From the IMG/VR virus record IMGVR_UViG_3300033571_018919, positions 62,001 through 126,000 of that record: 64,000 nt of DNA; one strand, written 5' to 3'. The stretch is from an uncultured virus (IMG/VR IMGVR_UViG_3300033571_018919) (taxonomy: Duplodnaviria > Heunggongvirae > Uroviricota > Caudoviricetes). Numbering within the stretch: position 1 is the first letter of the stretch; every line of letters begins with the position of its first letter. The translations under genes were made by a program, and so were the position numbers. Shown here piece by piece: positions 1-64,000 of this stretch. The notes under the pieces are model-generated. The model ran no database searches, was not told where the DNA came from, and saw only the letters and a program-made list of their open reading frames with translations.

Positions 1-63
1 AGAGATACTAATAATGTTCTTTATGCTTGGGGTCAGGATACATCAGGACAATTAGGTTTTTAA
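1..63 (+). CDS. 3' end of an upstream RCC1-repeat protein (partial)
   Basis: Frame 1 reads RDTNNVLYAWGQDTSGQLGF-stop (TAA 61-63), the first half of an RCC1 blade; in frame with and abutting the ATG at 64. Confidence 0.85.
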   Translation, partial: RDTNNVLYAWGQDTSGQLGF

Positions 64-3000
64 ATGCCAACGAATTCACCAGTTTTATTAGGAAACAAAT
101 TACCATATAATTTACCAGAGCCTCAAAAAGTTGACAACAATAGTTGGACACAAGTTAGTGCATTTAACGACTTTACAGTAGGGTTGAGGTCTAACAGTAT
201 CTTGTATGCATGGGGCACAAATAATTCTTACCAAATTGGTGATGGTACTACACTAAACAAATCAACACCAACTCAAATTTCAAATAGTAGTTTCTTAGTG
301 GTAAGTGCGGGCTTTGATCATAGTGCTGCGATTACCACTAACAATACACTATTTGTTTGGGGAAACAGTGCTAGTACTTTTGTTCAAACTATTAATTTCT
401 CATGGACTAAAGTTGCAAGTTCAGGTAACCACACATTAGCTATTCGTAATGATAATACATTATGGACTTGGGGATTAAACACCGCAGGTCAATTAGGTGA
501 CGGTACAACTATTAATAAATCAAGTCCAGTACAAATTGGTTCAGGTACATGGAATGATATTAGTGCAGCAGTAAGTCATTCTGTAGCAATTGACAGTGAT
601 TACAAACTTTATGTTTGGGGTCAAAACAATGCCGGACAAATAGGCGACAATACATCGATTAACAAATCTAGTCCCGTTCAAATAGGTTCGAATAGTTGGC
701 TACAAGTTGCATCTGGTAATAGTTATACTGTTTCAATAAACTCATTAAATGAAATGTTTGCGTGGGGTTTAAACACAAGTTATCAACTTGGGGATAGAAC
801 AGTTATTAACAAATCTAGCCCTGTACAAATAGGTTCTACTTTTAGTTGGTCAAGTGTCAGTGCAGGCGTAGATCATAGTTTAGCAATAACAACCGATAAT
901 CAATTATATATTTGGGGTAATCCAGCTGGTGCAGGTATACAAGAACCAACTACAATATATTCATGGACGCAAGTAACCGCAGGTAATATTTACACAACTG
1001 CTATTAGAAGTGATGGCAGTCTTTGGACATGGGGTAGGAACACTGAAGGACAATTAGGTCAAAACAATGTTATACTTCAAAGTAGTCCTGTACAGGTAGG
1101 TAATAGTAGTTACACACAAGTATCAGGCAAATGGAGTCATACAAGTGCAATTAAAGCTGACAGTACAATAATAGGATACGGTAGCAATACATACGGGGAG
1201 CTTGGTGATGGCACAACTATTGCAAAATCAAATCCAGTTACATTATCTTCTAGCTTTACAAACACAAGCTGGACTTCAGTTAGTGCAAGTGTAAATCACA
1301 CAGCAGCAATTAGAAATGATGGTAGAATTTATATTTGGGGTTTAAATACATCAGGTCAATTAGGTGACAATACTGCAATAAGCAAATCAAATCCTGTTAG
1401 TTTAGCAAGCCCATTTGACACAAGTAGTTGGACACAAGTAGATTTAGGAAGAGACTTCGCCCTTGCAAGAAGATTAGATGGTAAATTATATGCATGGGGA
1501 TTTAATGATTTAGGACAATTGGGAATTGTAAATTCTACTTTCCCAATTGGTGGCGATACTTTAAACAGAAGCAATCCAGTATTAATCAGTGATAGTAGTT
1601 GGATTCAAGTAAGTGCAGGCTTTGATCATAGTTTAGCTATACGCTCGGACAATACATTGTGGACATGGGGTAGCAGTGTGGCCATAGGATTAGTGACAGA
1701 ACCAATGTCATGGCTCGCTGTGTCAGGTGGTGCAACACACACATTAGGTATAAGAGATAATGGCACGTTATGGACATGGGGTACTAATGATCAAGGTCAA
1801 TTAGGCAATTCAACAACTGTTATACGCTTAAGCCCAGTTCAAATCGGATTAACTAGATGGGCAAGTGTAAGTGCAGGTAGTAGTTATTCTCACGCTATTG
1901 ATCAAGCTGGTTTATTATATGCATGGGGTTTAAATTCAAGTGGACAGTTAGGCGATAATTCATCGATTAATAAATCAAGCCCAGTACAGATAGGATCTAG
2001 CAGCTGGATAGAAGTAACTGATGGGGTTAATCATACACTAGCAATTGATGCAGATGGTAGATTATATGGATGGGGTCAATTTACTAGTGGTCAAACAGGT
2101 GTATACGACGAAATTTATTCTTGGACACAAATCACTAGTGGATTGGGATTACGCACAGATGGTACCTTATGGGCTTGGGGGCAATTAACAGGTGATGGTA
2201 CTACAATTATTAGGTCTAGTCCAGTACAGATAGGGTCAAGTGATTGGTCCTCAATAGCGCCTATATTTTCTATGATTGATCCAAAAGCTGCATTAAAAAC
2301 AAACGGTACGCTTTGGATGTGGGGAACTAATGCACTAGGACAATTAGGACAAAATGATACCATTAATAGAAGTTCACCTGTACAGGTTGCAGGAAGTTGG
2401 AATCAAATAAGTGTGCAATCTGGTCATGCTGCTGCAAGAAATGTAAGCAATATTATCTATACTTGGGGCAAAAATGAAGCAGGCCAATTAGGTGATGGCA
2501 CTACAATCGATAAATCAAGTCCTGTTTTATTGAGTGGTGCGTTTGGTACTACTAGTTGGACATCTGTTAGTGTTGGCTGGTCTCATACCGCAGCTTTAAG
2601 AAATGATAACATAATTTATATTTGGGGCTGGAACAATCAGGGGCAGTTAGGTACTGGTCTTACCACAAGTAGATCCAATCCAGTAACTTTAGACGGAGCA
2701 TTTGCTACAAGTAGTTTTGTAGCTGTAAGCAGTGGTGCTTTACACACACTTGCCGTCAGATCCGATAGTAGACTAGTAGCATGGGGATATAATTTAGAAG
2801 GTTCTTTGGGTGACAATACAACTATTAATAAGTCAACACCTGTAGTAATTGGAACTAGTAGTTGGTCAGTAGTTACCGCTGCACGAACTAATAATCTAGC
2901 AGTCACTACAACAGGCACACTTTGGTTTTGGGGTGCTGATGGAGGTAGTGGCTCATCAGCTCAAAATGCCACTATTAACAGAAGCGCGCCAACACAAATA

Positions 3001-6000
3001 GGAGCATTAACTAATTGGGCATCAGCCGGTGTAGTTTCAGCAATAAACAATTTAGGTGTGGCATTTGTTTGGGGCTCGGGTGGATCAGCCAACACTTCAA
3101 ATACCTACTTACTTAATACAACAGTTGACGCATCAAGCCCCGTGCAAGTTGGCGGATTTAGATGGCCCCCTACGAAATACTATAGTCCACAACAAGTAGG
3201 AACAAGTAGTTTTTCTTTAGTAAGTGCAGGTAGTTCTTATTCAATGGGTATTAACGCAGAGGATTTATTATATGGCTGGGGAGTAAACAATTCAGGTCAG
3301 CAAGCAGATGGAACTACAGTAGCAAAATCAAGTCCGGTACAAATCACAACAAGTAGTTATATTAGTGTAAGTGCTGGATTCGATCATGTACTTGCTATTG
3401 CAAGTAATGGAACATTATGGACATGGGGAAATAGTGCAGCTATAGGATTAGTAGTTCAACCTCAATCGTGGTCAGAAATATCAAGTGGCAGTAGTCATAC
3501 ACTAGCAATACGTAGTGATGGTGCATTATTTGCCTGGGGTATCGGAACATCCGGTCAATTAGGTAACACTTTAGCAATTTCAAATTCAAGCCCAGTGCAA
3601 GTAGGAACAAGCAGTTGGAGTCAAGTTAAAGCCGGAACCAACGTTAGTTTAGCAATAGACACAAATAATCGATTGTTTGGATGGGGACTTAATACTTCAG
3701 CACAACTTGGCATCGGTGTAATTACAAATAGATCAAGTCCTGTGCTAATAACTTCTGGAAGTTGGATAGGATTAGCAGCCGGTGGCACACATACATTTGC
3801 AATTGATTCAACTAATAAACTTTATGGCTGGGGAAATAATGATTCAGGTCAAATCATACCATATGGAAGTTATTTTCCAACAGGCTACAGTCCTGTAAGT
3901 GCAGGTGGAGGATTCTTTGCTGCGATAAGAACATCTGATTCAGGATTATTACTTTGGGGTAGAAATAACTTTGGTCAATTAGGTCAAGGAAATACAATTG
4001 ACAGATCCAATCCTATACAGTTAGGTTCAAATAGTTGGAAACAAGTAGCAGCAGGTACAAGTTTTATTTCTGCTATTAGAAGTGACGACACATTATGGAC
4101 ATGGGGTTTAAACACCTCAGGTCAATTAGGAGATAACACATCAATAAGCAAATCAAGCCCTGTGCAAGTTGCTGGCTCATGGCTTTCAATATCAGGTGGT
4201 GCGACCCACGCATTAGGTGTTAAAATAGATAATACTCTTTGGAGTTGGGGTTCAAACGATGTTGGGCAATTAGGTGATAGTACCGTAGTAAATAAATCTA
4301 GTCCAGTACAAATTGGTACTAGAAGTTGGTCAAGTGTAAACGCTGGAAATAGTTATAGTTTAGCAATCGATACAACAGGTATCGTTTATGGTTGGGGTTG
4401 GAATACAAGCGGTCAATTAGGCGACGGCACAACTACGAATAGAAATTCTCCAGTATTACTAGCATCACCTTTTAATACTACTTCATTTTCTCAAGTCACT
4501 GCTGGATTTTCACATTCCTTAGGATTTACTACTTCTGGTTTATTATATTCATGGGGAGGTAATAGTGTAGGAGAATTAGGTTTAGGTCTTATTACTAGTA
4601 GATCAAACCCAACACAAATTACTCAATATTCTGGATTATTGCCTCAAAATGGTAGTTGGTCTTTTATTTACGCAGGACAACAAATTTCTACTGCTATCAA
4701 CAATAATAATTTATATGTTTGGGGATCAGGCGCTAGTGGACAATTAGGATTAGGCGATACTATTAATAGATCAATACCGGTACAAACAGGTATAGGATAT
4801 AGTTGGAAAGCTGCTGCACTAGAAGTAGCAACCAATTTGGGTGCAGGATATTTAAGGTCAGATAATTCAGTTTGGGTTACTGGAAATAATACATTTGGTA
4901 ACTTAGGCAATAGCACAACTGTTAATAGGTCTGCACCTGTGATAGTTGGTTCGACAAGCATATCAACTCCAGTACAAGTGGGTACAAGTAGTTGGAGTCA
5001 AATTAGCGCAGGTGCAAGTTACAGTGCAGGTATAGATAGTTTAGGAAAACTATATACTTGGGGATTAAATAATACCTATCAATTAGGTAATAATACAACA
5101 GTCGATAGAAATGACGTTATCAATCAATTAACTAATAGTAGTTGGACAAGTGTAAGTACTGGTTTGAATCACGTTTTAGCTATAGCATCAAATAATAGTT
5201 TACATGCATGGGGATCGGCTGCGGCTGTTGGATTGTCTAATGTCACCGCACTATCATGGAGTACAATTGCAAGTGGTGGACAATCATCACACCTTGCTGC
5301 TATTAGAAGTGATGGTGCATTATTTACTTGGGGTTTAAACACTAATGGCCAATTAGGTGATGGTACAACAATAAACAAATCAAGTCCAACACAAATAAGC
5401 GGAACTATTAGCTGGACTTCGGTAGCAGTAGATTTATCAAATACAATGGCTATCAGATTGGGCGGCACTTTATTTGTTTGGGGAGGTAACGCTAGTGGTC
5501 AGCTAGGATTAAGTGATACTATTAATAGATCAAATCCAGTATTGTTAGATTATAATAGTTGGAGTCAAATATCTGTAAACACATCTCATACAGCAGGTAT
5601 TAGAAGTAATCAACTGTATGTATGGGGAAATAATGTAAGTGGTCAAATTGGTGACAATACAACCATCAATAAATCAAGTCCTGTACAGGTAACTGGTAGT
5701 TGGAATTCAGTTAGCGCCGGCGCTCAATATACTATAGGTATAAACAATTCTAGTTTATTATTTGTTTGGGGCGTCAACGCTGCCTTCCAATTAGGTACAG
5801 GTAACACGGTTAGCAGATCAAGTCCTGTACAGATTGCAACAGGAACTAGTTATTCAATAATTTCTGCAGGACCAACACATGCGGTTGCAATAGATACAAC
5901 TAGTAAGCTATGGACATGGGGACAACAATCAAGCGTAGGGATTGATGTTAATTCATGGACTCAGGTTAGTATAGGTAATCAGTTTGTTCTAGCTATAAGA

Positions 6001-9000
6001 AATGACGGAAGATTATTTGCTTGGGGAGTCAATTCGTCTGGTCAATTAGGATTGGGTGATACGATACTAAGGTCTAGTCCTGTATTAGTGGGTAATAATA
6101 GTTGGTCGGCAATTTCAGCGGCTATTGGTGGAAATAATAGCGCAGGTATTGCAAGCGACGGTAAATTATTTACTTGGGGTAATAATAATACGGGACAATT
6201 AGGTGATGGCACAACAATAAACAAATCGAGTCCAGTACAGATTTCCTCAGGATCAAGCTTTAGTCTTGTTGCAGCAGGCCCAGGATTCCTGTTGGCTGCA
6301 TCTACTAATTATGCATTATTTACTTCAGGAGGTAATAGTGTTGGACAATTAGGTGATGGCACAACAATAAACAAATCTACTCCAGTACAAATAACTGATC
6401 CGTCAGTTCAAAGTTGGATTTTTATAAGTGCAGGAACTAGCTATAGTGGTGGCATAGATAATTTAGGAAAGTTATATACTTGGGGAACAAATTTCCTTGG
6501 TATTTTAGGTCATGGCGACACAATTAATCGTTCAAAACCAACTATAGTATCAGGATCGACTAGTTGGTCTAAAGTAAGTGCAGGTGGTGTTAACACATTA
6601 GGTATTACTAATTTAGGAGCACTATATGCATGGGGACAGAATAACGTAGGACAAATAGGTGATGGCACTACTATAAACAAATCTAGCCCAGTACAAATAG
6701 GTTCAAGTAGTTGGTCCGCAGTTGCAGCTAGTGATAGTGTATCTATGGCTATTAGGTCAGATAATACTCTATGGACTTGGGGGCATAATAGTGTAGGACA
6801 ATTGGGTATAGGTCTTACTACAAATAGATCAAGTCCGGTGCAAGTTGTAGCTGGCGCACAATGGTCTTCAATAGCTAGTTCTGGTAATAATACTATGGTA
6901 GCTATCTCAATAGCTACTGGAACTAGTAATAAACTTTACTTGTGGGGCTTCAATGCCTCAGGACAATTAGGTACAGGAGACACAGTAAATCGTAGTAGCC
7001 CCACATTACTAGCAGGAACTACAGGAACTGTTATACCAACTAAAATTTTAAATTATCAAAGCTTTAGCCAAGTAAGCACTGGTATATCTTACACTATAGC
7101 TAAAAGAGCTAATGACAATGTTTTAATGGGATGGGGTATTAATACTTCTGGACAGTTAGGAGATAATACCGCAACACAAGCAAGAAGGAGTAATCCTACA
7201 TTAATTGGATATAGAACTTTTGTAGACGCATCAGAAAATAATATTACCTCAGTAACATTCACTGGCTCACCAAAAAATGTTGATTTTAGTCCTTTTGCAA
7301 ATCAGCCATATAATACTGTCACTAGTGGTGGTAGCACACAATTTAGTGGATTAGGTGATGTCATTAACTGTGGCACAAACTCAGTATTTGCATTTGGTAC
7401 AGGTCCGTTCTGTATTGAGTTTTGGTGCTATAATAATATATTGAAAGCTGTAGCAGCAGTAACAACCAATCCATCTGTCACAAGTGTTACAGATTCATTC
7501 ATTGTGGGATGGGACGCCGCTGGTTCATATAACGTAGTGGTAGGAAATACTACATTTGCTTCTTCTCCGGGATTTATAAAGACTAATGTTTGGCAACATA
7601 TTGTTTGTTGTCGTGATAGTTCCAATAATGTGGCTGTGTTTATTGATGGTGTGCGAGGATCTCCCGGCGTCGTTGCTAGCAACTTAGTCAGAACAACATT
7701 AGGAATAGGAGATTTCCCTACAACCCCATCTCAAAATATTGATGGGTATTTGTCAAATGTACGTCTAGTTAAAGGTAGTTCAGTATATGATCCTACATTG
7801 TCAACGTTAACTGTACCAACTTCTCCTTTAACTGCTATAGCAAACACTGTTTTACTGACATGTCAAACGTTTGGAACCGCATACACAGGTAATATATCTG
7901 CTTTGGGATCAACAAGTGTATTTGGAAACTCAAATAGTCAGTTATATGTAACTGGTTTAGCAGCATCTGGTCAGTTAGGTGATAATACAACTATTAACAA
8001 ATCTAGTTCAGTACAGTTAGGTACAGGATACGTAGGTTTAAACACTAATTACAATACACCTACATTAATTTCAAATCAATCATGGTCTTCAGTAAGTGCA
8101 GGCACTAGTTATAGTTTAGCACTGAGAAATGATAATAGTTTGTTTGCTTGGGGACTTAATAGTTCAGGACAGTTAGGTGTTTCAAATGCAGTTGCAAGAG
8201 GATTCCCAACTCAAATAACAAATAATAGCAGTACGTTTACAGATAACAGTACAAATAATTTTACGATTACACCTAACCTTTATGCACGAATGGTGAATTT
8301 TACACCATTTGCAACAGTGCCATATGATACAAGTGTATATGGTGGATCAGGATCTTTTATATCAAATGATACATATGTAAGCATAGCTAGTAATGCAGCA
8401 TTCGACTTGCCGGGCGATTTTACTATTGAACTTTGGTTTTACCTAAATTTCCCACCGGTTGCCAATAGTGTAATGTTATTAGATCGTTGGGTTACAGGAG
8501 TCGCAGGAAGTTACCAATTATATTACAGAGGCACTGGAAGATCAATCACATTCCTTGTGGATAGCGCAACAGTATTATTACAAGATCCTTCACCTGATAC
8601 AATTTTACCAAACGTTTGGTATCATGTTGCAGTTGTTCGTAATGGGGTCGGATCAAATAATGTAACATTGTATATTAATGGTTTACCAAAAATTTCTGCT
8701 ACTTATACAAGTTCTCTAACAACTAGTAATACATTATACTTAGGGACTCAAGGTTCAACTCTCACCGCTGATTTAGATGGGTATTTGTCTAATGTGAGAA
8801 TAGTTAAAGGAGTTGCGGTATACACAAGTAGTTTTGTTGTGCCAACAAGTCCGTTGACCGCTATATCTGGTACTAGTTTGTTGACATGTCGTGATATAGG
8901 TTCAACAACAATATTCAATAAGTTTTCAGCAGGAGCAGCACACACTTTAATTAGAAATAGTGCTAGTACACAGGTATCTGCATTTGGGCTTACTACATCT

Positions 9001-12000
9001 GGACAACTTGGTTTAGGTGATACAATTAATAGATCAAGTCCTGTTATAGTAGGTAGTGGTACTCAAATCAATACTTACACAAATAGTCCTGTTCTAGTAA
9101 CACCAGGTACTAGTGGATATACACAAGTATTTGCTGGACAAAGCTTTAGTGTTGTAAAAAGAACTGACGAAGTTTATGTGTGGGGACTCAATAGTTCAGG
9201 TCAATTAGGTGACAATTCAATTATTAACAAATCAAGTCCTACGTTACTAAGTGCTGGCACAAACTTACAAATTGTGGATCAAAGTAATAGTGGCTTCTCA
9301 ATTTTACGAAATGGTACTGGATACTCTACTACAGTAGTACCATTTGCAGGCGCGATATCTGGTTATTTTGGTGGTTCTCCTAACGGATTGCAGGTTGTAA
9401 ACGCAAATCAATTAGATTTTGGAGTAGGTGATTTTTGTATGGAATGTTGGATATATCCAACATTATCATATTATCCTCTATCTGGTGTCTTCATGTCACA
9501 TGGACAGTATAATGGATCAGGCTACTATATAGGTATGTCATGCTATCAAGGAAACATTAGAGTAGCTATAAGTAATCCCAATACAACACTTACTACTACT
9601 GTAGGTGTGACTCCGTTTACCGCTAATACGTGGTATCATGTTGCAGTTATTAGAAACCAGTCTACTGTATTACCCTCAACAATGAATATGTATGTTAACG
9701 GTACAATTATTGGTTCTATAACCAATACAAATAATTATGATTCAGTAGCAAATGAAGGAATAGGTTCTGCTTTTGCAGGAAGTGGGGCAAGGTCACCATA
9801 CTATTATTTTACTGGATACATTAGCAATGTTCGTATTGTCAAAGGAAATTATGTTTATGGTGGTAATGGTGCCGTTGGTAATTTCACGCCTCCAACAAGC
9901 CCATTAGCAAAAACACAATCAGCAGGTACAAATATAAATGCTATAACAGGTAACGAAACTTCCTTATTGATTTACAACACACCTAGTTCGGTAACAGAAG
10001 TAAGTGAAGGTTTCAATTTAATTAGTGCTGGTTATACACATGTTACTTCTGTATCAAGCAATAATAAATTATATGCATGGGGATTAAACTCTAGTGGACA
10101 ATTTGGTACTGGTAATGCAGTAACGTATAGTTCTCCTGTGCTTGTCGGTAATAGTCAAATAATTAATACTGGTACATTAAGTCCGGTGCAAGTGAATTTT
10201 GGATTGCCGAATAGTTGGGCTAGTGTTGCAGCAGGACAATCATTTAGTATGGTTCGTGCATTTGATGGTAGTGTTTATGTTTGGGGATTAAATTCCTCAG
10301 GACAATTAGGACAAAGTGATTCGATTAATAGATCGAAACCAACGTTGGTTGGTGGTCAATTAAATGCTGTATTGGATGTTAGTTCAGCAGCAAATACAAT
10401 TACTAAATATGGAACCACATATACTACAACAACTGTACCAACTGCAGGAAGTGTTGCCGGATATTTTAATGGTGTTAGTGATTATCTAAGATGTGATGCT
10501 GCTTTATCTGGTCTGACAACTACTACTGCTCAATTTACAATTGAAGGATACGGTAATCCATCAACTTACAGTGGTTTTGCAAACGGTAGATTTATGATTG
10601 GCATCAACTCAAAAAGTTCAGGAACTAATAATTTATTAATAGGCGTAGATAGAATCTATTATAATGGAACAGAAATATCAAGTCTTAGTTTGCCATTAAA
10701 CACTTGGACACATTTTGCGGCTACTTTTGATGGGACGACATTCAGATACTTTATAGGAGGTGTTGAATCGTATTCAGAAGTTGCTGCACCTCAAACAGCA
10801 TTTAGTAATAATGTATTTTTAATAGGAACAGAGGCTGATGCTGCCGACGGAGGAACGTTAGGTAATTATTTACAAGGATATTTGTCAAATATTAGAGTAA
10901 CACCTCAAGCGTTGTATACAGGTACATTTACGCCTCCTACTGGTATTTTGACAACATCAAGCGTAGGGACTTCAGGTCCAAATGTTGCTGCAAGTTTATC
11001 AGGAACAGTTTCGTTCTTAACATATACGACAGCTGCCGCTACAATCGATGGGGCACAACCGTTTTATCAATCGTCTATAGCTGCAGGCGCAACTCATTCA
11101 ACAACTGTAAATGATTTTAATATTCTTTATGCATGGGGAGCAGGAGGGTCTGGTCAACTTGGAACAAATGCGATTAATAATTTATCAAGTCCGGTAGTGG
11201 TTGGTGGACAAACGAATGCTGATTTTAGAAGTCCAATATTAGCGGCATCAGGTAGTTGGTCAAGTGCAAGTGCAGGTGCTAGCCATAGTTTAGCAATAAA
11301 GGTCGATAATACATTGTATGGTTGGGGACTTAATAACGCGGGTCAACTTGGATTGAATAATACAATTGATAGATCAAGTGTTACACAAATTGATACAACA
11401 GATGCTTATGCTTCTGTGAGTGCGGGTAGCAGTACATCAATGGTAATTAAGTTAAATAATTTGCTTTATGCAACAGGTTTGGGTACTTCAGGGGTATTGG
11501 GTACAAATACTGCAATTAATAGAAGTAGTTTTGTTCAAGTTGGGTCAAATAGTTGGACTTTAGTATCAACTGGACTTACGACTTCAATGGGTATTGATTC
11601 AAATAACCTCTTGTATAGTTGGGGAGCAACAACACTAGGTCAGTTAGGCTTAAGCACAACTACTCCTGCTAGAAGTAACCCAACATTAGTACAAGGTATT
11701 AATCATCAAACAAAATCACCAACTTTAGTTGCAGGAAGTTGGAATGCAATTAACGCAGGATTATCACATACTGCTGCATTAAGAAATGCACAACTTTATA
11801 CATGGGGACTCGCAACTTCAGGCCAAATTGGAAATAATTCTGTTACAAACAGATCAAGTCCAGTTTTAATAGGAGCCGGACTAGTAACAATTGTAGATAT
11901 AAGTTCTTTTAGTAGAACCATATCTACTAGTGGTAGTCCATACTCACAAAACATTGTAATACCTTTTGCAAATACATCCTCAACTAGTTTTGATGGGAGT

Positions 12001-13641
12001 TCAGATAATGCATTCTTTGCTTTAACCTCCTCCTACTGGGATGCAGACTTCACTATTGAATTTTTTATAAAAACTACGGACACAAAGTCACCTGCAGTAA
12101 TTTTTAGTAATTGGTTTGACTCTAGCTTTTTAGGTGGTTCTTTTTCTTTGAGTATCTTCTTAGGACAAGTTCGTGTTTCTCATTATCAAAGTAGTGGAAC
12201 AAATCAAACACAATTTATATCCACAGCAACATCTGTTAACGACAATAATTGGCATCATGTTGCATTTACTCAAGTACAAGGTATTAGTACTAAAACTTTT
12301 CGTATTTTTATTGACGGAATATTAAGTGCGTACAATGTTCAAACTACTTGGACGCAAGGAAGTTCAAACCCTAACAGCTACATTGCGTCACAAAATCCAG
12401 GAACATTTGGTGTAGCAAGTAGATATTTTAATGGATATCTTTCTAACTTTAGATTAGTAACTTCAGTAGTTTACTCTACTAGTAGTACGACTATTGGAGC
12501 AACAATATTTACGCCTCCATCAAATGCTTTAACCAATATATCAGGAACTCAAGTATTAATTATGGTTCAACCTGTTACTGGTTCGGGTGGCTACAGTTCT
12601 ACATTTGCAGGTTCGGCAACTACTTATGCTATTCGTGATGACGGTAACTTATATGCATGGGGTTTAGGAACTACAGGACAAATAAGTGGCTATGAACAAG
12701 CAATTAATAGATCCAATCCAAACCAAATAGGTAATAATTATCTTAGTGTCAATCAAAGCAGTCCGGTTTTAATTGCTAGTGGTAGTTGGAGTAAAATAGG
12801 TGCTGGTGCTAGTGTAAGTGCAGCTATACGCAGTGATGGGTTGCTATTTACTTGGGGTTTGAACACATCAGGCCAAATGGGTGATAATACAGTAATTGCT
12901 AAATCAAGTCCTGTACAAATTGGTAATAGTAGTTGGGCACAAGTAAGTGTAATTGATAACCATATGATAGCTTTGGATACTGCTAGTTCAGCATATACAT
13001 GGGGATTAAATGCTAGTGGTCAATTAGGTGATGGTACTACAATTAATAAAAGCAATCCTGTGTTATTGGGTAGTTTTACCACAATCGCCGCCGGTTCCTC
13101 ATTTACAGGTGGTATTACTAATACAGGTGCTTTGTTCATGTGGGGTGTAGGTGCACTCGGGGTTCTTGGCAATAGTGCAACAATTAATCGTTCAAGCCCA
13201 ATACAAATAGGAACAAGTAGTTGGACAGCTATAGCAGCAGGAGCAAGCGTTGCTAGTGCAATCAGAAGTGACGGTAGCATATTTAATTGGGGAGCAGGCA
13301 CTTTAGGTCAATTAGGTCAAGCATATTCTATTATATCACGTTCAAGCCCAATACAATTAGGAAATGAGTATGCGGTTGCTAACGTGTACATACCAACAAA
13401 AATTGATGGTGAGTTGGGTACAACGTCTTGGTCTTCAGTGAGTGCAGGAAATTCATATTCAGCAGGAATTTCAAATAATAACTCTTTATTCTTGTGGGGA
13501 TTAAATAACGCCGGCCAAATAGGACTGAATGATACTATTAATAGATCAAGCCCAACTCAAGTAACCGGTACTTATTCGGAAGTTAGTGCTGGTAATTCGT
13601 TTACAGGCGCTAGAGCTATTATATATCCAACATCACAATAA
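64..13641 (+). CDS. Giant RCC1/BLIP-II repeat beta-propeller protein with five LamG/concanavalin-like insertions; probable virion fibre or adhesin-like protein
   Basis: 4525 aa; dozens of ~50-aa repeats of the form WxxVSAGxxHxxAIxxDGxLxxWGxNxxGQLGDxTTINKSSPVQIG; LamG-like blocks (FTIEFW, WYHVAV, GYLSNVRIVKG) at about 7220-7870, 8235-8895, 9270-9975, 10370-11025 and 11890-12565; Ser/Thr/Gly/Asn-rich, no evident signal peptide. Confidence 0.9.
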   Translation: MPTNSPVLLGNKLPYNLPEPQKVDNNSWTQVSAFNDFTVGLRSNSILYAWGTNNSYQIGDGTTLNKSTPTQISNSSFLVVSAGFDHSAAITTNNTLFVWGNSASTFVQTINFSWTKVASSGNHTLAIRNDNTLWTWGLNTAGQLGDGTTINKSSPVQIGSGTWNDISAAVSHSVAIDSDYKLYVWGQNNAGQIGDNTSINKSSPVQIGSNSWLQVASGNSYTVSINSLNEMFAWGLNTSYQLGDRTVINKSSPVQIGSTFSWSSVSAGVDHSLAITTDNQLYIWGNPAGAGIQEPTTIYSWTQVTAGNIYTTAIRSDGSLWTWGRNTEGQLGQNNVILQSSPVQVGNSSYTQVSGKWSHTSAIKADSTIIGYGSNTYGELGDGTTIAKSNPVTLSSSFTNTSWTSVSASVNHTAAIRNDGRIYIWGLNTSGQLGDNTAISKSNPVSLASPFDTSSWTQVDLGRDFALARRLDGKLYAWGFNDLGQLGIVNSTFPIGGDTLNRSNPVLISDSSWIQVSAGFDHSLAIRSDNTLWTWGSSVAIGLVTEPMSWLAVSGGATHTLGIRDNGTLWTWGTNDQGQLGNSTTVIRLSPVQIGLTRWASVSAGSSYSHAIDQAGLLYAWGLNSSGQLGDNSSINKSSPVQIGSSSWIEVTDGVNHTLAIDADGRLYGWGQFTSGQTGVYDEIYSWTQITSGLGLRTDGTLWAWGQLTGDGTTIIRSSPVQIGSSDWSSIAPIFSMIDPKAALKTNGTLWMWGTNALGQLGQNDTINRSSPVQVAGSWNQISVQSGHAAARNVSNIIYTWGKNEAGQLGDGTTIDKSSPVLLSGAFGTTSWTSVSVGWSHTAALRNDNIIYIWGWNNQGQLGTGLTTSRSNPVTLDGAFATSSFVAVSSGALHTLAVRSDSRLVAWGYNLEGSLGDNTTINKSTPVVIGTSSWSVVTAARTNNLAVTTTGTLWFWGADGGSGSSAQNATINRSAPTQIGALTNWASAGVVSAINNLGVAFVWGSGGSANTSNTYLLNTTVDASSPVQVGGFRWPPTKYYSPQQVGTSSFSLVSAGSSYSMGINAEDLLYGWGVNNSGQQADGTTVAKSSPVQITTSSYISVSAGFDHVLAIASNGTLWTWGNSAAIGLVVQPQSWSEISSGSSHTLAIRSDGALFAWGIGTSGQLGNTLAISNSSPVQVGTSSWSQVKAGTNVSLAIDTNNRLFGWGLNTSAQLGIGVITNRSSPVLITSGSWIGLAAGGTHTFAIDSTNKLYGWGNNDSGQIIPYGSYFPTGYSPVSAGGGFFAAIRTSDSGLLLWGRNNFGQLGQGNTIDRSNPIQLGSNSWKQVAAGTSFISAIRSDDTLWTWGLNTSGQLGDNTSISKSSPVQVAGSWLSISGGATHALGVKIDNTLWSWGSNDVGQLGDSTVVNKSSPVQIGTRSWSSVNAGNSYSLAIDTTGIVYGWGWNTSGQLGDGTTTNRNSPVLLASPFNTTSFSQVTAGFSHSLGFTTSGLLYSWGGNSVGELGLGLITSRSNPTQITQYSGLLPQNGSWSFIYAGQQISTAINNNNLYVWGSGASGQLGLGDTINRSIPVQTGIGYSWKAAALEVATNLGAGYLRSDNSVWVTGNNTFGNLGNSTTVNRSAPVIVGSTSISTPVQVGTSSWSQISAGASYSAGIDSLGKLYTWGLNNTYQLGNNTTVDRNDVINQLTNSSWTSVSTGLNHVLAIASNNSLHAWGSAAAVGLSNVTALSWSTIASGGQSSHLAAIRSDGALFTWGLNTNGQLGDGTTINKSSPTQISGTISWTSVAVDLSNTMAIRLGGTLFVWGGNASGQLGLSDTINRSNPVLLDYNSWSQISVNTSHTAGIRSNQLYVWGNNVSGQIGDNTTINKSSPVQVTGSWNSVSAGAQYTIGINNSSLLFVWGVNAAFQLGTGNTVSRSSPVQIATGTSYSIISAGPTHAVAIDTTSKLWTWGQQSSVGIDVNSWTQVSIGNQFVLAIRNDGRLFAWGVNSSGQLGLGDTILRSSPVLVGNNSWSAISAAIGGNNSAGIASDGKLFTWGNNNTGQLGDGTTINKSSPVQISSGSSFSLVAAGPGFLLAASTNYALFTSGGNSVGQLGDGTTINKSTPVQITDPSVQSWIFISAGTSYSGGIDNLGKLYTWGTNFLGILGHGDTINRSKPTIVSGSTSWSKVSAGGVNTLGITNLGALYAWGQNNVGQIGDGTTINKSSPVQIGSSSWSAVAASDSVSMAIRSDNTLWTWGHNSVGQLGIGLTTNRSSPVQVVAGAQWSSIASSGNNTMVAISIATGTSNKLYLWGFNASGQLGTGDTVNRSSPTLLAGTTGTVIPTKILNYQSFSQVSTGISYTIAKRANDNVLMGWGINTSGQLGDNTATQARRSNPTLIGYRTFVDASENNITSVTFTGSPKNVDFSPFANQPYNTVTSGGSTQFSGLGDVINCGTNSVFAFGTGPFCIEFWCYNNILKAVAAVTTNPSVTSVTDSFIVGWDAAGSYNVVVGNTTFASSPGFIKTNVWQHIVCCRDSSNNVAVFIDGVRGSPGVVASNLVRTTLGIGDFPTTPSQNIDGYLSNVRLVKGSSVYDPTLSTLTVPTSPLTAIANTVLLTCQTFGTAYTGNISALGSTSVFGNSNSQLYVTGLAASGQLGDNTTINKSSSVQLGTGYVGLNTNYNTPTLISNQSWSSVSAGTSYSLALRNDNSLFAWGLNSSGQLGVSNAVARGFPTQITNNSSTFTDNSTNNFTITPNLYARMVNFTPFATVPYDTSVYGGSGSFISNDTYVSIASNAAFDLPGDFTIELWFYLNFPPVANSVMLLDRWVTGVAGSYQLYYRGTGRSITFLVDSATVLLQDPSPDTILPNVWYHVAVVRNGVGSNNVTLYINGLPKISATYTSSLTTSNTLYLGTQGSTLTADLDGYLSNVRIVKGVAVYTSSFVVPTSPLTAISGTSLLTCRDIGSTTIFNKFSAGAAHTLIRNSASTQVSAFGLTTSGQLGLGDTINRSSPVIVGSGTQINTYTNSPVLVTPGTSGYTQVFAGQSFSVVKRTDEVYVWGLNSSGQLGDNSIINKSSPTLLSAGTNLQIVDQSNSGFSILRNGTGYSTTVVPFAGAISGYFGGSPNGLQVVNANQLDFGVGDFCMECWIYPTLSYYPLSGVFMSHGQYNGSGYYIGMSCYQGNIRVAISNPNTTLTTTVGVTPFTANTWYHVAVIRNQSTVLPSTMNMYVNGTIIGSITNTNNYDSVANEGIGSAFAGSGARSPYYYFTGYISNVRIVKGNYVYGGNGAVGNFTPPTSPLAKTQSAGTNINAITGNETSLLIYNTPSSVTEVSEGFNLISAGYTHVTSVSSNNKLYAWGLNSSGQFGTGNAVTYSSPVLVGNSQIINTGTLSPVQVNFGLPNSWASVAAGQSFSMVRAFDGSVYVWGLNSSGQLGQSDSINRSKPTLVGGQLNAVLDVSSAANTITKYGTTYTTTTVPTAGSVAGYFNGVSDYLRCDAALSGLTTTTAQFTIEGYGNPSTYSGFANGRFMIGINSKSSGTNNLLIGVDRIYYNGTEISSLSLPLNTWTHFAATFDGTTFRYFIGGVESYSEVAAPQTAFSNNVFLIGTEADAADGGTLGNYLQGYLSNIRVTPQALYTGTFTPPTGILTTSSVGTSGPNVAASLSGTVSFLTYTTAAATIDGAQPFYQSSIAAGATHSTTVNDFNILYAWGAGGSGQLGTNAINNLSSPVVVGGQTNADFRSPILAASGSWSSASAGASHSLAIKVDNTLYGWGLNNAGQLGLNNTIDRSSVTQIDTTDAYASVSAGSSTSMVIKLNNLLYATGLGTSGVLGTNTAINRSSFVQVGSNSWTLVSTGLTTSMGIDSNNLLYSWGATTLGQLGLSTTTPARSNPTLVQGINHQTKSPTLVAGSWNAINAGLSHTAALRNAQLYTWGLATSGQIGNNSVTNRSSPVLIGAGLVTIVDISSFSRTISTSGSPYSQNIVIPFANTSSTSFDGSSDNAFFALTSSYWDADFTIEFFIKTTDTKSPAVIFSNWFDSSFLGGSFSLSIFLGQVRVSHYQSSGTNQTQFISTATSVNDNNWHHVAFTQVQGISTKTFRIFIDGILSAYNVQTTWTQGSSNPNSYIASQNPGTFGVASRYFNGYLSNFRLVTSVVYSTSSTTIGATIFTPPSNALTNISGTQVLIMVQPVTGSGGYSSTFAGSATTYAIRDDGNLYAWGLGTTGQISGYEQAINRSNPNQIGNNYLSVNQSSPVLIASGSWSKIGAGASVSAAIRSDGLLFTWGLNTSGQMGDNTVIAKSSPVQIGNSSWAQVSVIDNHMIALDTASSAYTWGLNASGQLGDGTTINKSNPVLLGSFTTIAAGSSFTGGITNTGALFMWGVGALGVLGNSATINRSSPIQIGTSSWTAIAAGASVASAIRSDGSIFNWGAGTLGQLGQAYSIISRSSPIQLGNEYAVANVYIPTKIDGELGTTSWSSVSAGNSYSAGISNNNSLFLWGLNNAGQIGLNDTINRSSPTQVTGTYSEVSAGNSFTGARAIIYPTSQ

Positions 13642-13661
13642 TTAATTTTGGCAAAGATATA

Positions 13662-13694
13662 TCTCTCTATAAATATCTAACGTTTATAGAGGGA
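13662..13694 (+). promoter_or_regulatory. T4-type late promoter TATAAATA (13668-13675) inside a hairpin that pairs with the Shine-Dalgarno of the next gene
   Basis: CTCTCTATAAA (13663-13673) pairs with TTTATAGAGGG (13683-13693); GAGGG ends 8 nt before ATG 13702. Confidence 0.65.
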
Positions 13695-13701
13695 AAATTT
13701 T

Positions 13702-15417
13702 ATGCATCCAATTGATCAACTATTGGCATATCAATTAGAAGGAAAACAAAAAGAAGCTTGGGAAATCTCTGAGAGAATGGAAAGTGAAGGCCCAGAAAAT
13801 TGCAAAGATCCAACAGGTAAAGTAAATCCAGAAACATGGATACGTCACAGTTTTAATCGTGGTTGGTTTTTATTACAACAAGGCGATTATCAAAAAGGTT
13901 GTCAACAATTAGAAAATGGAAGATTCATCAGTGTATATGGAAGTGGTCCACTAAAAACTGATGCACCTATTTATAATCCACAAGAACATGACATTGTAGG
14001 CAAATCAATAATAATTTCATTAGAGGGTGGTTATGGTGACGAGATTATTCATGCACGTTTCGCAACAAGTTTCAAAAATAAAGGTGCTAGTAAAGTATAT
14101 CTAGCAGCCGCGCCCGAATTAGTAAGTGTTTTTAAAAGAATTGAAGGTGTTGATGACGTTATATTACGCAATCAGGCACACACGGTTCAACACGATTATT
14201 GGGTTCCTGGCTTTAGTGCGGGTTGGGTAGTCGGACATACTTTTGATGATTTTCCGGGTAAACCTTACATGAGCCCACTTCCTGCAAGTGTCGATATATG
14301 GAAAAATTTAATTAACAGTGAAAAAATAAAAGTTGGTATACGTTGGGCAGGTAATCCTAAATTTGAACATCAGCAGTTTAGAAAGTTTCCCGAAGCTTTC
14401 ATGACCAACCTTGCAAAATATAAAGAACTTCAAATTTACAGTTTACAACGTGATCATAATATTATTCAATTACCAGAAGGTGTAACTGATTTACAACACT
14501 TCTTACTAAGTTGGGAAGATACGATGGCATGTATTGCTAACTTAGACATCGTTATTACTAGTTGTACAAGTATCGCACATATAGCCGCAGCTATGGGCAA
14601 AGAAACATGGGTGACACCTCCGATTCTACCATATCATACTTGGGCGTATGGAAGTCCTGAAAACACAACTAGTCCTTATTACGAATGTGTTAAGTTATTT
14701 AGACAAGAAGAATCAGGAAAATGGAATACAACATTTCAAAAATTATACAGTGCATTAGAAGAAAAATTCAATTTAGAACATGTAGAAATGCCAAATGAGG
14801 ATAAAGTATTAAAACGTTTGAATTTAGGTTGCGGTATTAATAAATTTGACGGGTATCTAAATGTTGATAACAGTGAATTAGTTAAGCCAGATCAAATAGT
14901 TGATTTAAATGTTACTCCTTGGCCATGGAAAGATAATGAGTTTGGTCATATAGTAGCCAAAGATGTACTAGAACATTTAGGAGATACACCTAAAGACTTT
15001 ATGAACATCTTAAAAGAGATGTATCGTATCAGTGATAACGGAGCGGTATGGGAAGTACAAGTACCACATTGGCGCTGTGATATAGCAGTTGATGATCCTA
15101 CACATAGACGAGTGATAACGTTAGGTACTTTTATGCTATTAAATCAAAAGAAAAACTTTGAACGTATGAAAGAAAATCAAAGTGATTCATTATTAGCATT
15201 TGAACATGATATTGATTTAGAAGTATGTGATGTTAATTTTGAATATTTACCACATTGGAGTGAAAGATTAAAAAGAGGTGAAATTTCTGAAGAAGAATTA
15301 AATTATGCTTTGAACACATTTAATAATGTTGCTTTAAGTATGAGATTACTAATTCAAGTAAATAAACCGGGTCGGGTGTCAATAGGCGAAATAGAATCTT
15401 TTATAGCCAATAAATAA
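13702..15417 (+). CDS. TPR-associated GT-B (GT9/heptosyltransferase-like) glycosyltransferase fused to a class I SAM methyltransferase domain
   Basis: EGGYGDEI, KVGIRWAGNP and DTMACIANLDIVITSCTSIAHIAAAMGK motifs of TPR-GT9-like proteins; C-terminal LNLGCG...DVLEHL...EMYRI methyltransferase motifs. Confidence 0.75.
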   Translation: MHPIDQLLAYQLEGKQKEAWEISERMESEGPENCKDPTGKVNPETWIRHSFNRGWFLLQQGDYQKGCQQLENGRFISVYGSGPLKTDAPIYNPQEHDIVGKSIIISLEGGYGDEIIHARFATSFKNKGASKVYLAAAPELVSVFKRIEGVDDVILRNQAHTVQHDYWVPGFSAGWVVGHTFDDFPGKPYMSPLPASVDIWKNLINSEKIKVGIRWAGNPKFEHQQFRKFPEAFMTNLAKYKELQIYSLQRDHNIIQLPEGVTDLQHFLLSWEDTMACIANLDIVITSCTSIAHIAAAMGKETWVTPPILPYHTWAYGSPENTTSPYYECVKLFRQEESGKWNTTFQKLYSALEEKFNLEHVEMPNEDKVLKRLNLGCGINKFDGYLNVDNSELVKPDQIVDLNVTPWPWKDNEFGHIVAKDVLEHLGDTPKDFMNILKEMYRISDNGAVWEVQVPHWRCDIAVDDPTHRRVITLGTFMLLNQKKNFERMKENQSDSLLAFEHDIDLEVCDVNFEYLPHWSERLKRGEISEEELNYALNTFNNVALSMRLLIQVNKPGRVSIGEIESFIANK

Positions 15418-16100
15418 TGTTAAAATTAGACTATAGTTATAATCTATCAATCGAATCAGCCTACATCATCACTTTAAAAAATCATCCAATAAGTGAAAAA
15501 ATGTCAGCGAGGTGTCAACAAAGCCTCGCTGCATTAAATATGCCATATAAAGTATGGGATGCATTTGACGGTACTTCAGGCACAATTATTGAACCTAACC
15601 ACAGCAAAGATGCAAGCTGGACTAGTTGGATTAAGTGGGTAGATAAAGAGTTAAGTATCACTGAGGTAAGTGTTGCATTAAGTCACATTAGCTTGTGGGC
15701 ACGTTGCATTGAACTCGATCAACCTATTATAATACTTGAGCATGATGCAATTATGCTTAAAGAAATTAGAGATCATCCTGTAACAGGTGTCATTCATTAT
15801 TTGGGTAGTTATGAACAGGCTAAGAAAGGTTGGCCTGTACTTATTACGCCTCCCCATGCGACCAATGGTAATAATTATCATTTTATATGCAGGGCACATG
15901 CGTACAGTATTGACCCATGGTCAGCAAAAAATGCACTATCATATGTAATTAAATATGGCATTTGCGAATCCTTAGATATCATGTTGCGCAGTGATATTAT
16001 ACCTGCAATTCAATTGGGATTATATGCATATGATGAAAGCGATATTGCAAATACTACAATTGTTGGTCGTAAGAAAACGATGGATGGCAAGGAACGTTAA
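15417..16100 (+). CDS. Glycosyltransferase family 25-like protein
   Basis: AYIITL...WDAFDG...LSHISLW...IIILEHDA pattern typical of GT25. Confidence 0.75.
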   Translation: MLKLDYSYNLSIESAYIITLKNHPISEKMSARCQQSLAALNMPYKVWDAFDGTSGTIIEPNHSKDASWTSWIKWVDKELSITEVSVALSHISLWARCIELDQPIIILEHDAIMLKEIRDHPVTGVIHYLGSYEQAKKGWPVLITPPHATNGNNYHFICRAHAYSIDPWSAKNALSYVIKYGICESLDIMLRSDIIPAIQLGLYAYDESDIANTTIVGRKKTMDGKER

Positions 16101-17398
16101 TGTATTCCATTGTAATACCACATTTAAGTGATAGCAAATATATAGATACGTGTATAAAATATATTAAAGAAAATAGTAAGTATGATCCTGAGATCATACA
16201 AATCGTAGATGAAATAGACGTATATTATGCTTTTAACAAAGGCGTCTATCAAGCTAGTAATGATATCGTAGTATTAATGAATGATGATATGATTGTTAGT
16301 GAAAATTGGGATGAGTTTATTCCGTTATTTTTGGCAGAAGATACTTTTCTAACATTTAACGTAGTAGAAGCTAATCCAGGAAAAATGGATGGTCCTGAGT
16401 GTATAAAATACGATTGCGGAGATAGTTTAGATAATTTTAACTATGAAAAGTTTGACCGTTTTGTAAAAGAAAATAAAGATCAAATGCCAATCATACAGTT
16501 TAATACGATTGGTTGGTATATGCCTTTTGTAGTAAATCGTAAAAGTTTCGTGTCATATCCAAACATTGACAAATTCCCTTTATATGCCAATGATGTGACA
16601 CTTTTTCATTCAGTTTTACCTAATTTGGGATATAAAGTTGCATTATTGAATAGTTTCGTGTATCATTTCAGTAGAAAGGGTACCCAACAGTTTTATAAAG
16701 AGAAGATTATGAAAAAACGAGCCATATTTACATATAGTAATCATCAAATAGATGAGAAGATTTCTTATTTACAAAAACAGATGATTAGTAGATACAACAC
16801 AAACAAGTTGTGCAAGTATGAATATTTGCACTATAAAAAACCTGATGGAGAAATGACACCCGATCAAGTGATTGAATATGGACTCGATAAATTATTTTAC
16901 GTAGATAATTATCATACTATCCTAATGTTAGATATAGATTGTGTACCATTAAGTACTCATGCACTAGAATATACATTTGAACGTGCGGAACAGGGAGTTT
17001 TAATTGGTAATGTTCAACGAAGTAATCATATAGAAAACAACAAACATATATATCCAGCTCCTAGTTGTATCGCATTAACAAAAGAAATGTATGAAAAATT
17101 AGGTAAACCAAGTTGGAAACCTACAAACAGGGGCGATATAGGAGAAGAACTTTGTTATATTGCAGAGGAAAAAGGCATAGAAATAGAAATGTTTATGCCC
17201 AGCAAGTACGAAGAAATACCATATTGGAATACAGATGAACGCAAGCCTTGGGACTTGCGTGATGGTGATCCGCAATTTGGTATAGGAACTACGTTCGTAG
17301 ACAAAGATGGCAATGAAATGTTCTATCATTTATTTCAAAGTAGATTGAATGTGTTCAATCATTTGTTCTTCCTTAAATGTGCGAGTGTGATGCTATGA
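16100..17398 (+). CDS. Two-domain glycosyltransferase (GT2-like plus a second DxD domain)
   Basis: YSIVIP...FNKGV...VLMNDDM N-terminal GT-A domain; second domain with MLDIDCVP. Confidence 0.7.
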   Translation: MYSIVIPHLSDSKYIDTCIKYIKENSKYDPEIIQIVDEIDVYYAFNKGVYQASNDIVVLMNDDMIVSENWDEFIPLFLAEDTFLTFNVVEANPGKMDGPECIKYDCGDSLDNFNYEKFDRFVKENKDQMPIIQFNTIGWYMPFVVNRKSFVSYPNIDKFPLYANDVTLFHSVLPNLGYKVALLNSFVYHFSRKGTQQFYKEKIMKKRAIFTYSNHQIDEKISYLQKQMISRYNTNKLCKYEYLHYKKPDGEMTPDQVIEYGLDKLFYVDNYHTILMLDIDCVPLSTHALEYTFERAEQGVLIGNVQRSNHIENNKHIYPAPSCIALTKEMYEKLGKPSWKPTNRGDIGEELCYIAEEKGIEIEMFMPSKYEEIPYWNTDERKPWDLRDGDPQFGIGTTFVDKDGNEMFYHLFQSRLNVFNHLFFLKCASVML

Positions 17399-18078
17399 AA
17401 AGTACGAGGGATATATTTTGGAAGTTAAAACTAAAATGTCACAAGTGGGAAAACTATTTTGACATTTATGATAAAATAATGCCCAAATATAAAAACACTC
17501 ATCCTAAAATTTTAGAGGTTGGTGTAGCACACGGTGGCTCTTTAGAACTGTGGATTAACTATTTTGAAAATGATTTAGATTTGTACGCAGTTGATATAAA
17601 CAAAGATTTTTTAGGATACAAATTTGATGAAGTAGAAGTTAATTATAGCTGTGTGGATCAAGGTAGTCAGGAACATTGGGATGCATATTTAAAAGACGAT
17701 AAAACATTTGATATTATCATCGATGATGGAAGTCATATGATGAATGATCAAATTGTAACATTATTGAACTTATTTCCTAAATTGAATAACGGTGGTATGT
17801 ACATAATAGAAGATACTCATACTAGTTATTGGAGTGACTGGGAGGGTGGTTTACATAAACAGGGAACATGTATAGAGTTTTGCAAACAACTAATTGATTT
17901 ATTACACTCACCTCATATTTCACAGTCAGCACCTCCCGAACTTGCTAGAGTGTTTAAAGATTTAAAATCTGTAAACTTTTATAATAGTATGATTGTTTTA
18001 GAAAAAGAGCATGTAGAGCATCCTGCAAAACCTGCACACAATGAAGAAAGCTGGCACCCCGATTTTAAATGGGGCTAA
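17395..18078 (+). CDS. Class I SAM-dependent methyltransferase (sugar O-methyltransferase-like)
   Basis: ILEVGVAHGGSL, DIIIDDGSH and GGMYIIED motifs; start placed at the ATG overlapping the upstream stop (ATGA). Confidence 0.8.
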   Translation: MKSTRDIFWKLKLKCHKWENYFDIYDKIMPKYKNTHPKILEVGVAHGGSLELWINYFENDLDLYAVDINKDFLGYKFDEVEVNYSCVDQGSQEHWDAYLKDDKTFDIIIDDGSHMMNDQIVTLLNLFPKLNNGGMYIIEDTHTSYWSDWEGGLHKQGTCIEFCKQLIDLLHSPHISQSAPPELARVFKDLKSVNFYNSMIVLEKEHVEHPAKPAHNEESWHPDFKWG

Positions 18079-18080
18079 AC

Positions 18081-19472
18081 ATGGTAAATTTATTAGTAGT
18101 ATTACAAAGTCATAGTAAATCTAATAATCAAAAACAGATTACTAGATATATGTCTAACGATAAAGCTGAAATCAGCTATCGTTGCATTAAATCTTTGATA
18201 AAATCATTAAATCATGTTTTAACAGAAAAGCCTAACGAAGTTAGAATTACACTTCAAATATTAGATGATCATAGTGACAGTAGTTTTTTAGATAAGCTTC
18301 AACAATTGATGAAGGACTGTAAGTTTGAGGTAAATCTAAAACATTTAGACACCTATGGAATAATGCCTAGTATTTTAGCGTGTTATGAGTATGGCAGAGA
18401 CCATGGAAAAGATTTAGTTTATTTCGCACAGGATGATTATCTTTACTATGAAACTTGTATTTTTGAAATGATTGATGCGTATTTTAGGTTTACAGAAAAA
18501 TCAAAACTTCCTGTATGCATTTATCCTTTTGATGATCCTTATAGATATGGTATTCCAGTCGATAGACAACCAATGGTTACAGTACATTTAGGAATAAAAC
18601 GACACTGGAGAACAGCGTTTGGTACAGCAAGTTGTTTTATGGTAGACCATGCTACACTAATAAAACATTTTGATTTATTTGACGCTATGGGAAATCACCC
18701 TGTTAATAATATAATGGAAGATTCAACTATTAACAGATTGTTTAGTGAACGAGGATGTCTACTTTTTACTCCCATACCTAGTTTAGCCCTACACGCACAA
18801 GCTGACACAGAAAAAGATCCTTATATCGATTGGAAAGAATTATGGGATCAATTCGCCGAAGATACTAAACAAAATTATAAACATTTATTTCAAACTGATA
18901 AAAAAATTGTTTTAAATTTGGGAGCCGGCAGCACTTCGGTTCATAGACAAACACTATTGTTTAAAGATTACAAAGAATTAACAGTTGATGTTAAAATAGC
19001 TGAACCAGATATAGTTGATGATATTGTGACATTGAACAATATTCCAGATGAGACTGTAGATGCTTTTTGGGCCTGCCATGTTGTGGAACATGTCTATTAT
19101 CATAAATTACCAAAAATGTTTAATTCTATGGTAAGAGTATTAAAAAAAGATGGATTTGGTATTATTCGTGTACCTGACATAGGATCAATCGCACATATGA
19201 TTGAAGATGATTTGTTTACACCTGTCTATGATAGCAGTGTCGGACCTATATGTCCGATAGATATTTTATATAGTTCACGTGTCTTAGTTGAAAAGTACGG
19301 AGAACCAATGGCACATAAAACAGGATTTACATTAAAATCTATGAATAGTATCTTACAGGACTTAAATATAAAAGCTTTCACCAATAAAGTTAATGGTGAA
19401 ATCGTAGCAATTTTGTTCAAGGATGTAAGTCCTGAACATTTATTTTCAAACCCTAATTTTAAATTTATATGA
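18081..19472 (+). CDS. GT-A glycosyltransferase fused to a class I methyltransferase domain
   Basis: ILDDHS and YFAQDDYL in the N-half; VLNLGAG...HVVEH...RVLKKDG...VPD in the C-half. Confidence 0.7.
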   Translation: MVNLLVVLQSHSKSNNQKQITRYMSNDKAEISYRCIKSLIKSLNHVLTEKPNEVRITLQILDDHSDSSFLDKLQQLMKDCKFEVNLKHLDTYGIMPSILACYEYGRDHGKDLVYFAQDDYLYYETCIFEMIDAYFRFTEKSKLPVCIYPFDDPYRYGIPVDRQPMVTVHLGIKRHWRTAFGTASCFMVDHATLIKHFDLFDAMGNHPVNNIMEDSTINRLFSERGCLLFTPIPSLALHAQADTEKDPYIDWKELWDQFAEDTKQNYKHLFQTDKKIVLNLGAGSTSVHRQTLLFKDYKELTVDVKIAEPDIVDDIVTLNNIPDETVDAFWACHVVEHVYYHKLPKMFNSMVRVLKKDGFGIIRVPDIGSIAHMIEDDLFTPVYDSSVGPICPIDILYSSRVLVEKYGEPMAHKTGFTLKSMNSILQDLNIKAFTNKVNGEIVAILFKDVSPEHLFSNPNFKFI

Positions 19473-19864
19473 AAAAAATATTTATAAACGGCACATTCGA
19501 CATTTTGCATAGAGGCCATTTAGAGTTATTGAACTATGCTAGAAATTTAGGAGATGAATTAAGCGTAGCTATAGATAGTGATGCCCGAGTCAAAAAACTT
19601 AAAGGTAAAGACAGACCAATTAATAGTCAAGAAGAAAGAGCATTGATGTTAATAAATCTAAAAGCAGTAGATAAAGTGTATCTGTTTGATACTGACAAAG
19701 ATTTAGTAAAATTAATTAGTGAACATGACGTTATGGTTAAGGGATCCGATTATAAAGATAAAAAAATAATTGGACAAGATGAATGCAAAGAATTAGTATT
19801 TTTTGAATATATAGATGGATACAGTACAACAGAAAAAATTCAAGATATTACTACTAGGGGATAA
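19469..19864 (+). CDS. rfaE2: Cytidylyltransferase-family nucleotidyltransferase (RfaE/HldE domain II, heptose-1-phosphate adenylyltransferase-like)
   Basis: NGTFDILHRGH, DSDARVKKLKGKDRPIN, KGSDY and GYSTT motifs. Confidence 0.85.
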   Translation: MKKIFINGTFDILHRGHLELLNYARNLGDELSVAIDSDARVKKLKGKDRPINSQEERALMLINLKAVDKVYLFDTDKDLVKLISEHDVMVKGSDYKDKKIIGQDECKELVFFEYIDGYSTTEKIQDITTRG

Positions 19865-20567
19865 TGGTATTGATCAATATCAATATGGAACGGTGACGAG
19901 AATTAGTCCTGAAGCTCCTGTACCTGTATTGAATTATACACATACTGTAACCAAACCTGGCATGGCAGCTAATGTTAAGGACAATCTTGAAAAACTAAAC
20001 TGCCAAGTTGAATTCATTCATGGGATAAAAACGTCTATTAAAACTAGAGTTATAGATAGCAAAACCAAACATCATTTAATTAGGATAGATCAGGATTCTC
20101 CGAGTAAAGTGATTAAGATAGATTACAAAAGCCTATCACAATATGATGCAATAATAATCAGTGACTATAATAAAGGATCAATTGAATATGAAACAATCGA
20201 AAAAGTTCGTGAAAACTATGATGGTCCTATTTTTGTTGACACAAAAAAAACAGATTTAGTTAGATGTGAGGGATGTTATGTCAAAATCAATCAATCAGAG
20301 TTTGAGGCAGCAAAAACATATCCCACAGATTTAATAGTTACGAACGGAGATAAAGGTGTTAAATATAAAAATCAAACATTTAAAATTCCTAAAATAGAAG
20401 CTTTTGATGTTTGTGGAGCCGGAGATACGTTTTTAGCATCTCTTGCTTATAAGTATTGCGAAACTAAAGATATTATTGCTTCCATAAATTTTGCTATAAA
20501 AGCAGCAAATGTCACAATCCAGCATATAGGTGTTTACAGTCCAACATTAGAAGAAATAGAAAAATAA
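19815..20567 (+). CDS. rfaE1: PfkB-family sugar kinase (RfaE/HldE domain I, heptose-7-phosphate kinase-like)
   Basis: RISPEAPVPV, GMAANV, ISDYNKG and DVCGAGDTF motifs. Confidence 0.85.
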   Translation: MDTVQQKKFKILLLGDNGIDQYQYGTVTRISPEAPVPVLNYTHTVTKPGMAANVKDNLEKLNCQVEFIHGIKTSIKTRVIDSKTKHHLIRIDQDSPSKVIKIDYKSLSQYDAIIISDYNKGSIEYETIEKVRENYDGPIFVDTKKTDLVRCEGCYVKINQSEFEAAKTYPTDLIVTNGDKGVKYKNQTFKIPKIEAFDVCGAGDTFLASLAYKYCETKDIIASINFAIKAANVTIQHIGVYSPTLEEIEK

Positions 20568-20568
20568 T

Positions 20569-20946
20569 ATGACAAGACTAGAAGGTTATGTAGAAAAAGG
20601 TTGGGGCCATGAATTAATATGGGCTACCAACGATCAGTACTGTGGGAAGTTATTGAAATTTAACACAGGTGCAAAATTTAGTATGCATTTTCATGCTAAA
20701 AAAGATGAATCTTGGTATGTATTAGATGGGTCGTTTATCGTTAAAGTTATTGACACTAACAATGCCAACATGCACGAATGTAAACTTGAGCAAGGTATGA
20801 CATGGAGAAATCTACCATTAGTGCCTCATCAAATAGAGTGCATTGAAGCAGGAACTATTATTGAAGTTAGTACTCCAGATAGTGTAGAAGATAATTTTAG
20901 AGTAATGCCAGGAGACAGTCAAAAAAATGAATATATTCCAAACTGA
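20569..20946 (+). CDS. Cupin protein (mannose-6-phosphate isomerase/sugar isomerase-like)
   Basis: VEKGWGHELIW...SMHFH..KDESWYV...PH...EVST cupin motifs. Confidence 0.75.
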   Translation: MTRLEGYVEKGWGHELIWATNDQYCGKLLKFNTGAKFSMHFHAKKDESWYVLDGSFIVKVIDTNNANMHECKLEQGMTWRNLPLVPHQIECIEAGTIIEVSTPDSVEDNFRVMPGDSQKNEYIPN

Positions 20947-21361
20947 CTACGACACAAGATTACAGGATTGGTATAATCTTAAACAATCGTCTAGGGAGTT
21001 AGATATACTTGAAAAGTGTGTAAAGATTGATAATTGGTGGCAAAAAGCACCTTTAGTAAACCGTTATTTACATACAATGGATACAGATTCTTGGCCTGAT
21101 CCTTGGGAACTTTTGGTAGAAAATACCTACTGTGAAGTTGCAAGAGCGTTAGGAATGTGTTATACTTTATACATGACCGGCGTTAATGATATAGAAATGG
21201 TTGAAGCAACAGATAATTTAGGTAATGATGTGGTATTAGTCCTAATCGACAGTGCAAAATATATACTTAATTATTGGCCCGACACGGTAGTAAATAACTG
21301 TCTACAAGACTTTCGTATCAATCGAACAGTCAACATACAAACACTCTTACAAAAATTATAA
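20927..21361 (+). CDS. Hypothetical protein with weak transglutaminase-like cysteine protease (BTLCP/LapG) resemblance
   Basis: WPDPWELL...YCEVARALGMCYTL recalls the BTLCP WATP-E...DCEDYAIAKY-TL motif; catalytic His not evident. Confidence 0.5.
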   Translation: MNIFQTDYDTRLQDWYNLKQSSRELDILEKCVKIDNWWQKAPLVNRYLHTMDTDSWPDPWELLVENTYCEVARALGMCYTLYMTGVNDIEMVEATDNLGNDVVLVLIDSAKYILNYWPDTVVNNCLQDFRINRTVNIQTLLQKL

Positions 21362-21371
21362 TAGGTAAAAT

Positions 21372-23705
21372 ATGAATAATATCACAGTCATCAAACGCAG
21401 CGGAGAAATAGTACCATTAGATATAAGCAAAATTCAAAGACAAGTGCAATATGGATGCAGAGGAATCGAACATGTTAGTCCTAGCATGATTGAAATTAAA
21501 GCGCAAATAGAATTGCATGACGGCATTAGCACAGAAACAATTGATGAATTATTGCTTAAGGCAATGGTTGATTTGATTGATGAAACAGAAAATCCTGACA
21601 TAAACCATGTCAATTATCAGTATGTAGCAGGAAGACAAAAAGTAAGTATGTTACGTAAAGAGGTTTATGGTATATATTCTCCACCGCCATTGTATGAGAT
21701 TGTAAAGAAAAATATTGAATTAGGAATGTATACTCCTGAGTTGTTAGAATGGTATACAAAAGAAGAATGGGATATTATTGACTTATTCATTGACCACAGC
21801 AAGGACGAAAATTATACCTATGCGGCTATCGCACAATTGGCAGAAAAGTACTTAGTTCAGAACCGTGCTACTGGTCAAATCTATGAAACACCGCAAGTAA
21901 GATATGCTATTGCCGCAGCAACAGCATTTCATAACGAACCAAAGGAGAAACGATTAAAATATGTTAAAGAATATTACGAATGCGCTAGTGACGGGCATTT
22001 CACGTTGGCTACCCCTGTGTTGGCGGGTCTTGGCACAACTACAAAACAGTTTAGTAGTTGTGTCCTTATTAGTAGTGATGATACTCTTGATTCAATTTTT
22101 GCAGCTGGTGAAATGATGGCAAAATATGCTAGCAAACGTGCTGGCATAGGATTAGAGATTGGGCGTATTCGTCCAGTAGGTGCCCCTATTCGTAATGGTG
22201 AAATCAAACATACAGGCATGATTCCTTTCTTAAAGAAATGGTTTGGTGACTTACGTAGTTGTAGTCAAGGTGGTGTGCGTAATGCAAGTTGCACAGTTAC
22301 CTTTCCTGTATGGCATTATCAGTTTGAAGATTTAATTGTACTTAAAAATAATCAAGGAACAGAAGAAACACGTGTTCGTCAAATGGATTATAGTGTAGTA
22401 ATTAATAAAATGTTTTGGAATCGTTTTAAAAACAATGAAAACATTACACTGTTCGATCCTCATGAGGTACCTGATTTATACGAAGCGTTTTATAGAGATT
22501 CAGAAGAATTTGAAAAACTCTATAAAATGTATGAGCATAAGAAAAATATAAAGAAAAAAGTATTACCTGCAGTAGAGATTATCAAAAATGGTATACTGAA
22601 AGAAAGAACAGATACCGGTCGTATCTATATGGTTTTTATTGATAACGTCATAAATCAAGGCCCATTCGATACTAAATTAGATCCTATCTATCAAAGTAAT
22701 CTCTGCCAAGAAATATTGTTACCTACCCGACCATTTCAAAGAATTGAAGATGTGAACGGTAGAATAGCACTTTGCACACTTGGTAGTATTAATTGGGGAG
22801 CATTTAAAACTCCGCAAGAGATGCGCAAAGCATGTAGAGTCTTAGTCAGAAGTTTAAGTAATCTTTTAGGATATCAAGATTTCTTAAGTGTACAAAGCAA
22901 ATTAGCAAATGAAGATTTTGAGCCACTAGGTGTGGGTATTACAAATCTTGCTTATTGGCATGCAAAGCGTAACATGAAATATGGACAGGAAGATAGTTTA
23001 GCAGAAGTAAAACGTTGGATAGAACATCAGGCTTACTACTTGACAGAAATGAGTGTTGAACTAGCACAAGAGCGCGGACCATGTAAATTGAGTGGTCAAA
23101 CATATTATGGTAAAGGCATATTCCCTTGGGAAAGACGCAACAAAGGGGTCGATGAACTCACTAACTTTGCACCTAGTACAAACTTAGATTGGGAAGCATT
23201 AAGAACTAAACTGTTACAATATGGTATTAGAAATGCTACACTAATGGCTATTGCACCTGTCGAGAGTTCCAGTGTTGTACTAAACAGCACGAATGGTATT
23301 GAATTACCAATGGAATTAATTAGTGTAAAAGAAAGCAAAGCAGGTAGCTTTGTACAAGTAGTTCCTGAATATAAGCGTTTAAAAAATCGGTATCAATTAA
23401 TGTGGGAACAAAAAGATTGCGTAGACTATTTGAAAACAAGTGCTGTCTTAGCTGCATACATAGACCAAAGCATTAGTACAAATACTTTTTACAATCCTGC
23501 ATTTTACAATGGTAAAGTGCCAGGCACACTAATTGCTAAAAATTTGATGCTAGCATACAAGTGGGGAATAAAAACAATATATTATAGCCTCATTAATAAA
23601 GTTGGTGCTAAAGCAAATTTAAGTGAAGAACAAAATAACGTAGTATATTTTCAAAGTCCTAAAGAAACAGAGGACGAAGAATATTGCGAGAGTTGCGTTC
23701 TATAA
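21372..23705 (+). CDS. nrdA: Ribonucleoside-diphosphate reductase class Ia alpha subunit
   Basis: N-terminal ATP cone (VIKRSG), QFSSCVL, QSNLCQEI, ALCTLGSIN, KTIYY and C-terminal CESC; no intein or intron. Confidence 0.97.
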   Translation: MNNITVIKRSGEIVPLDISKIQRQVQYGCRGIEHVSPSMIEIKAQIELHDGISTETIDELLLKAMVDLIDETENPDINHVNYQYVAGRQKVSMLRKEVYGIYSPPPLYEIVKKNIELGMYTPELLEWYTKEEWDIIDLFIDHSKDENYTYAAIAQLAEKYLVQNRATGQIYETPQVRYAIAAATAFHNEPKEKRLKYVKEYYECASDGHFTLATPVLAGLGTTTKQFSSCVLISSDDTLDSIFAAGEMMAKYASKRAGIGLEIGRIRPVGAPIRNGEIKHTGMIPFLKKWFGDLRSCSQGGVRNASCTVTFPVWHYQFEDLIVLKNNQGTEETRVRQMDYSVVINKMFWNRFKNNENITLFDPHEVPDLYEAFYRDSEEFEKLYKMYEHKKNIKKKVLPAVEIIKNGILKERTDTGRIYMVFIDNVINQGPFDTKLDPIYQSNLCQEILLPTRPFQRIEDVNGRIALCTLGSINWGAFKTPQEMRKACRVLVRSLSNLLGYQDFLSVQSKLANEDFEPLGVGITNLAYWHAKRNMKYGQEDSLAEVKRWIEHQAYYLTEMSVELAQERGPCKLSGQTYYGKGIFPWERRNKGVDELTNFAPSTNLDWEALRTKLLQYGIRNATLMAIAPVESSSVVLNSTNGIELPMELISVKESKAGSFVQVVPEYKRLKNRYQLMWEQKDCVDYLKTSAVLAAYIDQSISTNTFYNPAFYNGKVPGTLIAKNLMLAYKWGIKTIYYSLINKVGAKANLSEEQNNVVYFQSPKETEDEEYCESCVL

Positions 23706-24352
23706 TGGCGCATTTAGTTGCTAACCTCCCACCAGTGCATTGTTATATTCGTAAAGAATTCCTTTATGATTTTACTAAAGGGTTCGGCGAATATGAACCA
23801 TGCATTTGGATTACAATAAAAAGTATTCGTGGACAAGCGTTTCGTATTGAAGCCTATTTACCTAACTATGGAGCTTTGTATGACAAGTTGCCACTTAATG
23901 CGTTTGTAAGTAGAACAGATAATTTAGATGCCGATAAATTCTTACCCTTAGACACATTACAAATATGGGATTGTTTTAGTTATGATTTTACTGTAATACA
24001 AAAGGCATTTTTAAAAAACTTAACAGCTAAATTTTACGCTAAGGATAAACAATTTTATTCAGGTAATTACTTATTCACAGTTGATCATTGCAGCCCAGAC
24101 ACAAATATAATTGATACAAGTTACAGTGAATATCCTGAGGATCACAAAAGTTTTAATTTTATAGAATTAGACAATGGACAATATGCAGCACAACCAAATA
24201 ACAGATGTATTTTCTTAGATGCAGCAAGTAATCCAAATACATTGTTATTTCCTGATTTTATAGTATGCTCTAAAAAATATGTAGTAGAAACCAATCCTAA
24301 ATGGAGTTTAGGAGACACAAACACAGTTATGTATGAAAAGGTAGAAAAATGA
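23705..24352 (+). CDS. Hypothetical protein between nrdA and nrdB
   Basis: 215-aa ORF (MAHLVANLPP...) coupled to the nrdA stop (TAATG) and the nrdB start (ATGA). Confidence 0.8.
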   Translation: MAHLVANLPPVHCYIRKEFLYDFTKGFGEYEPCIWITIKSIRGQAFRIEAYLPNYGALYDKLPLNAFVSRTDNLDADKFLPLDTLQIWDCFSYDFTVIQKAFLKNLTAKFYAKDKQFYSGNYLFTVDHCSPDTNIIDTSYSEYPEDHKSFNFIELDNGQYAAQPNNRCIFLDAASNPNTLLFPDFIVCSKKYVVETNPKWSLGDTNTVMYEKVEK

Positions 24353-25449
24353 GTAAACAACAATATGATATAGGTAAAAAGGTAAATTATTTACAAAGAA
24401 ATATGTTTTTGGATATAGAAGGGCCTGTCACAGTGCAGCGTTTTGAAGAAGTTAAATATCCAAAGATTGCAAAGTATGAAGAAACTGCACGTGGTTTCTT
24501 TTGGGTGCCAGAAGAAATTAGTTTGACTAAAGACAAGATAGACCATAAAGAAGCAAGTGATACAGTAAAGCATATTTTCACAAGCAATTTATTACGTCAA
24601 ACAGCACTCGACAGTATTCAAGGTCGTGCGCCTGCACAAGTATTTGGTCCAGTAATTAGTGTACCGGAACTTGAAGCATTAGTGAATAACTGGAGTTTCT
24701 TTGAAACTAATATTCACAGTAAATCATATTCCCACATTATTCGTAATGTATATGGAGTACCAAAAGAAGAATTCAATAAGATACACGACACAAAAGAAAT
24801 TGTTGAAATGGCATCAAATGTAGGTGAGTATTATGACAAACTACATCAACTTAACTGTAGCAAAGAAACAGGAGCTATGGTATCAGAAGATGATCACATT
24901 AAAGCTATTTGGTTAGCACTAAATGCAAGTTACGCACTTGAGGCATTGCGCTTTATGGTTAGTTTTGCTACAAGTCTTGCGATGGTAGAAAATAAAATAT
25001 TCATTGGTAATGGTAATATCATAAGTCTTATTTTACAAGACGAATTACTACATACCGAATGGACAGCATATTTAATTAATCAAGTAGTAAAAGATGATCA
25101 CAGATTTGCAAAAGCAAAACTAGACTGTGAAAAAGAAGTTTATGAAATGTATCTTAGCGTCATTAAAGAAGAAAAACAATGGGCAGAATATTTGTTTAGT
25201 AAGGGCGTAGTAATTGGACTAAACAGCGATATTCTTAAGGACTTTGTTGACTTCACAGCTTTTAATCGGTTGAAAGACATAGGCATTAAATATTTAGAGA
25301 ATCATCCAAAAAGCAGTCCTATTCCTTGGTTCAGTAAGCACGTGAACATAAACAAGAAACAGGTAGCTTTGCAAGAGAATGAATCTACTAACTACGTTAT
25401 TGGAGTTATGTCTGACGAGGTTAGTTTAGAAGAACTACCTGTACTATAA
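24349..25449 (+). CDS. nrdB: Ribonucleoside-diphosphate reductase class Ia beta subunit
   Basis: FFWVPEE, LDSIQGR, ETNIHSKSY (radical Tyr), LEALRF and DELLH di-iron ligands. Confidence 0.97.
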   Translation: MSKQQYDIGKKVNYLQRNMFLDIEGPVTVQRFEEVKYPKIAKYEETARGFFWVPEEISLTKDKIDHKEASDTVKHIFTSNLLRQTALDSIQGRAPAQVFGPVISVPELEALVNNWSFFETNIHSKSYSHIIRNVYGVPKEEFNKIHDTKEIVEMASNVGEYYDKLHQLNCSKETGAMVSEDDHIKAIWLALNASYALEALRFMVSFATSLAMVENKIFIGNGNIISLILQDELLHTEWTAYLINQVVKDDHRFAKAKLDCEKEVYEMYLSVIKEEKQWAEYLFSKGVVIGLNSDILKDFVDFTAFNRLKDIGIKYLENHPKSSPIPWFSKHVNINKKQVALQENESTNYVIGVMSDEVSLEELPVL

Positions 25450-25470
25450 AAAATAATAAAGGGGAGAAGT

Positions 25471-25701
25471 ATGCAGGCAGTAGTATGGAGCAAGTACCAC
25501 TGTCCTTTTTGTGACCAAGCAAAAGCATTATTAGAAGCAAAAGGGATAGAGTACGTAGAAAAGAAAATAGGAGATGGGTACACTAGAGAAGATTTACTAG
25601 AAGAAGTACCTACTGCAAGAACAGTACCACAAATTTTCGTAGATGGAAAACTCATAGGTGGGTTTACAGAACTAAAGAAAATGCTAATTGAAAGCAAATA
25701 A
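25471..25701 (+). CDS. Glutaredoxin
   Basis: CPFC active site, RTVPQIF and IGGF; SD GGGGAG upstream. Confidence 0.93.
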   Translation: MQAVVWSKYHCPFCDQAKALLEAKGIEYVEKKIGDGYTREDLLEEVPTARTVPQIFVDGKLIGGFTELKKMLIESK

Positions 25702-25994
25702 TGGAACTAAACAAAATTTACACATTTAAATTAAACTCAGGTGAAGAGATAATTGCTAAAATAGTAGGCGACGGTCCTAAGTTTATCGTAATACAAAACC
25801 CCGTTTCAGTAGCCCCAAACGGTAAGGGAATCGGATTAATTCCTAGCTTATTCACTGCTGATATTAACGGTGAGGCCAAGCTAAATATTAATAGTGTTAG
25901 TGTGTATGCAGAGACCGACGAAAGCATACAAACTAAGTACATTGAGATAACTACTGGAATAAGTATTCCAGATAAAAAGATTTTAGTAGGATAA
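25701..25994 (+). CDS. Hypothetical protein (possible Sm-like fold)
   Basis: 97-aa ORF with FKLNSGEEIIAK, translationally coupled to the glutaredoxin gene. Confidence 0.7.
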   Translation: MELNKIYTFKLNSGEEIIAKIVGDGPKFIVIQNPVSVAPNGKGIGLIPSLFTADINGEAKLNINSVSVYAETDESIQTKYIEITTGISIPDKKILVG

Positions 25995-25999
25995 ATTAA

Positions 26000-26281
26000 A
26001 TGCCAAAACTTAGTCGTGTAGGAGATACAGATCAGCCCGGAGGTGCGATAGTCCGTGGTGCTCAAACTGTTATCTGTAATGGAATTAAAGTAGGACTGCA
26101 TGTCAGCCCCATTACACCTCACGCCCCTTGGGGAACCCCGCACCCTCCCCATCATAATGCAGTCACAACAAACGGTAGCCCAACTGTATTCGCAGAAGGC
26201 GCACCTGTACTCAGAGTAGGATCTGGAAACAGTTGTGGACACAGTATTGTGAAGGGGAGTCCAGATGTTTTCGTGCCATGA
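26000..26281 (+). CDS. PAAR-domain spike tip protein
   Basis: SRVGD, PH...H, GSPTVFAEG.PVLRVG, CGH and GSPDVF; T4 gp5.4-like. Confidence 0.9.
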   Translation: MPKLSRVGDTDQPGGAIVRGAQTVICNGIKVGLHVSPITPHAPWGTPHPPHHNAVTTNGSPTVFAEGAPVLRVGSGNSCGHSIVKGSPDVFVP

Positions 26282-28314
26282 GTTTAACACCGTTAAAAGT
26301 TAATACATTAGGAGCATTAGTACAGAATCAAGGATTATACATAAATCCAGAATCTGTAGGGTACATGGGTTCGAGTACTGCTCTTAATAATTACACTAAA
26401 GGTTCTTTAATAAGTTTAAACAGTTTAGGTATTTTAAGTGATGCTATACGACTAGCATTTACTAAAATTGGCAGTGGCGTTACTTCAAGCACTTATAACA
26501 ATCTTATTTCTATTGGCTCCGCAAGTATACCTATATTAGGGTTATCTAAGCCATCAACTTATACAAATACATATACAGGCGAGATAACTAGTTATGGTTG
26601 GCTTAGACTGTTTCCTTATCAAGCTCACAAAGAATTCTATATTAACAACGGAAGTTACAGTGATTTCTTAGCAACATTTAACAGTTCGTATGGCACTTTT
26701 GTTTTACAAAATGAAACTATAAATGCTCTGAATAAATCTACAACATATTTAGATGGCATCTACAGTAATATGAATGATTTAATTACTGGTGATATTACTG
26801 GAGTAAGTTTAAGTACATTTTATTGGGGACAAGATTTAATTAGTTTAGGTAAAGCTTTAGACTTATTATACATTGATAAATTTGGAAATCCACAAAATTT
26901 ATTAATGACATTATATAAAAATCAGGCACTAACTACAGCGGTAAATACCTGTCTTTTAAGTGCCGGCTTAACGTCAACTGATATCGCAAGTTTAAGCAAT
27001 GGTGTTCCTGCTACAACGGAACAACTAAAATTATTGTATGCTGCATTTTCTTTAATTATTGGAAATGATTTAAGTGATGTTTGTGTGCCATTGAATTGTC
27101 AAACACAAGGATTAGAAACTTTAGCTGATTTATTGGATCCTAAAAAGTTATTTCCAAACAGTTATGCAACACTCACATACCCCAAATATAACAGTATACC
27201 ATTACCAACAAATAGTAAAACATACTTTTTAATTTATTCAGGAAATGAAGTTAACGTAGACAATAGTACAAACATTGGGCAACGACTTTTAAACATTATA
27301 CCACCTGAAATTGCTTATGCCGCAGATGCATTTGCAATAAGTATGATGCAAATTAAAAACATAAAAACAACTAGTATTGAAAAATTTAGTCAAGTAGTTA
27401 CTAATTTAGAAAATGTAAGCGATTTACAAAATGTAAATGGAACTAACATTCCTACTAATACCGGTTTCGCTAATGCAGCTATCACACAAATAGCAAAAGG
27501 TTCGGGAAAAAATAACCTTTACACAATGTGTGATTTTTTTGGTTCTATGACTAGTTTACATTACAATTGGAAATTATTAAATGATAGTTTATCGGGTTTA
27601 ATTTCCGTTTCACTTGCATCAATATACACAAACATGTATAGTTTACTTGCTGGACCCGGTCCATATACTAATTTGCAAAATTTTATTACACAAGCCAATA
27701 ATGAAATTATAAATATTTTGGATGCGAATCTAAGTAAAGGTAGTGCAATAAATGCGATTTATAATGATTTTGGAACTAAGTTAACCAAAGAAGAAAATGC
27801 AAGAAGTTTGGCTTTAGGAAATTTAACGGAATTACAAAGTAGTGTTAATGACACTGTTTTGTTTATTGATAATCTGCAACAGTATGCAAATAATACTGAA
27901 ATTGAAGGTGCTGCGCAGGTACTAGAAAATATAGCAGATATAACAACAGAAGGAGGAAATAATTTAATTGCGGCCATGCGTGAGGCGAGAAACGCACAAA
28001 GGTTAGGTTTAGCTGGGTTAACTCAAGATAATCAAATTCTTGTAGGAACAACTTTAGCTTTGCCTAGGGTATCAGGATCAACATTGAATGAATCCCCTAT
28101 AGAAGGATACCCCAATAGCGACACTCTAAATGATATTCCTATCATTACGGGTGCTGCAACAGTTTTAGGAAGCCTAGCAGGCTCATCTGAAACTACGTTA
28201 GTACCAGACAATCTCAGTATATTAGTCCAACCATCGGACAAGTCTGTACTAGCACCAGACATAGCAGTAGAAGAGGTAACTCTTTGTAACTGTGATTGCT
28301 GGGATCTTTTATGA
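26278..28314 (+). CDS. Hypothetical protein, probably virion structural
   Basis: Long Asn/Ser/Thr/Leu-rich ORF coupled to the PAAR gene (ATGA at 26278); ends in CNCDCWDLL. Confidence 0.7.
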   Translation: MSLTPLKVNTLGALVQNQGLYINPESVGYMGSSTALNNYTKGSLISLNSLGILSDAIRLAFTKIGSGVTSSTYNNLISIGSASIPILGLSKPSTYTNTYTGEITSYGWLRLFPYQAHKEFYINNGSYSDFLATFNSSYGTFVLQNETINALNKSTTYLDGIYSNMNDLITGDITGVSLSTFYWGQDLISLGKALDLLYIDKFGNPQNLLMTLYKNQALTTAVNTCLLSAGLTSTDIASLSNGVPATTEQLKLLYAAFSLIIGNDLSDVCVPLNCQTQGLETLADLLDPKKLFPNSYATLTYPKYNSIPLPTNSKTYFLIYSGNEVNVDNSTNIGQRLLNIIPPEIAYAADAFAISMMQIKNIKTTSIEKFSQVVTNLENVSDLQNVNGTNIPTNTGFANAAITQIAKGSGKNNLYTMCDFFGSMTSLHYNWKLLNDSLSGLISVSLASIYTNMYSLLAGPGPYTNLQNFITQANNEIINILDANLSKGSAINAIYNDFGTKLTKEENARSLALGNLTELQSSVNDTVLFIDNLQQYANNTEIEGAAQVLENIADITTEGGNNLIAAMREARNAQRLGLAGLTQDNQILVGTTLALPRVSGSTLNESPIEGYPNSDTLNDIPIITGAATVLGSLAGSSETTLVPDNLSILVQPSDKSVLAPDIAVEEVTLCNCDCWDLL

Positions 28315-28392
28315 TAAGTTATTAATTTAACCGCTGTCATTGTGTAAACTAACAACTGTGGGTGTCCAACATCCATGGAAGAAAGGAGATAA

Positions 28393-28929
28393 ATGATGCA
28401 CAATTTTTATAATAAGGTTAGGGCCCTTTTAATGCCCACAATCGTAGTTTTGGGATTTACTACATGTATCCCATTAGCAGCAAGTATGGATAATGTTCGT
28501 CGGCACCATAAGAAAATGGTAAACGTAGAACAAGTGAAGTGTTTAGCAACTAATATTTTTTATGAGGCTCGAATGGAGCCATTAGCGGGTCAAGCCGCAG
28601 TTGCTAGAGTAGTAGTAAATCGAGTTAAACATGGATTTGCTTCTACCCCTTGCAAGGTAATTTATCAGTCAAATTACTTTAACAGGGGAAATGATATGAA
28701 AGTAAAAGTTTGTCAATTTTCATGGGTTTGTGAAAAGCTAGGAAAACCAAAAGAAAATGATCCTCGCTTTAAACAAGCTATGCAAATTGCATATGACGTA
28801 TTGGCACATGACAAGTATAAAGAGGTTGTGCCAAAGTCAACACTTTTCTTCCATGCTACGCACGTGTCACCAGAATGGAAGTATAAAAAGGTTAAAAAAA
28901 TAGGTAACCATATTTTTTACAGTAAGTAG
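28393..28929 (+). CDS. Cell wall hydrolase, SleB/Hydrolase_2 family
   Basis: CLATNIFYEAR.E...GQAAVARVVVNRV...CQFSW...FFHA...IGNHIFY; hydrophobic N-terminus; SD AAGGAG. Confidence 0.9.
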   Translation: MMHNFYNKVRALLMPTIVVLGFTTCIPLAASMDNVRRHHKKMVNVEQVKCLATNIFYEARMEPLAGQAAVARVVVNRVKHGFASTPCKVIYQSNYFNRGNDMKVKVCQFSWVCEKLGKPKENDPRFKQAMQIAYDVLAHDKYKEVVPKSTLFFHATHVSPEWKYKKVKKIGNHIFYSK

Positions 28930-28953
28930 TCGTTTATATGAATTCTGTAAAAA

Positions 28954-28961
28954 TATAAATA
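28954..28961 (+). promoter_or_regulatory. T4-type late promoter TATAAATA upstream of the small-ORF/iscU/iscA operon
   Basis: Exact TATAAATA in the intergenic gap, followed by AGGAG and ATG 28983. Confidence 0.6.
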
Positions 28962-28982
28962 AAGCATAATAGGAGAACTATC

Positions 28983-29099
28983 ATGCTTGAAACACTATTT
29001 TGGTTAGCTGTGGGAATGTTTATAGGATGGAACTTCCCACAGCCTGAATTCGCAAAAAATATACAATCTCGATTGTTAAACAGTTTTAGGAAAGACTAA
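28983..29099 (+). CDS. Small membrane protein (38 aa), not in the ORF track
   Basis: MLETLFWLAVGMFIGWNFPQPEFAKNIQSRLLNSFRKD; SD AGGAG; stop lies 1 nt before the iscU ATG. Confidence 0.75.
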   Translation: MLETLFWLAVGMFIGWNFPQPEFAKNIQSRLLNSFRKD

Positions 29100-29100
29100 C

Positions 29101-29481
29101 ATGGCTTATTCGGAAAAGGTTCTAGATCATTATGAAAATCCCAGAAACGTGGGTAGTTTTGATGCTAGCGATCTGTCCATTGGCACTGGTCTTGTTGGTG
29201 CACCTGCTTGCGGTGATGTTTTAAAACTTCAAATAAAAGTAGAAAATGATATTATCACAGACGCAAAATTCAAAACGTATGGCTGCGGGTCGGCGATTGC
29301 TAGTTCGTCGCTTGTTACGGAATGGCTTAAAGGAAAAACGCTTCAGGAAGCTGATGAAATTAAGAACACGCAAATTGCGGAAGAGTTGGCTCTCCCGCCA
29401 GTCAAAATTCACTGTTCAATATTGGCGGAAGATGCTATAAAATCTGCTATTAACGATTATAGGAAAAAGTGTTCGCTCTAA
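29101..29481 (+). CDS. iscU: Fe-S cluster scaffold IscU
   Basis: MAYSEKVLDHYENPRNVG, GAPACGD, KTYGCGSAIASSS and LPPVKIHC. Confidence 0.97.
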   Translation: MAYSEKVLDHYENPRNVGSFDASDLSIGTGLVGAPACGDVLKLQIKVENDIITDAKFKTYGCGSAIASSSLVTEWLKGKTLQEADEIKNTQIAEELALPPVKIHCSILAEDAIKSAINDYRKKCSL

Positions 29482-29669
29482 TAGTCATTGCGATTTTAAA
29501 TGGATCGCCAATTAATAAAAATGATGGTAGTTTAGTCATGTATTTTAATACTAGGCAAGAGTGTTTAGATGCCAAAGATAAAATTATAAATTCATGGCAA
29601 ATTACTAGATATCGTGTTTCTGCTTCCTGCATTTATATTAAACCTTATAAAAATGATTACACTAACTGA
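29469..29669 (+). CDS. Small hypothetical protein
   Basis: 66-aa ORF filling the iscU-iscA gap; hydrophobic N-terminus, FNTRQECL and ASC. Confidence 0.55.
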   Translation: MFALIVIAILNGSPINKNDGSLVMYFNTRQECLDAKDKIINSWQITRYRVSASCIYIKPYKNDYTN

Positions 29670-29979
29670 AACTGCTGCAAATAGAATTAAACAGCAAATA
29701 TCTAAACGGGGTAAGGGTGAGGGCATCTTATTGGGCGTTAGAACAACCGGATGCTCAGGTCTAGCTTATAAGTTAGAATATGTAGACCAACCACCTGTAA
29801 CAAGAGACTACATGCAATACACAAGTAACGGAGTTAATATTTGGATAAATGGTAGAGATTTACCATATATTGACGGATTAACAATGGAATATAAAAGAGA
29901 AGGCTTAAATGAGGGTTTTGATTTTATTAATCCAAAAGAAAAAGATCGTTGTGGTTGCGGAGAAAGTTTTAGAGTATAA
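29653..29979 (+). CDS. iscA: Fe-S cluster assembly A-type carrier IscA
   Basis: MITLTETAA, GVRTTGCSGLAY and C-terminal CGCGESF; start moved to the Met at 29653. Confidence 0.95.
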   Translation: MITLTETAANRIKQQISKRGKGEGILLGVRTTGCSGLAYKLEYVDQPPVTRDYMQYTSNGVNIWINGRDLPYIDGLTMEYKREGLNEGFDFINPKEKDRCGCGESFRV

Positions 29980-29999
29980 AATTTAGTGATACATACTGT

Positions 30000-30872
30000 A
30001 TGACTAAACAAAAATCTAAATCTAAACAAAAGCAATTTGATGTAAATGAACATCTAGATACTCTTAAACCAATATTAGGAACCACAGATACTAAAGTTGG
30101 TGAAATGTTGGTTTACAAGAATGATAACATAATCAGTCTGTCATTAGCATTATATGGCGAGTATTGTCATGCAGAAGTTGACATTATGTCACGCTATTTG
30201 GATAATACTAGTATATATGTTGATGTTGGCACAAACATCGGTTATCATGCCCTCGCAGTGTTTACACAAACAGGATGTCATGTAAGAGGATTCGAACCTC
30301 ACCCTACTCATTTTTCTGTTGCTGCATATAATTGCAGAGATAAACCAATAAGAATTTATAATACGGCAGTGGGAAATAATAATGGTACTATCACTTTACA
30401 AGATTTTGATCCTGAGAGTTTTGGTAATTATGGCGAGATAAAATTTGATAATAGTGGTACAATAAATGCAAGCATTATTAGACTTGATGATTTAGAAGAA
30501 TTAACACATTGTGACTTAATAAAAATAGATGTAGAAGGTTTAGAGCTAGATGTATTGCATGGAGCTACACGACTTTTAAACTCAAGTAGACCTGTTATAT
30601 TTTATGAAGCAATAGATAGAGAAAATTACGAACCTTGCCTAAGCTATTTACGTGATATGCAATATAAACAATATTGGGTTACATGTAGAAACAAACCATT
30701 GGCACCTACTTACAAACAAACAGATGAAAATCCTTTTGAGGCATATGGTGTAAGCAATATTTTAGCAGTACCAGCTGAAAAAGAACAACCAATCGATTTG
30801 GCTCCAGTTGTTGAAGGGGAAAGTTTTTTAGAAATGATTACAAGGTACCAAAATTACAAACTATTGTTTTGA
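30000..30872 (+). CDS. FkbM-family methyltransferase
   Basis: VDVGTNIGYH, GFEP, IKIDVEGLELDVLHGA and RPVIFYE. Confidence 0.9.
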   Translation: MTKQKSKSKQKQFDVNEHLDTLKPILGTTDTKVGEMLVYKNDNIISLSLALYGEYCHAEVDIMSRYLDNTSIYVDVGTNIGYHALAVFTQTGCHVRGFEPHPTHFSVAAYNCRDKPIRIYNTAVGNNNGTITLQDFDPESFGNYGEIKFDNSGTINASIIRLDDLEELTHCDLIKIDVEGLELDVLHGATRLLNSSRPVIFYEAIDRENYEPCLSYLRDMQYKQYWVTCRNKPLAPTYKQTDENPFEAYGVSNILAVPAEKEQPIDLAPVVEGESFLEMITRYQNYKLLF

Positions 30873-31477
30873 TCAGTTATATAGCTAAATTCAATCACAA
30901 AAACTATTCTAGGCTCATCACTTTTATGCTCTGATACTGTATGCCACGCTTTAGTTTCGTGAAATAATAAATCACCCTCTTTAATATTTTGCCATATTAA
31001 ATTTTCTGATTTTATTTCATGATTTCTAGCATGAGCCCACCCATCTTTTACGAATCCAAAGTCTGCACTATTATGCGGGGCTAACGGATAAAAAACTGCC
31101 ATGGCATGGCTATCAGGATCGTGATCATGCACGTTTCCTGAACAGCCCTTCCAAATTTTATTTGTCCAAGCTCTAAAATATTTTATACCGGTTGCATTAG
31201 GATGTCCAAAATAATCACTAACACTTAATGCCTGTTTTTCAAACCACTTCTTAAATGGTTCTATTCCTTCAACATTTTTAAATAAGAAATAATTCTCTAA
31301 TCTAAATGTACTAATACCTACACCGTTTTGATCTTCTAAACAAGGACATAATTTAGGATCAGAAAATAGCTTATCTAAACCTTCAGTAATAGTTGGTCCT
31401 TTATAAATTGCTTCATCATCGCAATGTGTTCTTGCTACTTTATAATCAAATACGTTATATCTTTGCATTATTTCCAC
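30854..31477 (-). CDS. Fe(II)/2-oxoglutarate oxygenase-like protein
   Basis: AWTN...HDH...AVFY...EGDLLFH...WHTV...EPRIVF double-stranded beta-helix pattern. Confidence 0.7.
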   Translation of the reverse strand: MEIMQRYNVFDYKVARTHCDDEAIYKGPTITEGLDKLFSDPKLCPCLEDQNGVGISTFRLENYFLFKNVEGIEPFKKWFEKQALSVSDYFGHPNATGIKYFRAWTNKIWKGCSGNVHDHDPDSHAMAVFYPLAPHNSADFGFVKDGWAHARNHEIKSENLIWQNIKEGDLLFHETKAWHTVSEHKSDEPRIVFVIEFSYITDQNNSL

Positions 31478-32034
31478 CTTGGATATTTATTTAAAACTTC
31501 GTAAAACTTATCGGGAAACAATTCCCAAACTGTCTGTTCGTGGCCTCTGTAAAAAACTGTTTTAACCCTTCTCATCATACCTTCTTTTTCCATCAATGGC
31601 GCAAATATATTGTGAACCTTACGTTGCGTTCCAATTTCTGATTCATTGCTTGTAATGTATAATTTAGAATTTTTTGGGGCCCATTCAATGCATTTGGGAA
31701 TTAAAAATTGTGCTGTTGGATTTTGATTATCTGTAATTACTTTTTTTGTGCGTAAAGCAGATCCGTAAGAACCATCTATTTTGTCTGTGAATACGCATGT
31801 CCTAGCAGCTATCCTATAGGAATTAGGGCCCATTACATCATCAAAACTATGAGCAGCTACACTACCTATTGCATCATTTTTATAATACAATATCCAAATT
31901 TGTTTTTCTCTTTCATTGCTAAAGCAATCAACTAATTTTTCTTTGCTTATATTGTTGATAAATCCCCTACGTGAAGCTTCAGCGTAGAATTCAGATAAGT
32001 CTAAATTTTTATCCCATGCAATTAAATTAAACAT
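31468..32034 (-). CDS. Hypothetical protein, possible GNAT-like acyltransferase
   Basis: WILYY..AIGSVAAH...YRIAARTC...LYITSN strand order recalls GNAT; TAAATA 5 nt upstream of the ATG. Confidence 0.5.
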   Translation of the reverse strand: MFNLIAWDKNLDLSEFYAEASRRGFINNISKEKLVDCFSNEREKQIWILYYKNDAIGSVAAHSFDDVMGPNSYRIAARTCVFTDKIDGSYGSALRTKKVITDNQNPTAQFLIPKCIEWAPKNSKLYITSNESEIGTQRKVHNIFAPLMEKEGMMRRVKTVFYRGHEQTVWELFPDKFYEVLNKYPRWK

Positions 32035-32039
32035 TTAAA

Positions 32040-32069
32040 TATTTAACATAAAAAAGTAGCATATAAATA
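32040..32069. promoter_or_regulatory. Back-to-back TAAATA late-promoter motifs driving divergent, apparently leaderless genes
   Basis: TATTTA 32040-32045 (5 nt from the minus-strand ATG 32034) and TATAAATA 32062-32069 (5 nt before ATG 32075). Confidence 0.65.
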
Positions 32070-32074
32070 TAGTT

Positions 32075-32977
32075 ATGCAAACGATCAATTCTGAACTCAT
32101 TAATTCTAATCCTAATTATCAAAAATATTTTCCATTTCTGACTTCTGAAACTTATGTTCCCAAAATTGAACCAAAATTTCATTTAAATTGGGGAAAGGAT
32201 TTTAACGTATTTTGTATTGGTAGTTGCTTTGCTAGAGAGATTGAACTAGAACTACAACATAAAAATTGTAATGTACAAACGTTAGTACCACTGGCCTCTT
32301 TTGAAAATAATGGATTAATGTCGTTGATGAATGAATACAATGCAGGTTCTATAGCCCAACGAATTAAATGGGCGTTTGAATCGAATGATATTGGCGACAA
32401 AAGCATTTATTTAAAAAATGAAAAATATGTAGACCTACTTTTAAATAGTGAAAAGTCACATGATATAGAATGGATTATTGAAAGAAGAAAAAGAATTAAT
32501 GAAGTATATAAAACCCTTCCTGACGCAAATCTCGTAATTATTACTTTAGGATTAACTGAAGTATGGTATGATAAAGAAACTAATTTTTATTTAAATAGAA
32601 TACCACCTTTTAATGTTGATCCATCGAGGTACGAATTAAGAATTTTAGATGTAAAAAATTGTTTTGAGTTATTAAACACAGCACTTAAGAAAATTACAGA
32701 TATTAATATTCCAATAGTCTTGACCATAAGCCCGGTACCCTTAAAGGTTACATTTAGTGGTAAAGATCCTATAATAGCGAATGAAGAAAGTAAAAGCACC
32801 TTACGTTTAGTTGCATCAATGTTATCTGATTCTAATCCTTTAATTGATTATTTTCCTTCATTTGAGACAGTCAAAATAGGAGGATTAGAAAACTACTATG
32901 ATGGCGGAATTCACGTTAAATTTGAATTGGTTGAAGAAATAGTAAATCATATGATTAACCTATATCAAGCCTCTTAA
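32075..32977 (+). CDS. GSCFA-domain protein (SGNH-like)
   Basis: Literal IGSCFA motif, ITLGLTEVW, LTISPVPL, SKSTLR and YFPSFE. Confidence 0.9.
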   Translation: MQTINSELINSNPNYQKYFPFLTSETYVPKIEPKFHLNWGKDFNVFCIGSCFAREIELELQHKNCNVQTLVPLASFENNGLMSLMNEYNAGSIAQRIKWAFESNDIGDKSIYLKNEKYVDLLLNSEKSHDIEWIIERRKRINEVYKTLPDANLVIITLGLTEVWYDKETNFYLNRIPPFNVDPSRYELRILDVKNCFELLNTALKKITDINIPIVLTISPVPLKVTFSGKDPIIANEESKSTLRLVASMLSDSNPLIDYFPSFETVKIGGLENYYDGGIHVKFELVEEIVNHMINLYQAS

Positions 32978-33638
32978 TAAAATCTTCAGGATAGTTGTTT
33001 CTAAAACTTTGCCAACAAAGTTTTTCTAGTAAAGAAAATGGTTGAGGTTGATCCCAAACTATACCTAATTTTTCTGTGTTCTCTTTTAGTATATTTCGTC
33101 TTGTAGAATAAATGTGGCTTTCAACATCTTTAATACTAAACCATGGCTCAGATTCATGATAAGTAAAAAAATAGTTAATACTTTTTAGTTTACCATCCAC
33201 TACAAAATAACTGCTGGGGTGCATACTATATTTGTATAATCCTAAAGATTTATGAGCCCTAATAATGTTTAACATTTGATCTTGCCAATCAGGTAATACA
33301 CTATCATAATTTTCTGTAACACAACCAGCTCGCTCCCAAAAATCAGGACCGTCTATTTCTAAATAAATCTTTTTATTGATTAAATCAATCTGTTTTATTT
33401 TAGGAACCAAATTAGGATATTCATTAGACATTAAATAGATGTATTGTAATTCTCTAGCCCATTTTTCTTCCATTTTTTCAGGGTCTACTACCTCATTTTG
33501 TCCCTTATGATATTCTGTGTCATTATAATACCACTGTACAAACGTTTTTTTGTCCTCTGAAATAAGGCTTGTGTAAATTAAATTGTTTCTACATTGTCCA
33601 ACATTAGGAACATTATTATAATAATAATTATAGTTCAT
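32955..33638 (-). CDS. Protein-kinase-like fold protein (degenerate catalytic loop); paralog of 47588-48247
   Basis: WARELQY...VPKIKQID...KIYLE...KYSMHPSSYFVVDGKLKSINYF. Confidence 0.5.
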   Translation of the reverse strand: MNYNYYYNNVPNVGQCRNNLIYTSLISEDKKTFVQWYYNDTEYHKGQNEVVDPEKMEEKWARELQYIYLMSNEYPNLVPKIKQIDLINKKIYLEIDGPDFWERAGCVTENYDSVLPDWQDQMLNIIRAHKSLGLYKYSMHPSSYFVVDGKLKSINYFFTYHESEPWFSIKDVESHIYSTRRNILKENTEKLGIVWDQPQPFSLLEKLCWQSFRNNYPEDFIKRLDIG

Positions 33639-34134
33639 CTAAAAATTCTGTAACTTGTAGTACATATCTTGTTGTGTAGCCAATGTTTGCAGACCCATGA
33701 TAAGCATCTTGTTTTGCATAAGCAAAAACATCTCCTGCTTTATAGTTCGTAATTAACTCATCGTTAATTATAAAAACATGCCCTGATTCGTAATCAGTCC
33801 ATGGCATCCAGTATCTCACTACATTTTTTTCTACGTCAGGATCTTGATGCATATTCATATATTGTGCAGGCATCATTTTAACCATCCACCAATAATAATT
33901 ATTGGTAGTTATCCAAGGAGGAACAATATCAAATGGAACATTAGTGTGTTTAAAATACCAAAAATGCACCGCCGTCATATCATAACCAGATTCTGCTGCA
34001 CGTTTATAAACGTTAGTATGATATTGATCTATTGGAATCGAAGGTGGACGCGGTTGTCCTTGAGTGTTTTTAAAGAACTCTATCCACTCAGGTTTCACCC
34101 AATCAATGTAGTTGCCGATATATCGTAATCCCAT
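33628..34134 (-). CDS. Fe(II)/2OG oxygenase-like protein (cupin/beta-helix)
   Basis: KMMPAQYMNMHQD...RYWMP...YHGSANIG facial triad HxD...H. Confidence 0.7.
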   Translation of the reverse strand: MGLRYIGNYIDWVKPEWIEFFKNTQGQPRPPSIPIDQYHTNVYKRAAESGYDMTAVHFWYFKHTNVPFDIVPPWITTNNYYWWMVKMMPAQYMNMHQDPDVEKNVVRYWMPWTDYESGHVFIINDELITNYKAGDVFAYAKQDAYHGSANIGYTTRYVLQVTEFLDEL

Positions 34135-34139
34135 TCAAA

Positions 34140-34169
34140 TATTTATAGAATGATAATAGTCGATAAATA
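34140..34169. promoter_or_regulatory. Back-to-back TAAATA motifs for divergent leaderless genes
   Basis: TATTTA 34140-34145 (5 nt from ATG 34134, minus strand) and TAAATA 34164-34169 (5 nt before ATG 34175). Confidence 0.65.
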
Positions 34170-34174
34170 TTTTA

Positions 34175-34975
34175 ATGATAAGAGGAATTAATAATAAACC
34201 ATATTTTGATATGGAAGCATATATCGATATGGATACATTTGATACACTACAGCCAGAAATTTATCGTGGTTTTGCAGAAGCAAGAGAATTCGCCAAAGAA
34301 GGCACATGGATGACGCCAGGCTTTACATTTGAAAATATGAGTTATCAATTATCATGGAAGCCTATATATCAATCAATACAAGATTTTTTAGCATTACCCG
34401 ATGATGATCCAATTAAACAAGGTGGTATTGATCTATATCGTGACTTTGATAACTTTGAAATAAGAAATAAATTTACTAGGTATGTGAAGATGGCTATGGG
34501 AGGATACGATCCATACATCTATTATTTTTTATGGGAACAAGGCTCATGGGATGATAGAACTGCTCCTAGAAAACTAACACCAGAGGCAAAGTATTTTCCT
34601 AACGTAGTAAATTGGGTAGAAAAAATGACAGGATCAATATTTACTGATATAGGTCGTGTTATATTTTTTCACTGTGAAGCAGATGGAATCCCTTTTGAAC
34701 ACAGAGACCTAGATGCAAAAAATGGCATCAATGTTGTTAAACCTCATCGTAATGAATTTATTCACATTCGTCCTAACACAAAAAAAGCTTTTTATATTTG
34801 GGACCCTGAAAAGAAAAATAAAATTTACATTAATACTAGAGCTGCTTGGTGGAATGATACAGATTGGCACGGCGGAGAACGTATTATGGAACAAAGTTAT
34901 GCTCTAAGAATTGATGGCACATTTACAGATGAATTTCGTAAAAAATTAGGTATAAGTAATTTAGAATATTATTAA
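34175..34975 (+). CDS. Fe(II)/2OG oxygenase-like protein
   Basis: GRVIFF...FEHRD...WNDTDWHG...YALRIDG HxD...H triad. Confidence 0.6.
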   Translation: MIRGINNKPYFDMEAYIDMDTFDTLQPEIYRGFAEAREFAKEGTWMTPGFTFENMSYQLSWKPIYQSIQDFLALPDDDPIKQGGIDLYRDFDNFEIRNKFTRYVKMAMGGYDPYIYYFLWEQGSWDDRTAPRKLTPEAKYFPNVVNWVEKMTGSIFTDIGRVIFFHCEADGIPFEHRDLDAKNGINVVKPHRNEFIHIRPNTKKAFYIWDPEKKNKIYINTRAAWWNDTDWHGGERIMEQSYALRIDGTFTDEFRKKLGISNLEYY

Positions 34976-36096
34976 AATTTGTCAATAAGATCCGGAACCA
35001 TATCAAACAAATCTAATTTTCTTTCTTCGGCTAGTCTTAAAGAATTTATTTGAAAAGCCTTCCATTTTTCATCTGACGATTCTTTTTTATAAAGATATTT
35101 TATACTATCATCAAACGGATTACTATTTTTAGCCCAAATACCAGTAACAGAATCTCTCCAAATTTTTAATTTTTTCTCAAGACCCTTTTTATACTCATTT
35201 GGAATAATTGATATTTCTTGCCAATTTGGATTATTTAAAAAATCAAAATCAAATACTATATTTGGAAATTTATGCTTCATTTCAACAACAAAGTCTCCTA
35301 AGGTCCATATATTATAGCAATTTATAACAGTATGGCACATCAAAATTATATTGGGAAAGTTCTCCCATCTTTCGTAGTATTTTCGAATATTGTTTTCTAC
35401 TGTTTTATTATCTGTAGGCCATCTATACCACTCATTTACTGATCCTAAACCATCAACGCTTAAAAAATAATGAACAGCTTTGCATTTTTCTAATAATGTT
35501 AATAATTTGTCATTTGGAAAAATAGTACAATTTGTTGTTAATGTAAAGGTTAAATTTTCTAATTTTGTTTTTTCTAATAAAGATATACACTTATCTTGTT
35601 CTAATAATGGTTCTCCTCCTACAATTTTTAACACACTCAATTTTTGTAAATCTAATTGTGCGTAATTAAAATTTGTTGATACTTTTTGAGGTTGTATCAA
35701 TATTCTTTTGTGTTTAAAATCTTCAGCACCCCATTTAGATGAAAGTTGTGAATCACAATGCACACATGCAAGATTGCATGTATTACTGAATCCGATATCT
35801 AAAAATTCTAATTGGACATCTTTTGGTTCTTTAAACCATTCAAGAAACATTTTTCTATTACTAGTAGATCCTAATTTTTCTGAGTTATAGCATTTTTGAC
35901 AGCCCTCAATCGGCCGTCCCTCTAACATATTTTTTCTAATATTTTCCCAACTCTCACTATTTAAAAAATCTATTTTGACGGTTGATTCTTTTAAAAATTT
36001 TTCATTTGGAGAAAAACTACAACATGGTCGTACAGAATCATCTGGAAAAACTGCTGCTGCCAACCACGGCGCTGTACAAATAGTAGAGTTAGTCAT
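34972..36096 (-). CDS. Radical SAM protein with N-terminal twitch/SPASM-like Cys domain
   Basis: CTAPW...RPCC...GCQKC followed by CNLACVHC and GGEPLL. Confidence 0.9.
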   Translation of the reverse strand: MTNSTICTAPWLAAAVFPDDSVRPCCSFSPNEKFLKESTVKIDFLNSESWENIRKNMLEGRPIEGCQKCYNSEKLGSTSNRKMFLEWFKEPKDVQLEFLDIGFSNTCNLACVHCDSQLSSKWGAEDFKHKRILIQPQKVSTNFNYAQLDLQKLSVLKIVGGEPLLEQDKCISLLEKTKLENLTFTLTTNCTIFPNDKLLTLLEKCKAVHYFLSVDGLGSVNEWYRWPTDNKTVENNIRKYYERWENFPNIILMCHTVINCYNIWTLGDFVVEMKHKFPNIVFDFDFLNNPNWQEISIIPNEYKKGLEKKLKIWRDSVTGIWAKNSNPFDDSIKYLYKKESSDEKWKAFQINSLRLAEERKLDLFDMVPDLIDKF

Positions 36097-36650
36097 GTAG
36101 TTTGATAAGATTTTTCAGCAAAGTTTTTTAACTCTAGGGTTTCTTTTAAAGTAAATTCAATCGAAAATATTTTTGGTATTTTTAACCACAAATCAATAAC
36201 ATCATTTATTTCACTAAAAGTGGTAATATATTTTGAATCTACTTTAATTGGCAAGGTTGCATTTTCGCAAAAGGATAATTTTAGGTATAATATATTGCAT
36301 ACGTTTTTATCTGAATTCTTAGATAATTTTTTACACTGGTTTTCTAATTGTAACTTATTTTCATATTCAATATCTAATCGGGAATAATCAGCACTTACTG
36401 ATCCTAATACTATCATATTACCTACCTGTGTATAAAGACTATTTAACAAATTAAGCTGTCCATTTTTACTACAAGCACAGTTTACAAATATGTCACACTG
36501 ATTAGCTTGGTCTATTATTTTATCGAAATCATTATTGATATCATATCCATTTGATCTTGACATTCCTTTGACTTCAAATCCCTTAGAGATAAAATGATTG
36601 TATATTGATTTTCCTATTCCATTTGTATGCCCTGTAACAATGCATTTCAT
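36093..36650 (-). CDS. Short-chain dehydrogenase/reductase-like protein
   Basis: IVTGHTNGIG Rossmann motif, DIFVNCA and YENK. Confidence 0.75.
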   Translation of the reverse strand: MKCIVTGHTNGIGKSIYNHFISKGFEVKGMSRSNGYDINNDFDKIIDQANQCDIFVNCACSKNGQLNLLNSLYTQVGNMIVLGSVSADYSRLDIEYENKLQLENQCKKLSKNSDKNVCNILYLKLSFCENATLPIKVDSKYITTFSEINDVIDLWLKIPKIFSIEFTLKETLELKNFAEKSYQTT

Positions 36651-36651
36651 A

Positions 36652-37839
36652 TTAAATATCCTTTAAGGAATTAAATACACGGTCTGATAATGTCTGAAAA
36701 TATTCATCATCAGCAATAGTTGGAGCAACTAAACTTATGTTTTTTGCTTCTAACGCCCATCCACCTAATCCGGTTATACCATTTTCTAAAAATTTATTAA
36801 CATCAATTTTTTTAATAGTATTCGCATAAAAAATTAAACCTTCACAATAAAATTTTTCTATCCAACCTTTTTTGACTAGAGAATTACCAAAATCTTTTAA
36901 GTTTGACTCTATTTCTATAATTTTATTTGTATCAAATAAATCTAATACTCCTAACGCTGCCCCAACACCTGCCATATTTGGTTGCCAAGTATGGCTGTAA
37001 TAATGACTATTTTTTATAACTTCGGCAATCTTTTGATTTGTACATGCGCAACTAAGAGGACTAAATCCTCCTGTAAAGGCTTTACCTAATACTGTAATGT
37101 CAGGCTGTATATTAAATTTTTTGAAACTAAAGTATTCTCCTAATTTTCCTACCCCGCCCATTACATCGTCTAGTATTAAATTTATTTGATATTGATTACA
37201 TATTTGTTTTAGAGTTATATGAAAATTCTGACTCCATGGCATTATTCCATTTAACCATGGAATAGATTCATATATAATCGCACCAATATTAGGATTTAAA
37301 ATAATCTGATCTACTACTTGCTTTAATAAATTACTTTCTTGTTCTTCTCTGCTTATTTCATTTTGCCAATTAGGTGCATCAAGAACAATAAATTTATCCA
37401 TATATTCTTCTTTTCTCATTGCACGTTCAATGTAGGTAGTTCCATGCCAACCAGGGGAAAAACATATCACTTTATTTTTGTTTACACCTAAATTTCTCCA
37501 ATAAGTATCATTCATAGCAATAGCACATTCAACTCCATCGCTTCCGCTTACTGCCCAAGCAAGCGCAGAATAATCACCTTCAGTACATATCTTTTCAATT
37601 ATTTCATTATTTTCTTTGCAATATTCATTTGGTTTACAGTGAACGTAGGCAATTTTGTCTTGTAATTCTCTCATACGTTGCTTGATGTGAGTGTTATCAA
37701 ATCCAAAAATAAATGCTGTGTTGCCCATGTGAGCATCTAGTAGTTTACCAATGCTGGTGTGAACATAATATTTTTCAGTTTTGTAAACTTCTATTTGTTG
37801 TTTTTCTGTAAGAGGAATGGTTAGTTCTTGAAAATTCAT
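36652..37839 (-). CDS. Class III PLP-dependent aminotransferase
   Basis: SGSDGVE, GWHG, LILDDVMGGVGK, PDITVLGKAFTGG and HTW. Confidence 0.9.
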   Translation of the reverse strand: MNFQELTIPLTEKQQIEVYKTEKYYVHTSIGKLLDAHMGNTAFIFGFDNTHIKQRMRELQDKIAYVHCKPNEYCKENNEIIEKICTEGDYSALAWAVSGSDGVECAIAMNDTYWRNLGVNKNKVICFSPGWHGTTYIERAMRKEEYMDKFIVLDAPNWQNEISREEQESNLLKQVVDQIILNPNIGAIIYESIPWLNGIMPWSQNFHITLKQICNQYQINLILDDVMGGVGKLGEYFSFKKFNIQPDITVLGKAFTGGFSPLSCACTNQKIAEVIKNSHYYSHTWQPNMAGVGAALGVLDLFDTNKIIEIESNLKDFGNSLVKKGWIEKFYCEGLIFYANTIKKIDVNKFLENGITGLGGWALEAKNISLVAPTIADDEYFQTLSDRVFNSLKDI

Positions 37840-39305
37840 TTTTTCAGCTTTTCTATCTTGTAGTTTAAAATTAGTTTTTGTCGCTTTTCATTAAAAGCCT
37901 CAATAATTTCTTGATTGTAATTTCTTTCAATTACATCTTTTGCGCTCATTCCCGAAGCAACAAATTCCATAAATTCATATTTGCCAGAATTTCTATACTC
38001 TACCCAGTGAGTTTCTTTTCGTGCTTCTGCAACCTCATTGTTTAGTTTACTAGCTAACTGCACAGCATCGGAAAAGTTCATTAGATCGTTTGTCCAAAAT
38101 CCATAAATACTATTTGGTATTACTTGTAAGGTGTATCCATGTTTACTATACTCTCTGTCAAATTCGCTCATTCTTGTCATAACATTGGTTCTTATTATTA
38201 ATGGAAAAAAGGTCCAACGGTTAAAATATTGATCATTTTGATTCAAAAACCATTCATGAGTTTTTTGTATATCTTCAGCAGTTTCATGTGGTAAACCAAC
38301 AATTAATCCTGTATGAGTCCAAATATCTGCCTTCTCTTTTAATGTTTTTATGGCCTCTAGTTGTTTATTTAAGTCACCTGCTTTTCCTATAATTTTTCTT
38401 GTCTTATCTTTCAAACTTTCTATTCCAAAACTGGTTGAGATGAGACCAGTCTCAACAAGTATGTCAATCATCTCAGGATATCTTGCTAATAAGTCTGCTC
38501 GTAAAAATGCAGAATACTTAATTTTTACGTTACTTTTTTGAATTGCATTTGCTACTGACTCAAGTTTAACTATGTTATCATTAAAGGTATCATCTTGAAA
38601 TGAATAGGTTGTAACGCCATACATTTCATAATTTCTTTTTAATTCATCGGCTAAATTTTCTTCATACCTAATGTAATCGTTTTTCTTTTTACCCAATAAA
38701 GGATATTGGCAATATTTACATTTAAAAATACATCCTCTGCTTATCTCAATAGGTAAAACACAAGCATCAACCAAATCAGATTTTTGCCATTCAATGGTTA
38801 AATCTGTATCATCGTTCTTGTAAGATTTTTCAGCATCTATTGCAACAGTGCCTTTATATTCTACCCAATTTAGATTATCTAAACGTTTTTTGGTTAGATA
38901 ATCTAGGTAGTGTGATATAGCTTCTTCAGCGTATCCCCAAATTATTCTGTCAACATATTTGGTTTCTAAAAAATTATCATCACCCTGAGATAGGGTAGTT
39001 TCAGTACCGCCAATCACAGTTTTGACATGAGGGTATTTTTCTTTTATAGTTTTAAATAAAAAATTAACTTTGTTAAACTTATTAAAAAAAGTAATACTTA
39101 CACCCACAAATAGTGTTTTGTCTCCGATGTATTTTTCGAGTAATTGCTCAATTTCATTTTCAGTAAACTTGCTAAAAAAATCTATAACTTCTACCTCATA
39201 GTTTTTTTTCTTTAACCAAGTACGTATTCTGAATGCTCCGGCTGGTCTCAATATTAAATCGTCATCAGCCATACCAGTAAATATTAGTCCGTGATATAGG
39301 CTCAT
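37836..39305 (-). CDS. Cobalamin-binding-type radical SAM protein
   Basis: N-terminal B12-binding-like domain (GAFRIRTWL..EVIDF..VGVS..VIGG), EISRGCIFKCKYC, DDTFND, FGIES and IVGLP. Confidence 0.88.
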   Translation of the reverse strand: MSLYHGLIFTGMADDDLILRPAGAFRIRTWLKKKNYEVEVIDFFSKFTENEIEQLLEKYIGDKTLFVGVSITFFNKFNKVNFLFKTIKEKYPHVKTVIGGTETTLSQGDDNFLETKYVDRIIWGYAEEAISHYLDYLTKKRLDNLNWVEYKGTVAIDAEKSYKNDDTDLTIEWQKSDLVDACVLPIEISRGCIFKCKYCQYPLLGKKKNDYIRYEENLADELKRNYEMYGVTTYSFQDDTFNDNIVKLESVANAIQKSNVKIKYSAFLRADLLARYPEMIDILVETGLISTSFGIESLKDKTRKIIGKAGDLNKQLEAIKTLKEKADIWTHTGLIVGLPHETAEDIQKTHEWFLNQNDQYFNRWTFFPLIIRTNVMTRMSEFDREYSKHGYTLQVIPNSIYGFWTNDLMNFSDAVQLASKLNNEVAEARKETHWVEYRNSGKYEFMEFVASGMSAKDVIERNYNQEIIEAFNEKRQKLILNYKIEKLKK

Positions 39306-40396
39306 CGTTTAAAAAATATTCCCTGATTGTCACTAACTAATTTTTGTCCTTGCCACCAACCTTTTTTCCAACCATCTCTTAATATTGCTTGTATTAAAAA
39401 AGTGCCACGGGTGTTTGGAATAAAAGATGCCCAAGGACCCATGTACATGTAACTTGTATCAACCGAATTTACATCTGCCCAATGAATTACTTGTATAAGG
39501 CTTTTTTCTAAAACAGTGCCGATATGATAAGGGTTACTACCATAATTAGGATGTCTGTGATAGCTTAAATTCTTTTCTTTAGCAATTTCTGAAATCCAAT
39601 CATAAATTTCGCTTGCGAATATTTCTCTTTCTCTTTCAAATTCCACACCTATCATTGCCGGCGATCTAATACAGTAGTTAGTAGCTTGTATACCTTTTTC
39701 TTCTATCCAAAGAATCTTGTCAATTGCATGTCTTACTTGTTCTCTACTTTCTACTGTGAATGATACTTGTGCTAATGCTATGCCTTCTTCAATTACATTC
39801 GTGAGTGCAGATGACACGTTTTTCCAAACCTTTTCTGAATGATACTCTGGATGATGAATACTCATGCATACGCTTGAAAGTTTGACTTTTGCTAATTCTT
39901 TTACGTAATCTTTATTTTGTAATTTTACTCCATTGGTGTATACAGTAACAAGCTTGTGAGATTTACCGTAGGGAATACTTTGTATCTTTGCTATAAGTTC
40001 AGGTAAATCTTTTCTCATGGTTGGTTCTGCTCCTGCAAGACAAACAACCTGACCAGGTGCAGCCTTGGCAGTGGTTACTATCCACTCTAATGATTTATCT
40101 TGTAAAGTGTTATCAGGGTCGTGATAGCAATGTTTACACTGAACATTGCATTTATCGGTAACTTCTATAGTCGATACATTATTGTAAATATCCCAACATG
40201 GATTATCAGGATCTTTTTGCGTTATACTATCCCAAAATTCATATGATTTTTCAACCATTGCCTCTTGATATCCATGCGAAGGGCAGGTTTTGGTAATATA
40301 GGCTGAACCGTCAGTTCTATATTCAATTTGAGCTGGTAGTTCTCTATAACATACTTTACACAATCCGGTAGTAAAGTAAGAATTTACTAATTCCAT
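39302..40396 (-). CDS. Radical SAM protein with N-terminal CxxC...CxxHG metal site (Tes/MJ0619-like); paralog of 41959-43056
   Basis: GLCKVC...ITKTCPSHG, then EVTDKCNVQCKHC, GAEPT and TNG. Confidence 0.85.
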   Translation of the reverse strand: MELVNSYFTTGLCKVCYRELPAQIEYRTDGSAYITKTCPSHGYQEAMVEKSYEFWDSITQKDPDNPCWDIYNNVSTIEVTDKCNVQCKHCYHDPDNTLQDKSLEWIVTTAKAAPGQVVCLAGAEPTMRKDLPELIAKIQSIPYGKSHKLVTVYTNGVKLQNKDYVKELAKVKLSSVCMSIHHPEYHSEKVWKNVSSALTNVIEEGIALAQVSFTVESREQVRHAIDKILWIEEKGIQATNYCIRSPAMIGVEFEREREIFASEIYDWISEIAKEKNLSYHRHPNYGSNPYHIGTVLEKSLIQVIHWADVNSVDTSYMYMGPWASFIPNTRGTFLIQAILRDGWKKGWWQGQKLVSDNQGIFFKR

Positions 40397-40409
40397 AATT
40401 TTTCCTAAA

Positions 40410-41039
40410 CTATTTTGTTCCGTAAAACCACAAGAAAGTCAAATCTTTTCCAGTATTTTTGACTTCAAATGTGATGTTTTTAAATCCAATTTCTTCAAAT
40501 ATTAATTTGTATTTTTCTACAGAAGTATGAAAAACTGGTAATGGATAACCAAGATATTCAAAATAATTTTCAAATTCTTCATGTCCTGTAAATTCCTTAC
40601 ATCCTAAAGTTACGTATACAGGCATGTTATGTTTTACCATTTTATAAAACAATTTAAATGATATAATTTGTTTTTCCATAGGCAAATGCATGATTGAGTA
40701 AAAACAAGTTATTAAATCAAATGTGTTTTCAGGAAAGGATAATTCACAGGTATCACACAAAACAGTTTTGGCATTCGGAGCGTGTTTATTTACATATTGT
40801 AATGCTTCACCTGCAATATCAGATCCAGTGACTTCGTGCCCTAAATCATGAAAAAATTTAATTACAGGATATCCAGTCCCGCACCCCGCATCTAAGACTT
40901 TACTTGTTTTTGGTAATTTTGCAGCTAGCCCTTCTAATTGCTCTGTGTTATTAAAGTAAGTGTCTCTTTCAATGTCATGAAAAGATGAAAATTTATTATA
41001 TACACTTGATAGTTCATCGGTTATCTGAAGGTAATTCAT
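40410..41039 (-). CDS. Class I SAM-dependent methyltransferase
   Basis: VLDAGCGTG and FDLITCFYSIMHLP; TAAATA 5 nt before the ATG. Confidence 0.88.
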   Translation of the reverse strand: MNYLQITDELSSVYNKFSSFHDIERDTYFNNTEQLEGLAAKLPKTSKVLDAGCGTGYPVIKFFHDLGHEVTGSDIAGEALQYVNKHAPNAKTVLCDTCELSFPENTFDLITCFYSIMHLPMEKQIISFKLFYKMVKHNMPVYVTLGCKEFTGHEEFENYFEYLGYPLPVFHTSVEKYKLIFEEIGFKNITFEVKNTGKDLTFLWFYGTK

Positions 41040-41071
41040 CGTAATATTTATTTCTTAATTTTAATAGGTTT

Positions 41072-41962
41072 TTATTCTAATGTGTATTCAATTTTATAAA
41101 ATTTTAATTCTTTCAAAAATCGAGTTGAATCTACATAATCTCCCATTAAATACGATCCGGTTTTGGTCAAGTTTAAGTCTTGAAGTATTGCTGAAACAAC
41201 TAAACAAGCAGAGTAATAATATCCTGAAAATGTTTTAATTGTTAATTTTTGATTTTCTGATTGTATTATTATTTTAGAATATTCATCTCCTAAATTTATC
41301 TCATCCATTTGCATATAAAAACCTGCAGTGTTTATATTTGAAAAATTTTCTTTTGCTACTTTAAGTTCATAATTTGGAATAGGATTTACATATCCGATAT
41401 CAAATTTTTTTTGTTGGCTTGTACTAGTAGGAATCCAATTACCATCTACTAAGGTACAATCTAGAATTTGGTTGCTTTCATGTATTGTTAAGTATTCATC
41501 TATGTTTTGCTGAGATAGGTTTCTATTACTCCAACAAGTTTTAAAATGAGCTAGAATACTTAATTCATTTTCTACTTTTAACATTTGAAGAAATGGTAAA
41601 AATGAAGTTGCCCCGCAATCAAAGACATAGGTATTTTTTGAAAATTTATATTTTTCAAGAAGATTATAATTTATTTGAGCAGGAGAGTGACAATCAAAAA
41701 AACTAGTGTCAGCTTTTTCTATTTTTTTTAATAAATTTTCTTGATAGTTAATATTATTAGTGCAATTAATTACTAAATTAAAATTACTGTAACCGTCAAA
41801 ATTTTCAATCGTGTCACACACATACTCTACATTTTCTTTTGACTGCTGTTTAAGTAAATTTTCGTTTTTTCCTAATATGGTTACATTTAATCCTTTGTCA
41901 CATAGTAGTTTTAATATTTCTTTACCTAAATTTCCGTAACTACCTAGCAACAATATTTTCAT
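41072..41962 (-). CDS. NAD(P)-binding oxidoreductase, saccharopine dehydrogenase-like
   Basis: ILLLGSYGNLG Rossmann motif, LVINC, DCG and late GYYYSA motif. Confidence 0.6.
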   Translation of the reverse strand: MKILLLGSYGNLGKEILKLLCDKGLNVTILGKNENLLKQQSKENVEYVCDTIENFDGYSNFNLVINCTNNINYQENLLKKIEKADTSFFDCHSPAQINYNLLEKYKFSKNTYVFDCGATSFLPFLQMLKVENELSILAHFKTCWSNRNLSQQNIDEYLTIHESNQILDCTLVDGNWIPTSTSQQKKFDIGYVNPIPNYELKVAKENFSNINTAGFYMQMDEINLGDEYSKIIIQSENQKLTIKTFSGYYYSACLVVSAILQDLNLTKTGSYLMGDYVDSTRFLKELKFYKIEYTLE

Positions 41963-43056
41963 ATGTTTTTTGAAAAACTTAAAGTGTTTACTTGTTTTGA
42001 GTCAGAAACAAGACGTTGCCCTTGCCACCAACCACGCTTCCAACCTTCTCTTAAAATAATTTGTAAATGCAAAGTAGCAAGTGTTACTGGAACAAAATCT
42101 GCCCAAGGACCCATATTCATCCAAGACAAATCAACATTTTTTACACTCGCCCAATGAATTACTTGTAAGAATAAACCATCTAACAAATATGCAATATGAT
42201 AAGGATTACTGCCACCATTTGGGTGTTTTTCAAAACTAAGATTTTTTTCTTTGGCAACTTGTTCTATCCATATTACAATGTCGCTAGCAAAAATTTCTTG
42301 ATCGTCTATAGCAGTGCCTATCTCAGCAGGACTACGAATACAAAAATTACCTGGTATTCTATTTTGAGATTTAAACCAAAGCATTTTGTCAATTGCATAT
42401 CTAACTTCATCAATGTTTTCTACAGTAAATGATACTTGTCCTAATCCTATGTTAGTGTTATGTACTACTAATTCTACTCCGGTGGATATTTTTTCCCACA
42501 ATTGCTCTTTATGGTATTCTGGATTATGAACGCTGAGATTTATTGTTCCTAATCCTGCCGCTTCTAATTTTTCAACATAACCGGGTTCTGCAAGTTTTAT
42601 TCCGTTAGAATAGAGCCCAATCATTTTATTAGATTTTTCTTTAGCTTCTGTTATTATTTCGAACAAATCTTCTCTCATTGTGGGTTCAGCTCCCATTAAA
42701 CATACATTATTAAATGGAGCACTTATTATTTTGTTAACTATAAAATCTTTTGGTTTATCTTTAATTTTATTATCTGGGTTATGATAACAATGTTTACACA
42801 TAACATTGCACCTATCAGTAATGTCAATACACACAAGTTGATTATAACCCATAGTTGTGGGATTATTAGGATTAAATTGAGGGGCTGATTCCCAAAATTC
42901 ATAAGATTTTTCTACTACGAATTCTTCATATCCATGATTAGGGCATGTTTTAGTAATGTAGGCTGCGCCATCACTTCTATACTCAATCGTCGCAGGTAAT
43001 TCTAAGTAACACGTACTACATAAGCCGCGAGTTGGATATGATTTTATTATTTCCAT
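41959..43056 (-). CDS. Radical SAM protein with N-terminal CxxC...CxxHG metal site (Tes/MJ0619-like)
   Basis: GLCSTC...ITKTCPNHG, DITDRCNVMCKHC and GAEPTMR. Confidence 0.85.
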   Translation of the reverse strand: MEIIKSYPTRGLCSTCYLELPATIEYRSDGAAYITKTCPNHGYEEFVVEKSYEFWESAPQFNPNNPTTMGYNQLVCIDITDRCNVMCKHCYHNPDNKIKDKPKDFIVNKIISAPFNNVCLMGAEPTMREDLFEIITEAKEKSNKMIGLYSNGIKLAEPGYVEKLEAAGLGTINLSVHNPEYHKEQLWEKISTGVELVVHNTNIGLGQVSFTVENIDEVRYAIDKMLWFKSQNRIPGNFCIRSPAEIGTAIDDQEIFASDIVIWIEQVAKEKNLSFEKHPNGGSNPYHIAYLLDGLFLQVIHWASVKNVDLSWMNMGPWADFVPVTLATLHLQIILREGWKRGWWQGQRLVSDSKQVNTLSFSKNI

Positions 43057-43613
43057 TATTGTTCCTTAATAATTCCAAAAAAATTGAATAGATATTTAGG
43101 TTTAAATCCGCAGTTTATGCCGCCATGCCAATTAGTTCTTGATGGCCACTTGTAAACTGCACCTTGGTCTTGAAAATACATACAATGATCTTCTATCATT
43201 ACTGCATGTCCTACAGTAGGTTTTGATATATGACATGTAAATCTAGCTGTATTTAGTGTTTCATAATAAGCTTCATTATCATTGCAATCCCAATGCCATG
43301 GTGTCATGTAACCAGGATTAATTCTACTAATCCAACAACTTAATGGATCTACATTTACGTAATCAGCAAATATAGTGACAATTTTTTCATCAAAGTGTAC
43401 TTCGGGAAAAAACATATCCCAGCCTGCGTTACCGCCATCTTTTATAAGCTTGAAACCAGCTTCTTCCCAAAGTTTCGCCATTTCTTTTATGCCTATAATT
43501 TCATCCGTACCTTTGTGTCTAGGTCCTATGTATCCTGGTTCTTTGTTATCTAAGACAGAAATTATAGAATCCCAGTCAATTAAGTGTGAAATATTTCCAA
43601 TAAGTTCAGCCAT
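43056..43613 (-). CDS. Fe(II)/2OG oxygenase-like protein
   Basis: WISRINPGYMTPWHWD...WHGGINCG; paralog of 45081-45599 and 33628-34134. Confidence 0.7.
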   Translation of the reverse strand: MAELIGNISHLIDWDSIISVLDNKEPGYIGPRHKGTDEIIGIKEMAKLWEEAGFKLIKDGGNAGWDMFFPEVHFDEKIVTIFADYVNVDPLSCWISRINPGYMTPWHWDCNDNEAYYETLNTARFTCHISKPTVGHAVMIEDHCMYFQDQGAVYKWPSRTNWHGGINCGFKPKYLFNFFGIIKEQ

Positions 43614-45084
43614 TTTTTAATTTATCTATCAAGGGGGTAAAATAATCAGTTATTGGATTATCAATTGTTCCTAACTTATAATCTACGTTATCTTTTCTAG
43701 GACCTCTTGCAGTCCAAACTTTATGATTTAATTCTGTCGCTAACTCATGCGCCCGTGCATATGTTAAAATATCTGTCCCATCATTTTTAATCCAGTGTGT
43801 AGGTTTGTTTTTGTCAGGAATGGTATATCCAAATTTTTCTGGGTCTTTATCTATTTCACTTGGATGAATCGTAGATCCTTCATAATAAGGATGAATTATT
43901 AATCCTAAAAATGATGCACCGTAATTAACAGGACAATCGTCTTTGGAAAACCAATCTGCTTGTTCTCTAACAAATGCTTCATCCTCTTCGGGAAGACCAA
44001 CTATATAACCGCCATTGATTGATACTGTATCTCCCCAGTGTTCTTGCATTTCATATAAAGCCTGCTTTCTTCTAGATGGATTCATTCCTTTACCAGCAAA
44101 TTTACCAGCAGCTGGATGAAATGATTCTATTCCTATATAACAAGATGAAAGTCCTCCTTCTTTGAGTAAAGGTATTTGCTTTGGTTGTGTTGCGATAATG
44201 TCTGCACGAATGTAAGCTTTTGTTTGTAGATTAAAAGGCAATTTGTTTCTTACTCTCGCCATCATTTCTAATTTTTCAATTGAGTCGTTAAAGGTGTCAT
44301 CTGCAATAAAATATTTCGTAGTTCCAAACTCATTATAATTTCTAATTAGTTCGTTATATATCGTATCTTCTGTTTTTGTATATCCAGCTACATCCTTTTG
44401 TCCAATGAGAGGGAACGAACAAAAATTGCATTTAAATTTACATCCTCTTGCTATCTCTAAATTTAAAATTTCATTAGCGTTTATTTGGTCATATTTTGTA
44501 TAGATAGTTGAACAATAATTCCAACCCCAATCACGAGAATTTGAATTGATATCGTGTTGTATTATCTTAGGCCATAATCTTTTTTGGTCTTTTAATAAAT
44601 CAATTGTTTGATTTTCTCCTAAACCATTTATAAAATAATCAGCAGGAAAATCTCTGTAAAATTCAATTTTTGGTCCGCCTAAAATTATTTTAATTTTTTT
44701 ATTTTTTTCTTTTACAACATTCGTCCAATCACTAACTTCTCCCATAACTGCACTATATGTTAAACTATCTTTGCTAATCGTAGGACTTTCACCTGATTCT
44801 GTAAACCAGGCAATATTACAAGAACTAAATCTACTATTTTTTACGAAAGGGGTTCGATATGGCCACCAAGTTGTGGAAAAACCAACCATTTTAGTGTTAT
44901 CGCCTATTGCCAAATTGCATATAGTTTTCCATGTGTCTAAAGTTAGAGCAGAAGAAAAATCAACTACTAAAGTTTTAAACCCGTTAGATCGTAAATGACT
45001 AGCAAGCCTGTGTGCTCCATATCCTCTAGACCAAGTAGGAAATGTCGCCGTATCAGTGACTAATATTACATCAAAGGTATTCAT
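43606..45084 (-). CDS. Cobalamin-binding-type radical SAM protein
   Basis: GAHRLASHLR..VVDF..VGFS..ILGG, EIARGCKFKCNFC, DDTFND and IGIES. Confidence 0.88.
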   Translation of the reverse strand: MNTFDVILVTDTATFPTWSRGYGAHRLASHLRSNGFKTLVVDFSSALTLDTWKTICNLAIGDNTKMVGFSTTWWPYRTPFVKNSRFSSCNIAWFTESGESPTISKDSLTYSAVMGEVSDWTNVVKEKNKKIKIILGGPKIEFYRDFPADYFINGLGENQTIDLLKDQKRLWPKIIQHDINSNSRDWGWNYCSTIYTKYDQINANEILNLEIARGCKFKCNFCSFPLIGQKDVAGYTKTEDTIYNELIRNYNEFGTTKYFIADDTFNDSIEKLEMMARVRNKLPFNLQTKAYIRADIIATQPKQIPLLKEGGLSSCYIGIESFHPAAGKFAGKGMNPSRRKQALYEMQEHWGDTVSINGGYIVGLPEEDEAFVREQADWFSKDDCPVNYGASFLGLIIHPYYEGSTIHPSEIDKDPEKFGYTIPDKNKPTHWIKNDGTDILTYARAHELATELNHKVWTARGPRKDNVDYKLGTIDNPITDYFTPLIDKLKNG

Positions 45085-45599
45085 ACGTAGCCTAAAAAAT
45101 GATACAAGTATTGTTTTTTAAAACCACAATTAGAAGCACCGTGCCAATCTAAAAAGTTATTCCATTTAATTATAGTATTTTTTGATTGCATGTAGTAGGA
45201 TTTATCTTCGATCATTAATAATTGACCATAAGCCGGATCATGTATAAAACAAGTATATCTAACAAGTTTTCCTAATTTATTATATTCACTTAAATTGTCA
45301 TCAACGTCTTGGTGCCATGGTGCATTTTTTCCCGGTCTTAGACAGCTTATCCAAGAACGGATAGGCTTACAATTTACAATTTGTGAAAATTTATTTTCAA
45401 CCTCTTTATTGTAATGTAAATTTGGATAATAATTTATCCACTCAACTTGCACCGATGTATATTTTGCAGATTCCCATAAAGTAGATATTTCATTAAATTC
45501 TCCCTTTTCGTTTTTATAAAAATCTAAACCAATCGTTCTTACCTCTCCTTGCATTTGAGATATTTCCAAAACTACATCGTCCCAAAAACTGTCATTCAT
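45081..45599 (-). CDS. Fe(II)/2OG oxygenase-like protein
   Basis: WISCLRPGKNAPWHQD...WHGASNCG. Confidence 0.7.
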   Translation of the reverse strand: MNDSFWDDVVLEISQMQGEVRTIGLDFYKNEKGEFNEISTLWESAKYTSVQVEWINYYPNLHYNKEVENKFSQIVNCKPIRSWISCLRPGKNAPWHQDVDDNLSEYNKLGKLVRYTCFIHDPAYGQLLMIEDKSYYMQSKNTIIKWNNFLDWHGASNCGFKKQYLYHFLGYV

Positions 45600-47595
45600 C
45601 TTTTTTTCCTGCTCTCGACATTTGAAACAATTTCATTTTAATTCTCTCATTTGTGTCTTTTCTAAATGTTGCAAAATTTCTATACATACTGGATTTGTTT
45701 TTCCATTCGACATCAATAGCTTTTGTAACTAAACTTACGGTTTCTAATTTAGGTAATATTTTTTTGTTACCTTCTTCTTCCCATATGTCCCAACGATATT
45801 TGTTATCCCAAATGAGTTCTTCAGGCACTGCAAATGTACTATTTTTACAGTAAAGTAAGCAATCCTCAAGTAAATCATCTATTATTTCAACAAACTCACA
45901 TCTTAAAGATTCATATATTTCATCACGATTAGTACACCACAGCCAAGCATAAGAAGCATAAACAGTCCAAGTTCCTTTAATCGGTCCTATTTCAAATTGC
46001 CTCCATGACTTATTCCAAAACTTACCTTCAGCTATAGGGGTAAGGTATTCATCATAAATTGGCTTATAAAAATTATCAACCTTAGATAGTGCGGTGAAGA
46101 TTTTTTTGAAAACAACGTCTAACGGAACTTCTTTAATATGAAATAGTATGTCAATAAATGGAGTAAGCATTGCCATATTCATTAATACTAAGTTCATGTC
46201 ATTCATAAAAAACATTTCTTTCCAATCTTCAACAGAGTAGGAATAACAACTGATTGGAATATGAAGTGTATTTTCTTTGGGAAAGTTTTTTGATCTATAC
46301 AATTGTAAGGCGTTTGATTCATTGTCATTTAGTAAAGACATTGATTCATCTATTGCGATTGGTGCTAATTTCATATCAAATTTAGCTAAGTAATCGGGAT
46401 TACCTATAGGTGCATCAGGTAAAACATATAATGGGACATGATGAGTATGAGGTTTAATACTATTCATGAGTGAATATTCTATGGCTGTTTCTTGATAGAA
46501 TGTTTCTACTTTCATACCAGGCAAACCTAAAATAAGTTCAACAATCACATCAATGTCATATTTTTCAATTAAATATTTTGCTAGGCTTACATTTTCTTCA
46601 GGTGTAACATCTGTTCTTTCGATATTTTCTAATATCTTTTCATCAATTGTTTGTAGACTTATTTGATATAATGTTACAAGACCTGATTGAATCAAAGGTT
46701 CTAATACTGCTTGCCTTTTGGCAGATTTAGTTTTCGCTAATCCGGTTATACCTACGAATTTCATATAATCATTTTGTTGAGCCAGTAAATTTGCAATATC
46801 GGGATCTCTTTTTAAGATACCAAAGTTTGCATCAGTAAGCCAAACAGTATGAACATTTAACTCTCTAAAGAAAGAAATATCATCAACAAGACTTTCCATT
46901 TCTTTTACAATAACTTTAGTGTTTGTGCCTCCTCCCCATTCACAATAGGTACATTTATACATACAACCCCTATTTGTTTCGTACATAGCACCTAAAATTT
47001 TGTTTTTACTTTTAGCATATTCTGCAATTTTTCTAGCATGATCAATGTTTGCTCTTATAATATCTGGTGGATATTTAAACTCTCTTTTGTCTCCTTCCGG
47101 ACCGTAGCCTTTTCTTGAATAACTACCTCTTACCTTAAGCCAATTGATTTCGTTTTCTACTAACATATCTAACATGTCAGTTATAAAAAATTCACCGTAT
47201 TCAACTGGTCTAGAAACAACATCAAAATAGGGATGATTTTTAAACCATAAAAAAGGTTGAGTGTAGGTTGTGTGTTGGTGAGGACCGCCTAGCGATAAAA
47301 TTGCATTTGGCTTACGTTCTTTAATTGCGTTAGCAACTACCTTTACTATTTCCCAATTCCACATGTAACTACTAAATAAGTAAACATCAGCATCTTTACT
47401 TACGGCATCATCAACAATGTCATCTACCGAATATTGTTCATAGTCTGTAACAGGTGGTATCCATTCCCATTGTTCAACGTGTTTTCCATTTAATTCATAA
47501 TATCTTTTAAATTCATACCACATGAGTGGCAAATACACATGACTCATTTGCCATGTATTATAATGAAAAATAAATATTTTTTTCTTGTTATCCAT
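45592..47595 (-). CDS. Cobalamin-binding-type radical SAM protein (long form)
   Basis: FSSYMWN...LGGP, EYGE, YETNRGCMYKCTYCEWG, DANFG and ELILGLPG. Confidence 0.88.
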   Translation of the reverse strand: MDNKKKIFIFHYNTWQMSHVYLPLMWYEFKRYYELNGKHVEQWEWIPPVTDYEQYSVDDIVDDAVSKDADVYLFSSYMWNWEIVKVVANAIKERKPNAILSLGGPHQHTTYTQPFLWFKNHPYFDVVSRPVEYGEFFITDMLDMLVENEINWLKVRGSYSRKGYGPEGDKREFKYPPDIIRANIDHARKIAEYAKSKNKILGAMYETNRGCMYKCTYCEWGGGTNTKVIVKEMESLVDDISFFRELNVHTVWLTDANFGILKRDPDIANLLAQQNDYMKFVGITGLAKTKSAKRQAVLEPLIQSGLVTLYQISLQTIDEKILENIERTDVTPEENVSLAKYLIEKYDIDVIVELILGLPGMKVETFYQETAIEYSLMNSIKPHTHHVPLYVLPDAPIGNPDYLAKFDMKLAPIAIDESMSLLNDNESNALQLYRSKNFPKENTLHIPISCYSYSVEDWKEMFFMNDMNLVLMNMAMLTPFIDILFHIKEVPLDVVFKKIFTALSKVDNFYKPIYDEYLTPIAEGKFWNKSWRQFEIGPIKGTWTVYASYAWLWCTNRDEIYESLRCEFVEIIDDLLEDCLLYCKNSTFAVPEELIWDNKYRWDIWEEEGNKKILPKLETVSLVTKAIDVEWKNKSSMYRNFATFRKDTNERIKMKLFQMSRAGKKDE

Positions 47596-48247
47596 ATATC
47601 TTTTTGTGTATGTCTGTTAAATTAATTGGCCATTTTCCAAAATGTGTCAATCCTGATTTAAACAATAACTCTACATTTACTTTACTTTCAATTGTCGCTT
47701 TGCTAAATCTGTCAGTATCAAATCCTATGATACTTTTTACATTTTCAAGTTCTACAAATGGGTTTTCTTTTTCAACGGTAGCATAAAAATCTATACAATG
47801 CATTTGACCATTAGTATCATAATAATGACTATGAGGATAAATCGTTGCTTTTAAATATCCTAAATTTACTTGATCGTAAATTATTGTACTTATATCTTCG
47901 TACCAATTTTCGTTTAAATTTTTATGTTTAAAAATTAAATCATTGCAGGTATTACCATACCATTTTATGAAAATTTTATTATCTTTAATATCTAATACTT
48001 CGGGTGCATATGGTTTTGATTCAAAAATTTTTAAATATTTACACTCACGTTCAAACATAAATTCAATATGATTTTTATCATAACACAATCTTACCTGTTT
48101 AGATTGATATTCATTTGGGTAAGAAAAATTCATGCAAAAAACATTGCCCTCAGGATTAATTCTGGGTTCATAACACATTTGAGTTGTTGTTAGCTCACCA
48201 GTGGACTCATGAGTTTTATAATATAAATTCCAGTTTTCTAAATCCAT
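47588..48247 (-). CDS. Protein-kinase-like fold protein; paralog of 32955-33638
   Basis: FERECKYL...APEVLDI...KATIYPHSHYYDTNGQMHCIDFY. Confidence 0.5.
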   Translation of the reverse strand: MDLENWNLYYKTHESTGELTTTQMCYEPRINPEGNVFCMNFSYPNEYQSKQVRLCYDKNHIEFMFERECKYLKIFESKPYAPEVLDIKDNKIFIKWYGNTCNDLIFKHKNLNENWYEDISTIIYDQVNLGYLKATIYPHSHYYDTNGQMHCIDFYATVEKENPFVELENVKSIIGFDTDRFSKATIESKVNVELLFKSGLTHFGKWPINLTDIHKKIYG

Positions 48248-48251
48248 CTGG

Positions 48252-48268
48252 TATTTATCGTGTAAATA
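48252..48268. promoter_or_regulatory. Back-to-back TAAATA motifs at a divergent junction
   Basis: TATTTA 48252-48257 (4 nt from ATG 48247, minus strand) and TAAATA 48263-48268 (10 nt before ATG 48279). Confidence 0.55.
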
Positions 48269-48278
48269 GCTCTTAGAT

Positions 48279-49673
48279 ATGAAAGATAAAATTCAAAATT
48301 ACATTAAACTAGTAGAAGAAAAAACAGGAACACCCACATTTTGCGCACTACCTTGGATACACTTAGCAACTAGGCCTAACGGCGACGCAAGACTTTGCTG
48401 TGTAACGAACGCAAGCGGAGCCACAACCGGTGACCACACGGTTGGGCTTGTGAAAAAAGAAAATGGCAAGCCGGCTAATTTTGGAAAAGATTCTTTATTA
48501 GACGCATTTAATAATGATTATATGCGTAGTGTTAGAACAACTATGCTAGCAGGTAATATTCCAGCCAGTTGCACAAAATGCTTTGAAGAAGAAGAAAACG
48601 GCGTAGTAAGTAAAAGGTTATGGGAACTGTATGAATGGAATAGGGACGGGTTAGATTTCAATCAATTAATTAGAGATACGATGGAAGATGGCACTGTACC
48701 TCCAATTATAAGGTATATGGATTTACGTTTAGGGCACACATGCAATTTAAAATGTGTAATGTGTAGTCCACATGATTCTAGTCGTTGGCTTCAAGATTAT
48801 GACAAAGTAATGAATCGTACTACAAGTCAAGTTGTTAAGTTTCAATTAAACTTTGATGCCGAATCATTTAACAATGTTTGGTACGAAAAGCCTACATTTT
48901 GGGATGAAGTGTTTGAACAGATACCAAACATAACACAATTATATTTCGCAGGTGGCGAACCGCTGATGATTAAAGAACATCGTAAATTTTTAGATGAAAT
49001 AGTTAAGCGTGGTTATGCAAAAAACATTAGTTTACGATATAACAGTAACGGAATATTTGTTAATGAAGATATTATAAACGTTTGGAAAGAGTTTAAACAA
49101 GTTAGATATGCTTTTAGTTTAGATGCTATTTTTGATAGAAATCATTATATTCGATATCCGGCTAATTGGGACGAAATTGAAAGTAGTTTGCGTCTAATGG
49201 ATAATACACCTGAACATATTCATTGTGCGATTGCATGTGCTGTACAAGCACTTAACATTAAACACATAGTAGAATTTGCTAAATGGAAAATAAGCCAAAA
49301 TTTTAAAAAAATCAATAAATTTAAATTAGATGAATATGAAACTGGTGGTGGAATAATTAACTTGCACTTATTGTACATCCCTACATTTTTGAGTGCTAGA
49401 ATTTTACCAAAAGAGGATAAGTTAGAAATTAGAAAACTTATTTTAGATTTTAAACAATGGCTATGGAAAAATTACACACAGGATGATAATTTTTGGCACA
49501 TTAATCCATATGGTTGGAAAAGATGGGAAGCTATTTTAAAATTCGTTGAAGCAGAAGATCATTCTCATTTATTAGATGACTTTAAAGAATATATTAAAAA
49601 TTTAGACGCTGTAAGAAATTTAAATTCTAGTCAAATTTTTCCTGAGCTTTCGCATTTATTTGATCAAGTATAA
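48279..49673 (+). CDS. Radical SAM protein with N-terminal twitch/SPASM-like domain
   Basis: FCALPW...RLCC...SCTKC, then CNLKCVMC and FAGGEP. Confidence 0.9.
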   Translation: MKDKIQNYIKLVEEKTGTPTFCALPWIHLATRPNGDARLCCVTNASGATTGDHTVGLVKKENGKPANFGKDSLLDAFNNDYMRSVRTTMLAGNIPASCTKCFEEEENGVVSKRLWELYEWNRDGLDFNQLIRDTMEDGTVPPIIRYMDLRLGHTCNLKCVMCSPHDSSRWLQDYDKVMNRTTSQVVKFQLNFDAESFNNVWYEKPTFWDEVFEQIPNITQLYFAGGEPLMIKEHRKFLDEIVKRGYAKNISLRYNSNGIFVNEDIINVWKEFKQVRYAFSLDAIFDRNHYIRYPANWDEIESSLRLMDNTPEHIHCAIACAVQALNIKHIVEFAKWKISQNFKKINKFKLDEYETGGGIINLHLLYIPTFLSARILPKEDKLEIRKLILDFKQWLWKNYTQDDNFWHINPYGWKRWEAILKFVEAEDHSHLLDDFKEYIKNLDAVRNLNSSQIFPELSHLFDQV

Positions 49674-50403
49674 CCTTCGCAAATTTTCTATGCCAATTAG
49701 GACTAGGACTAGCACCGTCTCTAGCCGTGTCATTGCCAACAGTTTTCTCATCAGTTGAATCCATATACAAATTATACGGTACTGTATATAAGTCTACGTT
49801 ATACACTTGACGGACTAACTCTACCATATGTGTATTTTTGTCTCTATTGTACTTGCAAGATGTTTTATCAATGCCAAAAAAATACCCATCATACGGTGGT
49901 TTTGAATATGCAGTAACTGCCTCATGATGGTGGTCTAAGAACACTTCTCTACGCACATCTTGTGGCCACATAATAATAACACTTAGTTTTTTACATTTTG
50001 GTAAAAAATATGGTACTGTGCAAGATACCATTCTAGCAATTGTATCTGGTGCAGCTTTAGCAATTGCTAAATTAAGTATTCTTATATTTGGCAAACTGCG
50101 TTCGATGACTCTAAGAAATATATCACGATCGGCTATTCCTGTTCCAGCTGTGGAACTATTCCCAAACCCCAAAAATAATTCATCATATTGATGATATGAT
50201 TCTTCAAATTCTTTTTCTCTATAACCTAAAGAGTTTACAGTGTAAACAATATCATCACTATCAAATCTTGCATTTTTAGGATTATCAGGGCTCTCAGGAA
50301 ATAGATTGCTTGCCCATTTAAATGTAGTGCCCGCTACTTTTTCCATAGGACTGGCTGCGATCCATGCGGGAGGAATATGAGGATAAAAATATTTATTAGC
50401 CAT
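49627..50403 (-). CDS. Hypothetical protein, SGNH-like
   Basis: YTVNSLGYR..EF, FGNSSTAGTG, ILNLAI and ARDG.SP (His of the usual DxxH absent). Confidence 0.55.
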   Translation of the reverse strand: MANKYFYPHIPPAWIAASPMEKVAGTTFKWASNLFPESPDNPKNARFDSDDIVYTVNSLGYREKEFEESYHQYDELFLGFGNSSTAGTGIADRDIFLRVIERSLPNIRILNLAIAKAAPDTIARMVSCTVPYFLPKCKKLSVIIMWPQDVRREVFLDHHHEAVTAYSKPPYDGYFFGIDKTSCKYNRDKNTHMVELVRQVYNVDLYTVPYNLYMDSTDEKTVGNDTARDGASPSPNWHRKFAKVILDQINAKAQEKFD

Positions 50404-51304
50404 TTTTTACCTTTGTTAATGGAATGTCAGACGCACAAGTACAAAAATCCCTAGTGCAAATTATAGGGTCTATGGGTAATTTAAAATCATCTTTGTATAT
50501 ATTTCCTAAACTACCTCCAACTCTACACGTAGCACGATGCACTTCACCGTCCCAGTTAATCATCAAACTTTCTAAACCTGCGTTACAGCTCCAACCCTTA
50601 TATTTATTAAAGTGTTTTTTAATAATATCATTGGCGTGCATTTTAATATTGTCATCAATAATACTATTGGGTTCAACAGTAGCATCTTTACTTAATATCC
50701 AATCTAAATCATTTTGATCGTAGCGCATATCATCAAATATATTATGATCATCATTTGTCCAACGAATTCTACGAATCGTGTACGGTACGTTGTAAACCTC
50801 TAACCTTTGAGTTGCGATTCTAACTTCTTTCATTTTATCAGGATGAGCCATAATATTAATCATACAAGGTTTGCGCATGCCTGGCTCTACATCACTTGCT
50901 GCGTAACGTAATATTGTGTCTAATACTCTTTTCCAGTCTTTTTCAAAATGCAGACTAAACACAATATGATTTACTGGCAATCTAAAATAATAAATCGGAC
51001 TTCTTGTTCCATTAGTTGTTACATTTATCCATTTAATGTCTTTGTGAACGCAATATTGAACCAATTCTTCAAAATCAGGATGTACTGTAGGTTCTCCGCC
51101 TGTAAAACTAAGTCGTATAGGCTTACCCAATATTACTAGTTTGTCTACCGTTGCCTTTAGTACCTCTATGTCAGTGTGCGGGCTATTATTGTCATGTATA
51201 CTACTAGGACAATAACTACAATCATAGTTACAACGTTTACCTAAGTTCCATTCAACCTTAATGCTGTCTTGATGATGCCAACGACTTGTTATTTTTTGCA
51301 TCAT
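50396..51304 (-). CDS. Radical SAM protein with C-terminal SPASM-like Cys cluster
   Basis: CNYDCSYC, FTGGEPT, TTNG and C-terminal CNAG...C...CTRDFCTC. Confidence 0.9.
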   Translation of the reverse strand: MMQKITSRWHHQDSIKVEWNLGKRCNYDCSYCPSSIHDNNSPHTDIEVLKATVDKLVILGKPIRLSFTGGEPTVHPDFEELVQYCVHKDIKWINVTTNGTRSPIYYFRLPVNHIVFSLHFEKDWKRVLDTILRYAASDVEPGMRKPCMINIMAHPDKMKEVRIATQRLEVYNVPYTIRRIRWTNDDHNIFDDMRYDQNDLDWILSKDATVEPNSIIDDNIKMHANDIIKKHFNKYKGWSCNAGLESLMINWDGEVHRATCRVGGSLGNIYKDDFKLPIDPIICTRDFCTCASDIPLTKVKNG

Positions 51305-52221
51305 AATATTGATCTTATTTGAGCATGGTCAATCGACATTTCGTGATATTTATTGTCATTATAAAACTTTAAATTTTTGACAGTTACATTATCACCTAAG
51401 ATATCTTTATTCCACATCAATTTGCATAGATGATTTGGTATATACCAATCTCCAACATTATTGTGGTAATCTAAAAGAGTTTGATCAATTATTAATTTAC
51501 CTAATACATATCTACCTAATGATAGTTTGTTTAAGTCATGCAATGGGATATTAAATTTGCACTGTTTTGCCCACCGGTAAAAGAAAATTTCACTAGCCTT
51601 TGGAAAATTATATTCGGGTTTAAAAAATAACAAAGTTTCTGAACTAATTGTATTTTGGGCTGCTAACTCTGTATAATCATCATCGTCCGTAGACAAGTCT
51701 AACCAATCTTTGCCTAAAGTGCCGTAACCTAAAATTAAATCGCCCCACTTATTATTAGATTCTAGCCATATTTTATATTCTTCTTTTATGGGTATGTATT
51801 GTTCACTATTTGCAGAATAGAATACTATATTCGAATTGTATTCAGAATATTTACTGTTAATCTTATTTTCTAAAACATGTATTAATTTATTCAATGTAGA
51901 TAATGTATCGTCATTGGATTCGTTAGTTAATTTGACTAGTAAACTATGCGTTTTATTTAAATCAGTTTTGGTAAAATTTTTAGGAATCTCTTTAATATTA
52001 ATTGTTGTACAGATGTCATTTGCTAATCTTAATACCTTGTCAGTTGGCGTATTCATTTGAATACCTGTATTATATTCACTAGTTTCTAATTGTATCTGTT
52101 GCCATATATGCTGTACAGGATTATCAATGAGTTGATAATTCAATTTTAGATCACCTACACGACAACTTATAGTTATTTCTAAGGTGTTGTAACCTTCTAT
52201 ATTTTGAAAAATCTCTTTCAT
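51301..52221 (-). CDS. Hypothetical protein
   Basis: 306-aa ORF translationally coupled on both sides; LNKLIHVLE and LGYGTLGKDW. Confidence 0.7.
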   Translation of the reverse strand: MKEIFQNIEGYNTLEITISCRVGDLKLNYQLIDNPVQHIWQQIQLETSEYNTGIQMNTPTDKVLRLANDICTTINIKEIPKNFTKTDLNKTHSLLVKLTNESNDDTLSTLNKLIHVLENKINSKYSEYNSNIVFYSANSEQYIPIKEEYKIWLESNNKWGDLILGYGTLGKDWLDLSTDDDDYTELAAQNTISSETLLFFKPEYNFPKASEIFFYRWAKQCKFNIPLHDLNKLSLGRYVLGKLIIDQTLLDYHNNVGDWYIPNHLCKLMWNKDILGDNVTVKNLKFYNDNKYHEMSIDHAQIRSIL

Positions 52222-53480
52222 ATGTAATCCTTAAATTCCGGAGTCACCTCTAAAAAACTCTGTTTTCTAGTATTATCCAATCGCATATTGAAATTAATTG
52301 TATCTACCCAAAGATGGCTCTCATCTTTTGCTGTTAGAAAGTTCAAAACGCCATTTATTTGATTTAATGTCAACTCATATAACATCGGGTGTTTTTTAAC
52401 CATTTTAAAATCTTGCAGTCTTTCAGATACAAGTTTAAGTTTAGAACTAGCAATGTTTTTTAATTGCTCAGGTAATACTTGTATACTTAAACAATTTGGA
52501 TATCTAACCATATTAGTATAGAAAACAATTTCTAACTCATCTAAGAAATACTCAATCATTTCGTCTAATATTAATATGTTAGATATTTGAACAGCTACAG
52601 CTCCTACTATTCGATTAATATTAGTAATACTTTGAACTTCTTTAATATTCTTAATTAATATATCCCACTCAGCATTACCTCGAATGTATTCATAAGAATC
52701 TTTCATGCCATCTATACTGACATTTAATGCAACGCTTTTAAAATAAGGCCAATATTCATATATATTACGATTTCCCTTACCTAACATTGTTAAATTTGTG
52801 GCGTATTTAATTTCAATTTGATGTCCATATGGTTTGAGCATATTTAATATGCGATAATGCTGCGGATCCATCAAAGGTTCACCTCCTGCAAACTCTACTC
52901 GCCTAAAGTATGGTAAATTTTTTTCTAAGCTAGACCACCAATTGGGATTGTCTTCAAATTTATCTAATAGCGGCTTGTTTTCTAAATTATGATCTTCCAC
53001 TAATTGATATATAACTTTACCGGATTCTTTATAAAAGTCTTTAATTTCTGCCCAGTCATTCCAGCTAGTGCTATCGCCGGGATGACACATCCTGCATTTT
53101 AAATTACATAGATTATTCAGCTTTAATTCCATAGTAGGAATTTTAAAAGGCATGGTCATTGTCGGATGAAGATCATCAAATGCATTTGGGTAAAGTTTTA
53201 TACGGGCTTCTGGTATCTCACCCTTAATATGTCGTTGACGTAAACTTTCTACACCTTGGTCTTCTAAGCTGAAGCAAGGTTCGCATTCTGGTGGACGTTC
53301 TCCGGACAAAACTTGAGAACGTATTCTTCTCATCGTATGGTTATTCCATATTTCTTCTAAAGTATTATCCTGTATATTACCAATTGGATGACTGCGGCAA
53401 CACACTTGTATGGCGCCATCTTCTCTTGTTGCTAATCCGGTAAAAGGATGCATACAAAATGTTTTACTATTACATTGCAT
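52218..53480 (-). CDS. Radical SAM protein with N-terminal twitch/SPASM-like domain
   Basis: FCMHPF...QVCC...ECEPC, then CNLKCRMC and FAGGEP. Confidence 0.9.
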   Translation of the reverse strand: MQCNSKTFCMHPFTGLATREDGAIQVCCRSHPIGNIQDNTLEEIWNNHTMRRIRSQVLSGERPPECEPCFSLEDQGVESLRQRHIKGEIPEARIKLYPNAFDDLHPTMTMPFKIPTMELKLNNLCNLKCRMCHPGDSTSWNDWAEIKDFYKESGKVIYQLVEDHNLENKPLLDKFEDNPNWWSSLEKNLPYFRRVEFAGGEPLMDPQHYRILNMLKPYGHQIEIKYATNLTMLGKGNRNIYEYWPYFKSVALNVSIDGMKDSYEYIRGNAEWDILIKNIKEVQSITNINRIVGAVAVQISNILILDEMIEYFLDELEIVFYTNMVRYPNCLSIQVLPEQLKNIASSKLKLVSERLQDFKMVKKHPMLYELTLNQINGVLNFLTAKDESHLWVDTINFNMRLDNTRKQSFLEVTPEFKDYI

Positions 53481-54204
53481 TACTTATAGCCCAATTTCTT
53501 TCTTTACACCAAAAACATATATCACATGTAGGTACATGTTGATTAGGTATGTATGTTTCATAAGTTATCCCTTCAAATTCACCCTCGCAACTTCTTGTTA
53601 TAGAAAATAAGTCTAATAAGTTTCTTTTTCTATATTGTTGAATTACCCAATGTTTCTCAATAAATCTAAATGGGTGTATGGCATATACATTCATGTGCTT
53701 CATTAAACGCAGGTGTTGATTAAATTCAGTAGGATCAATATCTCTTTCTTTCATCCCATCAAAGTTTTTATTTTTTGGATTTCTCGTAACACCATTATAG
53801 TAAGCACTAATTTTATTGTGATAACAAACATATTCACTATACGCACGTATTTGAATATTATCTCCGCTTACTTTTTTACCATATTCGTCCATAAGCACAG
53901 GACCAGTTGCACCATATTCAATATCCGGTGCAATAAAATTTACGTGTCTAGTCCATTCGAACGTTGGAAACTTCTTTGTTAAGTATTCATATACATTTTT
54001 TGAATCATATTCTTGCCATGGTCTAGTTTTCCACATACGAATATGACTTATGATATGAATTTTCAGATTAGGGTTTTCATTTACTGCAAGTGAACATAAT
54101 AGATATGCTAATAGCGCCGAATCGGCACCACCACTTAAACTGACAGCGATACTAGGCCATTCTTTATCATAGGGTATGTTAACGCCGTCTATGTTATATT
54201 CCAT
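53470..54204 (-). CDS. PP-loop ATPase, QueC-like
   Basis: SLSGGADS PP-loop; C-terminal TRSC...CDICFWCKER zinc-type motif. Confidence 0.75.
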   Translation of the reverse strand: MEYNIDGVNIPYDKEWPSIAVSLSGGADSALLAYLLCSLAVNENPNLKIHIISHIRMWKTRPWQEYDSKNVYEYLTKKFPTFEWTRHVNFIAPDIEYGATGPVLMDEYGKKVSGDNIQIRAYSEYVCYHNKISAYYNGVTRNPKNKNFDGMKERDIDPTEFNQHLRLMKHMNVYAIHPFRFIEKHWVIQQYRKRNLLDLFSITRSCEGEFEGITYETYIPNQHVPTCDICFWCKERNWAISNAM

Positions 54205-55048
54205 TTTCTTCTAAATAACGAATTAAAGGTGAAACACCGACTGGCATGCCATTTTTTAATGCTAAATAAATGCTTTTTGTTTCAGTTAAATTAAAGTCCT
54301 TGCAAATTGTCTTATATCTATGTTCATGAGTATTCCAAAGGTAATCAGGTACTAGCTCATCTAAAAAATATGAACCAATCATTACTAATGCCTTATTATT
54401 CATATGGAAATCGTTCATTATTGTAATACTATCGCTATCTTCATTTGACCATCGTAAACCTATTCTGTTCCAACCTAACCCTAATCCTTTACTTAAACTA
54501 ATACCCACCGATTTAATATTTGGGTGATTAAAATCAAATTCTATGTCAGTACATGTTGTAACCCATGCTCCGTCGATATGTACATCAATTTTTTTCTCTG
54601 CACACTCACTGAGTATATCCTGCATATTATTATGTATAGATCCTATTTGTGGAAATGGCATAGCGATAATTAAAGGCACACCATGTATTAAATTTTTTGG
54701 GGTAACAAGGTATGATAAGTTTAATCTACTGTGGTATCTGTAGTCATCAACTAGTGTTTGTACCCGATGGTGCATATAAATGTTATCGATAAATTGAGTG
54801 CATCCGTTAATAATATCTATACGGTTAAATTTTTTCAATCCATATAACGAATTACGTTTAGATTCTGATAACCAATTTACAAATCGAAACTTAAATCTAT
54901 TATAAACCTCATTACTAATGTCTTTGTCCAAACATCCATGCAACACTTGTTGTATTAGAGTGTCAATTTTTTTATCTGTAAGTGGTTGTGGTCTTTCTAT
55001 TTCTAAATACTTACTATCATAATCGGGTGCAATTTTAATTCTATCCAC
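54194..55048 (-). CDS. PLP-dependent transferase-like protein
   Basis: VHIDGAW and ISLSKGLGLGWNRIG fold-type-I PLP lysine motif; GTG start. Confidence 0.7.
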   Translation of the reverse strand: MDRIKIAPDYDSKYLEIERPQPLTDKKIDTLIQQVLHGCLDKDISNEVYNRFKFRFVNWLSESKRNSLYGLKKFNRIDIINGCTQFIDNIYMHHRVQTLVDDYRYHSRLNLSYLVTPKNLIHGVPLIIAMPFPQIGSIHNNMQDILSECAEKKIDVHIDGAWVTTCTDIEFDFNHPNIKSVGISLSKGLGLGWNRIGLRWSNEDSDSITIMNDFHMNNKALVMIGSYFLDELVPDYLWNTHEHRYKTICKDFNLTETKSIYLALKNGMPVGVSPLIRYLEENGI

Positions 55049-55052
55049 TGAC

Positions 55053-55067
55053 TATTTACTATAAATA
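55053..55067. promoter_or_regulatory. Back-to-back TAAATA motifs for divergent leaderless genes
   Basis: TATTTA 55053-55058 (4 nt from GTG 55048, minus strand) and TATAAATA 55060-55067 (4 nt before ATG 55072). Confidence 0.65.
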
Positions 55068-55071
55068 TTTC

Positions 55072-55740
55072 ATGCTTTCAAAATTGACTCTTTCTGTAGA
55101 CGTAGATAGTTTAGTAAAACAAGTTAGTGAACTTAATTTTGGTAAAAGTTTATCCATTAATTATACCACAGGAAAATTACTTAATGGTCCTTATCTAACG
55201 AAACCCGAATTTCTAAATACTCCTTTAGGAAATATTTTACAATCTATTGAAAATGTAGGTGAAGCTAGATTATTAAAACTAGAAAGTGGAGAATCTTATA
55301 CTGCACATTCTGACCCAGATGATAGAATACATGTTCCTATCATAACCAATCTATATTCTTATATTATGGATTTGGACAACAATAAAATGTATCATTTGCC
55401 TGCTGATGGATCAGTGTGGTATATGGACACAAGTGTTACACATGTGGCAGCAAACTTTGGAGGTAGAACTAGAATACATTTAAACATTCGAGTGCTACTT
55501 CCTAAATTTAAATCCCCTGGCTACAAATTAACTGTTACAGGAGGCGATTATGATTGGAAACAGGAAGCATATTTTACCTTAATGACTTTTTTTAATAAAT
55601 CTATTAAAGAAAGAATTATTACAGGATTTGAAAAGGTAAACGAAAGAGAAGTTTTATTAAATTGTGATCCAATCGTGCTTAATCCTTACATAAAAAAATT
55701 AGAAGATAAAGGGTTTAGTATATCTTTAAGCGCCACATAA
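55072..55740 (+). CDS. Aspartyl/asparaginyl beta-hydroxylase-like Fe(II)/2OG oxygenase
   Basis: ARLLKL..G..YTAHSD..DRIHVPIITN...HVAANFG...RIHL. Confidence 0.75.
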   Translation: MLSKLTLSVDVDSLVKQVSELNFGKSLSINYTTGKLLNGPYLTKPEFLNTPLGNILQSIENVGEARLLKLESGESYTAHSDPDDRIHVPIITNLYSYIMDLDNNKMYHLPADGSVWYMDTSVTHVAANFGGRTRIHLNIRVLLPKFKSPGYKLTVTGGDYDWKQEAYFTLMTFFNKSIKERIITGFEKVNEREVLLNCDPIVLNPYIKKLEDKGFSISLSAT

Positions 55741-56790
55741 ATGACTTTCTACAATTCTGATTTAAAAATTTTAGATATTGAGCCATCTTCTTTTTGTAAT
55801 GCAAAATGTCCTCAATGCATGAGAGAATCACAAAATGGTTCCTATGATTTTTTTAATCAAGTGAATTTAACTGATACTTTTTTTGAGATTTTTTTTCCTA
55901 AACAAGTAGTAATAAATTTAGAAATAGTTTCATTTAGTGGAAATGTGGGGGAACCTACAATGAATAAACATTTGATTGATATTATCAGGTGGTTTAGAAA
56001 ACAAAACCCTAAAATTTATGTAGAAGTATACACGAACGGCAGCGTACAGAAACCAAAGTTTTGGAGCGAATTAGGAGAAGTTATTGGACATAATGGTAAT
56101 GTGATATTTGCCATCGATGGACTAGAGGATACTAATCATATATACCGTATTGGAGTTAAATGGAACCTGCTAATGCAAAATGCAAAAGCATATATAGAAT
56201 CTGGAGCGAAGGCAACATGGCAGTTTATACCTTTTCTACACAACGAGCATCAAGTTGAGTTAGCTAAACAATTAAGTGCAGAAATGGGATTCGATAAATT
56301 TAAAATTAAAATATCACATAGAGATTTATTAAATCAACAGCAAAATGAAAAAACTAGAGTCTATCCACCAAAAAATCCTATGTATACACATAGCGGAAAT
56401 AAACTAGATTTTACTAATCTTGATGTTACTGAAAACTATTTAAATAGTCTAGATATTAAATGTTATGCCATAGAAAATAGTAACTTATATATTTCTGCTG
56501 AAGGTTTAGTGTTCCCTTGTTGTCACACGGCTAGCATTATACTTTTAGATGATAATATGGTACCTGAACCGTATAGTTGGATTAGGAAAACAAAAAGTCA
56601 ATTTAATCTTAATGAAATTAATTTACATAACAATACTCTAGAACAAATTTTAAAATCAGTTACCTTTAATGAAATTAAAGAGTCATGGAACAAAGACATT
56701 AGCGTAGGAAAAAATGCAATATGTGCAGCGATTTGCGGCAAATGTAAAAATAACAAAAGTCTTATAGAAAATCTATTGCACCATGAATAA
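55741..56790 (+). CDS. Radical SAM protein with C-terminal SPASM/twitch; paralog of 57705-58790
   Basis: CNAKCPQC, GNVGEP, TNG, FAIDGL, FPCC and C-terminal CxxxC. Confidence 0.9.
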   Translation: MTFYNSDLKILDIEPSSFCNAKCPQCMRESQNGSYDFFNQVNLTDTFFEIFFPKQVVINLEIVSFSGNVGEPTMNKHLIDIIRWFRKQNPKIYVEVYTNGSVQKPKFWSELGEVIGHNGNVIFAIDGLEDTNHIYRIGVKWNLLMQNAKAYIESGAKATWQFIPFLHNEHQVELAKQLSAEMGFDKFKIKISHRDLLNQQQNEKTRVYPPKNPMYTHSGNKLDFTNLDVTENYLNSLDIKCYAIENSNLYISAEGLVFPCCHTASIILLDDNMVPEPYSWIRKTKSQFNLNEINLHNNTLEQILKSVTFNEIKESWNKDISVGKNAICAAICGKCKNNKSLIENLLHHE

Positions 56791-57721
56791 ACTAATAAAA
56801 ATAGAAATAGCTAATCCTAATGCATTGCGTATTAATTTTGTAATGACACGTAGTTGCACCTACGAATGTAGATATTGTCCGGATGATCTACATTACGGTA
56901 CACATAGAGATATAAACTTAAATGATTTAAAACTGTTTCTTAGTAGATTTACGGATAGAAATACGGCCGTTCAATTGACAGGTGGTGAATGCACTACTCA
57001 TCCACAATTTGAGGAAGTTATAAAATTAATTAAAGACTTTAATTATAATGTACTAGTGGATTCTAACAGTGTTAGGACATTGCGCTTCTACGATGAAGTA
57101 AAACATTTAGTAGATAATTGGTGCATAACATTACATCCTAGTCAACATAAATTAGATTTAGAAAAATTAAAATTATTATCACAACATTCTTTTCTAGTGA
57201 TTTATGTTATGATGGATCCTAATTATTGGGAGATATCATTAGACTGGTTTGATCAAATATCAAAATTAAAAGATTTAAAAGTAACACCAATCCGAGTTAT
57301 GAACAATTGGGGAGGTGCAAATTTTCACGCTAATTACAGTGACGAACAATTAGAGTATTTGTCAAAGGCAGAATCTAAATGGCTTTTTACTGTTGAACGA
57401 GAAACAGAATTAAGAAAAACTCACATGTGGTTAGCGGATACAGAATCTATAGCAACAGACACTACTGGAAACAGGGTTACACTAGATCCATTTAAAATGA
57501 TACGCACAGGCACAAACAATTTTTATGGTTGGCAGTGTAAAGCCGGTAATGAATCAATATGCATATTTGATGACGGCAAAGCCATATGGGCAAATTGTGG
57601 GATTAAAAAATTTAACCATTACTTAGAGTTGACTCCTGAAATAATGGCTGAACCACTGAAATGTAATTTTTTAGCTTGTTCATGTGCTACTGATATTCGA
57701 GCCTCTAAGTCAAAGAATTAG
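56783..57721 (+). CDS. Radical SAM protein with C-terminal SPASM-like Cys cluster
   Basis: CTYECRYC, LTGGEC and C-terminal CKAG...C...CNFLACSC. Confidence 0.88.
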   Translation: MNKLIKIEIANPNALRINFVMTRSCTYECRYCPDDLHYGTHRDINLNDLKLFLSRFTDRNTAVQLTGGECTTHPQFEEVIKLIKDFNYNVLVDSNSVRTLRFYDEVKHLVDNWCITLHPSQHKLDLEKLKLLSQHSFLVIYVMMDPNYWEISLDWFDQISKLKDLKVTPIRVMNNWGGANFHANYSDEQLEYLSKAESKWLFTVERETELRKTHMWLADTESIATDTTGNRVTLDPFKMIRTGTNNFYGWQCKAGNESICIFDDGKAIWANCGIKKFNHYLELTPEIMAEPLKCNFLACSCATDIRASKSKN

Positions 57722-58790
57722 TTTCTATCCACTGATCATTGGGTTGACTTATATCTACATTTTTAAATTCACCGCATACTCTGGCACAGGTAATTAATTT
57801 TTCTTCATTCCATTTTTTGTGCCAAATATTTTGCCAAATTTCAGAATCAATCACATTTTTTATTCCGTTTAGTGCATTAAGTTTTTCTACACCACCAAAA
57901 TCTTCAATTAGTTTAGTGTATTGATTTTTTATATCTTCGCTTACATTATGATTGATATATTCAGGATCATAGTATGTATAGGGTATGGAACTTACCCAAC
58001 AACAAGGAAGTATGGTTTTGTATGCGTCAATGTAGATTTCTTTAAGATTTAAAACATGGCAGTTAATTTTTGCCTCAGCTATAAGTTGTTTATAAGAATT
58101 AATTACCTCTTTTGGCATAAACTTAATAGTAGTTTCAGTTGGGGGTTCAATTGTATGTGTATAGTTTCCTTCTTTATCTACAACATCGTATTTTGGTTCT
58201 ACTAAAAAGCGTGAACTATTTTTTACAACAAATTTTGAGAAACCTAAACTTTTGGCTACTACCCTACATTCTTCTGTTTGATGCTCATTGTGTTTAAATT
58301 TTATAAATGTCCATTCGGCGATTCCCCCTGCATCAATAAAAGCTTTTGCATTTTTTATTACAGTATTGTAATTAGTGCCTATCCTATATAATGAATGCGT
58401 ATCAACTAATCCGTCAAGTGCGAAATGAACACAGTGATCTACAGGAAGTGCCTTAGCTAAATCTATCCACCATGACGGCTTTCTAGCTCCGCCATTGGTG
58501 TGTATGGCAATTCGTACATTTGGATTCACATGTTTGATGTACACACACATTTCTATTAGGTCATCATGCAGCATAGGATCACCAAAATTGCCGCAAAAAT
58601 ATATACATCGGACTAAGTTTAAAATTTCAGGAGAGATGATCTTTTTAAACTCAATTAGTGTCCACTGAGTTAATTTTAAATATGGATTAGGCAACCCACC
58701 GTGATGATTTCTGGCACACATGGGGCACCTTGCCTGACAATTATTAGTTAGCTCTATGTGAATAGATTTTAATTCATTAAATTTAAACAT
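57705..58790 (-). CDS. Radical SAM protein with C-terminal SPASM/twitch
   Basis: CQARCPMC, GNFGDP, HTNG, FALDGL, LPCC and CARVC. Confidence 0.9.
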   Translation of the reverse strand: MFKFNELKSIHIELTNNCQARCPMCARNHHGGLPNPYLKLTQWTLIEFKKIISPEILNLVRCIYFCGNFGDPMLHDDLIEMCVYIKHVNPNVRIAIHTNGGARKPSWWIDLAKALPVDHCVHFALDGLVDTHSLYRIGTNYNTVIKNAKAFIDAGGIAEWTFIKFKHNEHQTEECRVVAKSLGFSKFVVKNSSRFLVEPKYDVVDKEGNYTHTIEPPTETTIKFMPKEVINSYKQLIAEAKINCHVLNLKEIYIDAYKTILPCCWVSSIPYTYYDPEYINHNVSEDIKNQYTKLIEDFGGVEKLNALNGIKNVIDSEIWQNIWHKKWNEEKLITCARVCGEFKNVDISQPNDQWIETNSLT

Positions 58791-59409
58791 TCGCCTTTCC
58801 TATAATCATGTATCTGTCATACAATGGCAATTCAAGTTTTTTTGCATTATAAACATGTAGTTTGCATTGATCTATAAAATGAGTTAAACTATTGGCAATT
58901 CGTATGTGTTCATCAATTTTGTAATTATTACTTTGTACTACAATCAAACTATTGTGCGGTAAACAAGTTAACCATGTATCATATTGTTCTTGTGTAATGT
59001 GTTCACAACTAGTGTTGATAATAATATCTGCATTACTGTGAATTGCACACATATCCGATGTAATTGCTGTAAATCTTCCTTGCATTTCTTCTTTTTTATT
59101 CATAGTTCTAGCTATTTCTTCACAACTAGGATCTATATCGATGGTACGAATATACTTAATAGAAATTTTACTTTGAAAAAGAAAACTAGCAAGAGTGCCG
59201 ACCCACCCGCCGTGTATGTCAATACTGACAGGAAAATTTAAACTTTTATCTTGTTCTGAACTGATAAAACTTTCTAAAGTTTCAATTAACCACTCTTTGC
59301 TTTGTATCTGTCCTCGCCAAAAGGCGTCTAGTGTACGTTTGGGGTCTTTGCTCTCACGAATGGCACACATCCAATAATGCAAGTGTTCAGTGTCTATATT
59401 CATGTTCAA
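58783..59409 (-). CDS. Class I SAM-dependent methyltransferase-like protein
   Basis: IHGGWVG, TIDID and IINTSCEH. Confidence 0.65.
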   Translation of the reverse strand: MNMNIDTEHLHYWMCAIRESKDPKRTLDAFWRGQIQSKEWLIETLESFISSEQDKSLNFPVSIDIHGGWVGTLASFLFQSKISIKYIRTIDIDPSCEEIARTMNKKEEMQGRFTAITSDMCAIHSNADIIINTSCEHITQEQYDTWLTCLPHNSLIVVQSNNYKIDEHIRIANSLTHFIDQCKLHVYNAKKLELPLYDRYMIIGKANV

Positions 59410-60396
59410 CTATTCTGTTAACTTGCATTTTGGTATTTTGCTATCTGCCGAACTCACACAGCTAGGGGTTATACACTTTTTTGGCGAGCCAAATAATTTA
59501 AAACCATCAGTTAATGTTCCTAATGGTTGGTCGTGGCAACTATAACTTCTTTTAATTTCATCTCCCCGTATTATAACACTTTGATACCCTGAATTGCAAT
59601 ACCAACCTTTAAAATTATTAAAACCAAAAGAATTAAATCTTTCTGCTTGGTCAAACAAGTACTCATTGTTGTCTTGGTCATACAAGCTTATTTGATATAT
59701 TTCTTGCTCCTTTGCCTTTTGGGGGAACCCATTTTGCATTATTGCAATCATTTCGTTTGTGTATCCATCTACAATTGCACTGGCGGTGTCGTTACTCTGT
59801 GGCTTTAGTGTGACATTGATTCCTTTATCATGAAATCTATTACACCTATCATACAACTCATAAAATTGATCTGGTACCATAACTTGATTAATGGTTACGT
59901 GAACATTTTCTCCCATTAAGAATAAACATTTTTCTGCAAATTCATTTTCATTCGCAAACTCACTATGATAACTTGCAGTAATTGATTTGCGTTGAAATAG
60001 TTCAGTAGACATGCACCAATTTCCCCACCATTTTTTGCTTGGACTTAAATTAGTAGTCATGTGTATACTTTGGTATGGGGTGATACCATCTTCAAGGTAT
60101 TTTAATAAAGATAATAAATGTTTATAAGCAGTTGGTTCTCCGCCACTAAAGGACCAATGAAATTTATTAAATCTATTTTGCCTTGCTTGAGTTTTTATTG
60201 AATCTATTGTTTGAATGTATTTTTGAAAATCCGAATAGTCAGGCGTTTGGCTATTAGCATAAGGCCAACAATAGCTGCACTTATAATTACAGAACCTACC
60301 AAGAATCCAACTAATATTAAAGACATCATCTTTTATTAAAGTTTGTTGACCAAATTTTACTATTTTCTCAAATGGAATTTTTGTAAAATCGATCAT
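59410..60396 (-). CDS. Radical SAM protein with C-terminal SPASM-like Cys cluster
   Basis: CNYKCSYC, FSGGEP, TTN and C-terminal CNSG...SC...CITPSC; start placed at MIDFTK (the ORF track extends to 60423). Confidence 0.88.
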   Translation of the reverse strand: MIDFTKIPFEKIVKFGQQTLIKDDVFNISWILGRFCNYKCSYCWPYANSQTPDYSDFQKYIQTIDSIKTQARQNRFNKFHWSFSGGEPTAYKHLLSLLKYLEDGITPYQSIHMTTNLSPSKKWWGNWCMSTELFQRKSITASYHSEFANENEFAEKCLFLMGENVHVTINQVMVPDQFYELYDRCNRFHDKGINVTLKPQSNDTASAIVDGYTNEMIAIMQNGFPQKAKEQEIYQISLYDQDNNEYLFDQAERFNSFGFNNFKGWYCNSGYQSVIIRGDEIKRSYSCHDQPLGTLTDGFKLFGSPKKCITPSCVSSADSKIPKCKLTE

Positions 60397-61969
60397 ACTG
60401 TTCTTTGAGCCAGTCGTAGTCATTTATCCTTTTTAATACTTCTGTATCATTCTTGTTAGCCATCGCAAATTCTTTGCCTGCAATAGCTCCGTCAATTGCA
60501 AATTCGCCGTACTTCTTATCTTTGCCTACTGTACACCAAACGTTTAATCTGTCGTTAGTTTCAATTGAGTTTTGTCTATCAATTATTTGACTTGCTAACT
60601 TTACGCATTCTCTAAATGCACTTCGCCATGTATTGAATGGATCCGTATTAAAATTAGTATAATTACTTAGTTTAATTACAGGTTCGTATAAATTACTTAT
60701 ACTTGTAGTCATATCAGGTTTATTAGTTTGCATATGTAACGTGTAGAATCTGGGTAATAGCTTTACACCACCGTACCCATATATTAACCCATTAATTGGA
60801 TTAACGCTGCGCCAAACTCTAACTTTGGCTTGTTCATAAAAAGGTACACTAAAATCAAAAGAAAAATCATCAACTAATGATGCATCGGCATCTACTACCC
60901 AAAAATAATCTGTTTTTGCAATCTTAGCAGCAGCAATGTGTGCTTGATGTATCCCTGCTATGCCGTCAATTCTTTTTGCTTTTGGATATTTTTTAAGTAC
61001 TAGTTCAAAATTTTTTTCAGCGTTTGGTTCACCGTAGCTTATGAATATTACGTCAAATTCACCTGGGTATTTGTATTTTATAAATGTTTCAGGACTTCTT
61101 CTGCTTACAGGAATTTCTTCTTTGTATTCTTTGCTAGCATTTGGTTGAAATACATCTACAATTCTTCCATCATTTGTTATAGAACTTAACGATCTACCTA
61201 ATCGATTACATTCAAACAATATATCATCTTTATATAATTCATACTGAGCTTCAAATAGGTTATCTAAATGTTCAAAATCTTTGATATCCCCTATATTAAA
61301 ATTTTGTTTTGACAATGCGATATATGCTGCCTGCCTGGCGCCCAATATAGCCCAAACTCCATTTTCAACGTCTGTGCCTAAATGCATCCATCTCCAAAGT
61401 CTTTCATAATTTCTCCAGTTGATTTCTGAAATTTCTTTTACGAATATATCATTTTCCATACATAGTTTGATGCCTTCCCTAAACCCACTTCTCCAAGCTT
61501 GCTTTGGACTTGAATTTATGTTTACATCACTTAAACTACGATTTAATTGTAGATAATTTTTAAAATCAAAATCAACACTATTAGGATTGGAGCTGTTTTC
61601 ATGGGTACGCATAGTTTTCAGTTTTTCTACTGGCCAAACTTTGATACCACCGTTACCATACGTATTTCCATTAATGTTGTTTTTACCACTAAAGCTTATT
61701 ACACTGTCGGATACGTTTACGGTATCGACTAGATTCAGTTCAATTTGCAATAAATTATCGTGTACGTAGTTATCACCATCAACAATAATAACGTGACTAT
61801 GATTTTCAACAAGATTTGCAACAGCTTTGTGTGCAGTGTCGCTTCCCTTTATATTGTCAACACGCAGTGCATTTGGACAAATTTCTAGTAAGCGTAAGTA
61901 ATTGGCTTCTTTGTTTTCCTCTTGATAACTTAGAAAAACGACTGGATAATTTTGAATTTTGAATAGCAT
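60368..61969 (-). CDS. Internally duplicated GT-A-like (DxD) glycosyltransferase
   Basis: Two homologous halves, each with F.SY.E.N...AH...VD(G/A)D...NG..YG.GG.K..P...WRS.FRE..KL; TAAATA 5 nt before the ATG. Confidence 0.6.
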   Translation of the reverse strand: MLFKIQNYPVVFLSYQEENKEANYLRLLEICPNALRVDNIKGSDTAHKAVANLVENHSHVIIVDGDNYVHDNLLQIELNLVDTVNVSDSVISFSGKNNINGNTYGNGGIKVWPVEKLKTMRTHENSSNPNSVDFDFKNYLQLNRSLSDVNINSSPKQAWRSGFREGIKLCMENDIFVKEISEINWRNYERLWRWMHLGTDVENGVWAILGARQAAYIALSKQNFNIGDIKDFEHLDNLFEAQYELYKDDILFECNRLGRSLSSITNDGRIVDVFQPNASKEYKEEIPVSRRSPETFIKYKYPGEFDVIFISYGEPNAEKNFELVLKKYPKAKRIDGIAGIHQAHIAAAKIAKTDYFWVVDADASLVDDFSFDFSVPFYEQAKVRVWRSVNPINGLIYGYGGVKLLPRFYTLHMQTNKPDMTTSISNLYEPVIKLSNYTNFNTDPFNTWRSAFRECVKLASQIIDRQNSIETNDRLNVWCTVGKDKKYGEFAIDGAIAGKEFAMANKNDTEVLKRINDYDWLKEQYDRFYKNSI

Positions 61970-62005
61970 GACAATATTTATTAGAAAAAACGGGCAAATA
62001 AGTAT

Positions 62006-62034
62006 TTGACTATATAGATATCTTATTGTACAAT
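62006..62034 (+). promoter_or_regulatory. Sigma70-like promoter
   Basis: TTGACT-17 nt-TACAAT. Confidence 0.6.
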
Positions 62035-62106
62035 GTGTACATTGAAAATGCGTAAAAAAGCTAGATAATTTAAGCTTTTATTATGCCAGGACTAAATAAC
62101 TTTACT

Positions 62107-62247
62107 ATGATGAACTTTACTTGTAAAAATACGATGCTGCATGAAGGGCTATGGTCAGTTTTAGCCATAGAGTCTTTTGCGCCTGTATATCCAACAAGTA
62201 TCCGTGGCACAAATGATAATCAAAGCGGCTACCGGGGAACGGAATAA
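62107..62247 (+). CDS. Possible small ORF (46 aa)
   Basis: MMNFTCKNTMLHEGLWSVLAIESFAPVYPTSIRGTNDNQSGYRGTE, between a promoter/TAAATA (62093-62098) and a terminator; no SD. Confidence 0.35.
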   Translation: MMNFTCKNTMLHEGLWSVLAIESFAPVYPTSIRGTNDNQSGYRGTE

Positions 62248-62274
62248 ACAAGTAACATTATAAAAGTTTATACG

Positions 62275-62307
62275 AACCCTGGAAATTTAAAATCTCCAGG
62301 GTTTTTT
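62275..62307 (+). terminator. Intrinsic terminator
   Basis: AACCCTGGA...TCCAGGGTT stem followed by a T run. Confidence 0.75.
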
Positions 62308-62326
62308 GTTGCAGGAATACAACACT

Positions 62327-62485
62327 ATGATTGACAAAATAACAGAAAATGATATAAAATTCGGTTCGCTTGATAACAAAAAGTGGTATGAAGAACATGT
62401 GTTATCAAAAGAACAACTAGATTTGTTAATAAAAAACAAATTTGATAGGTATAAAAATTATCAAATAGACAAGGTTGATTGCTAA
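62327..62485 (+). CDS. Small hypothetical protein (52 aa), not in the ORF track
   Basis: MIDKITENDIKFGSLDNKKWYEEHVLSKEQLDLLIKNKFDRYKNYQIDKVDC with AGGA upstream. Confidence 0.5.
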   Translation: MIDKITENDIKFGSLDNKKWYEEHVLSKEQLDLLIKNKFDRYKNYQIDKVDC

Positions 62486-62544
62486 TTTTTATACAAGTGT
62501 TTAGAGAGAACGAGGCTCTTAGGTTCACTATAAAAAATCTTTAA

Positions 62545-62742
62545 CGGGCGGACAGTATACATGAAGTATATGGCGAAAACATATATAGTAAGACTACTGG
62601 TTGGAACGTCGATTCTAACATAATGCGAGATAACTCGCATTATTCTAAAGCATACTCAGTGATATAGGGTACAGTCGGGATGCCGTAATGGATCCTTTTA
62701 GATGAGCGGTTCAACTCCGTTAATAGTATGTTTCAGAATAAT
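62545..62742 (+). ncRNA. Candidate structured non-coding RNA(s) leading into the tRNA array
   Basis: Consecutive hairpins and an 18-bp long-range stem enclosing a canonical T-arm (GCGG TTCAACT CCGT); no convincing ORF. Confidence 0.45.
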
Positions 62743-62751
62743 AATTACAAT

Positions 62752-62827
62752 TGGGGATTCGCCAAGTTGGTAAGGCACCGGATTTTGATTCCGGCATTCG
62801 GTGGTTCGAGTCCATCATCCCCAGCCA
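62752..62827 (+). tRNA. tRNA-Gln(TTG)
   Basis: Acceptor TGGGGAT/ATCCCCA, anticodon arm CCGGA-TTTTGAT-TCCGG, GGTTCGAGTCC, encoded CCA. Confidence 0.95.
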
Positions 62828-62829
62828 TT

Positions 62830-62906
62830 GCCCCAATAACTCAGTGGACTAGAGTACTGTGCTACGAACGCAGGAGTCGGAGGTTCGAATCCTTCTTGGG
62901 GTACCA
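62830..62906 (+). tRNA. tRNA-Arg(ACG)
   Basis: Acceptor GCCCCAA/TTGGGGT, anticodon arm CTGTG-CTACGAA-CGCAG, GGTTCGAATCC, CCA. Confidence 0.95.
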
Positions 62907-62912
62907 TTCTTG

Positions 62913-62941
62913 TTGACTAAATACGTTTGCTTGTTTAATAT
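62913..62941 (+). promoter_or_regulatory. Sigma70-like promoter upstream of pqqA, with an overlapping TAAATA
   Basis: TTGACT-17 nt-TAATAT; TAAATA at 62918-62923. Confidence 0.5.
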
Positions 62942-62966
62942 GAGCGTTCTTATACAGGAGGTAAAC

Positions 62967-63038
62967 ATGTGGACTAAACCTACAGCACAGGATATGCGTT
63001 TTGGTTTTGAAATCACTATGTATATTGCAAATCGCTAA
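62967..63038 (+). CDS. pqqA: Pyrroloquinoline quinone precursor peptide PqqA (23 aa)
   Basis: MWTKPTAQDMRFGFEITMYIANR: W-T-K-P leader, R-x-G-F-E-x-T-M-Y core with the Glu/Tyr (ExxxY) that form PQQ; SD AGGAGGT at 62956-62962. Confidence 0.93.
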   Translation: MWTKPTAQDMRFGFEITMYIANR

Positions 63039-63056
63039 TATACAACATTGATGGGC

Positions 63057-63083
63057 AAAAAGGTAGCTATGCTACCTTTTTTT
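63057..63083 (+). terminator. Intrinsic (possibly bidirectional) terminator after pqqA
   Basis: AAAAAGGTAGC-TAT-GCTACCTTTTTTT. Confidence 0.75.
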
Positions 63084-63085
63084 AC

Positions 63086-63161
63086 GGTAGAGTAGCATAG
63101 CGGCTAATGCGCCACCTTCATACGGTGTTTATCGTCAGTTCGAGTCTGACCTCTACTACCA
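63086..63161 (+). tRNA. tRNA with CAT anticodon (Met or Ile2)
   Basis: Acceptor GGTAGAG/CTCTACT, anticodon loop TTCATAC, T-arm GTCAG-TTCGAGT-CTGAC, CCA. Confidence 0.85.
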
Positions 63162-63175
63162 ATAAAGGAAATATT

Positions 63176-63328
63176 ATGCCAATGTATGAAACTACTGTTA
63201 GAACGCCGAGCGGCGAAGAAAAGAAAAGAATTTATGCGGATACACCGCAAGAGGCTAAAAAACTTTTTGAACAATTGTATGGTGGGCCTAGAGCAGTTCC
63301 ATATATACCAAAAATAGTACCAAGTTAG
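63176..63328 (+). CDS. Small hypothetical protein (50 aa) between tRNAs
   Basis: MPMYETTVRTPSGEEKKRIYADTPQEAKKLFEQLYGG...; SD AAAGGA; the last base of the stop is G1 of tRNA-Ala. Confidence 0.7.
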   Translation: MPMYETTVRTPSGEEKKRIYADTPQEAKKLFEQLYGGPRAVPYIPKIVPS

Positions 63329-63401
63329 GGGGATTAGTTAAATGGGATAACAACGGCTTTGCAAGCCGTGATTAACAGTTCGATTCTGTTATCCTCCACC
63401 A
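63328..63401 (+). tRNA. tRNA-Ala(TGC)
   Basis: Acceptor GGGGGAT/ATCCTCC with G3:U70, anticodon arm ACGGC-TTTGCAA-GCCGT, CCA. Confidence 0.93.
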
Positions 63402-63412
63402 AAACATTCAAT

Positions 63413-63489
63413 GGTGATGGTAGCTCAGTTGGTAGAGTCCCGGATTGTGATTCCGGTCGTCGTGGGTTCGAGCCCCATCCTTCACCCCA
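63413..63489 (+). tRNA. tRNA-His(GTG)
   Basis: G-1:C73, anticodon arm CCGGA-TTGTGAT-TCCGG, GGTTCGAGCCC, CCA. Confidence 0.95.
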
Positions 63490-63492
63490 AAT

Positions 63493-63570
63493 ACCCTGAT
63501 GGCGAAATTGGTAGACGCACCAGTTTAAGGTACTGGATTGTTGAGAGTTCGAGTCTCTCTCAGGGCACCA
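63493..63570 (+). tRNA. tRNA-Leu(AAG), atypical (short variable region, A1:C72)
   Basis: Leu-type D-arm GCGAAATTGGTAGACGC, anticodon arm CCAGT-TTAAGGT-ACTGG, T-arm GAGAG-TTCGAGT-CTCTC, A73 CCA. Confidence 0.75.
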
Positions 63571-63572
63571 AT

Positions 63573-63648
63573 GCCGTTCAAGCTAACCAAGTGGAAGCGT
63601 CTGTCTGAAGAACAGAATGGCCTGGAGCGTTACCAGGGGTCGGCACCA
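63573..63648 (+). tRNA. tRNA-Phe(GAA), atypical T-loop
   Basis: Anticodon arm TCTGT-CTGAAGA-ACAGA; T-arm CCTGG-AGCGTTA-CCAGG; acceptor GCCGTTC/GGTCGGC; CCA. Confidence 0.7.
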
Positions 63649-63652
63649 ATTT

Positions 63653-63681
63653 TTGACAAATATTAAATTATTTGTTATACT
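63653..63681 (+). promoter_or_regulatory. Near-consensus sigma70 promoter directly before tRNA-Arg(CCG)
   Basis: TTGACA-17 nt-TATACT. Confidence 0.75.
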
Positions 63682-63685
63682 TGAT

Positions 63686-63760
63686 GAGTCCTTAGTCTAA
63701 TGGATAAGATACTGCATTCCGATTGCATTGATGCAGGTTCGATTCCTGCAGGACTTACCA
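63686..63760 (+). tRNA. tRNA-Arg(CCG)
   Basis: Acceptor GAGTCCT/AGGACTT, anticodon loop TTCCGAT, T-arm GCAGG-TTCGATT-CCTGC, CCA. Confidence 0.85.
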
Positions 63761-63792
63761 AAAGTAAATACTATTTTATATAGGAGATTAAA

Positions 63793-64000
63793 ATGTCTGT
63801 CTTAGCTTTGGATATCACAGGAATCCCTAGACAATGGGTTTCAAACGATATTGCAATCACTTACCATGCAAAAGAGATGGTAGCATGGAGTATTGGTGAA
63901 ATTGTTGCACGTTATCGTGGTGGCATTCAAAATAATGGCAAAATGAGTTATCTTGAAACTCCTAGTATTATTGCCATTAAAGGACATGGTTTTGATCCTA
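63793..64000 (+). CDS. N-terminus of a probable HNH endonuclease-family protein (runs off the window)
   Basis: MSVLALDITGIPRQWVS...VAWSIG...RGG...PSIIAIKG resembles the N-terminal region of HNH proteins; SD AGGAG; the HNH motif itself is not in the window. Confidence 0.6.
   Translation, partial: MSVLALDITGIPRQWVSNDIAITYHAKEMVAWSIGEIVARYRGGIQNNGKMSYLETPSIIAIKGHGFDP

Follow-up and report, generated by a model that had tools for sequence, protein, structure and literature searches.

A radical SAM-rich gene island with late promoters in a T4-like jumbo phage: a possible tailoring arm of virion glycosylation

Why would a phage carry thirteen radical SAM (rSAM) genes side by side? We addressed this question in a 64,000-nucleotide stretch (the window) of an uncultured T4-like jumbo phage; the record is 61% complete, and a longer record of the same phage has 17 rSAM genes. 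Genes are named below by their first window coordinate, with + or - for strand. The island at 30854-61969, first proposed from the letters alone (the sequence-only reading), is real. It comprises 33 intact ORFs (31468 and 51301 were missing from the first list) with intergenic gaps of at most 40 bp, and its genes are constrained rather than degenerate. The CxxxCxxC motif occurs in 13 of the 33 ORFs, against a mean of 0.1 and a maximum of 2 in 1000 shuffles, and all thirteen exceed the PF04055 cut-off for the rSAM superfamily, as had been claimed. Late glycosylation of virion proteins, encoded by the virus and with the island as its radical tailoring arm, is the reading we favour, at a probability slightly under one half (about 0.48).

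The three proposed N-terminal twitch enzymes all exceed the 170-bit cut-off of NCBIfam NF033640 (twitch domain-containing radical SAM protein): the core genes 48279..49673 (+, 382 bits) and 52218..53480 (-, 340 bits; the query by which relatives were fetched) and the accessory paralog 34972..36096 (-, 225 bits). The name of this model specifies no reaction, and a literature search found no paper on it. Five N-terminal cysteines are conserved in 48279 and 52218, and weak PDB matches of the N-twitch profile include BlsE; BtrN and NeoN are twitch rSAMs that act on sugars. Among the B12-type enzymes, the B12-binding domain is above cut-off in 37836..39305 (-, PF02310 and PF04055) and 45592..47595 (-; nearest model the KedN5-family C-methyltransferase, below cut-off) and below it in 43606..45084 (-, PF04055). 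The paralogs 39302..40396 (-, PF23545) and 41959..43056 (-) are HMPTM zinc-ribbon rSAMs by Pfam; their "Tes-like" label reflects a distant relation, and Tes or TrsS membership was rejected (68-81 bits against cut-offs of 450 and 490). Five further PF04055 proteins had been called SPASM enzymes of types A and B. Type A comprises 50396..51304 (-, core) and 56783..57721 (+, accessory), both with C-terminal twitch-type cysteines, and 59410..60423 (-, core); type B comprises 55741..56790 (+, rSAM/SPASM) and 57705..58790 (-, core). Their conserved cysteines are retained, but number only four to five, short of the seven of a full SPASM domain.

Shuffled versions of the island were found at 57 further viral loci, where gene order and strand differ from phage to phage; these loci are related to each other, so counts across them are not independent. 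All 29 full-length viral loci have four rSAM families, among them those of 48279, 50396 and 55741. What the loci show is a lineage-wide core with variable cassettes rather than a single invariant 31-kb pathway. Such shuffling would also be expected if unrelated auxiliary metabolic genes had landed here and had no product in common, the earlier interpretation of Campylobacter phage rSAM genes in the relevant passages of PMC2853527. We regard this as extremely unlikely: none of the models for known cofactor pathways is matched above its cut-off by an island gene, the same five families are found together in phage and bacterial loci, and the promoter design described below is common to the loci.

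Besides rSAMs, the island encodes a varied set of tailoring proteins. All six predicted HxD...H oxygenases are present, with support graded from Pfam through a structural model to motif plus weak PDB match. The accessory Fe/2OG oxygenase 30854..31477 (-) matches PF13759 and phrog_81, and 55072..55740 (+, late promoter, 49 of 57 loci) is an AspH-family beta-hydroxylase by Pfam. The conserved Fe/2OG oxygenase 34175..34975 (+, late promoter), supported by its model, has H176, D178 and H232 and occurs in 31 of 57 other loci. Three small AspH-like proteins, 33628..34134 (-, late promoter), 43056..43613 (-) and the paralog of the latter, 45081..45599 (-), have invariant H107/D109/H163 and a weak PDB match (E 0.0016). 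Several pairs of enzymes proposed from the letters were upheld in one member by Pfam, the other resting on motifs without a significant library match: the class III PLP aminotransferase 36652..37839 (-, PF00202, 131 bits) and the PLP fold-type-I-like 54194..55048 (-, late promoter; invariant D159 and K187; 43 of 57 loci, also in Bdellovibrionota); the GSCFA (SGNH-like) protein 32075..32977 (+, late promoter, PF08885) and the accessory SGNH-like 49627..50403 (-); and the class I methyltransferase 40410..41039 (-, late promoter) and the core putative SAM-dependent methyltransferase 58783..59409 (-). At 90% identity the unnamed family of the last falls into at least 7350 clusters, so its chemistry is common in nature. 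The flanking FkbM-family methyltransferase 30000..30872 (+) exceeds the PF05050 and TIGR01444 cut-offs, in agreement with its first annotation.

The two "kinases", 32955..33638 (-) and its paralog 47588..48247 (-, late promoter), have the protein-kinase fold (E 2e-4) but lack the HRD aspartate, which is replaced by Ser/Thr/Ala-type residues; we therefore rejected a catalytic protein kinase. A short SDR-like oxidoreductase (36093..36650, -) has weak adh_short and SDR matches, and a Rossmann-type oxidoreductase (41072..41962, -) was recognized by motif, its weak library matches all falling short of significance. The predicted PP-loop ATPase 53470..54204 (-, 35 of 57 loci) retains its PP-loop and four invariant cysteines and is QueC-like; QueC identity itself was rejected, as neither PF06508 nor the NCBIfam QueC model matches. 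The remaining two are 31468..32034 (-; late promoter 11 nt 5' of the ATG; 14 of 57 other loci), a GNAT-like putative acyltransferase suggested by an Atlas lead and alignment, and 51301..52221 (-), an accessory protein with a relative in Bdellovibrionota loci. Adjoining the island is a pair for Fe-S cluster supply, IscU (29101-29481, +; Pfam NifU_N, about 80% identical to beta/gammaproteobacterial proteins) and an IscA-type carrier (29614-29979, +; Pfam Fe-S_biosyn).

When would these genes be expressed? TAAATA, the gp55-type late promoter, stands within 8-16 nt 5' of the start codon in all eight divergent-leading island genes, at distances of 10-16 nt. Across loci it precedes 134 of 252 divergent-leading genes versus 14 of 820 co-oriented genes, and control hexamers precede 2-13 of the 252. 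A gp55 gene is present, which together with the hexamers points to a T4-type late regulon; judging from these sequences, the block is probably switched on late in infection, as the sequence-only reading had it. In the related record G002, TAAATA is also found 5' of sheath, tube, baseplate, terminase and several glycosyltransferase (GT) genes.

The island chemistry is also linked to tail genes. In the isolated Ralstonia jumbo phage RsoM2USA (MG752970; PMC8504454), one co-oriented run reads sheath, epimerase, tube, two GT8-like genes, GT-A, N-twitch rSAM, GT-A and methyltransferase, which places a minimal GT/rSAM/GT/methyltransferase module immediately 3' of the tail genes. This relative differs from the island in having the minimal module alone, its genes all annotated as hypothetical, and has a second cluster of N-twitch, SGNH and carbamoyltransferase genes. 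An equivalent tail-gene run followed by rSAM clusters is seen in the records G001 and G002.

The supposed double glycosyltransferase 60368..61969 (-, late promoter) is predicted to comprise two fused GT-A-fold domains with DxD. In its C-terminal domain (pLDDT 91) the best Foldseek matches are all glycosyltransferases (Z 11.3, rmsd 3.0, 139 residues aligned), with MobA/IspD-type chains within 1.2 Z of them, the GT-A fold being common to nucleotidyltransferases. On this model 60368 is likely a builder of the scaffold. The statement that the island has no evident scaffold synthase is consequently probably wrong, because GT-A proteins likely build the scaffold and further glycosyltransferase and sugar genes lie beyond 30854-61969, at 13.7-21 kb of the window and in a second rSAM cluster of G001. 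The former (13702..20946, +) comprises glycosyltransferase, methyltransferase and sugar-nucleotide genes (GT25, GT2, cytidylyltransferase, PfkB, cupin; Pfam), is preceded by TATAAATA, and sits immediately 3' of giant fibre-like genes. A Ser/Thr/Asn-rich RCC1/LamG repeat protein of 4525 residues (64..13641, +) would be among the candidate acceptors. These viruses carry GT and NDP-sugar genes of their own, G002 encoding NDP-sugar pathways and at least six GT families. The 21 kb fetched per locus include the GT-A gene in only 10 of the 57 viral cases; several of the islands end without it, and 3 of 10 additional fragments (15-35% completeness) contain it.

The island core (three rSAMs, methyltransferase and GT-A glycosyltransferase) is also present in Bdellovibrionota chromosomes. 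Orthologs of 48279 there are 41-50% identical, the families of 59410 and 57705 occur in 21 and 22 of 26 ortholog loci, and each genome has 10-19 NF033640 copies. Of 26 Bdellovibrionota-type ortholog loci, 18 include a glycosyltransferase, compared with 1 of 40 control windows; GT2/GT4/GT8, SGNH, carbamoyltransferase and ABC-2 exporter genes are among the neighbours. Counted genome-wide in five Bdellovibrionota genomes, the proximity of N-twitch loci to Pfam GT2 genes is weak: 5 of 32 loci have one within 10 kb, where 2.3 would be expected (p 0.07). The link to glycosyltransferases drawn from the letters is thus borne out by the GT-A fold, these bacterial neighbours and the tail-gene run. The bacterial loci almost entirely lack the oxygenases, kinase-fold proteins and PP-loop enzyme, and more than one product may therefore come from the island. 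The GT2 and ABC-2 neighbours would agree with remodelling of the host envelope (LPS or capsule) against superinfection, the customary interpretation of phage GT clusters in the pertinent sections of PMC7029224 and PMC7824862. The late promoter class, the tail-operon linkage and the failure to find a membrane or export component among family matches of the 33 ORFs make it very unlikely.

Could the target be nucleic acid? Enzymes of the rSAM, PLP, 2OG and GT-A kinds are known from phage base hypermodification (according to portions of 10.1101/2023.12.21.572611 and PMC8989533), FolE, QueD and QueE are encoded in G002, 53470 is QueC-like, and tRNA genes flank the island. TET/JBP dioxygenase (PF12851), the 5-hmU DNA kinase helical domain (HMUDK, PF18723) and TGT (a general Pfam model, not DpdA-specific) gave no match in five records, which include one 99% complete and one complete isolate; G002 has a single thymidylate synthase and no C5 methylase among its 255 scanned ORFs. 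Restriction-type palindromes are strongly avoided (CGCG 18 observed versus 72 expected in G000; AGCT 57 versus 765 in G002). The folE, queD and queE genes are far from the island and without the late hexamer, G002 lacks a QueC-like gene, tRNAs occur at just 10 of the 57 other viral loci, and the core is chromosomal in bacteria. Post-replicative hypermodification of DNA (or tRNA) is thus distinctly improbable, in keeping with the earlier preference for another target than DNA precursors.

Direct modification of amino-acid residues in virion proteins (hydroxylation, epimerisation, methylation, cross-links), with sugars playing a minor part, would explain why AspH and prolyl-hydroxylase structures tie as best for the 34175 model (Z about 10), and would agree with the kinase-fold proteins without a catalytic aspartate and with the repetitive, Asn/Thr-rich fibre-like proteins. 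Peptides are often the substrate of SPASM/twitch rSAMs. Eight rSAM genes lie inside a structural cluster of Aeromonas phage 332-Vera, as reported in part of PMC12390700. We consider this reading unlikely: RiPP markers are missing (the PqqD-type recognition element, PF05402, in 0 of 5 records, as first noted from the letters for such an element, and no space for a precursor gene within the island span), and in cells the most conserved partners are glycosyltransferase and methyltransferase.

A diffusible aminosugar- or nucleoside-like metabolite in place of the macromolecular target first proposed from the letters, made late in infection (inside prey in Bdellovibrionota) and directed, for example, against host defence or competing microbes, we hold to be rather unlikely. 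The closest solved relative of 55072 is Cpz10 (E 1.7e-20), which acts on a nucleoside-antibiotic intermediate, and the weak BlsE match, aminotransferase, kinase-fold proteins and a family in 5 of 57 loci, which we take from its motif to be amidinotransferase-like, also resemble aminoglycoside and nucleoside-antibiotic clusters. Iyer et al. left cyanophage clusters between the same alternatives (PMC7824862, section 3.4.10). The Cpz10 match is, however, confined to the catalytic core (residues 44-139), exporter, resistance and regulatory genes were not found among island family matches, the chemistry is attached to the tail operon, and late timing leaves little time to act.

We therefore return to late glycosylation of virion proteins, which is supported by the late promoters, the tail-gene linkage, the cellular GT neighbours, the NDP-sugar and GT genes of G002 and the core/variable mosaic; counted against it are the GT-A gene in 10 of 57 loci, the weak GT2 proximity, the nucleotidyltransferase tie and the Cpz10 likeness. 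In the mechanism that we infer, some ten short transcription units with hardly any leader would be read by the gp55-type sigma factor while particles assemble, the [4Fe-4S] clusters coming from IscU/IscA. The GT-A enzymes, 60368 and those of the tail operon, would transfer sugars from NDP-sugars. Acting on the sugar or on a small amino-acid-like group attached to it, the conserved twitch-type rSAMs and the methyltransferase would produce an unusual, invariant core. Variation of this core between phages would come from interchangeable cassettes (B12 and zinc-ribbon rSAMs, oxygenases, aminotransferase/SDR, GNAT, PP-loop ligase, SGNH/GSCFA, FkbM), with carbamoyl-, amidino- and sulfotransferases added in relatives, a diversification comparable to that of O-antigen loci. 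Tail proteins and the huge Ser/Thr/Asn-rich fibre-like proteins would be the acceptors.

Phages with 8-12 rSAM genes have been reported since 2010 as counts, called highly unusual, without a function in the passages concerned (PMC2853527, PMC5332604, PMC12390700). The Campylobacter phages CP220 and CPt10, T4-like as is the source phage, have 11-12 rSAM genes and an exchangeable 10-12-gene cluster with five rSAMs and an amidinotransferase; the relevant parts of PMC2853527 describe no oxygenase set and assign no rSAM function. Our searches of these phages found a distant relative of 57705 in CP220 (24% identity) and no N-twitch or GT-A relatives. The marine T4-like genome TARA_ERS488813_N000010 has 12 rSAM genes and an A-type Fe-S carrier, read in that section of PMC5332604 as Fe-S-related auxiliary genes, not a pathway. 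Phage 332-Vera (PMC12390700) and the host-recognition clusters of pelagimyophages (PMC7029224) have rSAM cassettes in structural or host-recognition regions; they belong to other lineages, the pertinent text proposes no mechanism, and three island queries against a phage collection gave no match to them except a partial rSAM match in a Pelagibacter phage. Virus-made virion glycans are established in Megavirinae (PMC10117803) and, as cited in PMC12619734, in mycobacteriophages, by virus-encoded GT and sugar genes in clade-specific clusters of 6-33 genes; as far as these sources go, those glycans are proven chemically and the clusters are not rSAM-centred, whereas the island is known from genes alone. 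In the literature we found neither the core, nor its promoters, nor the connection to Bdellovibrionota described.

These results turn an rSAM count into a testable pathway whose minimal module is defined, whose timing follows from the promoter class, and which has a counterpart in cells and a probable class of substrate. More tentatively, the twitch rSAM/methyltransferase/GT-A core might represent an undescribed class of surface decoration built by rSAMs: in T4-like jumbo phages it would make a chemically new sugar or glyco-amino-acid on the fibres that contact the host, predatory Bdellovibrionota would use it to decorate their own surface, and there would be thousands of cassette-diversified variants. 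If the glycosylation reading is true, virion glycosylation would reach jumbo phages, NF033640 would gain its first function and many new radical enzymes would come to light.

In the island (window 30854-61969), 33 ORFs are spread over the two strands, and no gap between them exceeds 40 bp. The CxxxCxxC motif occurs in 13 of them, against 0.1 expected from shuffled sequences, and each of these 13 scores above the Pfam cut-off for radical SAM (rSAM) proteins. The five rSAM groups proposed by the sequence-only reading were recovered as three NF033640-type (N-twitch) proteins, three B12-type proteins, two HMPTM zinc-ribbon proteins and two sets that carry twitch/SPASM-type cysteines in the C-terminal part. 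No island rSAM reaches the cut-off of any model of known reaction, which argues against a collection of known, independent cofactor pathways. That reading had also seen no obvious RiPP recognition element; we found neither a recognition element nor a precursor, so production of a RiPP lacks both hallmarks. Six oxygenases, an aminotransferase, a GSCFA protein and a double glycosyltransferase (GT) were as described earlier. The methyltransferases were likewise as described, one of them (58783) by motif only, as is the case for 54194 (PLP-like), 49627 and 41072. Searches of PDB sequences gave no significant match for 53470 (PP-loop), 54194, 58783 or the GT domain. The two kinase-like proteins do have a protein-kinase fold, but the catalytic aspartate is absent; they represent a conserved two-paralog family (32955-33638 and 47588-48247) for which a non-canonical activity is possible. 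Synonymous sites are saturated relative to the closest relatives (pS 0.62-0.83) while pN is 0.10-0.26 in core genes, and the island genes are therefore constrained rather than degenerate, with five of 34 genes having no full-length relative in this comparison.

The window sits inside a 127-kb record, and a longer record of the same phage (G001, 221 kb, estimated completeness 61%) is identical to it across the 21,260 bases compared. This longer record has 17 rSAM matches; the four beyond the 13 of the island form a second cluster (G001:C1:9721-19777) of N-twitch rSAMs, which also contains an SGNH-like gene, a carbamoyltransferase gene and a GT-A fusion of 793 aa. The related phage G002 (353 kb, completeness 99%) belongs to the T4-like myoviruses, with gp23, portal, terminase and sheath present. 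It also encodes a SufC/SufB-like pair (L073:6601-8128), another Fe-S supply route replacing or beside the Isc genes. Within the plasmid collection searched, IscU is approximately 80% identical to beta/gammaproteobacterial proteins, and the host-like class V aminotransferase (L063:5665-6846 in G001) is closest to Paraburkholderia (68% identity). Judging from these similarities, a proteobacterial host is likely and a Bdellovibrionota host unlikely. Genes that are presumably peroxiredoxin-like lie near this aminotransferase.

Comparison of island content among related phages revealed a conserved core with variable cassettes. A single scan with 52218 (N-twitch) identified 58 viral loci, one of which belongs to the phage of the window; the other 57 contain 2-10 rSAM-motif ORFs apiece (median 7). 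In the 29 loci that span 20 kb or more, the families of 50396, 48279, 57705 and the query itself (52218) are present without exception, followed by those of 55072, an AspH-family hydroxylase (27), the kinase-fold proteins (25), 54194 (23), 34175 (22), 58783 (21), 59410 (20) and 53470 (19), several viral loci being near-duplicates and the counts thus not independent. Among the families whose presence differs between loci are the B12 and zinc-ribbon rSAMs and the SGNH proteins, and gene order and strand are shuffled. The family of 58783, which has no name, comprises 7350 or more clusters at 90% identity. An Rfam search of window 28000-64000 returned seven tRNAs and nothing else; these genes (62752-63760) include Leu(AAG) and Arg(CCG). 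A link to tRNA modification was rejected, with tRNAs in 10 of the 57 loci.

Late-type promoters, also claimed from the sequence, are supported. The hexamer TAAATA starts 10-16 nt upstream of the start codon in all eight divergent-leading island genes and also precedes 40410, 30854 and 60368. Across loci it precedes 134 of 252 divergent-leading genes versus 14 of 820 co-oriented genes, while five control hexamers precede 2-13 of the same 252; a gp55-type late sigma factor is encoded in both G001 and G002. By analogy with T4 late promoters, a peak at 10-11 nt would make island messages nearly leaderless. This spacing is typical of enzyme genes, with structural genes mostly at 24-37 nt. Gaps of 23-40 bp at unit starts in the island (e.g. 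window 34134-34175) contain two back-to-back promoters. In G002, sheath, tube, baseplate and terminase genes have the hexamer upstream, as do several GT genes; no hexamer is recorded ahead of helicase, gp32, recA, thyA, folE, queD or queE, a weak contrast because operon-internal genes would lack it anyway.

The C-terminal domain of 60368, a protein with two fused GT-A domains, has a predicted GT-A fold (pLDDT 91). Its top Foldseek matches are all glycosyltransferases, and structure comparison (VIA) gave Z 11.3, nucleotidyltransferases scoring only slightly lower. In a search of 50,697 phage records, the sole match to the GT-A domain or to 52218 is the isolated Ralstonia jumbo phage RsoM2USA. 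There, a co-oriented run comprises sheath, epimerase, one gene of no known type, tube, a virion-type protein and two GT8-like genes (weak match to glycogenin, E 0.015), and continues into the module: GT-A, N-twitch rSAM, GT-A and a 58783-type methyltransferase. The GT part of such a run leads directly into the island in G002 and into the second rSAM cluster in G001, where that cluster is joined to a structural operon and is homologous to RsoM2USA ORFs 199-203 and 348-353. Against this linkage, the GT-A gene lies inside the fetched locus in just 10 of 57 viral loci and in three of ten further fragments, each searched whole.

The most likely mechanism, with a probability that we put at slightly under one half, is a decoration of virion proteins by the island while particles assemble, by means of GT-A enzymes, twitch rSAMs, a methyltransferase and swappable cassettes, acting on the substrate and through the reactions that we infer here. 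GT-A enzymes would lay sugars on virion proteins, the conserved twitch-type rSAMs and the methyltransferase would reshape those sugars, and exchangeable cassettes would make the final decoration vary. The late promoter class as a sign of timing, the GT-A fold and the tail/GT linkage are the demonstrated part of this mechanism. Candidates for the acceptor are the giant, Ser/Thr/Asn-rich proteins encoded upstream of the island, in about 60 kb of Asn/Ser/Thr/Gly-rich genes (window 64-13641 and positions 16124-62063 of the record containing the window); the product of window 64-13641 is 4525 aa long, matches the RCC1 repeat 52 times and contains LamG domains. Enrichment of N-x-S/T sequons in these fibre-like proteins (z up to 5) was set aside, since it stems from two repeated motifs with one sequon in each. 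Direct modification of virion protein residues is also possible, as is a small-molecule product: among solved structures, 55072 comes closest to Cpz10 (PDB 7V4F) from caprazamycin biosynthesis, although the likeness is limited to the catalytic core. Hypermodification of phage DNA loses ground. TET, HMUDK and TGT gave no match in five records, two of them complete or near-complete, and strong single-palindrome avoidance (CGCG, 18 versus 72 expected in the record containing the window; AGCT, 57 versus 765 expected in G002) would be expected where DNA meets restriction. FolE, QueD and QueE are encoded in G002 away from the island, so a separate deazaguanine route is possible there; searches for QueC and TGT in G002 (L073, L074) gave no match.

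The conserved core of the island has a cellular counterpart. Searching GTDB with a profile of 48279 (N-twitch) confirmed at least 255 stretches, Bdellovibrionota being dominant among the matches listed. Among the best 78 of these, 26 loci have at least 41% identity to 48279 and contain type B rSAMs (22), the 59410 family (21), the methyltransferase (15), the same GT-A family (13) and the PLP protein (5). Any GT was found in 18 of the 26 versus one of 40 control windows, which were placed at round steps after genome-wide results for these genomes were known; the GT2 and SGNH profiles were made from the very test loci, and by calculation about 7% of loci would be expected to have GT2 nearby. The genome-wide GT2 proximity test with all N-twitch paralogs of Bdellovibrionota showed a weak tie. 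In the comparison with these bacterial loci, oxygenase, kinase-fold and PP-loop genes prove almost confined to phages. The bacterial loci look chromosomal, as some adjoin housekeeping genes such as a tRNA deaminase; some also adjoin what we take to be primase and sigma factor genes. Five Bdellovibrionota genomes have 10-19 NF033640 matches each, versus none in 14 control genomes. The 58783-type methyltransferase, found in 28 of 301 Bdellovibrionota genomes searched, is patchy in a manner suggestive of a variable surface locus. In a 48279 tree of 72 rows (up to eight per phage cluster and 44 of the 78 bacterial loci), phage and bacterial orthologs fall into separate clades (SH 100 and 99); overall, phage rows require at least five changes, the clades being sister-like with repeated interleaving. 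Long branches meet, and no direction of transfer is obtainable from this tree. A locus from a Haliscomenobacter bin was dropped as evidence for a cellular core: the genome has two gp23 matches, the contig carries a phage-type module, and these are probably jumbo-phage contigs binned as bacterial.

Earlier papers describe 11 and 12 rSAM genes in CP220 and CPt10 with an exchangeable five-rSAM module (PMC2853527), 12 rSAM genes and an Fe-S carrier in a marine T4-like genome (PMC5332604), eight rSAM genes within the structural cluster of 332-Vera (PMC12390700), rSAM cassettes that differ between pelagimyophage host-recognition clusters (PMC7029224), cyanophage modification clusters (PMC7824862, section 3.4.10) and virion glycosylation clusters in Megavirinae (PMC10117803). 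A search of the open-access literature found nothing on this core, on its promoters or on its counterpart in Bdellovibrionota. A high number of rSAM genes in phages is already known, and the island is a real, conserved and uncharacterised pathway; a defined late module common to phages and predatory bacteria appears to be new.

Follow-up and report, generated by a model that had tools for sequence, protein, structure and literature searches.

Near the end of the window, a 64,000-nucleotide stretch of DNA from an uncultured virus, a small plus-strand gene at 62967–63038 encodes PqqA, the 23-residue precursor peptide of the cofactor PQQ. The product, MWTKPTAQDMRFGFEITMYIANR, takes up 72 bp counting its TAA stop. 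It scores 39.5 bits with TIGR02107 (cut-off 20) and 39.4 bits with PF08042 (cut-off 21.1), covering both models in full. An earlier note on this DNA had called a genuine PqqA from the letters alone and named these two profiles as a check; passing both curated models at E ~1e-10 means that the gene is not a chance ORF. The peptide contains the E15-I-T-M-Y19 core, with the codons of Glu15 and Tyr19 at 63009–63011 and 63021–63023 (plus strand), and it stops four residues after Tyr19. During PQQ synthesis, PqqE cross-links the Glu and Tyr of an ExxxY motif, and proteolysis, PqqB and PqqC complete the cofactor. The PqqA peptide is consumed in each synthesis, while the PQQ enzymes turn over. In this scheme PqqD binds PqqA by its N-terminal leader, and the targets of PqqE are the Glu and Tyr near the C-terminus (PMC10906245, in excerpt) of a peptide that usually has 22–24 residues. 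PHROGs has no family for the window peptide, and an exact look-up in protein collections returned neither it nor most of its viral variants.

The immediate surroundings are as the earlier note described them. A perfect Shine-Dalgarno sequence, AGGAGGT (62956–62962, plus strand), lies 4 nt before the ATG, and the gene sits between tRNA-Arg(ACG) at 62830–62906 and a tRNA with a CAT anticodon at 63086–63161, both on the plus strand. A longer reading frame of 59 codons with a GTG start (62859–63038) was rejected because it overlaps tRNA-Arg and has a lower HMM score, and because the Shine-Dalgarno sequence and all homologues favor the ATG at 62967. Downstream, at 63057–63083 on the plus strand, an 11-bp stem with a 3-nt loop ends in a T run and resembles an intrinsic terminator. 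The hairpin proper (63057–63081) with its U-tract folds at −13.9 kcal/mol (z −3.5), a stability equaled in 1 of 200 shuffles, so the proposed terminator hairpin is real. It was not among the sites listed by a consensus terminator scan, probably because its A-tract pairs with the U-tract. Similar hairpins follow pqqA in three other viral loci (L021, L029, L111).

The sigma70-like promoter candidate of the note, TTGACT-17-TAATAT (62913–62941, plus strand), is present and matches the consensus at 9 of 12 positions, but it is weak by itself, since such matches are common nearby (19 in 3 kb against 10.4 in shuffles). What the note had missed is a CTAAATA at 62917–62923 (plus strand), 50 nt before the ATG, which overlaps the −35 box of this candidate. 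It is a copy of a T4-type late-promoter-like motif, [AC]TAAATA, found within 60 nt upstream of 20 of the 84 genes of the contig, where a uniform distribution would give 1.05. The best permuted control motif precedes 10 genes, though it is more than three times as frequent. Additionally, [AC]TAAATA precedes the portal gene and several genes in the long structural region. Given this enrichment and placement and the presence of a late sigma factor, we read the motif as a putative phage late promoter, and we take the T4 late promoter to be its analogue. With a sigma70-like site and a late motif both upstream, pqqA may be transcribed early and late, through either or both.

The comparison does not support the late motif as a general feature of viral pqqA. 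Of the distinct upstream regions in the two sets, 3 of 96 and 12 of 111 contain it (shuffles 5.3 and 8.0), though other phages may use other late motifs. Among the 96 distinct upstream regions of FEITMY-type viral genes, 28 have a different word, ATACAT, 30–50 nt ahead of the start, against 4.3 in shuffles. There it often forms a CATAC...GTATG hairpin; the window copy lacks the word.

The source record is linear, 127,168 bp long with 35% GC and about 25% complete (CheckV), and its end falls inside the tRNA array. It encodes gp23 (the T4-type major capsid protein), gp20 (portal), gp21 (prohead protease), a baseplate hub and a late sigma factor, along with an SbcCD-like nuclease, ribonucleotide reductase, IscU/IscA and 13 radical SAM enzymes. 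These phage hallmark genes rule out a cellular contig and uphold the viral origin assumed in the earlier note: the contig is a fragment of a T4-like phage. Contiguous with the phage tRNA array, pqqA lies among viral genes on a bona fide viral genome. An independent lake run yielded a contig that bridges the arrangement (62709–63020), and near-identical DNA was found in lake-water metagenomes from separate studies. Counted in contigs, depth in the pqqA bin reached 795, 204 and 373 in three lake runs, compared to less than 40 in the flanks. This excess, together with loose contig ends at the pqqA borders, indicates that the same small gene occurs in many other contexts. Among the contigs of one small metatranscriptome run (share 0.05), none lay over pqqA.

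The array itself, which the earlier note had placed in its title, is not a conserved setting. A tRNA lies within 1 kb of pqqA in 17 of 80 viral loci in one set and 0 of 80 in another, with tRNAs on both sides in 2 of 80, and we rejected a functional meaning of this position on these counts. Elsewhere, viral pqqA adjoins T4 clamp-loader and regA genes, tmRNA, capsid genes or recombination modules. In the closest long relative (303 kb, capsid 93% identical) it lies between a tmRNA and a porin gene, and it is missing from the complete genome of another relative, 374 kb long with a capsid 79% identical. Overall, pqqA was found in only 1 of 19 relatives searched, where 17 of the 18 negatives are fragments. 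As a separate observation, a permuted (two-piece) tmRNA lies within 1 kb of pqqA in many T4-like pqqA phages (L011, L012, L026, L040, L077, L081, L106 and L489).

Upstream, at 34972–60423, the contig carries an island of 13 radical SAM genes of B12-binding, SPASM/twitch and HMPTM zinc-ribbon types. Methyltransferases, 2OG-Fe(II) oxygenases and an aminotransferase accompany them, IscU/IscA (29101–29979) adjoin, and relatives hold 12–19 radical SAM genes of the same types. The island possibly serves virion or glycan modification.

The earlier note had considered a link between this island and pqqA possible though unsupported; our comparisons contradict it. With such a link, the peptide would be a substrate of the phage's own radical SAM enzymes (34972–60423), yielding a phage-made product. 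The island does end about 1 kb before the tRNA region, and in a close relative (G350) radical SAM genes lie within 2 kb of pqqA. The enzymes themselves tell against the idea: the best score with the PqqE model TIGR02109 anywhere in the contig is 29.4 bits against a cut-off of 381, and the QxYxW triad occurs in none of the 13 island enzymes compared to three of three bacterial PqqE proteins. This triad is described as unique to PqqE (PMC10906245, in excerpt), and by both profile and triad the island enzymes fall outside the PqqE family. No PqqD or RRE was found in the contig. Moreover, the two traits separate among phages, as the complete or near-complete genomes of G309, G311 and Melnitz have pqqA and no radical SAM gene, while G357 has 12 radical SAM genes and no pqqA. 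We regard a phage-made product as extremely improbable. Both the tRNA array and the radical SAM island are incidental to pqqA.

The contig has one PF08042 match over its 127,168 bp (about 25% of a genome) and no pqqB, pqqC, pqqD or pqqE, so the window pqqA is not part of a pqqABCDE operon; the relative G350 (86% complete) also lacks pqqC and pqqD. We extended the search to 50 pqqA-bearing viral records: the contig itself, 44 IMG/VR records (the longest of the first 80, four of them at least 90% complete) and five complete isolate genomes. Nine of the 50 are complete or near-complete and most are fragments. None has PqqB, PqqC, PqqD, PqqE or a PQQ alcohol dehydrogenase (TIGR03075) over cut-off, and a viral methanol or alcohol dehydrogenase as partner for pqqA was accordingly rejected for these records. 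The same profile searches detected PqqB, C, D and E in an Acinetobacter control contig. For TIGR03075, 14 control genomes matched below the cut-off and G001–G005 above it.

Two wider comparisons agree. Counting only loci with enough downstream DNA, and for viruses the matches listed, a pqqB motif within 600 nt downstream of pqqA occurs in 0 of 149 viral loci (0 of 78 and 0 of 71) compared to 65 of 77 bacterial loci. Across all of IMG/VR, alignment of PqqC found two pqqC loci, against at least 239 pqqA stretches found with two peptide patterns, two kinds of search that differ in sensitivity. One of the two pqqC loci is a contig with a cellular-type pqq cluster. The other is a 3.4-kb contig (L501), where pqqB and pqqC follow directly on a phage capsid gene and pqqA (981–3095); either the assembly fused two sources at the pqqA they share, or this is a rare real recombinant. 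Thus stand-alone pqqA, noted for the window before, holds across phages, essentially always without pqqB–E, and the earlier suggestion that the phage supplies only the substrate gains comparative backing. Apart from this, a 106-codon ORF in another contig (L500, minus strand, near 2666 in reverse coordinates) encodes four tandem PqqA-like cores, a multi-core precursor. It lies upstream of pqqD and pqqE and beside pqqC, in a contig labelled GVMAG.

How widespread the viral gene is became apparent from exact back-translated patterns, which returned at least 119 FEITMY-type and at least 120 FEVTMY-type stretches from IMG/VR. The matches listed comprise 210 distinct gene sequences, the window's included; three of the 119 FEITMY loci were dropped for missing upstream DNA, leaving 116. 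Several features that lie outside the search patterns are nonetheless kept among the matches listed. An M(x)W start is found in all 116 FEITMY-type and all 120 FEVTMY-type loci, a stop four residues after the Tyr in 116 of 116 and 119 of 120, and a Shine-Dalgarno-like word in 114 of 116 and 115 of 120, respectively. Trp2 and Pro5 are kept in 209 of the 210 distinct sequences. The exact window peptide recurs in six other listed viral loci, encoded with 6–8 silent changes per 69 nt. Relative to the window gene, pN/pS at the 13 unconstrained codons is 0.36 (101 sequences) and 0.45 (107 sequences), in comparisons that are not independent of each other. These patterns show that viral pqqA is conserved under purifying selection across many phage lineages.

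Cultured phages carry the gene as well. A tblastn search of 50,697 GenBank phage records gave 12 matches, nine of them Methylophilaceae phages: four Melnitz records, Venkman, MEP301, MEP401, MEP402 and P19250A. The others are an uncultured phage from a spring and two contigs of Acinetobacter; the one of these two that we inspected carries a cellular pqq operon. Venkman, MEP301, Melnitz, MEP401 and MEP402 are listed as the OM43 isolates of 2023 (PMC10580990, in excerpt). With P19250A added to these five, all six named Methylophilaceae phage isolates covered here have pqqA, though later isolates may lack it. The gene is unannotated in each of the six isolate records inspected, as it is in the spring phage. 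The five isolate peptides that we scored all pass PF08042. Overall, viral copies of pqqA are common, recur in unrelated myo-, sipho- and podo-type phages and usually go unannotated; they have been overlooked because the gene is shorter than gene-caller limits.

So small a gene could be a neutral passenger, a recombination relic from the host or an attachment site of the kind that tRNA and tmRNA genes provide. Its 72 bp, its closeness to tRNA or tmRNA genes in some phages, its patchiness among relatives and the single L501 junction of capsid–pqqA with pqqB–pqqC would all fit. The conservation described above speaks to the contrary, with silent changes exceeding replacements and the Shine-Dalgarno sequence and stop position kept, as does the recurrence in unrelated phages. 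At most 53 of 66 nt of the window gene match any bacterial copy listed, and neither the contig nor the 54 neighbor and marker proteins scanned include an integrase. Judged by this conservation, a passenger or relic appears largely refuted, and we consider it very unlikely. A second possibility is a decoy: bound to PqqD or PqqE, the phage peptide would displace host PqqA and thereby lower PQQ or draw off SAM and Fe-S capacity. Processing of viral PqqA peptides is presumed, and the window leader is unlike all 120 bacterial peptides listed. Against a decoy, the Glu and Tyr of the window peptide are intact at canonical spacing, although dead variants would escape patterns that required both residues. 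In P19250A the phage peptide is that of the host group and therefore cannot be a poisoned analogue there. We hold the decoy to be highly improbable.

The match between phage and host peptides offers a route to the host. The P19250A peptide is identical to PqqA of Ca. Methylopumilus universalis, which suggests that viral peptides mirror those of the host group. GTDB has at least 120 stretches that encode the last 15 residues of the window peptide, and 75 of the 80 titled genomes among the matches listed carry betaproteobacterial names (Comamonadaceae, Limnobacter, Rhodocyclaceae and unresolved Burkholderiales), with no Methylophilaceae among those 80. The best named bacterial match listed is a Rhodoferax PqqA, identical at 20 of the last 22 residues. 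None of the 120 bacterial matches listed is identical to the window peptide, and their genes share at most 53 of 66 nt with it. All five tested genomes with the window's PqqA core have PQQ alcohol dehydrogenases (TIGR03075) over cut-off. In four of them the enzymes contain W-D-[YF]-D-G, which we take to be a lanthanide-type signature. Homologues of the contig's IscU, one of them identical and encoded in a 300,542-bp contig, and of the relative's porin bear no organism names that would point to a host. These comparisons support the PQQ-making proteobacterial host proposed before, which is very probably a betaproteobacterium. Since the GTDB comparison (at least 120 matches) was fixed on the window's core, the finer call is soft: a freshwater PQQ maker of Comamonadaceae-like rather than Methylophilaceae type seems most likely, and we lean modestly toward a relative of Rhodoferax, Polaromonas or Limnohabitans.

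The window pqqA, placed among viral genes, is a homologue of a host metabolic gene under purifying selection and a candidate auxiliary metabolic gene. We consider it probable that it is a functional, host-derived gene kept in this role by a lytic T4-like phage. In the mechanism we propose, phage takeover of transcription would reduce host pqqA output while existing PqqB–E persist. Phage pqqA, transcribed from the early sigma70 promoter, the late promoter or both, would then supply PqqA to these host enzymes as their consumed substrate. Continued PQQ synthesis would feed periplasmic alcohol and methanol dehydrogenases and thereby sustain respiration during virion production. The boost to host PQQ-dependent dehydrogenases put forward in the earlier note is likewise a prediction. 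The same logic underlies cyanophage psbA, through which a phage supplies a rapidly consumed part of the host energy system. The role of PsbA, an enzyme subunit, is demonstrated, whereas that of the peptide substrate PqqA in infection is proposed.

Alternatively, host enzymes could make PQQ from the phage peptide for redox protection, as an antioxidant, instead of for dehydrogenase-driven energy. Rubrerythrin (13), AhpC (6), AhpD-like (6) and Hsp20 (15) genes occur within 5 kb of 80 viral pqqA loci, counts that come from related loci with no control region counted, and PMC7936290 (in excerpt) refers to protection by PQQ. These neighbors are general T4-like accessory genes, and the cultured carriers infect obligate C1 oxidizers that depend on PQQ methanol dehydrogenase (PMC7678222, in excerpt). 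We therefore view a purely protective benefit as unlikely.

Bacteria themselves appear to amplify pqqA, as multiple matches per genome are common: among 301 Burkholderiales genomes searched, 61 of the 87 with a pqqA match have at least two matches and 26 at least three, numbers that are not strict copy numbers and become 59 of 85 without the two unpublished genomes G031 and G299. Several copies also occur in a PQQ producer that is presumably a Hyphomicrobium-type strain. Grown on methanol, this producer carries five pqqA copies, three of them stand-alone (PMC9851590, in excerpt).

Several points count against a supply of substrate by the phage. The small RNA run gave no contig over the gene. 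Since PQQ can be recycled, a single infection may not require fresh synthesis of it. The complete 374-kb relative lacks pqqA, and the gene is thus not universal in the group. In Acetobacter pasteurianus, extra pqqAB raised PQQ by 29% compared to an eightfold rise for pqqABCDE (PMC7936290, in excerpt), and PqqA supply may, by analogy, not be limiting.

Viral pqqA is already published, and the window is a further example. The earlier note implied more novelty than this allows, as PqqA was reported in 2020 for VP_266, a population of T4-like phages from Lake Baikal (Coutinho et al. 2020, Microbiome 8:163, PMC7678222, in excerpt). Like the window phage, VP_266 is freshwater and T4-like with about 35% GC, and its pqqA was likewise read as an auxiliary gene supporting host PQQ enzymes. 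In the parts of that paper available to us, a viral methanol dehydrogenase is reported, whereas the 50 pqqA records here have no PQQ dehydrogenase. Radical SAM genes are tied there to PQQ synthesis, a link that fails here, and Methylophilaceae hosts are predicted, whereas the window peptide core points to Comamonadaceae-like ones. The same parts state that isolate P19250A lacks the AMGs reported there, yet we find in it an unannotated pqqA. Elsewhere, viral pqqA/D/E are listed among phosphate genes (PMC13188868, in excerpt), and the available text of PMC11118758 mentions the prokaryotic PqqA family only. A term search of main texts on Melnitz, MEP401/402, MEP301 and Venkman gave no mention of a phage pqq gene, and neither the substrate-only pattern nor pqqA in cultured phages was found stated in the literature covered, from which most subscription papers fall outside.

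Bacterial PqqA (TIGR02107 equivalog, PF08042, extra stand-alone chromosomal copies included) shares its length, W..P leader and ExxxY core with the window peptide. The window copy differs in lying in a phage with its own terminator-like hairpin, no downstream pqqB and a late-promoter-like motif. The genes of Melnitz, Venkman, MEP301, MEP401, MEP402 and P19250A are stand-alone and led by a Shine-Dalgarno sequence, as in the window, with 23–24 codons, and Melnitz pqqA also adjoins a tRNA. These isolates have an EMRFGFEVTMY-type core and known hosts, while the window has DMRFGFEITMYIANR and an inferred host.

Most auxiliary genes of phages encode enzymes or subunits of complexes; here a consumed peptide substrate would steer host metabolism at a cost of 72 bp. 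A broader reading, which we put forward tentatively and with somewhat less than even confidence, is that phages carry pqqA almost universally as a substrate-only auxiliary gene that has been overlooked. In this reading, phages unrelated to one another that infect PQQ-dependent betaproteobacteria of fresh and marine waters would keep the consumed peptide and never the enzymes. Expression late in infection would then promote cofactor synthesis in the host and, through it, respiration of alcohol or methanol. With the window, this strategy would no longer be confined to phages of obligate methylotrophs but would include those of Comamonadaceae-like heterotrophs, and the peptide variant could serve as a 72-bp host marker. 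Because cultured phage–host pairs (P19250A, Melnitz, Venkman and the MEP phages) carry pqqA, it is directly testable whether viruses sustain the oxidation of C1 compounds and alcohols in lake and coastal waters.

Other features of the window deserve mention. Rfam over 61900–64000 returned tRNAs only. A tRNA-like sequence at 63573–63648 (plus strand), with GAA at the anticodon position, is called by neither ARAGORN nor Rfam; it is 78% identical to tRNA-Phe in L021 and is probably an atypical tRNA-Phe. In the plus-strand region 62083–62315, an ORF of 54 codons matches no family; a late motif (GACTAAATA at 62090) precedes or overlaps it, and downstream come a strong hairpin and a T run (62277–62310). 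This region is kept in lake metagenome contigs and touched by contigs of the RNA run, and its product may be a leader peptide or else a non-coding RNA. Before tRNA-Gln, the non-coding stretch 62530–62750 (plus strand) has no Rfam match and is a candidate structured RNA; it matches L111 at 86% over 84 nt, is kept in other phage contigs and has variant-rich metagenome cover. At the opposite end of the window, 64–13641 (plus strand) encodes a 4525-residue protein with RCC1-like repeats and laminin-G domains, and upstream of it in the contig lies a series of large laminin-G and RCC1 virion-type proteins.
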